A stretch of DNA of 64,000 bases from NCBI GenBank assembly GCA_051294375.1, contig CM119271.1, positions 4,783,579 through 4,847,578 of the forward strand, in the 5' to 3' direction. Below the pieces are notes generated by a model. The model worked only from the letters and a program-made list of their open reading frames with translations, was not told the origin of the DNA and made no database searches. The stretch's first letter is position 1. Every line of letters begins with the position of its first letter. Origin of the DNA: Paraspadella gotoi (Eukaryota > Animalia > Chaetognatha). Below, piece by piece: positions 1 through 64,000 of this stretch. A program made the position numbers and the translations under genes.

Positions 1-539
1 TCTTTGATGTATTAGAGCTCATACATCGAGAAATACATTATAGTCATCAGTAATCACAAAAAAAATAAGTTTTTATTTATATGTAAACATTCTGTTTTCA
101 ATCATTTTTTTAAATCGGTAAATAACAAAATTGTTAAGTTAAATGGGTAAGCACATTTTTTAAAGATTAGTTTTTCAATCTGATTGTTAAAAAATTCTAG
201 GTAAGAAGTTAAAACACGGTAAGGGATAATTTAGAAGGGGAGAATTAAACAATTAATCTTGTTACTCTGTTGGTTTTCCAGTCATGAACAAAATCTTCAG
301 TTAAATAGATGGTAAAGAAATTTGAGCTACAGTGAATCTATACCGAATTTGAAGAGTTGCAGCCTAAACGACTGCAATAATATTGATTTAAAAATTTGAT
401 TAGCAATCTTAAAAACATTTGTAAAAATGTAATAGAGAGACATTTTGATAAACGCGTTCCAGTTATGTAGAATTCAGGGTTAAAGTTTAAAAATGTTTCA
501 TTTTCAATGATACAAGTTGAAATTTAAAAATGTCTCTAT

Positions 540-1740
540 TACATTTTTCGAATTTATGGTTCCAAGTGGAACCGGGATTCTTCATGGCTCCTCTCCACCA
601 CGCCAATGCTCTTTTGTTCCAGATGTCGTGTGTCCACAAGAAAGACAAAAGAGAAAAGCAGAAGGAGCAGACTCCTCCTCCTCCTCTCCTCCTCTTCCTC
701 CTCTCAGCTCCATCTTCCAGGATGCATCGGAAAGAGAAATCACTCATCCACAAGACCCGCTGAGAGAAACCCCAAGCCGACTCCCGACAATAAAAGCGGA
801 AGAAAGTCTGAGCGCCCGACCAATCTCCAGCACGAAGAATGACGTCCAAGTCCATTCCTTTAGCGAAGGCCTCTGAAACTGCCATAGCGCGAGTGATCCA
901 GGAGGAGCGTCAATGTCCGCATCTCTAAAGACTGACTTGATCAGAGCGGAAAAACGCTGGAGAGACAAAGGTCCATGAGGCGGCGCCGGGGAAGAGAAGA
1001 GAAAATCGTGCTGAGGTCGTAGAACTTGTCTGACGGACAACCAGGAATGCAAGGCCAGGACCGGGCATCGAACAGAACCGGTCAGTCGATCCAAACGAAA
1101 AACAGGGCCAAGATGACGAATCCGATCCGTCTTGGAAAGCCTGGAGGGCACGAAACGTACGTGATCCTCAACCAAAAACATGTGGTCTGGACCACATCGC
1201 AAGGAGACCAATTCAGAAGGTCGCCTGGCGGAAGCCAAAGCAAGAAGAAACGTAGTCTTGCGTAGAATGTCATAAGGTGATAGCGGAAATGGCATCACAT
1301 CAAAAACGCGCAAAACCGCAGCCACACTCCAAGCTGGGTAGATCCGGCGCGAAGGAGGCCGTAGCTGAAAAAACTCCTTTGAGTAGACGGCAAACCAATG
1401 GTGCTGACCGAAAGGAGCACCCTCCACCAAAGGCAAAGTCGCAGAAATCGCCGATCTATGCAAAAAGATGGTGCTATAGGACAATCCGTTGTCACTAAGA
1501 TGGGCGTGATAATCCAGCACACCCTTCACAGAAGCTTGATCTCCTCGAAGGTCCCGACCTTGAAGGAAAGAGACGAAGGACTTCCAAGCCCTTTCGAAAC
1601 GGGAACCAGCGGAGAATCTCCAACTCTTGACAATGAGAGAGAAGGTCGAATTGCTGACGTCTGAGAGTCCGTGCGCCCGCCGATAATCCTCCAGACGACC
1701 AACTTGAGGCGATCTAGGAGCGACGGAATGTCGTCCATCT
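540..1740 (-). mobile_element. Decayed DIRS1-like tyrosine-recombinase retrotransposon fragment (3' part)
   Basis: ORF 744..1529 has an integrase N-terminal-like segment (LSYSTIFLHRSAIS) and the recombinase catalytic Arg motif LALASARRPSEL, plus CPVLAL. The C-terminal DVILRAGDWSGAQTFFRFY (catalytic Tyr) is in another frame (487..885), so the gene is frameshifted. 1526..1738 (LKLVVWRIIG) resembles the tail of the upstream DIRS pol ORF. Ends are approximate. Confidence 0.8.
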
Positions 1741-1894
1741 CCTCTCTATTTTGAAGTTGAATTGAATGACCCTTTTTCTTAATAAATCATTAAAAAACTA
1801 TATCAATCAATCAGCGAATTAATGATTTTATTTGTGAGAGAGAAACTAAAATAATATTCTGACTTTTGTTTTTCCCATTAAAACTCATTTTCAC

Positions 1895-2382
1895 TTGCAC
1901 GATTCCATCGAGACTTTAGAGCTAGCTTAATCACACACCTTTCTACGCACACACAAAATTTTATCTCAATTCATCTATTCAATTCTTAATAAATAAAATA
2001 ATTATGAGTAATTAGAAGTAAAAAAAAATATAAGTGAATGCAACTTTTGTTTTTTCCATTTAAACTGATTTCCTCCAGCACGATTCCATCGATCAATCAG
2101 TTTCCTACCCACGCACAAAATTTCCAGCTCAATCAGTTTCCTACCCACGCACAAAATTTCATTCCAATCCAACCATTCAATAACAAGTAATTGGAGTTTA
2201 ATGCTAATGGGGGACGGACAGACAGACAGACAAACGGACAACATTTTTTAAAAATAATTTATCATAATTTAACGTTCTGAGATCATCTAAGTAACTTACC
2301 GACAATATTTAGGGGTGGGACCGACGGACCGACAAAGTGGATTATAGAGTCGGAATCTGCTGATCAGCAGATCCGACTAAAA
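1895..2382. mobile_element. Non-autonomous Helentron/DINE-1-like repeat remnant
   Basis: Diverged internal duplicates (GCACGATTCCATCGA...ACAAAATTT, ~1897 and ~2077), tandem AATCAGTTTCCTACCCACGCACAAAATTTC x2, GACA/GACC microsatellites (2213-2240, 2319-2334), and a near-perfect terminal palindrome AGTCGGAATCTGCTGATCAGCAGATCCGACT at 2348-2378 followed by an A-run. Confidence 0.5.
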
Positions 2383-2496
2383 ATAATATTTACGTACTTT
2401 CACGTAAAATTCTTTTTTGTTCAAAGAATGCCCAGCAGCTTCTAACAACATCATGATGCAAGATTTAATGTTTAAAGAACTGCCGACGTGAGGAAA

Positions 2497-3099
2497 TCAG
2501 TTAGAACAAGTAGACCGTGCAAACCCGCCATTTTTTTGGATTGCTTCCAAAACGGGTTTCAGCCATTCCTCGTCATGATTTCCTTTAAATCCGTTGTCTT
2601 GTATGCTTTGCAAGTTTTCAATGTAATCCTGGGGCAACCCGTTCTGGCGAGCTCCGGCAACGATGACGCTTTTGTAAAGCAACGACGGTTTTTCAACGTC
2701 AACGCCGTCCACATCAACAAACTCGTCGACCATCTGGTAAGTGCGGCAATTCAGTTTCTCTCCAAAATCGCGAATAGACGGAATAGGCTCCACCGTTTTT
2801 GGAAAGTAAAATTTCAAATGAACAGCCTCTTGTCGATCTAAGGCTTCCATATTGTCGTTGTGAATTTTCCAGACGGTGCCCCAAACCTCTCTTCCTTCAC
2901 TCGGAAAGATTGAGGCTCCATATCCTCCCCACGTGGTCGAAGTTGGTTCACCGCTTTTATGAGCCTTTCCGCCGAAACACAGTTTAAAGTTAGGGAGTTT
3001 AGCAGTCGTGCAGAAGATCGCCGTCGGCGAGTTTATACTTATTCTCTCTCTCAACAGATTGCTGCCATAAGCAAAATAATAAAAATAATCTCCAGGCAT
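2497..3099 (-). CDS. GGCT: Gamma-glutamylcyclotransferase (single exon)
   Basis: YFAYGSNL motif, W-G-G..ASI, VWGTVW, LDRQE catalytic Glu, and the PSxxYxxVIVAGAxQNGLPxDY tail. ATG at 3099. Confidence 0.92.
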   Translation of the reverse strand: MPGDYFYYFAYGSNLLRERISINSPTAIFCTTAKLPNFKLCFGGKAHKSGEPTSTTWGGYGASIFPSEGREVWGTVWKIHNDNMEALDRQEAVHLKFYFPKTVEPIPSIRDFGEKLNCRTYQMVDEFVDVDGVDVEKPSLLYKSVIVAGARQNGLPQDYIENLQSIQDNGFKGNHDEEWLKPVLEAIQKNGGFARSTCSN

Positions 3100-3126
3100 T
3101 TTATCTCCAATGTGTTTTTTTTCTTC

Positions 3127-3150
3127 CTGAAAAAACAAAACGCTTTTAAT
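3127..3150 (-). promoter_or_regulatory. ATTAAA poly(A)-like signal and unpaired TTTTTCAG acceptor between MRPL16 and GGCT (candidate trans-splice site)
   Basis: The minus strand reads ATTAAA (3150-3145), then AGCGTTTTGTTTTTTCAG (AG at 3128-3127), then 27 nt to the GGCT ATG. There is no upstream exon of the same gene. Confidence 0.6.
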
Positions 3151-3181
3151 GAGAAAACGGCTTCAGTAACAGGAATAAACA

Positions 3182-4066
3182 TCAAGCATATTTCAATCCC
3201 CAAACGAAATCGTAATAATTCATATATTTCCAACAACCCATCATGTTGTACTTAAGACAGTAGTCTGCCGTGAACGGGTTTATATTGGCTTCCTCCAGAA
3301 TAACCTCCCTCTCCGCATTGGCGATCATCTTCTCGTGGGTGACGGCCTCGGCGTCGAAGGGCAATACGTGGGCGATATGGTTGAGCGCCCTCGCCACTTC
3401 CTCGAAGGTGCAATAACCGCCAACCTCGAGAATCACGCGTCCGGCCTTTACCGGCGTTCGGTAGTGATCGATGGATCCTTTTCCACCGCCTTTTCGCTGT
3501 CCGACTGGCCTTTTTGCCCACGATTGATGAAGCGGATCGACGCGGTACTGGGCGAAGACTCGTTTGAAATCGAGTTGCCGGTTCGTCACCTCCCGCATCA
3601 TCTCAAAGTGTTCGTGACGAAGGTAGCCACCTTGCTTGGCCACGACGCCGAATTGCTGATGAATGAGTTTGTTGTGAACGAGCTCGGGACCGCGAATCTT
3701 AATGAGGTCGCGTTTATGCTTGGGCTGCTTGCCCGGTCGGTGCCACTCGGTGTAGGTTGGTATCTTGGGATACTCTGGCAAGCGACGGGCCTCGAGCGCG
3801 TCCGACTTGCCGTGAGTTACTTCGGGGAATTCGACGTCTTTGAAGAGATCGGGATGAGGAGGATCTTGAGAGAATCGCTTGATCCCGTGCTTGCCCCGCA
3901 CTTGTGAGAAGCAGGGGATAATGGATAATGTGGACAGGACGGGAAATTGGAGAACGACGGAGGTCGAGGGAAGAATCGTTGACGTCGCCGTCGCGACGAG
4001 GGGGCGAAGTCCAAGGGAGGACAGGCCTGACCGGCCGCCCATAATGCAAAATCTACACACCGACAT
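3182..4066 (-). CDS. MRPL16: Mitochondrial ribosomal protein L16 (uL16m), single exon
   Basis: RGPELVHNKL, GGYLRHEHFEMMR, GQRKGGGKGSIDHYRTPVKAGRVILEVGG. Basic N-terminal presequence. Confidence 0.95.
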   Translation of the reverse strand: MSVCRFCIMGGRSGLSSLGLRPLVATATSTILPSTSVVLQFPVLSTLSIIPCFSQVRGKHGIKRFSQDPPHPDLFKDVEFPEVTHGKSDALEARRLPEYPKIPTYTEWHRPGKQPKHKRDLIKIRGPELVHNKLIHQQFGVVAKQGGYLRHEHFEMMREVTNRQLDFKRVFAQYRVDPLHQSWAKRPVGQRKGGGKGSIDHYRTPVKAGRVILEVGGYCTFEEVARALNHIAHVLPFDAEAVTHEKMIANAEREVILEEANINPFTADYCLKYNMMGCWKYMNYYDFVWGLKYA

Positions 4067-4992
4067 ATTTGTTTGTTAGTTTTCTACTGAGATGAGGAAT
4101 GAAAAAAGAATGTTTGTATAAATACGAATATCCAACCAAATTATTATATTAAAATTAATATAAAAACTACGGATTCCAAATAGGTAAATTAGGAAAAAAT
4201 AAAAATTCAAATGGCGTGGTCAAATTGGTCATGCATTAAGATAATGTTCCCAAACAGAGAGACGCACAAGGCAAAAAGTGCCTTGCGGGACTCAATTCTC
4301 TAACGCAGCTACGACAAAAAAATTAGAACTTCGCTTACTGGGTGTTGAAAATGACATTTAATAAAATATTTCAAGTTAACTACCGCTTGCCATAGTAAAG
4401 TAATAACATTAAGAAGTTATTAAACTAGCCAGGCTTTGTTAGAAACTCCTTACCCTATTCTGGTAAAAAGGGGCTTCGCAATCGCATGAGCAGGAAAGAT
4501 AACAAATGAGGAAAGCTAACTCGCGACGTAAACTTTTTGGGCATGTCCCGAATCGAAATCAGTATAAAATCATAACTTTTTAATAAAAATTAAAAGCGTA
4601 ATTTCAGAATTTTTTTTCGCATTCAGTTTTCTTGATTGATTTGGACCTCTGACGCCCGTTCGATTACATCTTCTGAGCGCAATGACGGTACTCTTTAGTA
4701 CTCTTTACCAGAATGCACATTGCACAATAATATATATTAAAAAAAGCGTTAAACTAAAAATACCGATAAAAAAAAAGCCCAACATCAAATGTAAAATGGT
4801 ATATAAATGTATAAAATTTCAATAAAAAATAAACTTGAGATTCTGTCTCAGTTTAGTGAAGTGAGCAATTCCCAAATAATACTAAATGCTTCCGGTTACT
4901 CGGAAAATACGGTATGTTCGAGATTCAAAGGCAGATCTCATCGGTTTACAATCGCGTTTTGCATTCATCTCGCCCTTTGAACCCGTAATAAA

Positions 4993-5894
4993 TCAGTGTC
5001 GGTCTTTCCGCCGCCAAAAGAAGACCTCCCACTCGACGTCGCCGTCGCGTTGCATTCCCTGCGGAACAGAAGCGTCGGGGACAATCTCGAACCGATCTTC
5101 GTCGATGGGCGGAAAGAAGAGGTCGCACTCGTAGCGGGCGTAAATCTAAGTTCATAACGGCATTGTCACATGAAAAGTGATTAAAAAACTCATTAAATAT
5201 GTAAAATATTATATAAATTATGCGCAAAAGCGTTACAAGATCTTATATTAAAGAATATTATACAAAATAGATGTAAAGGTTAAAAAAAAAATACAAATCA
5301 CACACCTGGCTTTGACAGATTCCAGAACACCAGGGATGTAACAACGCTTCTTCAAAAATATTTCTTCCCCCGAGAACCCAGACCTTTTCAATGGAATCCC
5401 GTAGAGGCGGAGTCGAAACGAGAGTCATCGCCTCGTCGAAGCTCCGCGCCAAAATCGCTCCTACGTACAAATCGTGTTAATCGTACAATCGTGTTAATCG
5501 CGTTTCATTCCTTCCACCTCATTGCTTCTTGTCATCAACCTATAATCAATTCGCCAAAGGACACACACCTTCGGGCGCGCTTTTCATGCTTCGGCTGAGG
5601 ATGATGTTGATTCGATCCGGCAAAGGGCGGACGAGCTCCTCGTGACTAATTCTCCCGTAAATGACGACGTTGCTTTTGTTCGGATCCTCGGTCGCTGTCG
5701 TCATGTGCATGTAATGATCAAACTCGCTGGAAAAGTTTTGTATTTGTTCCTCTTCATTGAAAGTGCTACTGATCATATAATCCATCGAAGCCAATCTCTC
5801 ACTTCTTAAGGTTCCACGGGAGGACGCCTCTATTTCCCATTCCTCCGCCCTCGCAGACCGCCACCATGAGGTTAAATAATTTGGGGTCGCCCAT
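4993..5894 (-). CDS. DHFR: Dihydrofolate reductase, 4 exons (5894-5803, 5726-5569, 5460-5306, 5145-4993)
   Basis: Spliced product reads MGDPKLFNLMVAVCEGGGMGNRGVLPWNLKNEFDHY...NVVIYGR...RPLPDRINIILSR...VWVLGG...YECDLFFP. The GT-AG introns keep the frame. Confidence 0.9.
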
Positions 5895-6175
5895 AGTCGC
5901 TGGTGCCAGGTCGAACTCAAAAGGTCGAGAGGTCTCGAAGGACGGAGAAGGAGCCTAATAATAATAGAGCACAACAAATAAAAATCAACAATCCCGCCAC
6001 AATTTCTTTTTAATACGAAATTATCATCATAAATCACCAAGCAAGGATAATGTATAATAATAATAATATAAAAAGGTAAAATAATATCGCGAAAACAAAT
6101 AAAAAAACGAAAAAAAAAAAATTAAAACACATGTGATGTAAACTTTATATTAAAAATAAGGGCCTCCCTCCTGAA

Positions 6176-7929
6176 TTACGGAATAACAGAATTATCATGT
6201 CCTTCCTCCTCCCAACGCTTAAAAAGCCTGACGGCGACGTCCATAATCTCCTTCTCACTAAATTCAGACCTCGTCCTCATCAACTCTCTCGTCGCCATCC
6301 CTTCGTACTTCGACAACCTCCACGCGTCTCGCCAAACTCGCGCCGATTCTCTCTCCTCCTCTTCCGCCAGCGCCGATCGGGGTTCGGGACATCCGTAGTG
6401 ACTAAGATCGGCGACTCGAGTCTCCCTCCGCTCCTGGTGCAGCTGGTCGCAGAGAAAACACTCGAACGCGGCAACGAAAGAGTCGCGGGCGTCAACGTCG
6501 TGGCCGACGAGCCACTGGCGTCGTTCGAGGGCCTCCGTCAATCTTAGGTTTGCGATGCTCCCGCGGATCTTATGGGACAGGAACGATTCGTAGGCCGCGT
6601 CGTCGGCGTCGATGGCCTTCAAACGCGCCGCGAGATCCCGCGGATTCGGAAAGTCGGAGATAAAGACGACGCTGCGCTCGGCATCCGGAAGCCAGGACGA
6701 GGCGGACGCCTTGGAGGCGCCGAGGTAAACAGGAACCGACCCAACTCGGAGGGGGCGCCAGAGTTTCTCGGTCATGTAATCGTCGCAGAGGGCGTTTTCC
6801 ATTGAGAGAACGAATTTATATTTGGCTGAAAAAAAAAAAAAGACGAACGAATAACACCGTTTATGATCGTTTCCATTATCTTTATTATAGAAAACCCACC
6901 AGTAAGCGCGAGAAAGTCTGGGTGTGACATTCCCTCCACGGGGTCAGCCAGATGCTGGGGCAGTTGCTTGTTATTGAGGCAGGCGCCGTAAGAATCGACA
7001 TCGATGAAGCGCATGAGTTGCTCGACGAAGGCGTCGCGGTCGGACGGCGCCTCGCACGAGCTCTGCACGTACATAACAGGAGCGAATCCACGTTTCCGAA
7101 ATTCGTTCTTCCTTGTGAAAAGAAAAAACCAAGCAGTGAAACAGATTTTCGAGAAAATAAAAAAACCAAGGAGAGAAACAGATTTTCACCATAATACCAA
7201 ATTCCATGAAAGGAATCAAATCTATTTTTCCTTACTGAAGGGTTGTATGGAAATATTCGGTGGAAACGAGATCGTCCAAATTGATGACGTATTGAGTTGT
7301 GAGTGGAAAATCGCTGGTGCTTTTAAAAGTCGACGTAAAATTGAAAAGTTCCATGATCTCGAGATGAGAAAAGAGAAAACTGTTTTTAGGAGACTCCTCG
7401 TGAAGGAGCGCCCAAAGTTCACGAGTATGTCTGTAAAAATAAGGGAATGTTCTAAAATTTAACTAATAAAGGAAGAAGCGAAAATTAGATTGTATTTAAA
7501 ATACCGGGGCAAAGGAAGATCGTGGGTTTGGAAATCGGTTCCGTAGAAAAGGTAAACGATCAGATCTCGATCAACCGTCTCTCTGATGGACCTGTCCTGA
7601 ACGGTTTTTTTTTATATTTAGCTGGCACATCTACGAACTAATCAAAACGGACGTCTCACCTCAGTGAAGAAACACTCCCCCGCCCCACAGCTTCGATTGG
7701 CACCGACTTCTCCTGTGAATGGCGTCCACCAGAGGACGACGGGATTGCCGCCTGGATCACGAAGACGACGCCTCGCGATCGGCCGATTATTAGACGTCCA
7801 GTCTTCAGAGTTCATCAACATCAACCGGGCGCCATATAACATCGACGCCACGATTAGCAATAACGACAGTGCCATCGATCGACGCATACAGACGCCGATC
7901 CGAGAGAGAGAGTTGGCGGATATTGTCAT
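6176..7929 (-). CDS. GT10 fucosyltransferase, FUT10/FUT11 type, 5 exons (7929-7660, 7596-7505, 7430-7236, 7111-6900, 6825-6176)
   Basis: Type II transmembrane anchor, VLWWTPFTG, LFYGTDF..DLPLPR, WALLHEESPKN, VDSYGACLNN, YKFVLSMENALCDDYMTEKLWRPL, FECFLC. The start codon could be a slightly more downstream Met. Confidence 0.9.
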
Positions 7930-7963
7930 CTTGTTTCTTTTTATCAAAATAAAATAAATAAGA

Positions 7964-9898
7964 TCACAGGGAAGGCTTTCTACCGTGCAAGATGACTCGC
8001 GCGCACAACTGGTTCATGTCAAATTCTTTAAGGTGTTCGAAGTCTCTTGAACCAACGTGGATCTTTTTCCGCGATGGCACCGAATCGTTGGTTACGCTGG
8101 GTGATGATATCGAAGACGTAACAGGCGTTTCCTCCGACGCGTTCTGTCTCTCTTTTTGCTTTGTCGCGTGCTCCCCCAATTCGTAAACCATCAAGCTGTT
8201 TGTGTCATCGATTCCGACTTCCACGAACCCGATCCGGTCTAGCATTGGCTTCGCCTCTCTCAGCGGCATGAATACTCTCATGCAAACCGGCCACCGTACT
8301 CCTGGCTCTAGATCCCTTAGCAACGTGGTGCAGGCGATCGAAAAGCGCCCGCCAGGTCTCAGGACGCGAAACACCTCGCGAAACGCCTTCTCTTTGTCGG
8401 GGGCCAGGCAAAATGCACCATTAGAGATGACGACGTCTACCGAAGCGTCTTCCAACGGGACGGCCTCCATGTCTGCATTGAGAAAGACGACGCGGTCGTC
8501 GAGACCTCGCGCCGCCGCTCGTTTCGTCGCGTGCATTACTTCCCCCTTTGAGATATCCAGACCGGTGACGCGGCCGGCCTGGCCGGATCGCGCGGCGGCG
8601 ATGAAGGAGTCGACGCCCAAACCGCTGCCGAGATCTAAGACGTGATCCCCGAGGGTGACGGCAGCGTGCTTGTGGGGGTTACCAACGCCTTGGTAGTTGA
8701 AGGCGTCGGCACCGGCTATCTCTATATCCTCGTCCGAGTAGTCGAGGTATTTCAAGATGCTTTCGGCGAGAGCGGCGTCGCCGCGAAGGTGCGCCGTCTC
8801 AGAGACACGGTCATAGGCTTCGGCGATTTCCGACTTGACGTCGTTGGCGTGGTTTACGGCGCCACCATGCACCGCCGAAGAGTCGACACAGTTTTCGGGC
8901 AAAACTGTTTCATCATCATCGTCGTCGTAAAAGAAAAGAATATCGGCGGGGAACTGGTTGGTGAAACTCGGGACCTTTTCGAACGATTCGCTGGATAAAG
9001 AAGCCTCCTTTTTGTCGAGATCGTTGTTCCAGTCAATTTCGTAACGGGAAACGCTCCGAGAGGAAATGATACACGTGCGCTCCTTCGCAACACAATCAGC
9101 AACATCGACGCGCTCCGGCACGCCGAAACGGTACTCGCAGTGACCGGCTCCGCATATGACGAGGAACTTGTCGTCGGGCGACGAAGAAGCTCGGAGTGCG
9201 CTAACGATCACGCGCGCCATGGCGGCGTCCTTAAGCACTTGGGCCGGAAATATGCGACGAAATTGATCGGAAGGGGCAAGGGACAAGTCACGGCCTGAGA
9301 TGAGGCTCTCGAAGAAGCGGTAGTGATCGGGAGATCCGGGAAGAAAATTCTCGGTCCGATCAATGTAGCCGTCCTTCATGGCGGCTTCCAATCCTTCGGC
9401 CTCGCCCTCTGCCACCATCCTTTTAGCGTAGGATCGTGGAATGAACCCGGCCTTGAGTGAAACAACGTCGTTGTTGCTTCGCGCATAACGCAAGAGATTC
9501 GAGTAAGGAACGAGATCGTGCCCTTCCTCGCCAGTCTCACTGTAATCGGAGAAAAAAGTCTCCAACGACATAGCATCCGCTCCGTCCTCGCTCGACATGA
9601 ACTTGTCAACGAGCAATTGATGACGCGGACCCGCGAAGTGCTCCATGATGAGAACTACCTTGGCCCGGCGCGCCTTAGCTTCGTGAACGAGGAGATCGAG
9701 AACACATTCCTGGAAACGGACGATGCCGGGGACGCCGTGGATTTCGCCCAAATAGACGACCCTTTTGGAGCGGAGGACATCGGCTACGAAGTCGACGGAT
9801 ACGCGAGTTCCTAAGGCAGGGCTGACGAAGCGACAGTCACGGCGCTGGCTGCAGTGTTTCAGCAGTAACGGCGTCAGATACTTGACGGCCTTCTCCAT
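7964..9898 (-). CDS. Intronless 644-aa fusion: ChaN/DUF399-like domain plus ArsM/AS3MT-like class I SAM methyltransferase
   Basis: N-terminal half: VVYLGEIH, LIMEHF, QVLKDAAMA, ICGAGHCEYRFGVPER. C-terminal half: GVGNP, VLDLGSGLGVD, GLDIS, SVDVVISNG, PDKEKAFREVFRVLRPGGRF. Confidence 0.8.
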   Translation of the reverse strand: MEKAVKYLTPLLLKHCSQRRDCRFVSPALGTRVSVDFVADVLRSKRVVYLGEIHGVPGIVRFQECVLDLLVHEAKARRAKVVLIMEHFAGPRHQLLVDKFMSSEDGADAMSLETFFSDYSETGEEGHDLVPYSNLLRYARSNNDVVSLKAGFIPRSYAKRMVAEGEAEGLEAAMKDGYIDRTENFLPGSPDHYRFFESLISGRDLSLAPSDQFRRIFPAQVLKDAAMARVIVSALRASSSPDDKFLVICGAGHCEYRFGVPERVDVADCVAKERTCIISSRSVSRYEIDWNNDLDKKEASLSSESFEKVPSFTNQFPADILFFYDDDDDETVLPENCVDSSAVHGGAVNHANDVKSEIAEAYDRVSETAHLRGDAALAESILKYLDYSDEDIEIAGADAFNYQGVGNPHKHAAVTLGDHVLDLGSGLGVDSFIAAARSGQAGRVTGLDISKGEVMHATKRAAARGLDDRVVFLNADMEAVPLEDASVDVVISNGAFCLAPDKEKAFREVFRVLRPGGRFSIACTTLLRDLEPGVRWPVCMRVFMPLREAKPMLDRIGFVEVGIDDTNSLMVYELGEHATKQKERQNASEETPVTSSISSPSVTNDSVPSRKKIHVGSRDFEHLKEFDMNQLCARVILHGRKPSL

Positions 9899-10155
9899 GG
9901 CGCCTTACGCTTCGTCGAGGGTTTTCGAGGGCTTCTTCTGTTTCTAAGGCTTACTCCATCTAAAAAATACAAATAGTTGTAAACAACGATTCTTGTAACA
10001 ATTAAATAAAAACTTAACAACTCAACAATTTTTTTTTGTAACAAAGATAAACGCAATTTTGTTTATAATTTATTGGGCGCGTGCACCCAAGTGTGAGAAA
10101 GAAATCTGAAGGAAAAAGAAGTTAAAAAGAAGTAGAAACAGTGATAAAGTATTTT

Positions 10156-13100
10156 TTATTTATCGATCAAGTGCTGCTTCGCGTACTCCCACATCAAAAT
10201 TGCACCGCTAACGTGAACGTTGAGAGAACGGACGACGCCGCATTGAGGGATTTCTACGCAGGCGTCGATAAGGGCGTTTCCGGCGGCTAGCATTTTGGCA
10301 GGAACACCTAGTCTCTCGTTTCCAAGCAACAAGGCCATCTTCCGTGGTAACGAATAGGTTGATAAAGGAACGCTGCGTTCTGACTGTTCCAGAGCGACTG
10401 AAAAGTAATAAAATGTACTCATAGTTTCTAAAATCAGCGTAAAAATAACACTGAAGTAACTTAAACATACCAATCTTGAAGCCTCTCTTCAGCTTAAGGA
10501 TTTCCAAGTAATCCCACAAATCTTTGACCGAAACTTCGGTGACCCTCAGCCATTTTTCCGAGGTGACGCTGAGATTTTGGAATTCCTTGTTGTCTAATAT
10601 TTTTCGATTGGACACGACCAACTCTACGACGCCGAAAATTTCCGCCGTTCTGAAATTATAAACAATTCAAAGATTACGTATCTACATTGTAAATGGAATA
10701 TTAAAATTATATGAACATGAATTTTACCATAAGTCAGAATACAAAGCACCTGCAAAGTCCGCCGAGGTTGGGGATTTTATCGAGCAGCGTCGCGACTAGA
10801 ACGAGTCCACAATCTTCGACATTCACCTCCGCTTTTCGCTTCGAACCGGCATCCTGTTCCAGCCCCGCCACGAGTGGCGAAGACGTAGGTGTGATTTTTT
10901 TCTGGACGTTAAATACGCCGCCTTCATCGTCGTTGTCGAAATCGTCGAGGGCGCGAGGAAGGCGTTTGAGACGAAGCGATTCGCAAGCAACGATAACCGT
11001 TTCCGGATCGGAGATGGGGAAAAATGACTGCGACATTGAACCTTTCTCGTCCCCACCCATCGACTCTTCAGCCGCCCGAAACTCCTCGACCCGGATCCAT
11101 TCCTCGTCCGTGACGTCGGCAATTCGGGGCAACGTCTGGAACAACGTCTCCAAAGTCAAATCCTCCAACGGGCGAAACCCGCGAAAGACGAAAAGATCTT
11201 CGACGAAGTGGCTACTCTTCTTGAGCCCGTCGCCGCGGTCGGCGTTGAAAGCGACGACGGCGTCGAGGATGCGAAACCTCGCCGACTCTTCGGCCGAGAG
11301 GCGCAGTGCGACGATGGGCCAGACGACGGCCAGCGCGGAGATGGCATAAGCGCGAGTCATGAAGTGTTGCGAGGTCGTTAGAGGAACGATGAGCGGGAAG
11401 AGGATGTCGGCAAGTCGGACAAAGAGCCCCTCGGTCGACGGCGAGATACTGTCGGCGCCGACAATAATCATGACGATCACGTCCAACAACGAACTTAAAC
11501 TTCCGACTCGTTTCGTCGGAAGGGAGCGAAAGGCGGAAACTAATGGCGCCAAATCCTCGTCTAAAGAGTTGACGTCTTTGGCCAAATTGTTTTCGCCAAG
11601 GCATTTTAATCGATCGCAAAGGATCCGCGCGATCATCCACTCTATCATAAAGCGAACTGAAACGGGAAGATTGACTCCTAAAGCAGAAAGGCAATGGTTT
11701 AGTAACCTCTGCTGAGTAGACCCGTCGCGAAGTAGCGCCGTTTGCGTCAATGTCAGAGATTGCCATGCCCGGTGATTGCGTCGATGCAGGAAAGAGTTTG
11801 CGTAGTGAGCACCTCGGCGATTTCCGTCAGAGGCGTCGGAGGAGAGGAGAATTTCATTTAGAAGGCGAAAAAAATCCAAGTAATTGGAGGATGAAGTTTC
11901 GTGGATGTAACCGTCTTTCAAAAATCTCCGAATTAACTTAACGAGAAAGACAACTGCGTGCATCCTGACCGAAGAATGAGAGAGCGGAAGTCCGTTCATA
12001 ATGGAAACAAAATTCGATCTTCCATCGGCGGTCCGTATACCACCAAGATATTTGACCGTGTCGGTCAAGTTTCGAGTGAACTTGTGATGCACAGGTCCGA
12101 ACAAGAGCAGGTCGCGAACAACGTCGGCCCAATGTATTAACGATCGCCACGCCTCCTCAGGGCGAGACTCCAACGCATAACTCCAAGTCGCAAAAAGCTT
12201 TTTCGCCAAAACGGGCGCGAGTCCGACTCGCGAGTCTGAAAGACTGAAAATTTTCGCGACCATTTCACGCAGTTTTCGATCGACACACTCGTCGTTGGAA
12301 AGAAGAAAGTCAGGGTCAAAAACAACGTCGACAAACGTTTCATACAACGACCAGAAACCGTCTTCGTTGTAAAATTCCTCTAAGAGTGAGAGCATCTTAG
12401 AGAAGCATCTTTCGACGAGGTCGTCGTCGGGAAGAGGCAGTCGCGAGGCGATCTTTCCCAAACGGCGGAAGAGATCGCGACACGAATCGAGTTTGACCAA
12501 ATCGGCGACTTGGAGAATCAACTCGCAATCCTCTCTCGCCCTTTCATCGTCGAAAAGTTCTTTGCGACGTCGCAGAATACTCCAAACGTTGCCAAGATGA
12601 AAAACCCTCAAAGGGGTCCATTTTTCATTAGCCAAACCCATCGGACAATCGAGCGGGGAGAGGAGTAAAACTTGAGGTTTTAAAACCATTCGTTCCATCA
12701 AAGAATTTGATTCCCGTTGATTTTCATAAATAATTGACCAAAAATTAACGGCACTTACTCCAACGAGGGCGTCCATAGAGCTCTTCGGTGACGCTAAGAG
12801 TTCGCACCCAAGATAGCGCATCGCGTCCAGCGCCCCTCGACTCTCGGAATCCGCGCCAAGAATCAACTGATCCGCGATTCGACGGTACAGCACCAACTCT
12901 GAGAGTCGGACGGTATCCACACAAGAAAGGAACTCTCGAAATCGGCGAAGGATAAAGTGAATAAAGTTAACTGCCATGGGTTTGAAGAGATCGTTGTAAA
13001 AATAGTTCATAAGTTTGTGAGGCAGAAAAATTTCCGCGTTCTGGGAGGCATCCCTCTTTAGAAACTCGGAAAAAGCGGAAACGACGGACAGAGAACCGAA

Positions 13101-15360
13101 TACCTTATCTTCTGAAAGGTAAGGGCGACGGAAAGCCTCTGCCGCCGCCTCCGTCCACTTTTTCATCTTTTCGATTCCCCACCCTGTGATTTTCTCGCGC
13201 TCGAGCGAAGAGTCAGAGCGCTCAGCCAAAGCAGCGGTGAAGACGAACCATTCGACGATCAGTCGCGCCGAATCTCGATCCAACTCTTCGATTTCCACCT
13301 CATCCAACTGCGCGACGGATCGAGTGACAAAAGAGTCCAACGAATTTGTAGATGCGTTTTCTTCCACCGAAGATTCGTTATCCTTTAACAGCCATAGAAA
13401 GAACCTGGTTTTCAAGTATGTTGCGTTTTGAACGTCTTCCTCTCGTCGAAGCATGTGGTCCATGAGTTTAAAGACGATCGAGGGTGAGATCAAAGATAAA
13501 TCCACCGCCTTATCCAGCATTTCGACGAAGAACGCTTTGATGGGTCTCTGGCACGCGGGGGAGTAGAAGGCCACGTTTTGAGCGACAATATCGCGGACGG
13601 CTTCGATCACCTCGGCACCGCAGGATCGAAATTGCGGAATCTCGGAAAGCGCCTCTGCCACGTAGACCAGTTGAATCTGACCCCACCTAAGAGGAATCGA
13701 AATATTTTTATTTTCAGCATCAGCAAAACATAATTTAGTACATAGCCTTTAGAATCAAATTGGTCTCTTACCTCAACGACTTAACTGCCTCTAGAAAACG
13801 AAACAAAAACTCCGGCCTCTTCGCCATCGCAGTCACAAATTCCGCCAGGGCGGCCGCGACGGGCGGTCGCTCGCCGGGCGCGAACGACTCGAGTGCGTCG
13901 TCCTCCTCGCATCCCCAACGCGAGAAGGAGTTTTCCCTATTCAGCGCCGACAACAAATCATCGGCCAAGAACGAAGCGGCATCCGGCGTCGAAATTAAAT
14001 TTCCCGCCGCGCCATCGTGCCGTCGGGGCAACGAGAGCGCCGTAGTTAACGCCCACCGCGCCACGCTGCGGCTCTCGTGCGCGAAGCCCCGACGCAAGAT
14101 GGCGCGAATCCAAACGCCGTCGGCCGACTCGGCGGTGGCAAAAGAGACGACGTCGTCGAATCGAGGCAACACGGGTTTGATTACGTGCAGCTGCTTTTCC
14201 TCCAATACTTCAAAAAGGGCGGAAAGAAGATGGCCGAAACGGAGCCAGGCACTCCGCGAAGCCGGATCTGCGGGGAGGCGAAAGCGGACGTTACCGCCAT
14301 CGATGACGCGGCTTTCGCTCGCGCTCATCACTTCCAACGTTTTCGCTAACAGATATCTTCCGCGCTTTCGAGCCGACGACCGGCTATGAGTCAGACCCGT
14401 CAGGATTAAATTCCAAAACTCCGTGGAATGAGGGAGCCGAGACGCAAGCGCATGGCGCCAAACTAAACAAGCGACGCCAAGGGCCGTTTCCGTTTTAAAA
14501 CCATAGCGCGGGTGTCCCTCGGAGGAGCGAGAGAGTTCGAGGATGACGTTCCAGACGGAGCTCAATTTAACGGCGAAAGCAGCGTCGTTTTTAGATTCGA
14601 CGGCGACATCTAAATCGCCGACGACAATTGAAGACGTCAACGCGAGAATTTTTTCCTCTGTTCCAGATTCGATCTCAATATTTTTCAAGTGGTCAAGCGC
14701 GCCGTCGAAAATGGCCGCGACGACTTTGTCGGGAATGGATCGTCGACTTGAATCGAGACTCCATACGTGGCGGACGAAAGAGAGGAAGGCGTCTGAAGGC
14801 GGGGGCGCTGTGGCGGCAAAGCATCGAGTGAGGGGAGAAAAGAATTCGAGTTTGGAATCCAAACTGAGAATAGAGAAGCAGTCGACGGTGAGTTCGGCCA
14901 AGCGCCGAATTAAAGGTTCCAAATCGTCGGCTTCACCGGGCGAACAAGCGTTATCTTCTTGGTCCCGCGATTCTCCGAAAAATTCGGCGTCGTTTTTTAA
15001 GCGAGCATGGGATTCAATAAGTCCAAAAGGTTTAAGGCAACAGGAATTGATAATCGTTAGCGAAAGTTCGGAGAGCCAGTTCGATGGTGAATCCGCAGTT
15101 GACGCGTCGCCATCGATCTTAGAATCCTCCCTCCGCCGAGACAATTCGACGAAGGCACTGAAAGTCTTGCGGCAGCGGAAAATGAAGGCGGAAAATCGTT
15201 TCGTGGTCGACGACAGCGACGAAAGGAAAAAAAGTTCGAAGGGGCGAGAGTCATCGGCAATTCTGGCGGCGACGCAGCACGCCGTCTTTTCTGGACCGTC
15301 GAGAGTCACAAAACGAAGAAGAAAATCGAGCAAGACTTCGTCGTCTTCGTCGTCCATCAT
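10156..15360 (-). CDS. TARBP1: TARBP1/Trm3 tRNA (guanosine-18 2'-O) SpoU methyltransferase, 4 exons (15360-13772, 13686-10750, 10649-10471, 10397-10156)
   Basis: Long helical N-terminus (ARKRGRYLL, LEEKQLHVIKPVL). C-terminal SPOUT motifs DKIPNLGGLCRTAEIFG, LSVTSEKW, LLLGNERLGVP, VEIPQCGVVRSLNVHVSGAILMWEY. Confidence 0.92.
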
Positions 15361-15946
15361 TTTAAATATTTGGTCGGTATCTGTCGGGATAAGATAATGA
15401 CCATAAAGCTCTATTTAACGAAATTAAATTTAAATAAGGCATATTTATATTGAAAAGGGTATGGCACTCTTATCGAAATTTTTTTGGTCTGTTTATGTAC
15501 ATAAAAGCGAAAGCCTTCGGCATTCTAGCAAATCATCCAAAATATTTCGGGTCGAGGATTTCGTTTTAATTTTTACATCATCTTGGCATGAAACGAATGA
15601 TGATGATGATGATAGCAAAGCTTTAAGATTCTTGTGTTGATGCTGCCACATTCTCTCTATATTTGTAACTACTCAAAAAATCTCCAGCGTTTAATTGCCC
15701 TCGTGTTTAGAAAAACCCCAAAAATACCAAGTGAAATTCTTAGACCCAGTATGCACAAAAAAAATTCAAAAGCGAAGTACAATCATAGAAATAACTCATC
15801 ATTTTCATCACAAAACCTTAATTCCTAGTAAGAAAAATGAACGAATTCCCAATTGTCACGACAAGCTAAAATTAAAAGTAAATTCCCTTCTCTTTCATTC
15901 TTTTTCTTTTTTTCATTCCTTCCTTTTTTTTGTTCTTCAACTCACT

Positions 15947-15949
<3 letters not shown>

Positions 15950-15998
<49 letters not shown>
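15950..15998. repeat. (CT)n/(AG)n microsatellite at the start of the GPS1 3' UTR
   Basis: About 21 perfect CT units plus a short imperfect tail, abutting the stop codon. Confidence 0.95.
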
Positions 15999-15999
<1 letters not shown>

Positions 16000-17538
16000 A
16001 ATTTCTCGAAGTTGACGTGCTCAAATTTCCGGTGCTGCCAGAAGAGGGCGTGATCGCCGCCTCCGTGCCACCCCCGGCCCCGCCAACGTCCCTGGGTGGA
16101 CTCTGCACGTGCACGTTGCTCTTGAGGACGGCGGATCTCAGGATGAGTGCCCGAGTGCGGCGGGCGTAGTCACCTCCCATCTGCAGAGCCTTCTCGTAGG
16201 TGGAGCACCGTTGGTCGGCGTCCTTGGCCAAAAGGATTTTGTTGTGGGAGTCGATGCGCGCCGAGATCTGCCCGTCGAGGATGAGAGTCATGAGTTCGTC
16301 CTCGAGCGCGCGGACGGTCGTGTTGAAAGCCTGCGCCATTTTCGACATGTCGGCCGAGAGATAGGGCGAAAAGTACTGGGTCAGGGCGCGGTTGCGGATA
16401 GCTTTGTAGAGGCCGGCCACATGGGGAGCCAGGTACATGTCGAGCAACAGATTATCGCGGATCTCCTCCAAGTAGCGTAAGCAGGATGCATATCTAAGTT
16501 AAAATTATGATGTTTATTATTTGAAATTTATTTTACAAACCCACACTGTCCGTACTTTGACTCGTAAAACTTGTGAATAATCTCGCGGAGATGGGGGTCA
16601 AGTTCGAGGAAGAGTTTGAAGGTGGAGTTAGAGATGACGTTCTTCTTCAGCTCCTGTCGATCAAACGACGCCAGAGCGCATAATCCTCCGTAGGCGGCGA
16701 CGTTGTTGGGCGAAAGGAGCTCGGGGAAGTCGCAATGGTCGATGTTGGCCTGGAGGAAATACTTGGCGGCCGACTTGTATTTGTGAGTGGCCAGCTCGGC
16801 AAGGCCCGCGGCGCAGCGGAGTTTGGTCAGGATGGCCAAGTTGGACTCTTTGCCGTGGTGCTCGGAAATCTCAGGGAGGGCCTCAGCCTTGTTGACGTAA
16901 GTCAGCACATGAGACCAGTTCTGCAAGTAGACAGACACCTTGATGACGTTGAGGCACATGTTGACGACGTGCTTGGCCGACGTACAGTAGTCGCGAGCGC
17001 GAGAATAGCACTTGAGCGCGTTTGATAGGTCGCCCATGTCCAGGTAGTGGTCGCCCAGGTCATCGTGCCCTCGACGGATGCTCTCCTTGATGGAGTTGGC
17101 CTTGTAGTTTTTCAGATCTGTGTCGAGCTTCTCCAGTTTTAGCGCCGCCTTCTTGGCCGTCGACTCCATCCATTGCTGATCAAGGGAAGGGATGTTGTGG
17201 ACTATACCCGCCAGGCCTGAAGGGAGAACCGAGCTCTGCGCAGTCTCTTGAAACTTTCGGTGGATGTGTTGGTACATGGTGGTGTTGTAGGTGGTCTGAA
17301 CATAACTGAGGGCCAGTTTCAAGGCCTCGTGCTTGAGGGCGGGGCAATGGTCGGCGACGAAGATAAGCCGGTTGAGTTTGGCCAGACCTTTAAAACTGGA
17401 GATGACGCTCTCCAGATCCAGGGTGGGGTTCTCCACCACAAAAGGCGTCTCCTGGTCCTGAACCAGGTTCTCATTCTCCTCGCTCGGCACAATGTCCACC
17501 TGCATCGGCTCTAGCCCTTGAAAATAAGTTCCCGGCAT
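15998..17538 (-). CDS. GPS1: COP9 signalosome subunit 1, 2 exons (17538-16556, 16493-15998)
   Basis: [43 protein letters not shown]. Removing the 62-nt intron restores FYESKYASCL. PCI domain [13 protein letters not shown]...[10 protein letters not shown]. Confidence 0.96.
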
Positions 17539-18059
17539 ATCTCGCGCTCGCGCCGGTTGAATCGAGTCAAAATTTACGTACAAATACAAATCGTGACGGG
17601 AAATCTAATAAGAAAGAGCGAAGTTGACAAATTTAGGTGCGAGCACAAAACGATAAGCTTCGCCTGATTGGTTTAGTTTTTTATTTTGATTTCTTTTCAC
17701 CCTTTGCGTATCAATATAAATGCAAAAAAATAACAAATATGAACGGAATTTCACGACAAAACGAGTAAAAATGAAAAAAAAAGAAAAAAAATATTATTAA
17801 ATCCCTTGTAAGGAAATTCCTAGGTGTAACTCCAACTAACTTAATTACTTAAAAATATTTTATGGTAAGTATGATACATTATACATCTCTCTGGACTCAG
17901 AACAAAAACGTTCGCAATCGAAGATAAGCGATCATTTCTAAAGTCCTCAACAGTCAGCATCCAATACGAAGTTACGTCAGAACTTCATCGTTTTTTAAAT
18001 TAGATCGCTGTCGCGGAAGAAAAGTAGGTAAATTGGGCGAGGACGAAAGCAGAGGGCGC

Positions 18060-19531
18060 TCAGAAGAAATCTTCGACGTAAGGAGCGTTACCAACTCCGC
18101 CCATCAAAGCCATTGACCAGTTCTCTCTCTTCTTCTGCAGTTTTTTTGCGACGGATACGACGTCGCTTTTGGTAACTTTTTCCACCTCGAATGCCATTCC
18201 CAGAGGTTCGGGAATTTGCTGAAGAGATAAAAAGGAAACGGATTCATTGTATTTTATAATTTAGTTCACGTTAATGTTTTACCCCCAACTCAACATTCCA
18301 CAATCCACAGAAAACATACCTGCGTCTCCACCATCTCCACTACCATGGACTTTCCCAAATCCCCGACGACCTCGGCGTTCATCGCGACCTCGGCCTTGAC
18401 CTGACGAATGGCCCTCTCCACGTCTTCGTCTGAAATATCCCCCTCTCCGGCACGGAAAGCCTCCGCCAATGCCGCCTCGATCACGGCGTGGGCGCAATCC
18501 GCCCGGGCGAACACGTTGACGCCGATAAGCCCGGCGTCGGAGTAGGCGGCTGCGAAAGCCGAAGAAACGGCATTGGCTTCCCCACCGGCCGCCTTTGTCA
18601 CGGCGACATGAAGACGCGAAGACGTCGTGTTGGACGAATATTTGGAATGCGGCGCCCCGCCAAGAATTTTGGCCAGAACGGCGCAGGCCGCGGCTTCCCG
18701 GGAAGACTTGGGCGCGCCCTCAGCCACCATCGAAGCGCGGATGGTTTGACCGCCGTCCTCGTGGCGAAGTTCCCGCCCGCCGTAAAACTTTGACGGCGTC
18801 GTTGACGGCGCCGGTTTGCTCCTCGAACCGTCGAAGAAGTTGACGACGAGATTGGCGAGCTCGTCGTGGTCGACGCCCAAACCCAGCACGGCCGTGCGGT
18901 CGACGGTAAAGTTCTCGTCGACGAAATCGATGAGGATCCCGTTGAGCAGCTTGTCGACGAGCTGCGGGGCGCAGTAGATGGATCGTCCCAAACCTTCGTC
19001 GCGAAAGGCTGCTTCATGAGCCAACTCGACGAGCTGACCGCCGAAGTTTTGTCGTCGGTAGTGCTCGAGATCGAGCCTTAAGCGATTGTGGGAATTCTCC
19101 ACCTCCCAAGGTTTGAACACCTGATGCGTGGCGACCTGGCCCAAGCAGGACAAGCCCTTTTCTAGCTGATTACGAGTGGTCTGCAGGTGATAGATGGTCT
19201 CCTCGCGCGTGGAGATCGTTTCCAGGTTGGAGCCACAGAGATCGAGCACGCGCGAGATACCGAACCCCGTGGCGTCGAGGGTGCCGATGTTGGACATAAC
19301 GCGGACGGCGTGGCTGGCCCCGCGCTCGTGCCCTTTCTCGTGGCGCGATCCGGCGCCGACGGCGACGAAGACGTGACAAACGGGGGCGTAAGTCTCGATG
19401 GAACCGACGAGAAATCCGTTTGCCACTTTAGAGATTTGCGGCGCCTGAGACTCGATGGGCTTTGCTTTGGCGGGGACAACGTAGCCCCGAGCCAGACGGC
19501 GCAAGGGCGGCGTGAAGCGGCGCCACGACAT
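18060..19531 (-). CDS. UQCRC2: Cytochrome bc1 complex core protein 2 (M16-family), 2 exons (19531-18320, 18218-18060)
   Basis: Mitochondrial presequence, GAGSRHE, GASHAVR (no HxxEH), FKPWEV, AAFRDEGLGRSIYC, YSDAGLIGV. Exon 2 ends GGVGNAPYVEDFF. Confidence 0.88.
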
Positions 19532-19749
19532 TATTTTTTCTTGTTCAATCTGATTTAAAAAACTATTTCAAAAAACAATGAGACGAAAACTTACTTTTCA
19601 ATAGTTATGATTAGAAATATAACCAAATGTAACAATTTAACCCGAACAACAAAAAAGTCTTAATGTTAAATTTTTGAAACTGTTTTTTCTCCCCCTAAAA
19701 TTCAGGCGGACACGAGAGGCGACGTCGGCGACTTCCCCACAGTTTAAAT

Positions 19750-20800
19750 CTATTTGCCCTTCTTGGCTTTGAGCTTGCGCATGTAAAACTCCAGCTCCTT
19801 GCCCTCGAGAATGTAGCCGTCGGCGCGACCGACTTGGCCCGGGCGGGAGGAGATCGCCGCGAGAATGCGACCCGTTTGAAACAACTCCTCGAGCGCCGGG
19901 TCGACCTGTAAGGAGTTAAAAAACATGCTCGAGTATTCGTTGCGACAATCTGATTTAAAGTTTTTGGATTTGGGCTCACCTTGGCGGTTTTTCGCCTGTC
20001 ATCGTATTTCTTCTGCGATTTCTTCGATCTCTTCTTGTTGAAGAGAGCCTCGTCGGCTTCGCTCAGTTTCGAGCCCTGAACAATATGGTTCGATTTATTC
20101 GGAGACAAGACAAGACAAGACAAGACAAGACAAGACAAGACAAGACAAGACAAGACAAGACAAGACAAGACAAGACAAGACGAATCCCTTTTCTTTGCAA
20201 CTTCTAACTTCTATTGATCATCACCTTCTTCCTCCCGAGAGGCAGGGCATAGTGAGCCTCGTACCACTGGCGAAAGGGCGTGGCGTCAACGGAAATGATG
20301 GCATTCTTTACGAGGGTCTTGGTCCTGACCAACTCGTTGTTGCTCGCGTTGTAGACGGTGTCGATGATTCGAGCCTTGCGGGAGATCGCCTCCGATCCCC
20401 AAGAGAAGTTGCCGGTGTCTAATCTAGAGACGTGAAATGAAATGTGTTATTGTTCAGCGACAATGCGACATTCACCTCGAGTAGCAGGCCATTTTTTAAA
20501 AAAATTGGTTTGCAGAAATATAATCGCAAATGACACAATTTGTTTAAGACAAAAGAAATTGCGTTTTGACTTTTTTAACTTGAATCCTCTCCCACCTTCA
20601 AACACATCGGTCTAAGCCCAATACCTAAGAGCCCTTCGTTTGATGTTTCCGCCCCTGACTCGCACCAAGTGGACGCGATAAGAACCGATCTTGGTCATGG
20701 AAGCCGGGCGACCCAACTCGTACTTTCTCTTCTTTTTGTAGGTGGGGCGCTTCCCGCCCGTCTTTCTCTTTTTGTGCCATTTCGCCTGAGAAATTCCCAT
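19750..20800 (-). CDS. RPS8: 40S ribosomal protein S8 (eS8), 4 exons (20800-20625, 20423-20225, 20075-19980, 19905-19750)
   Basis: [71 protein letters not shown]. Confidence 0.97.
20103..20182. repeat. (GACAA)n pentanucleotide microsatellite in RPS8 intron 2
   Basis: About 16 tandem GACAA units. They produce the spurious SCLVL repeat ORF. Confidence 0.95.
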
Positions 20801-20989
20801 TTTCTCTTTTACAAAAAAATCAAAAACCCCTGGAATTAAAGAACGGTGAAAAAAAAAATAACAATAATAATCAGTCAAAAATAAACATTAACAAACAATA
20901 GAGACCATTTTGAAAGAAAAATTAAACACCATCCATTATCAATTAGAAAGACTAGTTTATTAATTTGCGATTCGTCCACCGCTTTCTTC

Positions 20990-21454
20990 TTATCCGTCCC
21001 CGTCTTCCTCGATGCAACCGTCGACGAGCCGCTTGAGCGCCTCGTTCTCCATGGCGGCGGCGACGCGCTCCTTGTCATTGATTTGCTTGTTGACGTCGTC
21101 CTCGGTGTCGTGGGATCCCGGGCGGACAAAAACGTCGACTTTGTGGCGTCGCCCGAAGTAATTAGAGATCTTGGTGCGGATGCAGAGGCCGATGAGGGCG
21201 GCGAGGGAGCAGTGGGGTACGGTGGGGGAGAAGGCGACGCGAACCCGTAAGGATTCGTCGTCGTCGCCGTCTGGGTGGGAGAGTTTCCTGCGCTGGACGG
21301 CAACGCTACCCTCGTCGACGACGCCCAGATCCTCGAGCGTCTGCGGCTTCTCGGGGTCGCGAATGTCACGGATCACGTCGTAGATTTCCATGGCAAAATC
21401 GGCGAGGGATTCGGGAGTCGCGTCGGCGAGGTCGTCCTCGTCATTGTCCATCAT
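20990..21454 (-). CDS. CIAO2A: MIP18/FAM96 family cytosolic Fe-S assembly component, CIAO2A-like
   Basis: IYDVIRDIRDPEKPQTLEDL, FSPTVPHCSLAALIGLCIR, NKQINDKERVAAAMEN. The PEKP, HCSLA and KQIND variants are the 2A type. Confidence 0.9.
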   Translation of the reverse strand: MMDNDEDDLADATPESLADFAMEIYDVIRDIRDPEKPQTLEDLGVVDEGSVAVQRRKLSHPDGDDDESLRVRVAFSPTVPHCSLAALIGLCIRTKISNYFGRRHKVDVFVRPGSHDTEDDVNKQINDKERVAAAMENEALKRLVDGCIEEDGDG

Positions 21455-21632
21455 GAACGCTTGCGGGGAAACCCAGTCCGAACGATTATCATTATCATAT
21501 TCGACTTTGGATTAAAAATTTTCTGTAAGGCCACCTAAGGAAAACAATTTCCAAAATATTTCAACGATTTCAAAAATATAACAACCGCAAAGAGTAAGAT
21601 GGGAACTCGGCACTCAAGTTTAATGACAACAA

Positions 21633-24267
21633 TCATTGGACATCATCGTCCTCCTCATCGTCCTCCTCATCATCCTCTTCTTCATCATCCTCTTCATCGT
21701 CATCCTCCTTTTCCTCATCTTCCTCCTCATCCATCTTAAAGTCTTCCACGACGTCTTTTTTCGACTTGAGTTTTTTCAGCTCTAACTCGGAGAGTTTTCT
21801 TTCTTTCAGTTTGGATTCATCAAATTCTTCTTCATCTTCCTCCTCTTCATCTTCATCGCTTTCGCTCTCCGCGTTGACAAAGTCTTCCTCCGTCAAATCA
21901 ACCATATCCTCGTCGCCATCGTCTTCTTCTTCTACATCTTCCTCCTCCTCCCTTTTTCTCTTCTTCCCCTTCTCTCTCCCCTTTCGCTTCTCCCCGGTCT
22001 TCTTTTCTTCTTCCTCCATCTCTCTCTGCGCGTCAGCCATCCTCAACTCTTCCACTCTCTTCTTCCGATATGTGGCGGCGTACTTGGACAGCGGCGTCCC
22101 CGCTGCCTTTAGCGCCGCCTCCCAGGAGTCGACAGCGTCGAGATTTCCGATACCGAAAGAAACGCTCTTGCGTCGGGATTCCACGAAGGTGGAATTTTCT
22201 TGGATCAACGTGAGGAGTTGCTTGACTAACTTTACGTAGCGGGAAACCTAAAATAAGGCCAAGTCGAATAAAAAATATTTAATTACATGATAGTATATGA
22301 ATTTGGTACAACCAATAGATTTATGAATATACCATTAGCCCAACAACTTCATACAACCCCACAATATGCAAACGAGATCGAAAGCTTCATTTGCTTTACT
22401 ATTGAAATTAAGAAAACGTAACGAAAATAAAAATTCGCCTACTTGAGTGACTTACCGACGTGGTCTTAAGAAACTTCTTCATCCGCACTGTGGCCGGGAT
22501 GACGATCTCCGGATAAGATATAGAATGGGAGAGAGTCGTCAGATGATCCACGATCAGGTCGTAAATTTGGTCCATGGCGCCGTCCTGGAACGACCGCTCT
22601 CTCAGCTGTTTCTTACTCAGCTTGAGAAGGCAGGCGAAATTCAGAGGCTTTAGGGAAGCAGCGCCGAAAGGTTTGGAGAAGTTGACGAGGGAGAAAACTT
22701 CGAGCACGGGAGACAAGAGCGGGATGTAGGTGTTCGTGGCGTCTGAAAGGATGTTTAGTGCGCGAATGCAGTGAAAACGAAGAGGAAGAAACTTGGCCGA
22801 CGGGTTGAGGCGCATCACGCCGAAGACGACTTGCGTCAGCGGGTAGATTAGCGGTTTTAGAGTGGCGTTGTTGGGACCCGCCGCCGCCAACATTCGGCAC
22901 CAAAGATGGAGCGAGTGAATAAACTGCCAGTTGTAGACAGTCTGCACGGTTTCCTTCTTGTGGACGTTGATGGCGTTGCGTAGATGAATGGCAAGTTGGC
23001 GGATGTAAACGAAGGCGTGTTGATAGGCGACGACTGGATTGAGAAGAAGCAGCTCTACAAGCGAATGCTGCATGAAGTTAATGAGCGGCAACGTTGAGGG
23101 AGAAGTGAACTTGGTGTTGCGCACGAACGCCGTGTAAAGGGCCTTGATCACGATATCGAGGAGTTTTTCCTGTAAACGGTGAACGATCTTGATGATTGAT
23201 AGAAAGGCAAGCACGCGCACTGTCTCCTCCTCTTGGCTCCACAGTTTAACCAGGCGACGCACGGCGACTCGAGCGACTTTTGGAAAGCAGACGACGTAAG
23301 GCGCCATCTGATGCACGTGCTTCAGCACCACAGAGACGATAGAAGGCTCCGCCATTTCCTGCAGTAGCTGGATCAGCGAGATGCAGTAAAGCCTGACGTC
23401 CTTTTGCACTTTGATCCAAAAAGAACTTTCCGATGGCAGCATGGCTTTTTTCTCCATAGTTTTTTCCGAAGGGAGCTTGAGGATTTTGTGCAACGCGGGC
23501 CGGACGTCGAGCAGGCAGGCGCGGACTACTGCGTTGAAGACAGCGCTGCCCCCGACGACGAAGGCTGACTGCTTGACCCGTTCCTCCTTCGAGGCGCCGC
23601 ACTGCTGCACGGCGCAACGGAAGGCCCCGATGAGACGCCGGAGGGAACCAATAGAATCCTCGTCGCGGATCTTGGACGACCAGGCTGACACCATCTTCTG
23701 CGTGACCTTGACTCCGCCCTTGCGTTTCTTATCCACCGCTTTTTCCTTCTTGGAAGTCGCTTCCTCTGCTTCGCTGTCGTCGCTGGCCACCTCAAGCTTT
23801 TCCGGAAGCTTGTGAATTTTTTGGTCATCGTCGTCTTCTTCCTCGTCATCACTTTCCTCGTCATCACCATCATCGTCATCGTCGCCATCGTCGGAAGCCT
23901 CAAAGTCGAGCAGCTCTTTGTCCGCAGATTCTAAGTACTTGAAAAACTCAGGATCCGATTCCTTGAGCTTTTCAATATCTCGTTTGTGCTTGCTGATCAT
24001 CAGCGTGCCTCCGCCGAAAGTCGCGCCTTCATCGTCGCCGTCGTCATCCTCGACGGACTCATCGTCCGAAACGTCGTCTCTCGCGGCGGCTTTGACTCCG
24101 ATCTCTCCAGTATCGCTGTCGTAATCGAGATCGTCGCTATTATCGTCATCGTCCTCTTCGGTCGAAAGTTTAGCCACTTTTTTAGGCGGCATTGACTTTC
24201 GCTTTTCGGTGGAAGGCTTAGCCTTAGGTTTTTGAACCTTATTTTTCGGTTTGAAAGCTTTTCCCAT
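21633..24267 (-). CDS. NOC2L: Nucleolar complex protein 2 homolog, 2 exons (24267-22456, 22247-21633)
   Basis: LKESDPEFFKYL, YQHAFVYIRQLAIHLRNA, VYNWQFIHSL, PLIYPLTQV, PLRFHCIRAL. Acidic termini. Confidence 0.96.
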
Positions 24268-24730
24268 CTTGGCGAAATTAAATTAAAATGAATTGAAATA
24301 ACAATAGAAAATTTATGCGATGGATCTTGGAAAAAACATTGATAGCAATTAAATAAATTAGGAAACTTGAACAAGAACAAGTTGGCAATGACAAACTAAC
24401 GAAAAATTATAAAATTTTCGAAAACACCCCTTAAGGATGATCTGAGATTGCCATTCGGCAGTTTGATGAACTCCAAAATTCAAGTAGGACCGAGGTGAGC
24501 TCTCTACAATAAAATCCGCTCATCAGATTATCAAGTCAAAAATGTCATCAACCTTACTGTGAGGAGTGAAACAATTAAAAGTATCGACGACTCGATGCGC
24601 AAGCAAAGATATCGCATTGTAGTAAAAAAAAAGTGGATCAAAAATATTTAATGAGATTACCTATAAATAAAAAAAAATTTAACCTCTAAAATAGGCTTTC
24701 ACTTTCAGTTTAAAAAGAAAAATCTTAAAA

Positions 24731-25362
24731 GTATAGTGATCTCGCCAGACGTTACTATAAAAAAAAAATTAATGAAAAAATATAAAAAAAAAACAAATGA
24801 TTAATGCGATGATAACCAAATGATTAATGCGATGATAATCATTCATTGATGCGATGATAATCATATATTAATGCGATCATAGTCATTCATTGATGCGATA
24901 AATCATAAATAAAAAAATCATCGTAAATAAAACAAAAAACGTATGAGTGAGAGAGAGAAAAAAAAGAGAAAGAAAAAGAGCAAGAAAAAAAAGAGAAAGA
25001 AGCTGGACAGTCGCTGCAGAACTTAACTCGTTTTTAGACAAATCAGAAGAAGCAGCAATGAAAAAAAAGTGATATATAATTAAAAGAGAGAGAGAGCAAC
25101 ATATATTTAAAAGAGAGAGAGATAAAGAGCGGAACTCGTTTATATATATAAAAATTATTTTGTAAATAAAACAAACAAATCAGTGGAAGAATATAGAACA
25201 TATGAATCGAAAAGATTTTGCCGATTAGAAGCTATATCTAAATTTTTAACTTCCGATCGTTACACACTTGAGCTATTTTTAATGTTAAAACAGTATGAAG
25301 ACGACGACGGTAAAAAAAAGCAGAAATGAATTAACATCTCGCCCAAGTCTGGCGAGATAAAA
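24731..25362 (-). mobile_element. Helentron-associated non-autonomous element (HINE/DINE-1-like), copy 1
   Basis: Subterminal inverted repeats ATCTCGCCAGAC (24739) and GTCTGGCGAGAT (25347-25358), an adjacent partial inverted repeat ATCTCGCCC, a TATAGT...ACTATA stem, a short 22-bp tandem array and T/A-run flanks. Collinear with the copy at 44.6-50.1 kb. Confidence 0.7.
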
Positions 25363-25422
25363 AAAAGCTCTTCTTTTTACATTAAATAAAAACTAACGTC
25401 GTATTATGAAAGCAAAATGTGC

Positions 25423-27225
25423 TTATAAATCTTTCTCCTTATCTGAATCAATATCAGCGAGATCTTGGCATAAACTTTTCTTCGCTGCTGCTTCTTCTTC
25501 TTCTTTCATTGCTTCTTTTTTCATTGCCATCTTCTCCCTGTACAAAACGTACCGAAGATTATGAATATGTTGCCTCCTTTCACTTCTCTTCTTTCTTCTC
25601 CTCCTTGGAAGAGGAGTCTCAATCGAAAGATTTTTTTCTGTGGTACAACTGTTCGTCTGTTGGTGAAGCTGAAGAGTCGATTGGCTATCTTCTTTTCCCT
25701 ATAAAAGGTTTATATCATTAAAAAAAAAAGGCTCTCCAGCAAACTTAGCGGAGTCAGTTTTTTAAAAATAATAAGGGAGTGAATAAGCGAGATTGTGAGT
25801 CTTGATTGAAATGTCAGGGGCAAGATAGACGTTTAATGTATTATTTGGGTCACCACATACTGAGAGAATATCAACTTTTCTCACCTGAAGACTTTGGTTT
25901 TCTCGCTCTTGTCCTGCACCCACATTTTCTTCCAGAGGAATTTCTTTATGCACATCCTCGACCGAATCAAAATCTTCCTGATCTTGGGATTGTCTTTTTC
26001 TCTCGTCTTCTTTCTTTCCTCTCCTTTTGGCGATGTATGCCTGCATCCGAAGATTGTTTCTTTCCAACCTCTTTCCGTAGAGAGGCTTCTTACTCTTTGT
26101 CTGAAATGGTTCTTCCGTCAAAAGAGAGTCTTCTATTTTCATCGGCTGGTGAAACTGGAGAACGGCGTCTGATCCCTATGAAAATAACTAAAAGTTTCAT
26201 TTTGAATTTTATGTATAATTAGATATAAAAATAACTATTTAATATAATAATAATGATTATTCACAAAAAATTGAAGGTGGACCGAGTATAGAGGCGGGAC
26301 TGCTATAAAAAAAAAATTACAAACACTGCTATCGTTAAATAAAATTTAAACAGTTAAACTTCAACTTTACCTTCAGACTTGGTTTTCCTTCTTGCTCCGT
26401 ATTTTCTCCTTTCCTTTTTCGAAATTGCCGATTGTATTCGGCTTCTATCGACTCTTTGGTTTCTTCCACTGGGCACGCCGATGACATCGGGACAGGTTGG
26501 GTTGCGGAAACAAATCTCATCCGGGGAATGGAAGCAGACGAAGGAAATGGCGCGGTCGGAAAAGAAGGATTGATAAAATGGTGAGGCTCGCTCCAAGGTC
26601 GAGACTCTGTCCGTGGCCGAGGCTCGAACCGGGTGATGGGCGCAGTAAAGGAGGGAGGGGAAGAAACGGTCTCAATAGTTGGTAGAGGAGCCTTCAAAGT
26701 GACAGGCTTGGGCATCGGGGCAACTAGAGATCTTGATGGTCGGAGAGTTGATGAGTTCGATTGATCGGTAGAAGGACAGTTTTCTTCCTTCTCAAGGATC
26801 ACTTCTGGTTCCCCTTGATGAATAAGCAAATCGGAAAGTCCTTGAAGCAACAGCGCTAAATTGGAAAACCTTTGCTTTTGAAGCTCCCGCACGAGTTCGT
26901 TCGGTCCCTTATCCACCGGGAGCTCGCGAATCCACTCGGCACGATCAACGATCGCGACGTAAACGATTTTCCTTCGCGATCGCCACTCCCACAGGCATCC
27001 GGCCAACGCGCCCGACGGGTCGAGAAAAACGAGATCGAACCCGGATTGGACCCAGGGGCCAAAAGCAGACTCCAGCTCTTCGTCAGTGACGCCGCCAAGA
27101 ATCGTGTAAAGAGGGTCATGGGTGCGGCGTCGAGCGAAGGCGATCCAAGCCATCCCGGTTTCCACAGATACAGAGTGAAGGGTGATAACGAGAGTGTCTT
27201 CACTCGGAAGAAGAATGAAAGGCAT
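25423..27225 (-). CDS. Uncharacterised 473-aa protein, 3 exons (27225-26371, 26175-25885, 25698-25423)
   Basis: Two phase-0 GT-AG introns join three open frames. GCCATG start preceded by a TTTTCTTAG acceptor. I recognise no family. Confidence 0.65.
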
Positions 27226-28225
27226 GGCGTAGGTCGACGATTATGGGAACAACACTAAGAAAAGAAAAATTGAGTAATATTTGAAGCTACAGTGCAACAA
27301 CAATGTCCAACCATGTCCATTGTCCAATAACAAAAAAAAAACACCTCAAATGCTATTATGACCTATCAAGGACACCCAAGCGCTTTAAAATTTTTATCTC
27401 GTATACGCATTTGGCAATACTGGAGACTTTCGATAACGTCGGAAACACACTGAAGTTGCATGTCAAATACTAAATAAAAAATTTCTCTTTTAATTTGTTA
27501 AAAAGAACTAATATTTTAAACATAATATCGAGTTTAGAGCGTCTAAAAATAGCTTTCTGGAGTATTTATCAACGTCATGGACACCACAATAAATGTTTGT
27601 ATAAATGTATATGCACACGAATTAAGAGCAGAGACAAAAAAAATTGTTTCTTGGTAAAAACATTGTAAACGGATTCAAAGGTATTATTTACTTAATATAC
27701 AGCCCGAATATTTGTAATTTTCATTGGGTTGTAAAAAATCTGAGCTCATATTAATTGAAACTTAGATAAAAATTACAAGAAAATGGGTGCAGATTTGTAA
27801 ATTTGAGCTAGCGACAGTTTAATCGTACATGAAGACTAAATTTTTAGGACCAGTGACTTGGCGTGGACAATGATTGTTCGAAGAATTAGCAATGTTTGAA
27901 AATAAGACTAGATATGTCTGTGATAAAAATAAATTGGAGTTAAAGAAGGTATTTTTTAAAGTCAACTACAAACAGCCCAAAAAGAATAATATCTTCTGGC
28001 TCACAAAGTATCACTCAAAATTAGTGAAATAAAACTACGTAAGTAACCGAGAACTTTAAAGACTAAGTAATCGAGCAATTTGCTTCAAAAACCTAATAGT
28101 TGATATTACGACAACTTTATTAAGGACTCAGTTCCATTATTTTCCATATTCTCCTCATATTTTTACTTCCTAATTAATCCAATCACACTACCGTGGCATA
28201 ACTTTCAAGCGAGAAAAGAAGACAT

Positions 28226-31200
28226 TCATTTCCCCATCTCGTACAAATCGTGCATCAGTTCCAAAATAGTGGCGTGGCTCCAAGCCTGTACCATGCAAGA
28301 CCCCGGGCAAACAGCGCCTCCACAGTTGGTCAACTCTGGCAATCCACGCCACTCGTTCTCTTTGATCGTCGACTGCAGACGAGCCAAAAAGGCCTTCACG
28401 TAGTTTAGATTCTCAGTCAAGTCTGAGTCTTCGGAAAACATCAACAGAGCCCGAAGAAAGAACCCGGTCGGCCAAAGCCACTCTGGCCCTTGGTGATAAT
28501 TGTCGCTCCCGTCCACATAAAACCCGTTGTAATCAGGATCGTCAGGGTCAAGGGTCTTGACGCCAACAGGACCGGCGAGAACTTGGCGCGCCGTCTTCAG
28601 CGCGATGCGCCCGCAGTCGCGGTCAAATAGCCCAGGCGCCACCACCATGGCAGGAAGGAAGTTAGGCCGAAGCTGCATCTCTCTTCGAGGGGACGATGAG
28701 AGGACGGAGTCTCGGTAAAATCCCGAGCGTCCGTTCGACTTGGCCTCCCCGGGGATCCAAAACTCACGTTGAAAGTTTTCTTTGATAAGATTGGCCCAAT
28801 CGGCAAGCGTGATTTCCTCTTCGCCAGCGCGGATGCTGCCGAAGGGAAAAGCCTCTTTTGGCAACGATGCTAACCAAGACAAAACGGAATATGAGAGCGC
28901 TACGATCTCTACCGCGGCGCCATCCCGCGGAGTAGCCGGCTTTCCGTTTTGGGACATCTTGTCCATCCAAGTGCCACAGTTGGAGGAGTTGCCACCACTG
29001 ACGAAGCCGGTAGCGCGGTCGACTTTGACCTCCACGTTGAATCCCGCGTCCGTCATGTGATTGTCGATCGAGGGTCCGGCGTTGCGCTCGCGGAAGGAAA
29101 TCCCACGCCAATGATGCTCCAACGTTTCGTGAATGAGGTCTCGCAGAGGACGCGAGGTAGACTCGTCCTCCAGCCGCGCTTGGGATTCGTCGGTTGTGAA
29201 TAATACGTACACTGATGATTCCAAAATAGAAGTGGAACAAGACTGAAGGCAGTAATCTTTTACGCTCTGCAGCCACCACCAGACGGCGTCGCGGCAATTG
29301 TACCGAGCTCCGATGCCCTCGCCCAACAAGTTGGGAATCAGTCCGTGCCTCATGGCCGAAGCGTAGGAAAGGATTATCCATTGGGCCTCTTCAAGGCGCC
29401 GAGGCAGCAGCAGCAGGCCACGCAACGATATAAATGTGTCCCGACCCCAAGAGCGAAAAATTCCCGCAGAAAAGTGCGGCAGACCGGCAGCCATCGATGG
29501 AATGGCCTGCACCCGTCGACCGGAATTCGGGTCTACTGTCACCGGAACATAGGGAGAGGGTACCGGAGGCATTTGGTAGATCCTCGAGCATCCGACCAGC
29601 TGAACAGAAGCGAGAGCCAGATCCTTGACGAACTGAGACCCTTCAGAAACGAAAACGCCCATGCGAGAAAATATTTCGTCGAGAATCATGTCGTGGACGC
29701 CGGAAACAATGGCGTCGAAGTAGCAAGGGATGAGGTGGCGCGGAATCTTGGCTAAGTAGCGGAATACTTCTTGAAACCAAAGCCCGAGCTTTTTGGTGCC
29801 GGGGTTCCGGCTCAAACGAGCCGCCGTGTAATCCAACAACCAATCGCCCTCACGGAGATTATTAAAAAGAGAGTGACCGAGGTCTTTTTGCGGGCGAGCC
29901 TTGTCGAGCAAGTTGACGATCCCTTGCAGCCCGGCGTAGATGAGCGGGCCGTGACCGGGTATGTCGTAAACGCCGCCGATCCCTGCAGCTCGTTCTTCGT
30001 CGTTGCACCGGAAAAGGGCGTAATTAAAGTCAGCCAACGACAGGTCAGCAATAATGGTCTCTAGGTTGTTCTGCTTTAAGGCGGACAGAGAACGTCCGGA
30101 ACAAGTCTTTAAAGAATATCCAAATTGCGAGAGCGACGTACGTAGCGTTAAAACGTTCGACTTGGTCTCGTTGTTTAGGGAAAACCGAAAAGCGATGACG
30201 TTGCCGGGTCGAAAGTTGACAAAATCGATCTCTATCGACGCCGCCGACGACGGTTCGCCCTCGTCGAACCTCGGCGGCGCGAATTGCAAATCCTGATTCG
30301 CTTCGACAAAGTTGGATTCGTAAACAGGAAAATTCTCCTTGAAATAAAGCCGACAGCCGGAAGTCGGTTCGAGGAATTCGCCATCGCGCGGGTCGGCCGA
30401 CCCCCCCGAGGCGTTAGAAACGTCGAGGGAGGCTTCGAAGAGAATTTCGTCCAAGACGACACCATTGAGCTTCAGCGGCTTGAAAAACTTCTTGTCGGTG
30501 GCGGCGGAAAAGGCTGAGTAAGCAACGAGGACGATGGTCTGGTGGCTGCGGGGGTTGTGTCGAGTGATAGCCACCACAGATTCGTCGATCTGGTCCACGT
30601 ACAACTCATTGAAGCCTGTTCTCGCCATTTCTGCGTGAAGCTTGTTGAGCATTTTTTTCACGCGAATGATGCCAGTTTCCGAAGTGACGGTTGACGGGGA
30701 AGTTTTAGAAGAGAACGATTTGTAACTCCTGCGAGAGAATCAAACCGGGTTAAAGTGATCTTATTGAAAATAAATCGAATTTACTGCTGATACGTAGGAT
30801 GTGAATTGATCAACATCCGTTTATAAAATTATTACAAAATCAATAAAAACGAAGCATTTGTTAGATAGAGCTTCCGATTTCAATAAAAGTTATACAAAGT
30901 TACGCTACGGATAAGTTTGTATAAAGCTTTAGAATTTCTAGATTATGTTAAGTTCTAGTTTAGTACAATTACCTTGTCTCATTGACGACGTTAACGTGAT
31001 GCATAAACAGTTCGTCGAAACCCCTCGAGCTACCAACAGCCGAATCCCCCATGGAAACGATCGCCGCTGTAGGCAAAAAATCCAGCAAAGTCCTTATTTC
31101 AGCAAGGGAGGGATTGTCGTGCGTCTGATCGTACAAAAGTCCAGCGGCGATGGACGGACAAAGCGGTAGCTTTTCCGGTTGAAAAAAAGCCCCCACCGGG

Positions 31201-33044
31201 TCGTTGCTGTAGCGATGAATCATGGCGCCGAGATCAAAGGGTTTCTTGGCGCTGTTGGCCTCTCGGACGAGGCTGTTAATCCCCAATCGGTTGATGAAAA
31301 CGTTGTCCTTTGATTCGGATCCGGTGAAGAGTTCTGCCATGACGTAAAGATTCGGGTTGACCTCGCGGGCGGCCGCTAACATGTACTCGGCCACGTGTAA
31401 GGGTGTAGAGTGACAATTGTCGAGGCGGATGCCGTGGAAGGACTCGGCCACGTTTATCACATAATCGCGCATCGCGTCCCAAACATAAGGATTGTCCTCG
31501 TATTTTCTGCCGTAGTTTATTTTGACGCTGTCGCCCCACGGGACCAACTCTCGCCTCAAGTAAACCTGACCACCTTCAGCGAAGTTTTGCAGAGAATCGC
31601 CCCCAAACACCCACCCGTTGTGCGCCCAAATTAACGCGGCGGAAGAAGGGTTCGAAAGATTGAGACGTTCCTCCTCGGCCGCGGTGGCCAGAGTCTCTAA
31701 ATTATCGTTATAAAAATAGCCAAGCATTAATGGGTTTTTCTCGGACACTCGTGGATATTTCGGCCCCTTAGGATCGATGAATCTATAGCGAACGTTGTTC
31801 ATCACATTTTCGACGGCGACGCCAAGATGACGTTTCACCTCCTCCTTCTTCTTTCCGTTGTGCTTGGCGACGAGTTGCGAGAACTGAAAGACACAATCGT
31901 CTAGAGTAGCGCCAGAGTCGAGGCGCCAAAGAAAGTAGGGCAAAAGCGGATCGGGATTAACGCGGGCCGAGAGGCGATCACCCGACTTGCAGGAAATGAC
32001 GACGAGGCTGGGGGCGTCGGCGACGAAATCAGAGCGTGGCTCCCGCCGTTCATTCGCCTCGATAAGAGACGAGCGGAACTTTTCCGCTGCTGCGTCGGCT
32101 TCGACTAAAAAGAACTCCTCCAATTTAGCTTCCTCGACGAGGGATACCAATCGAGACTCTAACTTCGCCAAATCGGCCTCGGTCAAGACGCCGGCGTTTT
32201 CGGTTCCGTCCCCGGACGTCTCCCGGGTCAGCTGAGCAATGATTCTGTCCATCACATAGGCCGGTTTTAAGTGCGGAGAGTTGACGAGGTTGTAAAGGCA
32301 CTCGGGGTGATGCCGCAACCAGGGCGTCTCGTTGCCAGTGTGGTTCAGAACGACGTCTTGAACGACGAAGACGTTCCACTCTTCCAACGCGCGTTTGGTG
32401 AAGGCGGCGACGTCTGCGTAAGTTGCTCCTTCGCCGAACCTCGGATTTAGACGGAGATGGTCCTTCAAAGAGTAGGCAGAGTTGCTCGCAGCCAGTTCCT
32501 GTATCGGCGTCAGATGAATCATTTTGTAACCAGATTCCTTAGCCACCCTCAAAGTGTCCCACCACGTCGCCAGCGGGCCCAGCAGCTTGGCGATGTAAGT
32601 CTGGGAGGAAACGGCGTCTAATCGGAGAAGGGTAGGATCGTCCTTGGGCCCGAACTTTAGCGTAGGTGCGACGACGAAGCATCCCGAGCCGGCCGTGGAT
32701 TTCTTCGGGTCGTCAATCTCGAGCGTTTCCTCGTCCCTCTTTTCCGAGAAATAACAAAAGGAGAAAGGGCCCGAGTGACGCAGAACTATCTCCGCTCGCA
32801 GGTCCGTGTCGTCCAGGAGATTGTTGCCGTAATGGCGGAGAGTCAGGCGATGGAAGGTATTCCTTCGCGGGGCGCCAGAGTTGCTCGACGATGGGTGGTT
32901 GGAGTAGACCGTCAAAGGAACACCTTGGAGGGTCTTGCCGGGAATGAGATGAAGGTGGAAGCCTCGATCGAGTTTGTAGAGAACGTCGAAGGAGTGAACG
33001 TTCTTTTCAAGAGTGAGAAGACGGATCTGCGTGAGGCCAACCAT
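28226..33044 (-). CDS. AGL: Glycogen debranching enzyme, 2 exons (33044-30973, 30728-28226)
   Basis: MIHLTPIQEL, DVVLNHT, GIRLDNCHSTP, AELFTG, DQTHDN. Glucosidase half has AAGLPHF, WGRDTFISLRG, NCGTWMDKM, YHQGPEWLW, GLPELTN, QAWS. Confidence 0.97.
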
Positions 33045-34143
33045 CTTCGGTATTTTTTATTTAAACCTTCATAAAAATAATATGGTGACTAGCAATTGAT
33101 TACGGAATAACGCGAAAAGGTCGGTCAAAAAATGTGGGAAAAGTTTTCTTTTTTTTCGATTACAATGGTAATGAAATGGTATCAATTGTGCCCGCCGCTA
33201 CATTGAAATCATGATTCTCCGAAGCTAGCGTCTTTCCGACACGTGGATATGCGACTCAAAACATAAGAGCAGCCAGAGGATTCGCAGAAAAAAAGGAAAA
33301 CAACTATTTTAATTTGTGTCGCCTCAGAAAATCTTTTTTATCTAATTTATTATTAAAGTGAATTTCTCTGAACCTAAGACTAAGATTATTTTAACTACGT
33401 AGTTTACAGTAATGTGAAAAAGAAGTAAATTAAAATTTATTAAAAGATAGAAAGTTTGGCATAGATTTTATCAAAATAGGCTATCTATTTGGGAAGACTG
33501 ATTTTTTAAAATGAAGTACTCCACAGCAAAAGAATGATTTAATTTAAACTATTTTTTCTTCTAATATTTTATTTTGTAATAAATTTTTAAAAAAATAATT
33601 ATAAAGGACATCCGGAAGGATAGCTGAACAACTGTATTGATCCAGATCCCTAAAAGATAATTTTAAAGTTATTAAAACATAAGATAAATAGGAAAGATTC
33701 TAAAATTTTTGAATAGAATTCAATTTTCCCTTTTCGATTGGAACACTCAAGATTAAAAAATCGATTATAATAAAACTTATACCCATGGATTTATTTTTTA
33801 AAAAACTTTATTTTTCTTATATAATTTATAAAAATATTCTTATGGATTGTCTGGAATTTAAAGTCAAAGTGGCGCGTTTTTTTTTCACATGAGTTTATGT
33901 TAAAAACTTTCAAATAAATAAATTTAAATTTAAATAAAAATATACTGAAAAAAAAAGAATTCATTGGCGATTAAAAAAGTAAACTACTTGAGCAACATTT
34001 CCAAATTTCACGCAGAATGACGGATAACTAAAAACCCCGTTTCCCAATTTAGCAAAGAAAATTTTTTCTCTCTTCTTTCACCGAGTAAAGATTTAAAAAA
34101 TTATAAGCCGCAACGTTAATCTAAATGCAAAAAAGGACGTAGT

Positions 34144-37100
34144 CTAAAGAACAGCAGTGAGTGCGGTTTTAATGTCCTTCAACAACAAGGAGCCGAACAT
34201 CATCTTCTCCGCGTTCACCGTGACGGCTACGTCATTATCCCGTTTGACCAACGTCACCAACGTCAACGCCCCAATCGCCATGGATTTGGCGGCCATTTTG
34301 ACGACACCGTCCTCGACGGAGGCAACTTGGCCGAAGGCGCCGGCAGAGAGTACGGCGTCGACGAGTGTCTGCATAGAAGGCGGGGACGATCCAGCGATGG
34401 GTACCGTCCCAGAGTGCTCGTTCATCCCGGCAAGCTTCTTTCGCTCCTTGGCGAAGTCGTCCACGCTTAGGGCGCAGGCGCGTTGGAGTTCCCCGACCGA
34501 TGGCATGACAGAGAGCGAGTGAATTCGGCCGGAGATGTCGAGGTCAAAGGAGACCTTTTGCATGGAATCGTTGAAATCGATGCCGATCGTCGCTAAAGTT
34601 AGTGGGAATTATGGACCAATGTTTAGAGTTTAGAGTTAAAAACTTATAAACTTATAAAACTTATAACTTATCAATTAATGTTGTCCATGATATAGTCTCC
34701 GACATTAACACATTTTCTTACCCGATGTCCTCCCTCCCTTAGCAGGGATCGACGAAATAGAAGAGAATTCGTAAAACTTCATCCCATTGGGAACTCTCTT
34801 CTCGCCGACCTTAATCCTCTCCATGGGTTCGTCGGCGTCGTTGATGAAGACGAGTTCTACTGTGGCGGCGCGGTCAGAATGAAGGTTCGGCGCCCGAGTA
34901 AAGCGATGACTTACCCGCAGCCCGCCACCTGCAAGACCGCCCAGCAGCTCCTTGAGCGGCGCCGAGTAACTGGAAACATAGGTGGCTGGAGCGGCGATTG
35001 CAGCGGCGGCGGTGGGAGCGACGTCGCCGTCCAGCAGCGACACTGCCGCCATCTTGGGGGCGAGAAGGAGACCACCCGTAGCCGGCATCAAGGGCATGGT
35101 GGAAGTAGGGCTACCGATGGCGTCAAAGTCGAGAAGGTCGACGAGTTTGGACGACGGTGCCGCTGTGGCCAAATTTGGTGCTTGTTTAGTCTTTGACGCC
35201 GACTTGGCCCCCTTTTTTAAGGCCTTAGCATCCCGTCGACGCTTTTCCTCCTCCTCCTCTTCTTCCTCCTCCGATTCTTCGCTTTCGTCCGACTCTTCCT
35301 CTTCTTCCTCCTCTTCCTCGTCAGTCTCAACAGTCTCGACCTTGAGCGGCTTCGACGGGGGATTCGGCGTCGACGGGGGATTCGAGGATCCGACTGCCTT
35401 GTCGACGACCTCTCGCTCTTCGTCAGAGTCTGATTCCGACTCGGATTCTGGCAGGAAGATAAAGAATATTCATTTTTTTTTTTCATTCATAAATCTTTTT
35501 CGTTCTATTTTAATACAACTATTTAAAAAAAAAAAACTTTTTCGCACCCGATTCGTCGGAGTTCTCTTCTCCAGAATCGGCGGATTCCGTTGTTCCCGAA
35601 GTCTCGTCCTCGTCGTCATCATCTTCGTCGTCTTCTTCTTCCGATTCTGAGTAGAACCCTTTTTCCGTGGACGTCACTCGTTCTGAACCTAAAAATTGTC
35701 AAATACTCATTTTGACAGAATTTCTCGCGCCGAAACGAGCACCCGACCAAACGTACGTCAGATAATTTTAATTTTCTCAGCCCAACGTTAAAAAGGTGTT
35801 GGGTAGTCCGACTAGATTTCCCTCATCGTCTCCTTTTACCTCCGAGCGATGTGACCATCCCTATGGAAGCCTTAGCGATTGGTGTCGACACTTCCACCAC
35901 GCGAACGGAAGGATCTGGCGCAACGACAGGAAAATCCGGAAGACATTGATACCCGTTGGCGCGAGCGCCTGCGGGGATAAAGGAAGACTGTCAAATGTTC
36001 AAATCTACGCCATCGAAAAATTGTACAGCCAGACGACACTTCTCATACCGATTATGTGAGACAACGTTCCCAGTTGATACTGATCAAAATCCTTGAACTT
36101 TGACTCGAGCACCGGCGCGGGTTTCGTCGAGAGGAAAATCTTCTTCACGTGTTTCGACAGGATTCCCTTTGGTTGAGAGTCCGTTTCATCGGGAATGATC
36201 ATCTTCCTGAAAAATGAAAGGAGAAACTTATTATTAGATTAATACTTAAAATTATCTATAGACGTAGTATAGTATCGCTTTTACATATGTACTTCCATTC
36301 AAAAGTAACCTGAGAAATCGAGCGCGATCTCTGATGTCGTAATTTTGATCGTATTTGGCCAATTGGAATACGTATTGAGCCAAAAGAGACGTTTGCTTCG
36401 GGTTCGTAATATTGAGTTTTGCCGCGAGATTGAGAATCTGCGATAGGCATATAAAACTATAGGGCGACAACAAAAAAAAATAACAATAAGGCGCACGTAG
36501 TACTTCCAAAATTTTAAGAACAAAACTTTTGAGGAGTAGGAAACACAAACCTGAAGTTTGACGATGTCCTCCTCATTCGTAAAGTTTTTCGCCATGACCC
36601 GAAGAACGTCGGGGGCGATCTTGGGCACTTGGTCCGAATACTCGCCCAACAGCCAAAGAATTGAGGCCCGGGCCATGGGCACGGTAATATCGTGCACCAG
36701 CTTGGCCATGTGCGTGATTATGGTCTTGTGCTCAGACGGTTGTGTCTGCAGCAACTTCTTGACGACGACGACCGACTCGGCCACGACCGCCTCGTCCTTT
36801 TTCGAGAGGAGAGAGACGAGGCCATTGAGGCAGGTGTCGGAGACGCCTGGATGGTAGTGGTAGGATTTTTTTTTCTACTGTATAGTAAAAGGGGCACATA
36901 GAAGCTTAGTGATAAACAGAACCGGACTCACCCTCGATGTTGGAGGCGCACCGCCCTATCGCCTGGATGGTGGCGGCGACGAACTCCTTGTCGGTCTGCG
37001 AGATGTAAGTCTGGAATTCCCTCAAGATGGCGGAGATGTTGGCCTCGTTCGCCAGATTAGTTAGGATCTCGAGCTTGAGGAGACGAATATGGAGCGGGTC

Positions 37101-39757
37101 CGAGTTGGAGCGGACGAAGAACGACTTGAGGTAAGGTTCGAAGAGATCCTTCCGTCGCAGCGACATGGAAACGATGTTGCTGAGGACCACGTATTGGCCT
37201 TCCAGGCAAGATAAAAAAAAAGATGAATTTCACGCATTCTTTTTCTCTTTAATACCCAACTCGTCGCCAACGTTACCTTCCCTGTGACTCCTGAGCAGCC
37301 GCACCAGGGCCTTGACACACTGGGCGACCTCCGCTTTTGGTGCCAAGTAATAATATAGCTGGGCTACCGCCATGACAACGGCGTTGTTTCGGCTCTGCAG
37401 CAAGGGTTTGCACGTGCGCAGTAGCAGACGGTGGTCGGGATCCATGGAGACGCGCGGGGGCGGGGCCTCCGCCGGGGACGATTTCGAATCGGAGTCCGGG
37501 TAAAAGTTTTTCGGGTCGTCCGGATCAGTCGCGTGATCGATGCCTTAAAAAAAGCCAAATAAAATATGTCATTAACGGGTGTTTTTTTTTATTGTTTTTT
37601 TTTAAATTCTTTAATTTTTTTCTCTTTCACTTTTACTTGCCTTTATTAGGATCGACGAATTGGGTCCGAGCGTATCGAGTGAGCATGTTGATGATTATCA
37701 CTTGCCCCCACTCGTCCACGTCGACCAAAAGAGCGCAAAGTTTGCGGTAGTTTTTGTGGATGAGGTCGATGCGATCGGGGCAGACTTCCTCGAAGGCCGC
37801 TACGACGGCGCCTTGCATTGGATTAAAGGGAAGTTTGATTGTAATGCTGCATGCCCTTTTGAATGTACTGTTTCAACTAATTGTTGTAACGAATAAAACA
37901 TATTATGGACAATTGGACATGTATCTTAAATTTGTTTCCCCACGATTATCAAGATAACATACCGGCGACCAAAGTGGTCTTGTCCGCCAACAGCTTTTCG
38001 ATGACTTGTACGCACTCTTCCTTTTGCTCCGGATCCAAGCTATACAGTTTGGGAATGGCGACGGCGGCAGTTTTGCGAACATAGGGCGACATGTCCGACG
38101 CAGATTCCTTATGAAATTTGTCCAACCAATATAAAATTATCCATTCATTTAATACGTACCTGCCTTACTTATCAATGTTTTTTATGTTGTAACAGATAGT
38201 TTCGTATTATATTACCAAATGAGTTTATCAATCATCGGTTTATGTTCTGTTTCAATATTTGGCCTATTTTTGGGTCTCACTATGCTTATTTAATATTTAT
38301 ATTGTTTAATATTTATCGACTCACCTTTATGGCCAGCATCATGATGGGAACGATAACTGGGACGCGAATGGAAGAAAGCACTCGTAATGCAGATGCGCGA
38401 ATCAGCTGATTAGGATCCTGAAAAGAGCGAAATACTCTAATACTCTAATTTCGTAAAAAGCTAATAATTAAAGCGGATAATCGGAAACCTCAAAATAGGT
38501 TGTCTCACCTTCAACGCCCTCTGAAAAGTGGCGATGGAAAGCAGGGCTAGATCCTGTTGTTCCTCCGCGTAACGAACGAGGTACACGTAGACGAGCTTCT
38601 TGACCTCGAGGTTCTTGGAAACGACGTTTTTTACGACGGCGGGGAATAAATCTGAAGCGTCCTTGCCTTTGGCCACCATGCCTAAAAACGAGGAGGTTGA
38701 AAATTTTTTTTTTTCTTAGTGTAATAATCCTTTCTCTTTCTTTGTGCCAGGATATTTACTATCTAGGAAAAAAGTATATGACATTTTTAATAAAAGATAT
38801 CTACTCGAAAACTTATTTAATTTAAAAAAATTCAAAACGTTTCCGAATCTATATTAAATTTCCTTTCAGTAGCTTCCTTCTATTTATTTTAAGTTAAATC
38901 GTTTAGAAGTTACAGGCAAAAAAATATTGTTACTTCAAATGAAAAATGGCAAAAAAAAAAAAAAATTAATTTTCTACCATTTTTGGTATTTAATTATTTA
39001 TTTTTATTTTAAATAGAGTTGGTTATTTTTTAAATATTTTTTAATTTGACAATGCTAAAGGCCTTGCACCTCTTTCTGGTTCAAAAAAGTATTATTATAG
39101 CTCTCAGAAAAGAAGGAAAGATGCGAAATATTAATATCGGGGCTGCACAAAATTGCGTTAAAGATGTCTAAAACATTTCACTGTCATACCTCAATTTGCT
39201 ATATAAGAGCATACCCAAACAAAAGCAGGCAGTAATGTTTTATATACTTTTTATTGAATAAATTAATTATGTCATATACTTTTTTCCTAGATAGTAGTGA
39301 AAAAAATTTGAAGTAAACTTTACAACGATTTTATTAGTGAATTAGTTTTTTTTCTTGAACAATGCACACTGCTTAGCCCTTATGTTTTTTGAACTTCTAA
39401 ACTATTCCGGGGCCAACTTTTTCATTCTCGCTCGAGAAGTATCAGTAGGTACTTGATTATTGTTATTCTCCCCCCCTGTTTTCATTTCTTTCTGAACAAA
39501 AACAACCTACCGATTATCCGTTTCATGGCCTCGAGCTTCTGCTGATCCTTGTTTCCTTCCAGCATCTGGCGTAGGTCTTCGTGACGGCTGTTGCGGTAGT
39601 CGGGCGAGAAGAAGTTATGGGAGGCGGGGTCGACGCCGACATCGACGGCGCCCTCGCCCGATCCCGTCGAGCCAGCGTGCTCCACAGGGCCGCTCGCGAT
39701 CGCATTGGGATCCACCGAGGCGGTGCCCGATGACGTGTTGTTGTAGCCCCCACTCAT
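34144..39757 (-). CDS. AP3B1: AP-3 complex subunit beta, about 14 exons (39757-39511, 38681-38509, 38417-38325, 38107-37963, 37811-37641, 37543-37277, 37198-36932, 36846-36551, 36437-36310, 36206-36049, 35968-~35840, 35688-35548, 35447-34722, 34592-34144)
   Basis: [84 protein letters not shown], acidic hinge, GIDFNDS ear domain. This is an invertebrate AP3B1/2 co-ortholog. Confidence 0.95.
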
Positions 39758-39887
39758 GCCCGATAGTCACCGCTAGTGTGATATAGGTATTTCGAGCGAA
39801 TAAGTGACAACGAATGCTTGGTTGTGGGGTATTTTAAAAAAATTTAATAATAATTCAACAGGTTTGACAACAAAACGGAAAGCAATA

Positions 39888-40646
39888 CATGGTGACAATT
39901 TTACAAGCGCCGGTAAAAAAACGCTGTCATTTGCAAACCAGTGATTATTTCATTGATTTTAAAAATTATTTGAGTAGAAAATATTAAAGTAATTTATATG
40001 TTCAAATTTTATATTGATCAGTTAAGATATGCCTTGACAGTGAGTGGAGAAAGTTGGCTTGTAAAATCGGGTTTCATTTTCCAACTCACTTTTTTTAGAT
40101 TCAATTTTTTTCTCTTACTTTCAGTAAGTTTTTTGAAAAAATTTGAAATAAAATAATATTAATATTATTATCTTTTGAAAGCCCTTTCAAATCTAAATAG
40201 AACGACGTATTTACAAATGCTGTAGTATAAAATTTAACCGGGCCAGCTTTAATTTAATTAAGATACTCAAAAATGAGACATCTTTTCAAAAATCAATAAC
40301 TGGAGGGTAAATTTAAGATTTTTATCAAATTGTGATTGGCTATCTTAAATCTTTTTTTTTCAGGCTCTTTCATGATACTTATATAAACAATAATATTTTA
40401 TATTATAATAATTTAAACAGGTCATATATTTTAAAAAAAGATTTTAAATTTTACATAATTTACTTTTGATTCTCTAAATTGAATCAAGGCTGGGCAGCTT
40501 AATTTTTATGTTAGAGCTTTCGTAAGTATATCATTCTTTTTATTTTTTTAAGGGATTTCTGAGGATAGTAATATTATTAATATTTTAATAAATACTTTTA
40601 ATAAAGACAGCGTTTTTTTACCGGCGCTTGTAAAATTGTCACCATG
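39888..40646. mobile_element. 759-bp MITE with perfect 41-bp TIRs and TA target-site duplication (Tc1/mariner-like)
   Basis: CATGGTGACAATTTTACAAGCGCCGGTAAAAAAACGCTGTC at 39888-39928 and its exact reverse complement at 40606-40646. TA at 39886-39887 and 40647-40648. AT-rich non-coding interior. Confidence 0.92.
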
Positions 40647-40709
40647 TAGAGTTAAAAAATATGCCAAAAAAATCATCCAGGTTAGTTCAATTCTATTTAT
40701 TCGTTTCGC

Positions 40710-42113
40710 TCATTGTTTTCGAGGCACCAGAGATAAAGGTTGTATACTTTCTCCGGGATCGTCAAGGTTTACGAAGAAGCGATAATCCCCTTCGCCCTTA
40801 AATTCCATTCGGTTGTGACTCGATGTGGAAAGGCGAAGTTCTTTCATCGTCCCATCGAACTCGGGAAGAACGTCGACGTTAAAATCGAAGGCAGAGTCTA
40901 AAAATAGATTAAAACATTATAATGAAACAATATGGTTAGAGTAATTGAATGCAGAGAACGACTTACTTTTCGGATAGAGTTCATCGCCGGGATAAACCGT
41001 CACAACTCCGTCCTTGCATTGTTTAGCCACTGGTTGCCAACGGGGAATCCCCCGTGTCTCGCGCTCCGGACAGAAATCTCGCAACTTATCGAAATCGGAA
41101 AACCGCAAGAGACGAGAGTGCTCGTACATTTGTGGCGGAGGCATCCAGAGTTGACCTTGAACAAAATTGGAAAACGATCTCCTTGGATTGATGGTCTTCT
41201 TATTTCCTACTAATATTCTATGATTTACCTCCGAAATGTAAATTAAGAGCAGTGCGAGAATCAAGCCATTGGGCCTTGACGATTTCTCCTTCATCGGCCG
41301 CGAAATAAGTCGGCATTTCATCCAGCGTCGCTACGTAGAACAGGGTGTCGAAGCGAATCGGTTTTTTGTCATTTTTCGGATCCAGTTTTCCGCTTCGATT
41401 AGCTGGCAAAGAGTAGCGTACATCTTTGATGCTACATCCTGACAAATAAAGCATAACCCGAGTTCGTTCTACCTACTAGCGAGGCTAAGTCCCACGGGCG
41501 TGAGCCAGTTGCTCCACTCATGAAGTCGCCAAACATCCGGAGCCACCTTAAACTCTTCACAAAGTCGCATAAAGTTGGCGGCGTTGTCCTGTACCGCGCG
41601 ACGCCACCTTGTCGTCTCGGCGGCGTCCATATCGACGAAGGCAGACCCTTCGGCGTTGGCTACTAAAAGGATTCCCACTTCCTCGAAAGTCTCCCGGATG
41701 GCGGCGACGCGGAGCGCCAAGTCTAGGGAAAACGACGATGAGTCCTTCGCCTCTGCGATCATCGGCGGCCGCTTCTCTATCGACAAATTGGAGCTGGCGG
41801 GGGGCGGACGACTTCCGGCGAATCGTTCGAGAGTCGACGACCAAGAAGCGTCGCGGTCGGCAGCGTCGACGACGCCGCCGGGAAAAACGAGGGCGCTGGC
41901 CATAAATTTTGACTTGGAGCTTCGAGTCAACATGAGCGACTTAAAGTTTTGTCCCGAGAGCGCGGACGACTCCACGGCCTCGTAGGAATTTTTCGAAGGT
42001 CGCAGAGCTTCGAAGGTGTGGTCCTCAGCTAAAAGGGGCGCAGGGGAGGTCGTCTTGGCCGTCAGCAGCAGCGTCGAAGCGTCGCGCCAGTGCCGCGTGA
42101 GGGCACGCTGCAT
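40710..42113 (-). CDS. NUDT19: Nudix acyl-CoA diphosphatase NUDT19, 4 exons (42113-41477, 41438-41229, 41155-40967, 40897-40710)
   Basis: WRDASTLLL, RSSKSKFMASALVFPGG, RVAAIRETFEEVG (Nudix box), LHEWSNWLTP, RFDTLFY, LWMPPPQMYE, PGDELY. Confidence 0.92.
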
Positions 42114-43769
42114 GACGACCGTCGAAGACTTGCGCGCTTTAAGAGTTAAGATATATAACAATGTTCGTCTGTGAATTTTTAAAAAGGAAAACATTCCAGG
42201 AGAACGTTCCGGATTTTAGAAAGAAAAAAAAGAATCGGGCGTTTTTGTCGTAAATTAATAATTGAAAGCAACGTGACGTTTATAAATTATGAAACTTTTG
42301 TTTGAGTGAAAATTATTTTATTAGTATTTTTTGGTTGTAAAATGGTAAAATTGCGACAGTTTTCATATTTCTTTTTGCGCAAGAGCTTTTCTCTTTCAAA
42401 AAATAAAAAGACGACTGAGACCAATAAGAACGAATATTACAAATGAAAAAAAGAATAAATTATAAGCATAAATGCATAATGATAGCAAAAAATATTGCTA
42501 TTTTCTATTAAATTCAATTTTACGACTGCCGAGATAAATAAAATAGAATACTCGAAAGACAAATAGATAAAAGAACGCACTTATTTCTGATATTATTTCT
42601 ACATACTTAATTTCTAAATTCTAATATTACCCACAACATGCAGGTAGCGAACCTGAAGACTAGTCGGAAATTAGTTTAAAAAAACTCGGCGACAAAATAA
42701 GTTAATACGGACAACAAAAATTTAGTTTAAAAACAACGGCAATCGACAAAACATATAAATATATTAGACCCATTTCACAATTCGAATGACTAGAAACACC
42801 CAGATCAGAGAAAAACAAGATTATCATTATGAAAAAAAGCGAACACGACACGAGAGAATACCGGGATACGGATTTTTTAATTTCTGTCGCAGGTTCGAAT
42901 CTATGCAGATAATACTACGGAATAACGTTCATGCAAAAATCATGTGTAACGAATAAAAAAGTGCAACGATGATACTTTCAATTTACGATAACTTAACAAT
43001 AAATAATAAAGCTCTGTGATGTTAAGTAGTAAATGCTCTTACGCGATCGCACGGATCAACATGGACAGAAACGAGTAAAATCGTTTGATCGCCGTTTTAA
43101 AATTCGCATAGTCAAACGTAATTCAGCGGAGATGGCTTTTTAAAGTGACGGTAACCAATGCACATTTTCTAAAAAACAACAAATCGTTATTCCTCTTTCT
43201 TCATAGTCAAGCCGTGACTTATGAATGAATATACGAATGTGAGTAAAGACGACGATATCCAATGGTGTGAGATAAAACAGTGAAGCAATAATAACAATTT
43301 AATGATTTTTCAATCTTTCTCGTGACTGTCTAGGACTCGGTAAAAGATTCAATTAGCCCTAGATTAATATTGAAATGGATGGTGATTTTTAGTCGTGACT
43401 CTTGTTGTCAATGTGGTATTAAATTAAAACTGAATTCGGATATGATCATTTGCTTCATAATTTCATGTAATGTTTGGGCAGCGAAATCTCGTCGAACGTC
43501 AACAAAAAAAAAGCAAAACTGTCAAAAAATCATCTACTCTATGGGGTTTTAAATTACTAATAATCTACTAAACAAAAACATGCCGCAAGAAGAGAATTCA
43601 TTGTCGGCGGATGAAAAAAAATGAGTAAAAATAAGTCAAATCTTCCATCGTTGATCGATAAAGACCTTCACGAGCGTTCTTTTCTTTTTTTTGGTGGGGA
43701 GATGTCGATCGAAAAACCACGCCCATCACTCCGAAAGCATTTGGCGGAAAAAGTGAGCGTGGCAATGCA

Positions 43770-46700
43770 TCAGATCGGCGAGCCGCTGGAACCGTGATTT
43801 CTAGCCGGTGACGCGGAACCAGTGAATGTGACGCTAGAAGACGACGAGGAATCAACGTAGTTGGGATTATAGGGCGGGTGACTAATCTCGGCTGGCTGAT
43901 AAGGGGGCAAATCTGCCGGATCGTAAGGGGGCAAACCGTCGCCGCGGAGGATCGGCGAGGGGGCGACGCGAATCACCGAGTGGCAGATGTCGTCTTTCGG
44001 CCCATCGGTGGAGGTGTAAACAGATCTAGAGTGGGGGAGGGGGGGGGAGACGGACATAAAGGTCGTAGGATAATCGTTCAATAAAAACTTTAATTCGACC
44101 AGGATCCCCCTCAAGAAACCTGGTATTAGCGTGATCGATGAGGTATTGCGACGAAGTGACGGCGCCGTTGGCTACGGGGACGCAGACGACGGCGGCGACG
44201 GGAAGGGGCGTGGCTTCGACGTCGGCGGAAGCACCCGGAGGCGGCGAGATGTATAGAAAACGCGGGTGCGGCTCCGGATGGCAGACGGCGCGGCAGCACA
44301 GGGTGGAGCACCAAATGGACGCGGCCGTTGAGAGGACGGCGAGCAGAAGCAGCGAAGAATCAAGAAGGATCGAGGTCAAGTAGCCCAAGCGGGTACAGCC
44401 GTACCATTTTTTTTCCTTCGAGGAGATCTTTGGGTCGGTGTGGAAAAGAGTAAAGGGTGTTTATGAGATACACGCTTTTTTTCTCCCTACCAAGGTTTAC
44501 ATTAAAAATTTTATTATTGACCTGCGATGCAAGTTATCTAAAAATATCCGTATTTTCTCTAAAACAAACAAAAACAAAATAAAAAATCTTAAAAGTATAG
44601 TGATCTCGCCAGACTTTACTATCAAAGATTTTTTTTTTCTGAAATAAAAGAAACAATTTGACAGTTAATACGATAAAAAGATAAAACAATAAAAGAAACA
44701 AAACAAAAAAAGACTGATTGATGCGATAAAAATTATTATTGTAATAGTAATTGATTTATGTAATAGTAATTGAGTGAGTAATGTAATAATAATTAATTGA
44801 TTGATGTAATAGTAATTGATTGTTGATGCGATGATAACCAAAGATTGATATGATGATAACCAAATGATGGATGTGATGATAGTCATTCATTGATGCGATG
44901 ATAATCATTCATTGACGTAATGATAATCATTCATTGACGTAATGATAATCATTCATTGACGTAATGATAATCATTCATTGACGTGTTGATAATCATTCAT
45001 TGACGTGTTGATAATCATTCATTGACATGTTGATAATCATTCATTAACGTGTTGATAATTATTCATTGATGTGATAATTCTAACGGGGGAGCATCTTATA
45101 TTATTATTTATTGTTGACCTTATGGTTAGTGGTAGAATGCTCGCATTGTTCTTTTTGCTGTTCTACTTGATAATGTTTATGAATTAATATAAAGAGAAGC
45201 AATAGTGGTCAATTACATTATTTATTGTATTATCAACTTAACATTATATTATTATTATGCACAAGATACATAATGGTTATTATATTATAAGTGGTAAGCT
45301 AAGAAAAGGGCATAGTGGTTCAAACCGACCCTGAAATCCTAGCTGATTAATAGCTAGGCCTTTGACAATAACAATCTTCTATCAAACATGAGCCAGTCTC
45401 CCAGAACAAGAAAAATACTTCCATTTATAAAGCGACAATACTACTATGAAATATTTGAATAATAATTGGAAAACTAAAACATTATTAAAACCTATTAAAA
45501 CTATTGCTAAAACCGTAAAATATAGAACTATTATGAAAACTGTATCAAAAGATATGAGAAATGGTCCAAACTACTACAATATGTAAATGAGATTGAAGAA
45601 CTCAATCTCATTTGAAATGAACCACAAATTATTCTGCTACATACGTCACAACCACGGTAAAATAAAACGTCCTCGTTTTATAAAGTTCGAAACGAAGTAA
45701 AGAACGATAAAACAGAGTTAAGTAACATGAAGTGAAGAATGATGTGAAGAAGTAATCCATATCCAGATGAGGGCAATCACGAGGAAGTTGTTTTGTGAAG
45801 TCCAAAAGGAAGTGAAGTGAAGAAACGACACAGAGATTGAGTTGGCCCACACAAATTGAAGAATGATGAGATGGATAAAGTGATGCCACACAAAGATGGA
45901 AATTATGGAAAGAAAGTAGTATGAAATAGTTTTATGCAATTTAATATAGATTTGAAATCTGAATTGTACTAAGTGGATTCAATTGTTCAAGCCACATTGA
46001 GTGGATATGAATTTCATGTTTCATGATTATTTTTATGCTTTGTTTTTATGTTTTGTTAAAAATGATGTAAGTTACTTGAAATGTATGTAAAATAATTAAT
46101 TGAAAAAAAGCGATGTATAAATTAAAGAATGGAAAAGTTGTTATTAATTGAAAAGCTGTTATGAAAAATAAAAATTTCCAAAGTAGTTGTGTGTTTTTGT
46201 TCTGTAAAAAATATATTTAATTCAATTTTGAGATCATTCACAATGAAATGCATTTTTTTTTTTTTAAATTGATGAAATGTGGAACAATTCTGTAGAGAAA
46301 ACTTGGGATTTATTCTGAATCAGATTCGTGTTCATATCTTCTTGGGCCTCTTTCATAATCTTGTAAATAAGGTTGGTCAGGGAATTCTTCATATCTATTT
46401 TTTGTTATAATAGTGATCAGTTGAATATGGTGACCAGTCGTCTTGTGGGCCATGGTAATTATGGCGATATCTTTCTTCGGAGTTATGATACCCCTTGTGA
46501 TAATCTGGCTGTTGACTTTGAAAGTGATCTTGAGTGTTAGTAATTTTTATCTTTGGGATAGAAAATCAAATTTTTGGTCATATTTTGACCTTTCAAAGCT
46601 GGAAGAGTAATGGTCTTGTTCTTTCTTTCTATTCATCCTTATTTCATCAAGTAATCCATTAATGCTTGAGTTGGTTTCTTGCTGTGCCTCTAATTGGTGC

Positions 46701-49700
46701 TTTTTATTGATTGACATTCTGAGATTTTTTTGAGACAGTTTTTCCATGCTTGTCATGGAAGCCGGCGTAAAGGAAACTTCCGAGGGCGAGATGTCCAGGC
46801 TGCAGCTAATGGTAGCTTTCATTTTTCTGGAGCAATTCTTGCCACTTTTTCTGCTCGTTCCCGTGCTTTTTCTATATCGTATGTGCGTGGAGGCAAGCCT
46901 AAGTCAATGAAAGATTGATAATCTGGTGGAAGTCCTGCCATGAATCTTTTGTGTATTTCTTGCTTAAATAGTTCTTGGTTTTCGGCAACTAATGGGTGCA
47001 AAGAGCGAGTCTCTGTTATGACCAAATGTTCAAAAGTATGCAAAAGGAAGTTTACCATCCCATTTGAGAGCATCAATGTTATCTTGAAAGTGTTGCTTTT
47101 TCATTGGATCTGCAAGTTTTTGAATTAGTTCAGCTTTCAGTGCGGGCCAATTGTTTTTGTTTTTGGAAGTTTCAAATATTTTTAGACCAAGATCATCCAA
47201 TTTGGTTGGGAGATGTTTGAGGTATGCATTAATTTTCATTTCATTCGTTGCATCATCTGGTAAAGCTGCAATAACTGCCCAAGAATATCTTGAGAGCCAC
47301 AATTCTATGTCTTGTTTCTCACTGAAGTTGAAAGGTCTTATGTCAATTTCATAGAAAGAAATCCATTTTAAGATAAAACAGTTGAATAGAAGATAGTGAT
47401 AAGTGAGAGAACGTAAATGGAATATGAAATTTGTGGAGTTAGCAGCAGTATGTGGTGAAGTGAGCAATGGGTTATCAGAGATAACAGCCCACTTGTCTTT
47501 GGTTTATGAACAAAAGTGAGCAATAGGTTATCAGCGATAACAGCCCACTGGTATCTGGAGATTCTGTATTTGGAGAGGTGTGGATGGTTTCCCAGAGGGA
47601 TGGCCACACAATGAGAAGTAGATTTAAAATAGAGAATTATTTAACTTGTGTAGGAGAGCATCGCTCAGGATAGGAGACGTGTTTTAATGTGCTTAGTTTA
47701 ACATTACATTTTATAAAATAGGACAAAAAGAATACAGTGCCAACTGAAGATTTCAGGCTCAAGAATAGGGTAAATGTGTAGGTTTCAATTGTGGCTGAAT
47801 TTTGTAAGAGTGTGGAAACTATATAAAGTATGATGAGAGAGCAGAGAGGCAGTGAGGAAATGGGTAGTAAAAGGTTGATATCTGTAGGCTTTGGGTGAAG
47901 TATGTTTATTTTGTAAAGGAGTAAAATTTGTCAAATACAAGTAAATATGAGAAGAAATTAAATATGAGCAGAAATGGAAACTTGAGTTGAACGGCACTTT
48001 GTTGTCCCAATGAAGTTTGAGCTTGGATTTGAGAGAGAAGTCGAGGGGTATGAGTTCCTTGAATGTCACATAAAATGTAAAATGAAAAGGAGAATGTTAG
48101 GTTAAAATGAATGGAAAAAACAGGCGCAGAGCAGGGTGGATATCCAAAAACTTTTTTTTTTTTTTTTTTTAAATAAAATTATGGAATGTAATTTGTAAAA
48201 TGGTTAAAATGTATTATGGAGAGAGGAGAGTAAAGTGTGTTTGTTTTCAACTCATTCAGACCTCTGAATTCCCCACAGAAAACAGCTCAGAGAAGGTGAA
48301 CGGGCCAATCGACGAATTAAGCGAAGCGAAGTGTAGTTAGGACGAGTTGTAGATTTGGACGAGTTTTAGAGTTGGACGGACGAGTAGAGAGAGAGAAGAG
48401 ATACCAATTTTGTAACGTATTGTCAAAGTGAGCCGGCTTGTAGAAGTGTGGTATCCCTTATTGATTGGAGCGACGATGAGTTGTAGAAGCGACAAAGTTG
48501 TAGTTTGGGGCCGGAACAGTCTCCTCCAACTGGGTTTCAATGAGTTTTATGAACATGAAAGGAGTAGTGATATCAAAGGTTGTGACACCTCATTTGTGGG
48601 GATGAAGCTGCATCAACTTAAAGCTGCCACCAATTCTCCAAAGTTGGTGCTGTCAGAAGCTGGGAGAACAGCATGAAATGTGGGATCATTTAATGGAGAG
48701 AGCATAGAAAAGTTGATAAATGTGAAATGGATAAATGTATGAAGGTATAAAATATTAAAATAGGATTTAGGTTTATCTTGAATACAATGGGCAGCCAAGA
48801 TTCTTGGTTGGAAATTTTGAATTTCCACATCCGCGATGCACCACTCTAACGGCGGGAGCATCTTATATTATTATTTTTGTTGACCTTATGGTTAGTGGTA
48901 GAATGCTCGCATTGTTCTTTTTGCTGTTCTACTTGATAATGTTTATGAATTAATATAAAGAGAAGCAATAGTGGTCAATTACATTATTTATTGTATTATC
49001 AACTTAACATTATTATTATTATTGCACAAGATACATAATGGTTATTATATTATAAGTGGTAAGCTAAGAAAAGGGCATAGTGGTTCAAACCGACCCTGAA
49101 TCCTAGCTGATTAATAGCTAGGCCTTTGACAATAACAATCTTCTATCAAACATGAGCCAGTCTCCCAGAACAAGAAAAATACTTCCATTTATAAAGCGAC
49201 AATACTACTATGAAAATATTTGAATAATAATTGGAAAACTAAAACATTATTAAAACCTATTAAAACTATTGCTAAAACCGTAAAATAAGACTATTATGAA
49301 AACTGTATCAAAAGATATGAGAAATGCGTCCAAACTACTACAATATGTAAATGAGATTGAAGAACTCAATCTCATTTGAAATGAACCACAAATTATTCTG
49401 CTACATAATAATCATTTCATTGATAGTTGATAATAATCATTCATTGATATTGATAATAATCATTCATTGATGTGATTAATAATCATTCATGACGTGATGA
49501 TAGTCATTCATTGATGCGATGATAATCATTCATTGACGTGATTATAGTCATTCATTGATGTGATGATAGTCATTTATTGATGCAATGATAGTCATTTAAT
49601 GATGCAATGATAGTCATTCATTAATGCTATGAGTCATTCATTGTAAATAAAAACAAACAAATGCGTATATGAGTGAGAGAGAGAAAAAGAAAAAAAATAG

Positions 49701-50780
49701 AGAGAAGCTGGATAGCCACTGTTTTTAGACGAATCAGAAGAAGTAACGACGTAAAAAAAAAAAAAAAAGAGAAAGAGAGCGACATATGATTAAAAGAAAG
49801 AGCTGGACAGCTGAACTCGTATATATAATTATATATATATAAATTATTTTGTAAATAAAAAAAAACAAATAAATGAAGGAATATGAAACATGTGAATCTA
49901 AAAGATCTTGCTGATTAGAAGCTATATCTAAATTTTTAGCTTCCTATAGCTAATTGGTTATAAACTCGAGCTATTTTCAATGTTAAAACAGTGTGACAAC
50001 GCCGACAATGACGACTACGGTAAAAAGAAGCAAAAACGAATTAACATCTCGCCCAAGTTGGGCATTCCGTACGTCTGGCGAGATAAAAACTCGCAGATTT
50101 GCGAGTTGTCCATACTCTTCGACATCACAGCTGTCCAAAACTTTCCTTAACTTTTCTTACCTCGGTCTCCCCGGCCCAGTTAAATACCCTCCGGTTTCCT
50201 GCCAGTGCCCAGATGGCGCCGTCCTCGAGGGCGATAGCGGCGCGCGGCGTTGAGGCGGCAGCGTCATCGTAATAGACTTCGGAATAGTAGTCGAAGTTAT
50301 CGCAGTTGCGCCGCGTTACGTGAAGATCGAACGCGGAGCAGATGAAGAGACCAAAGATGGAGATGATGGCGGAGCAGATAGAAAAAACCATCAGGGTCAC
50401 TATGAAGCATCTGGAAGGTTTTTGGAAAAGGAAATGCAAGTCTTGTAACAGCCTAGATTAAAAGCCACGAATGCTCGAATTTGCTCGTCAATCTTTTAGA
50501 TAACGGAAATTGAAATTGAAATTAGTGAATGGAGGCAGTAAATTCTTTTACGAATTAAAAATACATCAAACCTGGAGGGCCGGCTGGCTGCTGCAAGGGC
50601 CCAAATTCCGGCGAGGGCAAAGAAAAAGCCCCCCCAAATCCCTGCGGAGATGAATGGAACTCCAGTCTCGCTGTTAATGACGATAAGAATAATCTGGAAG
50701 ACGATGGACAGCCCGGCCAAGGTCAGGAGACACCAACCGAGCTGACGGGCGATCTCCGTATTAAACCCCGTCGGGTTCAT
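43770..50780 (-). CDS. MS4A/CD20-like four-pass membrane protein, 4 exons (50780-50572, 50410-50161, 44427-44120, 44025-43770)
   Basis: Four hydrophobic segments, SAGIWGGFFFALAG (CD20-like TM2 motif), ASIWCSTLCCRAVC after TM4, and a Pro-rich tail with LPPY/PPY motifs. Splice phases are consistent. The 5.7-kb intron 2 is almost all transposon. Confidence 0.72.
45079..45641 (-). repeat. 3' LTR
   Basis: Direct repeat of 48845-49405. The minus strand begins TGTAGCAG and ends CGTTAGA. Confidence 0.92.
46547..47366 (-). pseudogene. Frameshifted retrotransposon gag (capsid-like) coding region
   Basis: Consecutive overlapping frames: IRPFNFSEKQDIELWLSRY...NWPALKAELIQKL, then KRFMAGLPPDYQSFI...IEKARERAEK. 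Both are gag-like, and the frame changes fall at short indels. Confidence 0.7.
48834..48843 (-). promoter_or_regulatory. Primer-binding site complementary to the tRNA-Gly(GCC) 3' end
   Basis: The minus strand reads TGGTGCATCG 1 nt after the 5' LTR. Invertebrate tRNA-Gly(GCC) ends ...CCGATGCA-CCA. Confidence 0.8.
48845..49405 (-). repeat. 5' LTR
   Basis: Direct repeat of 45079-45641. It differs mainly by single-base indels. Confidence 0.92.
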
Positions 50781-52462
50781 TATGGACGCGGGCGGTTTTC
50801 GCCCTGAGGTTTCAAGCCCCGCCACTTGACCAAAGGTGAGTTCCGTATTTATATTTCTTATGGGGCCATGTTTTGTTCCTTTACGTAAGTTAGAGAGTAA
50901 ATTAAGACCGATTAAAACGTAAAAACTTCTACCAACTCTACCAAGTCCGGTTTAATATTTTTCCAAGCGTAGATTGTGAGCCAGAAGAAAAAAAGTCGAT
51001 GGGACCTTTAATCGCGAGATCTTTGAAAACAAATATTAAGTCTGAAAGAGAAAAAAAAATCGCTTTTAAATATTTTTTTTGTTTCGTTTTAACCGGAGAG
51101 AAAAAAAAATCTAAAGAACTAGATCTAGGTGAATTTTTAGATTCGCATTCGTTTAAGTAAAGTATACGACCTATATTTACATGCTGGTTCACGAATTGAC
51201 TTCAACACAGAAATTAAAATAAAGTAAACATTTATTTAGTTGAACTTTCCGTAGAGAAAAATAATCTGAAACAAAAATAACGTCTGTATACAGCAAAGAA
51301 AGGTAAAACTGTAGAAATAAAAACCAGCATGAGTCGACAAACGAAGTCGGCCTTCTATAGCATTGTTCTAGGATTCGCTATGTACAACATATCGCAGGTT
51401 AAGGAGTAATGATAAGAGTCAAAAACGGCCAGGAACAAATGAAACGACAAATTACGAGGGCGAAAAATAATTTCAGATCAAAACTTTAGAACTGTATCGT
51501 TGTATTTAAAATCCGATAATAAACCAGTTCCTTAATAGTGCGGCAACCAGCCACCATCGTGCTTTTAGCGGTTTAAGCTGTTCTTTAGTTAAAAAAAAAT
51601 TCATAAAAATCTAACGCAAGCCTCGGAATCATAGAGAGCTTATTTCTCAAAAAAAGTATTAGCACATACAAAAAAAGGCATTGATTTTTAAATAAATACA
51701 TAACAGTAATATGTATAGGAGGAATTAAATTCATTTTCGTCTAAGGGAATTCACAGGTTATTTAATTCATAGCGGGCAATAAATTTAAAAAAAAAAAAGC
51801 AAATGGTCACCGTAAAATATGTTCCACCGTCTATAAACGTCTTATTGACTTAATCTCAGCCTAAATGATTCGCAAATTGTTCATTTTTCAATTTTCAGAG
51901 CTCATAAGAGGCGAAGCGGGACAGATCTAAGTTAACCCTCGCTTCCGGAGACCTTCCTTCGCATTAACACCAATTTTTTTAAAAAAAATCAAATTTTGGG
52001 CCGAATGGGGTTGACGAGGAAATGTGATTTTTATGAAAACGAGAGGCGGGAAGAACATCGCGATGGCTCGCCAAGTATCTCTCGCACTCTCTCCAGATGT
52101 ATAAGGGGGATGATAATAAAAAGAGGACAAAAATATAAATTACGTCTACGACCGATGATTCAAACAAACGTTATATATGGCTAGAGGAGATTGCGTTGAT
52201 GTGTTCTTTTCTCTTACCCTTTTTTTTTTCTTAACCAATCAGAGGGATGAGATTAAAATCTGACGACTTAGTCAGAAGAGGCACTTTTATCTTTCGAGGT
52301 TTCATCTCGAGATAAACGTTAAATAAAAGCAGTTTCCGGGAGAGATTTGGGGAGAGAAGGGATTTAGTGGCGGGGGCGGACATACATGGAAGGGAGCAAA
52401 GAAAAGGCGCCTGACGGAGGGAGGAAGAAAGAAAAACGCTGTCGTCAATTAGTCTTAACTTC

Positions 52463-55400
52463 TCATAAATCGTCCTGAATCAAGTTTTCCATCCCCGCCA
52501 TGGCGTTCTTGTCCCCCGTCACGTTGCACTTGTGAATGATGGCCTTTTCGTAGGCCTTCTTCACTGCCCGCCGAACAGATTGTTTCCTCTCTCCATTGAG
52601 CTTTGCGTGGTCCAGACCAGAGTCGACGCCGAGCGGCTCGAGCTTGTTTCGCGGTAGCCACTGCCAAGTCCGCTTAGAGTCAAAGAACAATACCAGATAG
52701 TAGTGGTTCTCGACCGGCTGCAGACTCAACACCTCCTTTGGTGGGACGGGGATGGGCACGCCGTTTTGATTGACGCCAATGCGGGGCATCTTCGGATTAA
52801 TGATGAGAGCGGGATACCAGGGGTATCCGCGGCATTTGGCCCAAACGAGGTCGAGAGGCTCGAGGGGAATGATCTCATCGTCCCAGGCGGAGGAACCGCG
52901 CGATCGGCGAACGTTGGCCGCTTTCGGGAGTAACAGGGAGTTGCGTCCACCGACGACGGCGGCGTCAGCGGCACGGCGCGGCGGAGCTTTCCGCGTAGCG
53001 CCGGGATTGTTGCTACCCTCGAGAGCGAGAACCCTGTCCACGTCGCGCCCGTCGTCGTCATCCGCATCATCGTCGTCTTCGTCGGTGGTGCTGTCGCCGC
53101 TCCGCGACCCCATCGAGCTCGTCTCCATTCCCGAGTGGGAACCAGTAAAGTCCGCCACGTGCAATGACGGCCCGCTGCGACGAGGGCTGGCGTGGCTCGA
53201 AGAATTGTTGGAGAGAAGCTGAATATGCGGCATCGGGTGGTTGTGAGGCAGACTGAGAGGAGGGAGAGCGGGGTAAGTGATGTGGAGACTCGCACCGCCA
53301 CCGCCGCTGCCTCGGTCGTCGAAAGAGTTTCGCGACGACGGCGAGTGACGGACGGCGTCTACGGAATCCTTGAAGGCGGAAGGAAATCCCGACGGCGACC
53401 CGCGGAGTCCGGCGCCTTTGCGCTTTGTTAATCTCTTGTTTTTCGTCGCAAGAAGGCCGCCGACGCTGCCGCCACCGTCCCTTGACCGCCGCCGGTGAAT
53501 CCTGCTATTGTGCCGATCGTCGACGAGGCAGTTGACGCCGTTGTTGGGGGACTTTGAGGAGGAGAGACGGGAATCGGCGGAGGGCGTGAGAGGGAGGGAG
53601 GAGACCCGACTCTCGCTCATACGACTCCGTCGCTCCTCCTCCTCTTCCTCCTCGTCCTCGTCGTCGGAGGATGCCGTCTCGCTTTCGCTGCCCGTCGAGT
53701 CGGAGTCGTCCGTCTCGTCGTCGTCTGCGTCGTCGTCGTTGTCGGAAGAATCGGAACGAACAACGGCGTCTCGGCGGTACCGCTTGAAGCTTTCTTGCTC
53801 CAACTTTTTTATCAACTCTTCGTCCGGCGGGAGCGCGGTGTTTTTCTCTGAAGCGTCGTCGGCTGCGGCGTCGCCGGACAGCGTCGCCGGCGAAAACTTG
53901 ATCTGCTTGGCCGGCGTCGGGTTGAAGCGGGTCGCCCGGCCGGCAGGAGAGAAGAGCGACGGCGTCGTCGAATCCTCCGAGGATGAGATCAAAGAGTTGG
54001 GCATCTGCCGCTTCTTACCGGCGAACGGAGCCGACCTATGGGAGGTGATGATATTTAAGTGATCACGTGACTGCAAAAGTATGATACATATGCACATGAA
54101 AGTTCTTATGGTTCCTAACCGTTCTACCAATTATATACGATATAATATATGATGATTGATGAAGTTTTAAACGATTTATAAGCCTTTAAAACGTAAGTAA
54201 GACAGACCGACGGACAGACAAACATACCGACCGAAAAGTGACTTAAATTCACAACAAAATTCTGATGTCAGATTTTATTGTTTATCATTATTGTTATGCA
54301 GTTGTTTCTCTCCTTTGTTTTTCCCCTATTTGTTTTCAAATGATTAAATGAGTGCTGATTACGGGCAAAATTGTTTTAAATGTAACTTGTAAGAAAATGG
54401 TACAACTAATTAATGTAAAACACCTCGCTAATTTTTATCTTAAAAACAATTGAAGTCAATTAAAAAAAAAAAAGAAGAAGATCAAAATTCTCCCTCACAG
54501 AACCTGGACGCGGCGGCAAGGCGATCGAAGGCGTTGGATACTGAGGTGGTGGGCGTGGGCGCGGCACAGGAGGCGGAGACGGGCGTCAATGAGACCTGAA
54601 CAAAAGGAATCTGGGTCCGATTTTTCCCTCCGCCGAGGCAGCGAGTACTGTCTTTTCTCTCCCTAAAAGTTTTTCCCTGCGAAGCGTTGAGGTCAAAACC
54701 GGCGGCGCCGTTGTGCGCCGTCGTTTCGTCGTCGGAAGTGGCGCCGTTGATGGCGTGGTTGTCGGCGTCTCCGTCCTGTCGCCGACCGAAGAACGAGTTA
54801 AGTTTAGTCTGCTTCATTCGCAAAGCGCGAGCGCGACGCTTCCTGGAGGTGGACGTTGTCGACTCTCGTCTCGTGTTCGCCTTTAACGAAGACAGAACGT
54901 CGTCGTCCGTCTTGTCGTCGTCGTCGTCTTCGGTGCGATCGTCGTCTTCATCGTCGCCGTCGTCGTCTCGACTGGGAATTCTGGATCGACTTTCGCTGGA
55001 CGGAGATCGATCTACTTTGAGCGGGGACTTGACCGGTTGCTGCTTCTTCCCGCGGAAGAGGACCATACTTCTTCGATTGACGCCGCCGTTGGTCGAAGAT
55101 CGTTGATCCCCTTCGACGTCGCCAGGGGATTCCTTTTTCGCGACGCCGCCGACCACAGATTCTTCCTCCGTCGGCGAGTGAACGTTTTTAACCGGCGACG
55201 ACGAAGTGGCCGAGACGCGGGCGGGGTGACGCGGCGTGCCGGCGGCGGCGCCAAAGAGATTCGCGCCCGGCTCCAGCGGCGTGGTAGGCGGGGAGATCGG
55301 AGAAGTGGTGATGTCGTCACTGTTGACCGCCTGATTGTTGGCGGGTCGCAATGACGAAGGTTTTGATTTTCCTTTTCTACCCTTTTTCCGCCGGACGGTG

Positions 55401-58400
55401 GGTTTGGATGCGACGGAGACATCTTTGATGGACTCTTCCTCTGCGACGGTCGTTTCCGCGTCAGAGATGTTCTCCGTCTTGGCGGCGTCGTTGGGCGACT
55501 CATCGACGGAATCATTGGCGTCGCTCCGGCGCCGATTTCGCGCTCTTAATTCCGGCGCGGTTTCGACGTCGGCGTCCTCTTCCTCTTCTTCCTCTTCATC
55601 GTCGTCAGTCTTGGCCGGCGTCGTATCCTCCAAAACGATGCCCAAACCCCTCGTGCTTTGTCGCCGCGGCAAAGTGGGCGTTTTCGTCGGAGACTTGGTT
55701 TTTGAGGGCGAGGCTGGGCTGGATTTGGAGGGCGATTCGCCGCCCAAATTCTGCTGCGCCGTCAACTTCCGGCGAATGATGCCGATCTGCTTCTTGAGCT
55801 CCTTGACCCGCTTGTTGGAGACCGCCCCTGACGAACAGTTGGCCTGATCCATCTTGTTAAGCAAAATATCCAGCTGCTTTTCTAGTGGAACGTCGGAGGC
55901 TGTGAGAGACTGGATAAAAGCCTCCACATCCTCGATATCGTCCATGTGAGCATCCTCAAACGTGGCGGTCTCAGCGGTGGTGTCCTTTTCTGTCGTGACG
56001 GCGCTACGATCTTCGGGCGACAGGTGCAAGCCCGTCTCACGGTCGAATCCGATTTTCTCGTAGATGCGGCGAGCTTGCCGTAAGATGCTGCCGCCCTGGT
56101 CGCGCAACTTGATCGCAGCTCGGTAAAACATGTTGCCCTTGCCGTTGTAGCTCACGCAGTTGGAGACGATGAGCTTGAAATCGTCCTCGAATTGAGTTAC
56201 GTTTACATACTCGTTGTTTTGAATCTTTTTTCTCATGGTTCGGAAATCCATGGGGTGAGGCACACAAACATAATAGTCGGGCGCTTCCGCCGGATTCACT
56301 GGATCTGCAAAAATGTTTTGAGTGTCCTTCTCCACCAACTGGTCCAGAGTATTGCGCAAAAAGTAGTTCAGCGGCTGCAGTTCCAGTTCAACGACCAGCT
56401 GATGAATTCTAACCCGCTCCCGTTTCAGCCGCTCCCTCTTGCGAATAAGCTCTACCAGAAGTCGCGCCTTTTCCAGGTCTTGCCGCAGTCTCTGCCAATA
56501 CTTCAACTGCTCTTTCAAAGCCTGAGTCTTTTGCTCCGCGTCGAGGTCCTTCTTGGTCTGGTTGCTCATCTGCAAACGTCGCAGCAACGGAACGCCGTTT
56601 CTCGATTGTCTTTTAAGCGTCCAGTAACCTATGAGTCTTTCCATGAATTGGGCTTTTTTAGGGAGGCTGACCTTGGCCATGATTTGATTGAGGCGATGCT
56701 GGGATATGACGGGCACAGAGACCACAGGCGCGGCCACCCGCTTCTCCGCCAAAATCTTGCGCGCTTTCTTCATGTTGATCTTTGAACCGGGTTTGACGTC
56801 CTCAAATCCGTGGTCCAGCTTAGGCACCCGCGCGGGCGAGGCGTCGGCCGGCGTGTGAGCGTCGCAAAAGGCGGTCTTGGAGACTGAGTAGGTGGTACCG
56901 CGGCCAGTGTCATCCTTAATGGGCTCCATTTTCAGATAAAGTCCCGCCTGTTGAGCACAGGTCACGTGAAAGGCCGTGTAACAGTTGGCTTTGTGACACT
57001 GAATACAAGCGCCGACGTTGGTCTGTTTACAGATGTAACACTTAAGGCGCCATCGAGCGGGTGGGATGTTTTTAACCGAGTCAATAGGTTCGAGGAAGAC
57101 GGCGTTTGCGAATCCCACCTCGGGGATCCAGAGTGCGCAGACAACGTGGGCCCAAGTTGCATCGTCGGTCTGCTTGAAGGCGCCCCCTTTGTTGGGACAA
57201 AGAATGCATTCTACTGCCCTGGAGGGCGATTGGAGGCAACGCCGGCATAGCCACTGCCCCTCGGGAATGTAGGGAACACCGTAGCATTCCTGATGCACTG
57301 CCAGGTTGCACATATCGCAGAAGAGAATAACGTTGGAGTTCTGACACTCGCCGTCGTTACAGATGCAGCAGACGGCGTCTTCGTCAATCGGCGGCCCCAC
57401 GTCCTTGCCCGAAGATTTACTCTGAAAGTAAGATTCTTTCTCCAGTCGGTCCATGAGCTGCTCGAAGACTTCTTGCTTGACGGGGCCGGCGCCTTCAGCT
57501 CGACGCTTCTGATTGACAATCTCCAGCCAAGCATCGTCCTCCTCGTCCATGTCATACTCGACTTGTTCATCCAGTTCCTCTGGAGTCTTCTCCATGTAAC
57601 GATAATACGAAACGACCCGTTCTGGCACGGGCGGAAGCCGCATTGGCTGGTCGATGATGCGCCAAACGGCCTCCGGTAATTTATTCTTTCCGTCGTCGCC
57701 GCCGGGCGTGGCCGGGGGCGTGTCGCAATTGGCTCCTTTCCGCTTCATGGCGTTCTTGATGCTTTTCCGCGAAGAGAAAAGAGCGTTTTTGGCTTTTTTC
57801 GAGACTTTCGGAGTCTTTTTGGGCGAGGGAGCAACGGGCGTCGGTGGCTGTAGAGGCGGCGTGGGCGAGGGTCGAGCCGGCGCGGCGTCGTCGGCGCCCG
57901 ATGTCCCGGGCACGGCGTCGTCGCCCTTGATTTCGTTCTCTCTATTGTCGATCTCATCCTGGGTCATTATCTCGAGGTTTTCGGTGATGTTGATGCGATG
58001 CGTCTCTCCCTCAATCTCCACCTCGACGATCTTCTGGGACTGGGCGTAGGTGAGCGCCTCTCGCGGGCGCGAGGGGGCGGCGCCGCTCCCGCCGAGGCTC
58101 AGCGGCGACGAAGCGTTGTTGGGACTGCGGCAGCGGTTTTTCGGGTTGCGGGCGTCGGCGCGGCGAGACTTTTTCGAAGAGTCCGCGACGGCGGCGGCGG
58201 CAGAGTCGTTGGCGGCGGCGCCGGGCGTGCGAGGGGAGGAAGGCGTGGAGGAAGCGGAAGCGCCGTGATCATGGTTCTGCAGGTGAAACTGAATGCCGGG
58301 ATAGGATTTGTAGACACGACCGCAACCGGGGATCGGACAATCGTATGGAGGCTTGGTCGCTTTGAGGATGTCGCAAATGACCTGGACGTTGACATCAGGA

Positions 58401-58417
58401 CCGCATTGTCCCAGCAT
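52463..58417 (-). CDS. BRPF1: Peregrin/BRPF-family scaffold (C2H2, EPC, PHD-Zn knuckle-PHD, bromodomain, PWWP), 2 exons (58417-54504, 54035-52463)
   Basis: [50 protein letters not shown], bromodomain PMDF...YN, and PWWP segment [16 protein letters not shown]. Confidence 0.95.
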
Positions 58418-59003
58418 TGTCCGTCTTTTATGTGGGGTAATGGCGTGCGGCGAAACGGCGGAAGCGGATCGCGCGAGGGACGAGGGTTCCTTCTCTCTTT
58501 TTAAGAGTCGCTGTCGAGATCAACGCGGTTCCAATTGAGAATTTTCGTCTTTAAACGCGAGGGGGCGTCTCCATTGACGCCGCGCGGAAGAGGATTTTCT
58601 CCCTTTCTCGAGATGACATTCAGGGTTGGGGCGACTTCGTTCATAGTTGGTTCGATCCTGAATCAATTGTCGTCGAGAAACCGAGTCGCGGAAAGATCCA
58701 ATAAATACCATCTGTTCAACTGGATAAAAATATACTGTAGAGAAGGTCATTGAGAAAATAAAAGATCAATAAGAGATATTATAATTATTAATCTGATAAA
58801 TTTCATCCCCAAATCAACCAATGAATGAAGTCGGACCGACGCACCACCAATTTAAAAAAAAAAAGCTCACATAATTAGTGATTATTCTTGAAAATTTTAA
58901 ATAATTTTCAAAACTTTAATTTAAAAAAATTAATTACACCAAATCATTTCTATCAATTAAAAGATTATTTAAATCAAAGAGCGAAATAAAATTTACGTTT
59001 CCT

Positions 59004-59362
59004 TTAAAAGCGCTCAGGGTCATTCCACGAAAATGGACAAAGAACCATGGTGCAAGCGCTAAACCCGTTCGTGGAACAGGTGCAATTATTGCAAGGATCG
59101 ATCCAGAACTGCATGCCGGGCATGCAAGCGTCCGGGCAACCCAATTCAGTACAGTCAGTCGGTTTGCCTCCCACACATCTGACACGGATTTTAAACAAGG
59201 TAAAATTTCAATAGGTTAAAATCTGAGCAATAGGATTGACCTGCACATATTGCAACCATCTTTTGAGAAATAATCACCCTCTCTTATGCCAGGGGGACAA
59301 ATTGCTTCTGTGGACGCAACGTATGTCAAGTACAACACGACTAAAAAATATAGTACTTTCAT
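59004..59362 (-). CDS. Secreted two-domain pacifastin-like protease inhibitor, 98 aa, 2 exons (59362-59241, 59178-59004)
   Basis: Signal peptide MKVLYFLVVLYLTYVASTEA, then C-x14-CNMCRC-VG-G-KPTD-CT-ELG-C and C-x10-CNNCTC-STN-G-FSA-CT-MVL-C. Both fit the pacifastin Cys pattern. 62-nt GT-AG intron. Confidence 0.82.
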
Positions 59363-61845
59363 TTTTCTAAGATTCCAGTTCTCTAATGTCAAAGGTTGTT
59401 TGGATTAAGATATTAAAACCTAGTTATTAGGACATGAAGAATCGGGAATCAAAACTTTATGAAATAGTATTATTTAAAACCAATATACAGCTCAATAAAT
59501 TTTAAGTCGTTTTTTACTTTTCTCACAAATTTTAGGCGTCAAAAGTTTATATATTTTAAGTGATGCAGTGGTCGGTCTCTTCTCTTCAGCCATAGAAGAA
59601 TGCAAACTACTTAATTGTAAAAACCCCGGAAGTGGCCCAACATAGCTGTTGTACGGAAATGTAGAGTTTTATCTGGAACTAGTAGAAGCTTGACAATTTT
59701 AACCTAATATACTTTATATAACCAACTTAAAGACTAAAACTATATCTTTTTAAGCGTATGCCACATCATTGATCTTTTGTTCCAGAATTCTTCATCGGGA
59801 ATTCGTCGCATTTAAACTTAATCGTCAAAGATTCGCATAACGTAAGGAATTATTACAAGGGCGAGCAGTAAAAGAAAGCAATACAAGGCATATGGCTAGG
59901 CATTAGACCAAAAATCGCAGTAATTGATTGATCAAAATGACAGGTTAACCCCGCTCGGAGAAGAAGGACGGGGACCGCGGACATATTGCGCATAGATGTC
60001 GCCCTACGACGCGCAGCGCCACTCGGGAGGAAGAATGCTTTTGGTTGGAGGATCAGTTATCGGGATAATAGCGCACGATGAATGAGAGGGAAGGGTGAGA
60101 CAGAGAGAGAGAGAGACGGAGTCGGGAAAGAATTTTAAAAAATCGATTTCCTCACGAAGAAGAAGATCAAAACCGAGACTTTGTTACGCGGATTTTAATG
60201 ACTGGGTCCCTGCGTTGGCTCAAAATTTATAAAGTAATAGGATCCTTTATTCTCTTTCTCTGTTAACTTCCTCTCTAATTTTCTCTCATTGAGGGATCGG
60301 ACCAATGGGAAGACAGGCGGACACGTCGAGTCCGAGATCCGCTATCAAAATCCACAAGAGAAGCAGTAGGTTTTTTCTTTTTTTTTCCTTCTTTTTCTAG
60401 CAGGTGCCCTTTAGCTCGTTTAGGCTTTACTGGTCTCTGGAGAGGAAGGAGGCACAGATTCGAAATCGGAATGAGTGTTTGAAAGAGAGTGAGAGAGACA
60501 GAGAGCCAGGAATAGTCTGGAAATTCGCTCCAGCGAGTCTTTGTTTAACGAAATAAAGATGACAGTCCAAACTCGAAAACCTTTCAAGTATATTGCGAAC
60601 AGGCGTTAGTGTATATTCATTAACTAAATGATTTAAAGAGCAAAGATTTATTTTTGGCTGCCGCCCAATTGAAAAAAATGAAGACGAGATAGATCATTCA
60701 GAGTTTATTGCAAAAACAAAAACTTTATTAACCGTGCAAGGATAACATATACTAAAAAGTAAACTTTTTAGACTTTAATAAAGTAAACTTTGTTTGTTTC
60801 TCTGTTGGGGGCAATCGCGACGAATATTACCGGTTCTTAGGACGATTCCACCAGCCCCTACAAATACAAATAAAGGAAAAAATTAGTAAGCTGTAAAGCG
60901 TAAATTTGAAAATACTTAGGGAAAACGAGTCACAAATTTCTTCAAACTACTTGTTGCAACTTACATAACTGACCTTAATTAAAAACTGGCCTGTGATTTA
61001 TGTCCAAGTCATCTTGTGCTGCACCGCCGACCCGCACCAATCACGTCTCTGAGAAAAAAATAAGACATTGTGGATAACAACTAGATGCATTAGATGCAAT
61101 TAGATGCATATTAAGATTATTATATAATTTGGTTTCTTGCCATTTTTGTAGTCCGGTTCCATTCCGCTATTTAGCTTTTTTCCGCACAGCAGGTTCAAAC
61201 AGTGCAATCTCTAAGTTGTTCTCCATTACTGGCCGGAAATTCTACAAAAGAAGATAGGCTACATTATTACATAATTTTGTCGTGCCACCAATTTTGTAGG
61301 AAAATCCTACGTGTGATGATGATTATTCTGACCTGAGATGCGAGAAGATCTTTGATAAACGTCGATGATTTGGTAGTCATGGAAACGAAAATATTCGTTT
61401 AAAGAAGATCAACTAATTTGGAGGATGATTCGGAACTCGGTTTTTGTCGATAACGAAGGTAAAGTTGGAGATACAGCAGAACATCGAATGGCGATAAGGC
61501 AGCTGCGCCATTGTAAATTTAATTTATGACGATTTAAAGGTTTTTCTTGTTGTTTGGACAATGACAAGACGAACTCATGTCGATTATGGTTTTATGAAAT
61601 TGGTACAACCAATATAAAAATTATCCATTCATTTAATACATAAGCTATCTTGCCCCTGACTTATTGAATTTAATAGTAAATTTTAATTCGAAGCTTAAAA
61701 TCATGACCAATACTTTTAGTTTGTTTTTTTTTTTAGAAAATAAATTATGTGCTATGTAGTTAAATAATTTTAAAAGGTCAACAAGTATTTTTCGATTAAA
61801 AGTAAGCAACTCAGATCACATAAGAGTTCTCGAATACAGTCACAG

Positions 61846-64000
61846 TCAGCTGCTTTCGATCCGCATCCTGTTAGCTTTGGCCGCCGACTTTCCCGCGGCC
61901 TTGGAGGCGTGAAGATGCGGGGCGGAGAGTTTGACTTTGCCGGGGATGTTGCGGGAGAGGTCGACGTCCTTGACAGCCTTCATGAGATCTTTCTCTATTG
62001 AAGTGCAAGTCCGATCGTGAAAGAACAGATTGAGCGCCGTCTTGGCAGCCTTTCCTTTTTTATTCATCCCCGGAGTTAGTTTGACCTTGTACTTGTAATT
62101 ATTCATTACTGAGTATGGCGCGCAGACGGGGACCACGTAGAGCAGCGTATCTTCCGTCGAGGGACTTCCGGTGAGAGCGTTAATCAGAGCGAGGTCGTCG
62201 TTGCCTAGGCCGAGGCCGAGGTCTTCCGAGTCGAGATCTTCCCCCTTGATCTCGCCCCATGCCTCCACGACTCGACTCTCCATATCCCCAGCGACGGTGG
62301 CCCCGATGACCTGGCCCTCGCCGATCTTAACGGGTTCGCGGTTAGTGAACCTTTCCCTTTGCTCTTTCCGCCTTTGCTCCAACGCGGCCAATTTGATGAC
62401 CTTTTCCTTCTCTCTCATATCCTTTGCCTTTTTGCCCTTGAGTTTCTTGCCTTCGTCATCGCCTCCAGCCCGAAGGAGGGCGATAGCTCTCTCCTTGTCC
62501 TCCTCGTCTTGGTCCTTGTACTTTTCCTTTATCTTCTTCATCTTCGCCCGTTTTCCTCGTTTCATCGGTTCCGGCTGAGACGAAGGCGGTCGTTGTTCCT
62601 CCTCCGATTCGTTGTTTTTATCGTCGAGAGTTTTGTCAATCGGTCGCTCGATCGGATCCAAGCTTTCCTCATTCTCCGCCGCCTCTGAAGCCTTTTTCTG
62701 CTTCTTCTTCAACTCGCGCCTCTGTTTGGCAGAAAGTTTGGGTTTGGCGCCCGCGTCGTCCCTCGAGGCTCTCGGTCCCAGAACCAAAGGCGCCACGTGA
62801 TCTCCAAGCGTCACAATTTTCGTTCCGTCGGGTTCCTCCGTCACGTAAGAATCTTCAGTCGTCAAGTGGCCCGGGGATTCGGACATAGAAAGACTTTGAA
62901 GACCTTTAAAGGCTTGGAGCTTTACCCTATTGGATGCGTCAACTTGCATTCTGATTTCCGTGTCGGGAAAACCGACCGAGTCTTTTTCTATTTTCATCTC
63001 CTTAGATTTATCTTCAGCAGCATCTTCCCGAGGATCCTCGTCAGCGGAGGACGAAGCTCTCATTTTTATTTCACGTTCCTCCGCCTTCTTCACCTCATCG
63101 ATGTCATCTTCTTCCTCTCCTTCCGCCTCTCCCGCGTTCTCCCCTTCATCTTCGGCACTGTCATTCGCCTCGGCTTCAACCTCTTCTTCTTCATATTCGT
63201 TCAACTCATTTGCATCTTCCCTCCCCTCCTCTTCGGCAGTCTTCACCCTCCGTTCTCCTTCATGATGTTTCACGGAATCGTCGTCTAAGCGAAACATGAA
63301 ACCGAAACCCATGACTAGATAACAAGGAGGCAAGTAGTTCTTTTTCCCGCGTATCATGAATGAACCCGTCGTCAGATATTCGCCGGTCGGCGCGGTTTTG
63401 GACACCTGATGATGATGCACCCACCAGGCACTGGTTACTATCTTGGCGTCCCACGCCTGGGAGTGGCAGACCGCCATAGTCCCCGCTTCGCTCAGCGTCT
63501 TCGGAGGAATGGGACTTTGGTCCGGAGCCAAGGGGATCTCGGCTCCCGGACGATTCTTGACCACGACGGTCGAGGCACCGTGCAAATCCGCGTGGACGTA
63601 AACGTCTCCAGGTCTGAGGTATTTTTTGACGAGCAGTTCGTTTTGCTGAGCGTCTCGCCCGGCGATGACGACGTAGTTTTCCGAGGAGATAAACCATAAA
63701 AACTTTTCAAACCAGTGGGTGTGTCGGGTTTTGTTAATGGCCACGGCGGTTTGAACTTCTCTAAGTACTTGTTTCGTCTTCTTTTCAGCGTTCTTCAAGG
63801 CCTTGGTGCTTGAGTCGATAGTCTTTCCCTCCTTTTCCGACGCCTGGCGCCGGTGGTCAAAGTACTTTCTCGCGTTAGCGTGGGCGGACAATTCGAGATC
63901 GATGTCGACCCGAGTTGCGGATTTAGGATGGAAGTCTCCTTCGTAGGGATCGCTCAGCAAGAGAGTGAACGAGTCCGTCTCCAACTTAAGTCCTTTAATT
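61846..64000 (-). CDS. NEMF: Ribosome quality control subunit NEMF/Rqc2 (5'-truncated by the window edge)
   Basis: LSAHANARKYF, HWFEKFLWFISSENY, GRDAQQNE, YVHADLHGA, VSKTAPTGEYLTTGSFMIRGKKN, PVCAPY...YKYKVKLTPG. The frame is open to the window end. Confidence 0.96.
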   Translation of the reverse strand, partial: IKGLKLETDSFTLLLSDPYEGDFHPKSATRVDIDLELSAHANARKYFDHRRQASEKEGKTIDSSTKALKNAEKKTKQVLREVQTAVAINKTRHTHWFEKFLWFISSENYVVIAGRDAQQNELLVKKYLRPGDVYVHADLHGASTVVVKNRPGAEIPLAPDQSPIPPKTLSEAGTMAVCHSQAWDAKIVTSAWWVHHHQVSKTAPTGEYLTTGSFMIRGKKNYLPPCYLVMGFGFMFRLDDDSVKHHEGERRVKTAEEEGREDANELNEYEEEEVEAEANDSAEDEGENAGEAEGEEEDDIDEVKKAEEREIKMRASSSADEDPREDAAEDKSKEMKIEKDSVGFPDTEIRMQVDASNRVKLQAFKGLQSLSMSESPGHLTTEDSYVTEEPDGTKIVTLGDHVAPLVLGPRASRDDAGAKPKLSAKQRRELKKKQKKASEAAENEESLDPIERPIDKTLDDKNNESEEEQRPPSSQPEPMKRGKRAKMKKIKEKYKDQDEEDKERAIALLRAGGDDEGKKLKGKKAKDMREKEKVIKLAALEQRRKEQRERFTNREPVKIGEGQVIGATVAGDMESRVVEAWGEIKGEDLDSEDLGLGLGNDDLALINALTGSPSTEDTLLYVVPVCAPYSVMNNYKYKVKLTPGMNKKGKAAKTALNLFFHDRTCTSIEKDLMKAVKDVDLSRNIPGKVKLSAPHLHASKAAGKSAAKANRMRIESS

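What the first reader, a model, noticed from the sequence alone, without database searches (positions are those of the whole stretch)
2497..64000. Nineteen consecutive unrelated genes on one strand: a directional gene cluster in an animal genome
Seen: every host gene I can assemble across 61 kb is on the minus strand, and none are paralogs. With independent random orientation the chance is 2 x 0.5^19, about 4e-6. Known: SL-resolved operons occur in nematodes, tunicates, flatworms and chaetognaths, mostly with a few genes each, while very long unidirectional arrays typify kinetoplastids. Inference: this is either one very long polycistronic domain or several stacked operons. The proteins are metazoan-type (BRPF1, FUT10/11, MS4A-like, pacifastin), so this could be an unusually extensive system or one in an unreported lineage.
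Basis: partly seen in the sequence, partly recalled or inferred. Interest (0 to 1): 0.85.

Follow-up and report, generated by a model that had tools for sequence, protein, structure and literature searches.

The report
Stacked arrow-worm operons, nineteen genes long
Nineteen unrelated genes lie on one strand over 61 kb of an arrow-worm (chaetognath) genome, and matching RNA carries the arrow-worm spliced leader on one of them and runs across several gene gaps, so the run is likely a stack of spliced-leader-resolved operons, a system already known in this phylum, here near the upper end of reported operon length.

Summary
Observation confirmed. Nineteen host genes lie on the minus strand, 17 with Pfam support; 0 of 297 plus-strand ORFs of 50 aa or more hit Pfam. 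The animal is a chaetognath: a spliced RNA contig carries 22 non-genomic bases at RPS8's acceptor that equal the 3' end of chaetognath SL2.0, and RPS8 is 93% identical to Spadella RPS8. So this is not an unreported lineage; chaetognath SL operons are published. The lower 11 genes (NOC2L to GGCT) are tightly packed, and spliced contigs bridge four of their ten gaps. They are likely one operon, or two (5+6), against a published chaetognath maximum of nine. The upper eight genes have gaps of 0.6-2.5 kb; transposon insertions fill most of two of them. No RNA was laid there. The 4e-6 figure overstates the surprise: an operon-aware null gave a run of 19 or more in 39% of simulated genomes. Still open: a 2008 Spadella BAC lists all 14 named host entries on one strand, so long directional clusters may be a chaetognath trait. 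The scan noted similar clusters elsewhere in this genome (unchecked).

The parts
61846..64000 (-). NEMF/NFACT gene, 3' part (5' end beyond the window)
   Evidence: NFACT-R_1, NFACT-C
59004..59362 (-). small secreted pacifastin-domain gene, 2 coding exons
   Evidence: Pacifastin_I E=7e-10; sequence
52463..58417 (-). BRPF1-type PHD/bromo/PWWP gene; best acceptor candidate 269 nt after the pacifastin stop
43770..50780 (-). MS4A/CD20-like membrane gene; single-gene model across a 5.8-kb repeat-filled intron is inferred
   Evidence: CD20 E=0.021; Atlas lead 0.87
40710..42113 (-). NUDT19-like Nudix hydrolase
   Evidence: NUDIX E=5.7e-4
39888..40646 (.). TA-flanked MITE with long terminal inverted repeats; without it the NUDT19-to-AP3B1 gap is 191 nt
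34144..39757 (-). AP3B1
   Evidence: Adaptin_N, AP3B1_C
28226..33044 (-). AGL glycogen debranching enzyme
   Evidence: hDGE_amylase, GDE_C
25423..27225 (-). orphan gene (probable, unverified)
   Evidence: only open frame of six; codon score; no homologs
24739..25358 (.). repeat element with 12-nt inverted ends and a 22-nt tandem array; without it the orphan-to-NOC2L gap is about 535 nt
21633..24267 (-). NOC2L, first gene of the tight 11-gene block; RNA contig runs on unspliced upstream past 24600
20990..21454 (-). CIAO2A-like (FeS_assembly_P)
19750..20829 (-). RPS8; trans-splice acceptor AG at 20831-20830, with SL2 letters joined at 20829 in RNA
18060..19531 (-). UQCRC2 (peptidase M16 family)
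15998..17538 (-). GPS1/CSN1
10156..15380 (-). TARBP1; the RNA match stops exactly at an AG acceptor (15380) with 16 further letters that the tool did not print (leader inferred)
7964..9898 (-). intronless ChaN + class I methyltransferase gene
6176..7929 (-). FUT10/11-like fucosyltransferase; ATG 34 nt after the upstream stop
4993..5894 (-). DHFR, 4 coding exons; RNA contig length reaches about 4088, at MRPL16's predicted acceptor
3182..4066 (-). MRPL16
2497..3099 (-). GGCT-like; best acceptor candidate 55 nt after the MRPL16 stop
45079..49407 (.). LTR retrotransposon relic (two 98%-identical ~565-nt direct repeats) inside the MS4A-like intron; not counted as a host gene
490..1745 (-). tyrosine-recombinase transposon relic beyond the last host gene; not counted
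   Evidence: Phage_integrase E=7e-4

Best explanation
The run is likely a stack of several RNA polymerase II transcription units in an arrow-worm genome, including one long (11-gene) or two (5+6) operons that are likely cut into single-gene mRNAs by spliced-leader trans-splicing. Shown: all 19 genes are co-oriented. The RNA has a chaetognath SL2 leader at RPS8's unpaired 3' splice site. Spliced contigs run across four gene gaps. Inferred: a promoter upstream of NOC2L (or of the orphan gene) drives a polycistronic pre-mRNA. At each short AT-rich spacer the upstream mRNA is 3'-cleaved and the downstream gene receives a capped leader at an AG just before its ATG. A second promoter may sit in the unbridged 617-nt GPS1-TARBP1 gap. 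The upper eight genes are likely about five to seven further units, with pacifastin-BRPF1 and NUDT19-AP3B1 as probable pairs. Their shared orientation is mostly what an operon-rich, housekeeping-dense region gives by chance.
For: Leader: the contig with the exact RPS8 introns (depth 1371.7) carries 22 non-genomic letters at 20829, directly after a genomic AG. These letters have 0 matches in the window at up to 3 mismatches and equal the 3' 22 nt of SL2.0 in Table 3 of PMC2481426. Of 40 RPS8 hits, 12 carry translated chaetognath leaders, all among the 21 rows at 95-98% identity: 10 SL3.2-type and 2 SL2-frame. RPS8 is 93.3% identical to Spadella cephaloptera RPS8 and 72% to Panagrellus. Bridging: single listed pieces span UQCRC2-GPS1, TARBP1-ChaN and ChaN-FUT, and one record spans NOC2L-CIAO2A (listed piece plus difference rows of the same depth). 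The RPS8 contig reaches 17 nt from UQCRC2's AG. Stop-to-ATG gaps in the block are 178, 189, 218, 521, 637, 257, 34, 281, 926 and 82 nt. Published context: about half of P. gotoi genes are trans-spliced and 18% are in operons. An operon-aware null gives a run of 19 or more in 39% of 400 simulated genomes.
Against: The leader letters were seen at only 1 of 19 genes; at TARBP1 they are inferred from a 16-letter overhang. A contig across two genes does not prove one transcript: overlapping UTRs or pre-mRNA can be merged by the assembler, and all RNA evidence comes from one run. GPS1-TARBP1 and FUT-DHFR are not bridged in the listed pieces, and the tables were cut. The acceptor model did not discriminate: only 6 of 18 predicted acceptors scored 3 or more, against 19% of random windows. 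No promoter data exist here. The null is crude (geometric operon sizes capped at 9, P. gotoi numbers), and a run of 19 is still in its tail.
Confidence: 0.57

Rival explanations
1. Long directional clusters are a systematic chaetognath trait. Housekeeping genes sit in same-strand arrays of 10-20+ genes that are, or descend from, operons much longer than the <250-bp annotation shows. Transposon insertions and long UTRs have spread the spacers, and read-through or secondary promoters keep the genes expressed.
For: S. cephaloptera BAC 35A21: all 14 named host entries with an orientation are '+' over about 120 kb, and only transposon rows are '-'; P about 0.008 after merging pairs <1 kb apart. Removing insertions shrinks two of the eight upper gaps to 191 and about 535 nt. 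Gaps of 521 and 926 nt are bridged or reached by RNA, so distance cut-offs undercount. RNA runs unspliced upstream of NOC2L to about 24747.
Against: The BAC test is post hoc. Unnamed gene models are not listed, one entry has no orientation, one start coordinate is a misprint that I read as about 100187, and two entries may be one gene. P. gotoi candidate operons average 2.35 genes (5,061 in 2,151). This window was picked from a scan for being extreme. Five upper gaps of 1.0-2.5 kb show no clear insertion. No second chaetognath genomic locus was recovered.
Confidence: 0.28
2. All 19 or more genes form one kinetoplastid-like polycistronic unit from a single promoter beyond the right end of the window.
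For: No plus-strand gene was found. The genes are functionally unrelated, as in trypanosomatid units. Some long gaps are explained by insertions.
Against: Gaps of 1.0-2.5 kb remain, several with GC- or CT-rich islands that look promoter-like (near 33100-33340 and 59850-60500; by eye). Depth dips in the GPS1-TARBP1 bin (a weak hint, part of the bin is a skipped repeat). The run includes a secreted inhibitor and a membrane gene, classes reported as depleted from operons. Chaetognaths keep ordinary regulatory elements.
Confidence: 0.1
3. Each gene has its own promoter, some with outron trans-splicing; co-orientation is chance and the contigs merge overlapping UTRs.
For: Trans-splicing also acts on non-operonic genes in chaetognaths. 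Contigs cannot prove single transcripts.
Against: Stop-to-ATG spacers of 34 and 82 nt, and a 3' end 17 nt from the next acceptor, leave almost no room for promoters. Independent orientation gives only 0.04 such runs per genome.
Confidence: 0.05

Closest known systems
Chaetognath SL-resolved operons (Spadella cephaloptera RPS14-PCNA, PMC2481426; Paraspadella gotoi genome-wide set, PMC12460157)
   Same: Same phylum and same leader family (SL2.0). Housekeeping genes head to tail, with an upstream 3' end next to the downstream acceptor (17 nt here, 3 nt for RPS14-PCNA).
   Different: The tight block has 11 genes against a reported maximum of nine, and some spacers exceed 250 bp stop-to-ATG but are filled by UTR. 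Eight more co-oriented genes lie upstream. The species is not determined; it could be P. gotoi, whose operon table (xlsx) could not be read.
Tunicate operons (Ciona, Oikopleura; PMC4122922, PMC7986045)
   Same: Unrelated genes, very short spacers, no operon-specific leader needed; up to 11 genes reported.
   Different: Different phylum and leader; spacers here are mostly longer (34-926 nt stop-to-ATG).
Trypanosomatid polycistronic transcription units / directional gene clusters (bioRxiv 10.64898/2026.07.29.740908; PMC8061765)
   Same: Long same-strand run of unrelated genes with a spliced leader. Nineteen genes lies between the animal mean of about 2 and the trypanosomatid mean of about 30 per directon.
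   Different: Genes here have ordinary cis-introns, only about half of chaetognath genes are trans-spliced, and a single start site is not shown.

Membership tests
Chaetognath SL-resolved operon | Host is a chaetognath | tested here: met
   SL2.0 letters on a matching RNA contig; RPS8 93.3% to S. cephaloptera
Chaetognath SL-resolved operon | Two or more genes head to tail on one strand with very short spacers (<250 bp between gene models) | tested here: met
   5 of 10 block gaps are <250 nt even stop-to-ATG, 2 more are 257 and 281 nt; two longer ones are bridged or reached by RNA
Chaetognath SL-resolved operon | At least one gene, ideally a downstream one, receives a spliced leader | tested here: met
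   RPS8, third gene of the block, at 20829; TARBP1 inferred only
Chaetognath SL-resolved operon | Polycistronic RNA across the spacers | tested here: inconclusive
   Spliced contigs bridge 4 of 10 block gaps and reach the next acceptor in 2 more by length; contigs do not prove single molecules
Chaetognath SL-resolved operon | No internal promoters | not testable with these tools
   Needs CAGE, ATAC or H3K4me3
Kinetoplastid-type polycistronic transcription unit | Long co-directional run of unrelated genes | tested here: met
   19 genes, none found on the plus strand
Kinetoplastid-type polycistronic transcription unit | Largely intronless genes | tested here: not met
   GT-AG introns in DHFR, RPS8, GPS1, UQCRC2 confirmed by RNA; many more in AP3B1 by sequence
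Kinetoplastid-type polycistronic transcription unit | Every mRNA of the run receives the leader | tested here: inconclusive
   Leader letters seen at 1 of 19 genes; only 4800-24600 laid; tables cut
Kinetoplastid-type polycistronic transcription unit | One shared start site for the whole run | not testable with these tools
   Needs 5' end or nascent RNA data
Kinetoplastid-type polycistronic transcription unit | Genome-wide organisation in long directons | not testable with these tools
   No genome held; one published BAC points the same way

The most novel reading that the evidence does not exclude
Arrow-worm housekeeping genes are laid out in long directional clusters of 15-20+ genes over 60-120 kb, far beyond the animal average of about two genes per run. 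These clusters are real or relict polycistronic domains whose spacers were stretched by transposons and long UTRs, so the published nine-gene maximum is an artefact of the 250-bp rule. Chaetognaths would then be an animal partway toward trypanosome-style genome architecture.
Probability: 0.3. Interest if true: 0.72.

Novelty: new member of a known kind. Interest (0 to 1): 0.36.

Why it matters
As it stands, this is a long example of a known system: a candidate 11-gene operon, against nine reported for chaetognaths and 11 for tunicates. It also shows that fixed distance cut-offs can undercount operons when UTRs or MITEs fill the spacers. If long directional clusters prove general in chaetognaths, the phylum would give an animal test of how trans-splicing lets promoters be lost and genes line up, the path proposed for trypanosomatids. 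That can be tested at once on the public P. gotoi annotation and ATAC data.

Tried and rejected
No whole genome is held, so genome-wide run lengths could not be computed. The run search listed no holder on record as RNA; X1 proved spliced when laid. X2 gave only two short identical pieces; X3 and X4 are diverged relatives and were not used for bridging. RNA could be laid only on 4800-24600, so the upper eight genes and MRPL16-GGCT have no RNA test. The metagenome scan with GPS1 returned 10 loci at 43-78% identity, none chaetognath-like, so synteny is untested. The acceptor weight matrix did not discriminate. The codon model found no plus-strand island but misses AT-rich exons. My FUT and TARBP1 exon joins were off at some boundaries and were not used; the element-3 line is wrong and was not used. 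An apparent extra ORF at 4949-5242 is DHFR's last exon. The GPS1 search gave no named chaetognath, with molluscs and nemerteans at about 75%; the name came through the RPS8 cluster. No tree was built, because the leader and RPS8 identity settled the phylum. No homologs were found for the orphan. Rfam and tRNA scans were empty, so no SL RNA gene was detected here. Literature searches found no paper describing chaetognath strand runs. 'Strand' and 'orientation' do not occur in the main text of PMC12460157, but PMC2481426 already remarks that several BAC genes are clustered and share orientation. The P. gotoi supplementary xlsx was too large to read and may already list this operon; the preprint's supplements were not seen.

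Full report
1. Observation. Six-frame translation and Pfam scans show 19 host genes, all on the minus strand, between 2497 and 64000. Seventeen have Pfam support at E<=0.01 among the 66 minus-strand ORFs I chose to scan. The MS4A-like gene has weak support (CD20 E=0.021; Atlas lead). The orphan at 25423-27225 has no homolog but is the only open frame of six over 285 codons. On the plus strand, 0 of 297 ORFs of 50 aa or more hit Pfam, and 1 of 150 short ORFs scanned (of 154) gave a sub-threshold hit at a repeat junction. No tRNA or Rfam family was found. A lineage-specific or AT-rich plus-strand gene could still be missed. Gene symbols are my labels from recall; domains come from the calls.

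2. The organism. Run X1 holds spliced contigs nearly identical to the window: 0-3 differences in pieces of up to 2.9 kb. The contig with RPS8's three introns carries 22 letters at 20829 that are not in the window and follow a genomic AG. They equal the 3' end of chaetognath SL2.0 in Table 3 of PMC2481426 (passages read). Independently, 12 of 40 RPS8 hits, all among the 21 at 95-98% identity, begin with translated chaetognath leaders. The spliced window RPS8 is 93.3% identical to Spadella cephaloptera RPS8 isoform 1, 72% to Panagrellus and 64% to an ape sequence. The host is a chaetognath. I did not determine the species.

3. Anatomy. Stop-to-ATG gaps, in transcription order, are 2483, 586, 1682, 1656, 952, 1099, 1000 and 1155 nt for the upper genes. 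For the block NOC2L to GGCT they are 178, 189, 218, 521, 637, 257, 34, 281, 926 and 82 nt. Coding density is 77% in the block and 50% above it. In one search, one spliced 8,659-nt contig covers TARBP1, the ChaN-methyltransferase gene and the fucosyltransferase. Its match stops exactly at the AG before TARBP1, with 16 unprinted letters beyond (a leader is inferred). A spliced 3,276-nt contig covers UQCRC2 and GPS1, and a 3,740-nt contig covers NOC2L and CIAO2A. By length arithmetic, the last reaches 27 nt past RPS8's acceptor and also runs upstream to about 24747, and the DHFR contig ends at about 4088, at MRPL16's predicted acceptor. The RPS8 contig reaches 17 nt from UQCRC2's AG. GPS1-TARBP1 and FUT-DHFR are not bridged in the pieces listed; the tables were cut (15 of 34 joints, 32 of 346 pieces shown). 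MRPL16-GGCT and everything above 24600 have no RNA test. Two upper gaps are mostly insertions. A TA-flanked MITE leaves 191 nt between NUDT19 and AP3B1 when removed, and a 620-nt repeat leaves about 535 nt between the orphan and NOC2L. No such element is evident in the other five gaps of 1 kb or more, although elements present once in the window cannot be seen without the genome.

4. Is 19 more than chance? For independent genes, a 21,072-gene genome has 0.04 such runs. With P. gotoi-like operons (2,151 holding 5,061 genes, capped at nine) shuffled as units, the expectation is 0.475 per genome, and 39% of 400 simulated genomes have one. If the window holds 8 units, about 71 such runs are expected. 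The run rules out fully independent genes but needs nothing beyond known operons. The null is crude, and the run may extend past the window.

5. Mechanism. Most likely (0.57) the run is several transcription units. The lower block is one operon, or two split at GPS1-TARBP1, processed by 3' cleavage of each upstream mRNA and leader addition at the next AG. The leader on RPS8, co-orientation and spliced bridging are shown. Single-molecule polycistrons, leaders on the other genes and the positions of promoters are inferred. Rivals are systematic long directional clusters (0.28), a single 61-kb unit (0.10) and independent promoters (0.05). The best support for the first rival is outside the window. 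Table S5 of PMC2481426 (supplementary file 2 read whole) lists 14 named host entries of an S. cephaloptera BAC, all '+', over about 120 kb, with only transposon rows on '-' (P about 0.008 after merging close pairs). That test is post hoc, omits unnamed models and includes one misprinted coordinate.

6. Comparison. PMC12460157 (abstract, outline and passages of results and methods; supplements searched; xlsx unreadable) reports trans-splicing of nearly half of P. gotoi genes, 18% in operons, a 250-bp rule and a longest operon of nine genes. PMC4122922 (passages) gives up to 11 genes for tunicates. PMC7986045 and PMC11067885 (passages) give cut-offs of 60-500 bp. The preprint 10.64898/2026.07.29.740908 (passages) gives about 2 genes per same-strand run in animals and about 30 in trypanosomatids; PMC8061765 (passages) describes euglenozoan polycistrons. 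The block meets the tested criteria of a chaetognath operon. The run works like a directional cluster in layout but fails kinetoplastid membership on introns, and the single-promoter criterion is untested. Six searches found no description of chaetognath strand runs; the 2008 paper does note co-oriented clustered genes on its BAC.

7. Earlier scan notes (AI notes, not checked here) describe a nine-gene and a 14-gene co-oriented housekeeping cluster on other pieces of this genome. The second has an antisense gene threaded through it, which prompted the short-ORF check. They are leads, not evidence.

8. Verdict. The feature is real and the phylum is known to have SL operons: a new, long member of a known kind, interest 0.36. 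The open, testable question is whether chaetognath same-strand runs exceed what annotated operons explain (probability 0.3, interest 0.72 if true).

Noticed in passing
window 7964-9898 (-): Intronless gene fusing a ChaN/Tiki-type domain to a class I methyltransferase. Full-length relatives exist at 39-59% identity; of six looked up, five are unnamed and one comes from a protist transcriptome set. Function and origin are unexplored.
   Followed up: partly
window 7930-7963 (-): Only 34 nt separate the methyltransferase stop from the fucosyltransferase ATG, with no good acceptor (score -8). The pair may stay dicistronic or use a weak AAG site.
   Followed up: no
window 19568 and 20829: The X1 RPS8 contig joins the 3' end region (19568) to the truncated leader plus 5' end (20829), with no poly(A) between. 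Probably a library or assembly chimera; unexplained.
   Followed up: no
window 9960-9986: The X1 contig lacks 27 nt that include the predicted AG acceptor before the ChaN-methyltransferase gene; it is one base short of a GT-AG intron. Probably an allele.
   Followed up: no
window 39888-40646: TA-flanked MITE with 46-nt, 98% complementary terminal repeats, inserted in what was a 191-nt spacer. A natural test of whether an operon junction survives an insertion.
   Followed up: partly
window 24739-25358 and about 44576-50085: Two copies of a repeat with 12-nt inverted ends and a 22-nt tandem array, resembling a DINE-1/Helentron-type element (label recalled, untested). The second copy is split by an LTR relic at 45079-49407.
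   Followed up: partly
window 25423-27225 (-): Orphan three-exon gene candidate with no homolog in Pfam, the protein search or the Atlas.
   Followed up: partly
window 19750-20800: X1 also holds diverged RPS8 contigs with other letters at the exon joints, consistent with the duplicated ribosomal protein genes reported for chaetognaths.
   Followed up: no
window 4457-4714: Small element with 14-nt inverted ends inside the long DHFR 3' region.
   Followed up: no
window 58507-58644 (-): A 46-codon upstream ORF lies between the best acceptor candidate and the BRPF1 ATG.
   Followed up: no

What the first reader, a model, noticed from the sequence alone, without database searches (positions are those of the whole stretch)
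48834..48910. Bipartite tRNA-Gly primer site: the LTR carries the complement of the tRNA 5' half
Seen: the plus strand has TGGTTAGTGGTAGAATGCTCGC in both LTRs (48889-48910 and 45123-45144), about 45 nt from the 10-nt PBS. Known, from recall: invertebrate tRNA-Gly(GCC) begins GCATCGG-TGGTTCAGTGGTAGAATGCTCGC-CTGCC, a 22-of-23 match with one deletion, and the PBS matches the 3' end of the same tRNA. Extended or bipartite primer pairing is described for yeast Ty1 and Ty3 with initiator tRNA-Met. Inference: the element RNA clamps one tRNA-Gly at both its acceptor end and D-arm. The site would also be a near-perfect target or sponge for the abundant 5' tRNA-Gly(GCC) fragments.
Basis: partly seen in the sequence, partly recalled or inferred. 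Interest (0 to 1): 0.75.

Follow-up and report, generated by a model that had tools for sequence, protein, structure and literature searches.

The report
Second primer-tRNA site in retrotransposon LTRs
A jumping gene that likely starts copying itself from a glycine tRNA carries, inside its terminal repeats, a second and longer match to another part of that same tRNA; two unrelated jumping-gene families show the same layout, so it is likely a recurring way to grip the primer, similar to what is known in yeast.

Summary
A gag-only LTR retrotransposon lies on the minus strand (45079-49405, target duplication TAAT). Its 10-nt primer-binding site (48834-48843) matches the 3' end of Drosophila tRNA-Gly(GCC) as printed in papers. 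45 nt away, in both LTRs, a box matches tRNA nt 8-30 at 22 of 23, with a perfect 17-nt core (48894-48910; D loop to anticodon stem). New here: a metagenome scan found the same pair of sites in a Ty3/Gypsy-type element (L003) and a Bel/Pao-type element (L004/L012), each with a perfect 16-nt box 22-46 nt inside the LTR end and no other LTR similarity. Folding predicts an open box and a primer site hidden in a hairpin, as measured for yeast Ty3. Best reading (0.6): a second docking site for the primer tRNA. Main rival (0.2): neutral capture of the attached primer by reverse transcriptase, which predicts the same strand and position. Not shown: the host tRNA sequence, binding, selection, prevalence, and whether the box is in R or U5. 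The box's first five bases vary among copies. The scan noted a similar tRNA-Trp case on other DNA (unchecked). Verdict: new variant of the known multipartite primer site.

The parts
48845..49405 (-). 5' LTR, 561 nt, ends TG...AGA in element sense
   Evidence: LTR alignment; other insertions break off at 49405 (loose ends: 6, 34 and 8 contigs in three runs) and join other flanks at the 48845 end
45079..45641 (-). 3' LTR, 563 nt
   Evidence: 559 of 569 aligned columns identical, 0 substitutions, 10 gap columns
48834..48843 (-). 10-nt primer-binding site for the 3' end of tRNA-Gly(GCC), 1 nt inside the 5' LTR end
   Evidence: sequence against the tRNA printed in PMC6587125
48894..48910 (-). 17-nt perfect complement of tRNA-Gly nt 14-30 (D loop, 3' D stem, 5' anticodon stem): core of the box, 5' LTR copy
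48889..48893 (-). 5-nt flank of the box matching tRNA nt 8-12 across a one-base gap; variable among copies
   Evidence: G48891T is common
45123..45144 (-). the same box in the 3' LTR
48858..48862 (-). 5-nt match to tRNA nt 1-5; predicted to pair with the PBS in a hairpin; may be chance, not kept in diverged copies
   Evidence: fold; loose ends of diverged contigs differ here
49075..49087 (-). weaker second match to tRNA-Gly nt 1-14 (8 continuous bases, then 4 more after a bulge); overlaps a B-box-like word on the plus strand (49082-49091); copy at 45310-45322
   Evidence: comparison with the printed tRNA by eye
46637..47362 (-). gag-like gene, in two frames with a break near 47040 (real or a read error)
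   Evidence: 50 relatives at E<=0.001; tblastn; retrotransposon-gag look-alikes at 0.91
45075..45078 (.). target-site duplication TAAT, left copy, in a 22-nt tandem array
49406..49409 (.). target-site duplication TAAT, right copy

Best explanation
The LTR box is likely a second docking site for the element's own predicted primer, tRNA-Gly(GCC), and so likely makes the short 10-nt primer site part of a two-piece one. Shown: the two complements, their strand and spacing, and the same layout in two unrelated families. Inferred steps: (1) the box, predicted to be mostly unpaired, captures the tRNA by its D loop and D/anticodon stems; (2) this holds the tRNA near the primer site, which is predicted to be folded back on the LTR end, and helps the acceptor end invade it; (3) reverse transcriptase then displaces the D arm as it copies the LTR end. 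If the distal poly(A) signal is used, the RNA would also carry the box near its 3' end, where the same tRNA could bridge the two ends as in Ty3 or help first-strand transfer. The enzymes would come from an autonomous partner that was not found.
For: Box and PBS match the same tRNA. The same 12-nt core (tRNA nt 14-25) lies 49, 46, 22 and 23 nt inside the LTR end in the window, L003, L004 and L012. L003 has a Ty3-capsid gag downstream (PF19259, E 2e-7, above cut-off); L004 has a DUF1759 gag-pol (E 6.8e-20; Bel/Pao type by recall). The window LTR shares nothing longer than 13 nt with them outside the box (printed part). Of 54 two-site hits from three scans, 3 have a 16-nt box; the other 51 reach 10-13 nt. 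Of 120 PBS-like sites in viral contigs none has more than 8 nt of the box within 100 nt upstream. Predicted duplexes: box core -30.9, PBS -16.5 kcal/mol; opening cost 3.5-5.0 for the box against 8.7-8.8 for the PBS; same order in L003 (3.7, 11.6) and L004 (1.6, 4.1). Ty3 shows the same asymmetry by experiment: weak, self-paired 5' PBS and open, stronger 3' segments (PMC11381356, passages). Both variants seen in the core would leave a G-U pair.
Against: The scan asked for both sites, so it gives no denominator and cannot show that the D arm is favoured over other tRNA parts. Conservation in the family is inconclusive: 2 variable places in the 17-nt core against 7 in the 13 nt at 48917-48929, but the 1% filter and higher depth hide rare variants in the box, and 48877-48890 shows no listed variant either. 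L004 and L012 are 364 of 382 identical, so an unchanged box there says little. The flank is eroded (missing base; G48891T in 18-100% of depth by run). No T-arm complement, which Ty1 and Ty3 have, was found in the element or near the LTR of L003 and L004. Energies ignore tRNA unfolding and modifications. The host tRNA was not read.
Confidence: 0.6

Rival explanations
1. Neutral capture. During plus-strand synthesis reverse transcriptase copies the LTR end from a minus strand that still carries the primer tRNA; a brief template switch onto the tRNA would write a piece of its complement into the LTR, which is then inherited without function.
For: It predicts the cognate tRNA, the antisense orientation and the position near the LTR end (inference). 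[quoted passage not shown]
Against: Three unrelated families keep perfect 16-17-nt cores around the same 12 nt, and in the window the core is intact while the flank has eroded. LTRs normally diverge quickly (PMC3601003, passages). Capture may explain the origin and selection the retention.
Confidence: 0.2
2. The box is mainly a site for 5' tRNA-Gly fragments (target, sponge or regulator of the element RNA), not for the intact primer.
For: 28- and 30-nt 5' tRNA-Gly-GCC fragments are among the most abundant in a Drosophila sample (PMC9149858) and would cover the box; two further partial words for the tRNA 5' end lie in the LTR.
Against: An element gains little from a silencing site; the box always sits beside a PBS for the same tRNA; its ends differ between families (nt 30, 25, 27), so no common fragment end is matched.
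Confidence: 0.1
3. The box works on the other strand or as DNA: an RNA polymerase III A box (as in Helenus LTRs), with a B-box-like word 189 nt downstream, or a protein-binding motif.
For: In tRNA sense the box covers the A-box region; a B-box-like word lies at 49082-49091; the word CCACTA occurs three times in the LTR (0 of 3000 shuffles reach 3; word chosen after seeing it).
Against: L003, L004 and L012 have no B-box word on either strand and lack the first bases of the A box; the shared core runs into the D and anticodon stems, outside the promoter; a T5 run follows 24 nt after the core start; the tRNA-sense strand is antisense to the element.
Confidence: 0.07
4. Chance match.
For: Many LTRs and many tRNAs are screened in a genome scan.
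Against: About 4e-7 to 4e-6 for the cognate tRNA; repeated in two other families.
Confidence: 0.01

Closest known systems
Ty3 bipartite PBS, S. cerevisiae (PMC5371799, PMC4974528, PMC11381356; passages read)
   Same: Short 5' PBS (8 nt) plus further segments in LTR-derived sequence that pair with the T and D arms of the same primer; 5' PBS self-paired, extra segments open and stronger.
   Different: Ty3 uses initiator tRNA-Met; its extra segments (12 and 11 nt) are in U3, about 4800 nt away in the RNA, and include the T arm. Here one 17-nt block for tRNA-Gly, D loop to anticodon stem, lies 45 nt upstream of the PBS, with no T-arm match.
Ty1 extended PBS (PMC4974528, passages)
   Same: 10-nt PBS plus nearby segments complementary to T and D arms, needed for primer packaging and initiation.
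   Different: Ty1 segments lie 3' of the PBS inside GAG; here the block is 5' of the PBS inside the LTR, and so in both LTRs.
HIV-1 A-rich loop and PAS, RSV U5-T-arm pairing, and the tRNA-Lys3-like sequence in HIV-1 U3-R (PMC3185550 passages; PMC6468702 passage and reference)
   Same: LTR sequence upstream of the PBS pairs with other parts of the primer; the U3-R case is reported to aid minus-strand transfer.
   Different: Those contacts are short (about 4-9 nt) and aim at the anticodon or T arm; retroviral PBSs are already long.
Drosophila gypsy second tRNA-Lys2 site (PMC1635307, passages)
   Same: A second site for the primer tRNA in an animal Ty3/Gypsy element.
   Different: 11 nt near the RNA 3' end; only the 5' PBS was indispensable, a warning that a second site need not be needed.
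Helenus TRIMs (PMC10886601, parts 1-4 of 6 read)
   Same: Non-autonomous LTR elements with tRNA-derived sequence in the LTR and 4-bp target duplications in animals.
   Different: Helenus keeps A and B boxes as a likely Pol III promoter, is under 1.3 kb and non-coding, and none of the animal primers listed is tRNA-Gly. Here only a D-arm piece of the cognate primer is present, antisense, in a 4.3-kb element with a gag gene.

Membership tests
LTR retrotransposon (non-autonomous) | two direct LTRs and a target-site duplication | tested here: met
   TAAT lies in a low-complexity array, but short-read junctions fix the ends
LTR retrotransposon (non-autonomous) | tRNA primer-binding site next to the 5' LTR | tested here: met
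   10 nt, 1 nt from the LTR, against the Drosophila tRNA; host tRNA not read
LTR retrotransposon (non-autonomous) | TG...CA ends | tested here: not met
   ends are TG...AGA
LTR retrotransposon (non-autonomous) | polypurine tract before the 3' LTR | tested here: not met
   last 60 internal bases hold no purine run next to the LTR
Ty3/Gypsy | Ty3/Gypsy-type gag | tested here: inconclusive
   look-alikes named retrotransposon gag at 0.89-0.91; of 14 relatives scanned one hits PF03732 below cut-off; 0 Pfam hits for the ORF itself
Ty3/Gypsy | pol order and reverse-transcriptase phylogeny | not testable with these tools
   no pol family hit in 10 internal ORFs; no long relative found; no partner locus
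Multipartite PBS (Ty1/Ty3 kind) | short PBS plus separate segment complementary to the same tRNA | tested here: met
Multipartite PBS (Ty1/Ty3 kind) | segment complementary to the T arm | tested here: not met
   0 matches inside the element with up to 1 mismatch of a 10-nt T-loop word; none near the LTR in L003, L004
Multipartite PBS (Ty1/Ty3 kind) | extra segment needed for primer binding or initiation | not testable with these tools
   needs bench work; only predicted energies
Helenus / TRIMp3 | A and B boxes of a tRNA gene in the LTR, short non-coding element | tested here: not met
   0 tRNA calls; B-box-like word 189 nt away in the window only; 4.3 kb with gag

The most novel reading that the evidence does not exclude
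Glycine-tRNA-primed LTR retrotransposons of both Ty3/Gypsy and Bel/Pao type have converged on a 16-17-nt anti-D-arm block in the LTR that loads the primer through its D loop and, being present at both RNA ends, lets the primer guide first-strand transfer; the same block would expose them to the very abundant 5' tRNA-Gly halves, giving 5' fragments a direct way to control transposons.
Probability: 0.3. Interest if true: 0.72.

Novelty: new variant of a known kind. Interest (0 to 1): 0.52.

Why it matters
Multipartite primer sites are worked out mainly in yeast Ty1/Ty3 and retroviruses. A long D-arm complement inside the LTR, shared by unrelated Gypsy and Bel/Pao families with the same primer, suggests a general and easily searchable rule: short PBSs are backed by a second site that PBS finders ignore. 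It gives a clean test (does the box change when the primer changes?) and a concrete candidate target for 5' tRNA-Gly fragments, whose direct transposon targets are an open point (my knowledge, not from a call).

Tried and rejected
No own genome is held and no record behind L004, so the host tRNA and second LTRs of L003/L004 were not seen. ARAGORN: 0 genes in the window; 1 unrelated tRNA-Met in 16 loci. Rfam on 44900-49600: 2 weak chance hits. Viral scan for the 17-mer: 0. Two-site scans of prokaryote genomes (11 hits) and viral contigs (27 hits): none with more than 13 nt of box, treated as chance; 13 of the 16 metagenome hits likewise. Gag relatives: none longer, none in viral contigs, no solved structure, no names (10 of 50 looked up); L004 relatives in viral contigs: none. 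Profile comparison of the window's gag family with L003 gag: probability 0.5%, no support for close kinship. No RNA holder listed among sequencing runs; all runs laid were contigs, so no start, end or strand of a transcript. Priming by a 5' tRNA half from the box: rejected, since box ends differ between families and it would cut off the LTR end. A three-point clamp using nt 1-5: not relied on, as diverged copies differ there. Literature: 10 searches found no paper on an LTR D-arm box for tRNA-Gly; 0 papers hold both motifs; 0 hits in supplements of four papers. The library lacks most subscription papers, Repbase and bioRxiv supplements, and line breaks can hide motifs, so this is weak evidence of novelty.

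Full report
The element. The finding lies in an LTR element on the minus strand. The repeats span 48845-49405 (5' LTR) and 45079-45641 (3' LTR); 559 of 569 aligned columns are identical, with no substitution and 10 gap columns, which suggests a young insertion and indel-prone reads (inference). TAAT flanks both ends in a 22-nt tandem array. Short-read contigs from other insertions break off at 49405 and join other flanks at the 48845 end, so the ends are TG...AGA, not TG...CA. The 3203-nt interior holds a gag-like gene at about 47362-46637 in two frames (50 relatives at E<=0.001; tblastn; retrotransposon-gag look-alikes), no pol family hit in 10 ORFs and no polypurine tract. It is a non-autonomous, probably Ty3/Gypsy-type element; the superfamily is not proven. 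The host was not identified.

The observation. The 22-mer is at both stated places. Two papers print the tRNA: PMC9149858 lists 28- and 30-nt 5' fragments of D. melanogaster tRNA-Gly-GCC (table passage), and PMC6587125 prints the pCFD5 scaffold with the whole tRNA (passage). By eye, counting from the tRNA's first base, the box equals nt 8-30 with nt 13 missing; 48894-48910 equals nt 14-30 without a break (D loop, 3' D stem, 5' anticodon stem). The PBS equals the last 7 nt plus CCA, which is added after transcription (PMC3315495, passage). The element's RNA therefore carries the complements. The core occurs nowhere else in the window, and chance for a given tRNA is about 4e-7 to 4e-6. The host tRNA itself could not be read.

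Variation among copies. Contigs of five runs were laid in two calls. In one search (118 contigs laid from four runs) no insertion restores the missing base, so the gap is real. G48891T is common: 476.6 of 476.6 depth in X2, 409.2 of 463.1 in X9, 3165.9 of 14977.5 in X8, 649.4 of 3577.6 in X7. In the core two places vary: G48901A (656.8 of 39492 in X8; 50.7 of 6009 in X7) and G48909A (32.8 of 45340 in X8; 46.6 of 216.6 in X9). Both would leave a G-U pair with the tRNA, but such transitions are common anyway. Seven places vary in 48917-48929. The 1% filter, the higher summed depth over the box and the lack of listed variants at 48877-48890 make this inconclusive as a test of selection. It does narrow the claim to the 17-nt core. 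Most depth also shows one more A behind 48876 (24039.8 of 26078.2 in X8), as in the 3' LTR, which puts an AATAAA between the box and the LTR end in element sense. Another AATAAA lies 148 nt and a TATAAA 349 nt from the LTR end. The box may thus be in R (both RNA ends) or in U5.

Other elements. One scan of metagenome contigs for 9 nt of PBS plus 11 nt of box, 25-55 nt apart, gave 16 loci. Thirteen do not extend the match and look like chance. Three do. L003 has a 16-nt complement of nt 10-25, then a CA end, two T, a PBS (10 nt, one mismatch to the Drosophila tRNA, then 4 more) and a 681-aa open frame whose end hits Ty3_capsid (E 2e-7). L004 and L012, one family (364 of 382 identical), have a 16-nt complement of nt 12-27, a CA end, two T and a PBS; L004 continues into a 1108-aa frame with DUF1759 (E 6.8e-20), which marks Bel/Pao gag (recalled). 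Their LTR ends are inferred from these junctions; no second LTR was seen. The shared core is nt 14-25, 22-49 nt inside the LTR end. The window LTR shares no other stretch over 13 nt with them (printed part), and its gag family does not match L003 gag. Controls: of 54 two-site hits, only these 3 reach 16 nt, the rest 10-13 (the reference drew on the window and L003, so L003 scores by construction on one side, though those letters also equal the printed tRNA); of 120 PBS-like sites in viral contigs none has over 8 nt of box upstream. The scan required both sites, so it shows recurrence, not frequency, and cannot show a preference for the D arm.

Mechanism. Against perfect complements the core gives -30.9 and the PBS -16.5 kcal/mol. 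Opening the core costs 3.5-5.0 and the PBS 8.7-8.8 kcal/mol in three RNA windows, because the PBS folds back on the LTR end; L003 (3.7, 11.6) and L004 (1.6, 4.1) show the same order. These are predictions without tRNA unfolding or modifications. They fit a model in which the open box captures the tRNA by its D arm and helps the acceptor end reach a short, hidden PBS. Ty3 behaves so by experiment: 8-nt self-paired 5' PBS, open and stronger 3' segments, about 80% against 3% tRNA bound (PMC11381356, passages). Ty1 uses T- and D-arm segments for packaging and initiation (PMC4974528). Unlike both, no T-arm match was found here. I put this reading at 0.6.

Rivals. Neutral capture of the attached primer by template switching (0.2) predicts the same strand, tRNA and position; only selection or function separates it, and it may well be the origin of the box. 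A site for 5' tRNA fragments (0.1) is compatible but untested. A Pol III or DNA motif (0.07) fails in L003, L004 and L012, which have no B-box word. In Drosophila gypsy a second primer site proved dispensable (PMC1635307), so a real second site need not be essential.

Novelty. Multipartite primer binding is known. Ten literature searches found no description of an LTR D-arm block for tRNA-Gly or of such a block in Bel/Pao; coverage is limited. Kojima 2024 notes tRNA-like parts in many LTRs but treats only short Pol III-type elements. Earlier notes of this scan describe a tRNA-Trp complement in a gypsy-type LTR and an extended tRNA-Gly site in a BEL element; I did not check them and do not count them as support. 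Verdict: real, recurrent, likely functional; new variant of a known kind; interest 0.52.

Noticed in passing
window 48845-48850 and 45079-45084: The LTR ends in AGA in element sense instead of CA, confirmed by junctions of other insertions.
   Followed up: partly
window 45642-45700: No polypurine tract before the 3' LTR; the plus-strand primer of this family is unexplained.
   Followed up: no
window 49075-49091, 48965-48978, 48889-48899: The word CCACTA occurs three times in the LTR in element sense (0 of 3000 shuffles reach 3, word chosen after the fact); the first resembles tRNA-Gly nt 1-14 and overlaps a B-box-like word on the plus strand.
   Followed up: partly
window 49349-49377 and 49102-49123: Two strong hairpins in the LTR; the one near the outer end is shared with many other, otherwise unlike contigs (depth peak and loose ends).
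   Followed up: no
L004 481-575: The Bel/Pao-type element has three tandem PBS-like units behind the LTR (two in L012), the later ones in small hairpins.
   Followed up: no
L003 1260-3302: Gag frame with about 500 residues of coiled-coil-like sequence before the capsid-like domain.
   Followed up: no
window 44823-45075 and 49406-49643: The element sits inside a 22-nt tandem array.
   Followed up: no
window 52463-58519 and 41469-42215: Host genes nearby: frames that look like a BRPF-type PHD/bromo/PWWP chromatin protein and a Nudix hydrolase (recognised by eye).
   Followed up: no
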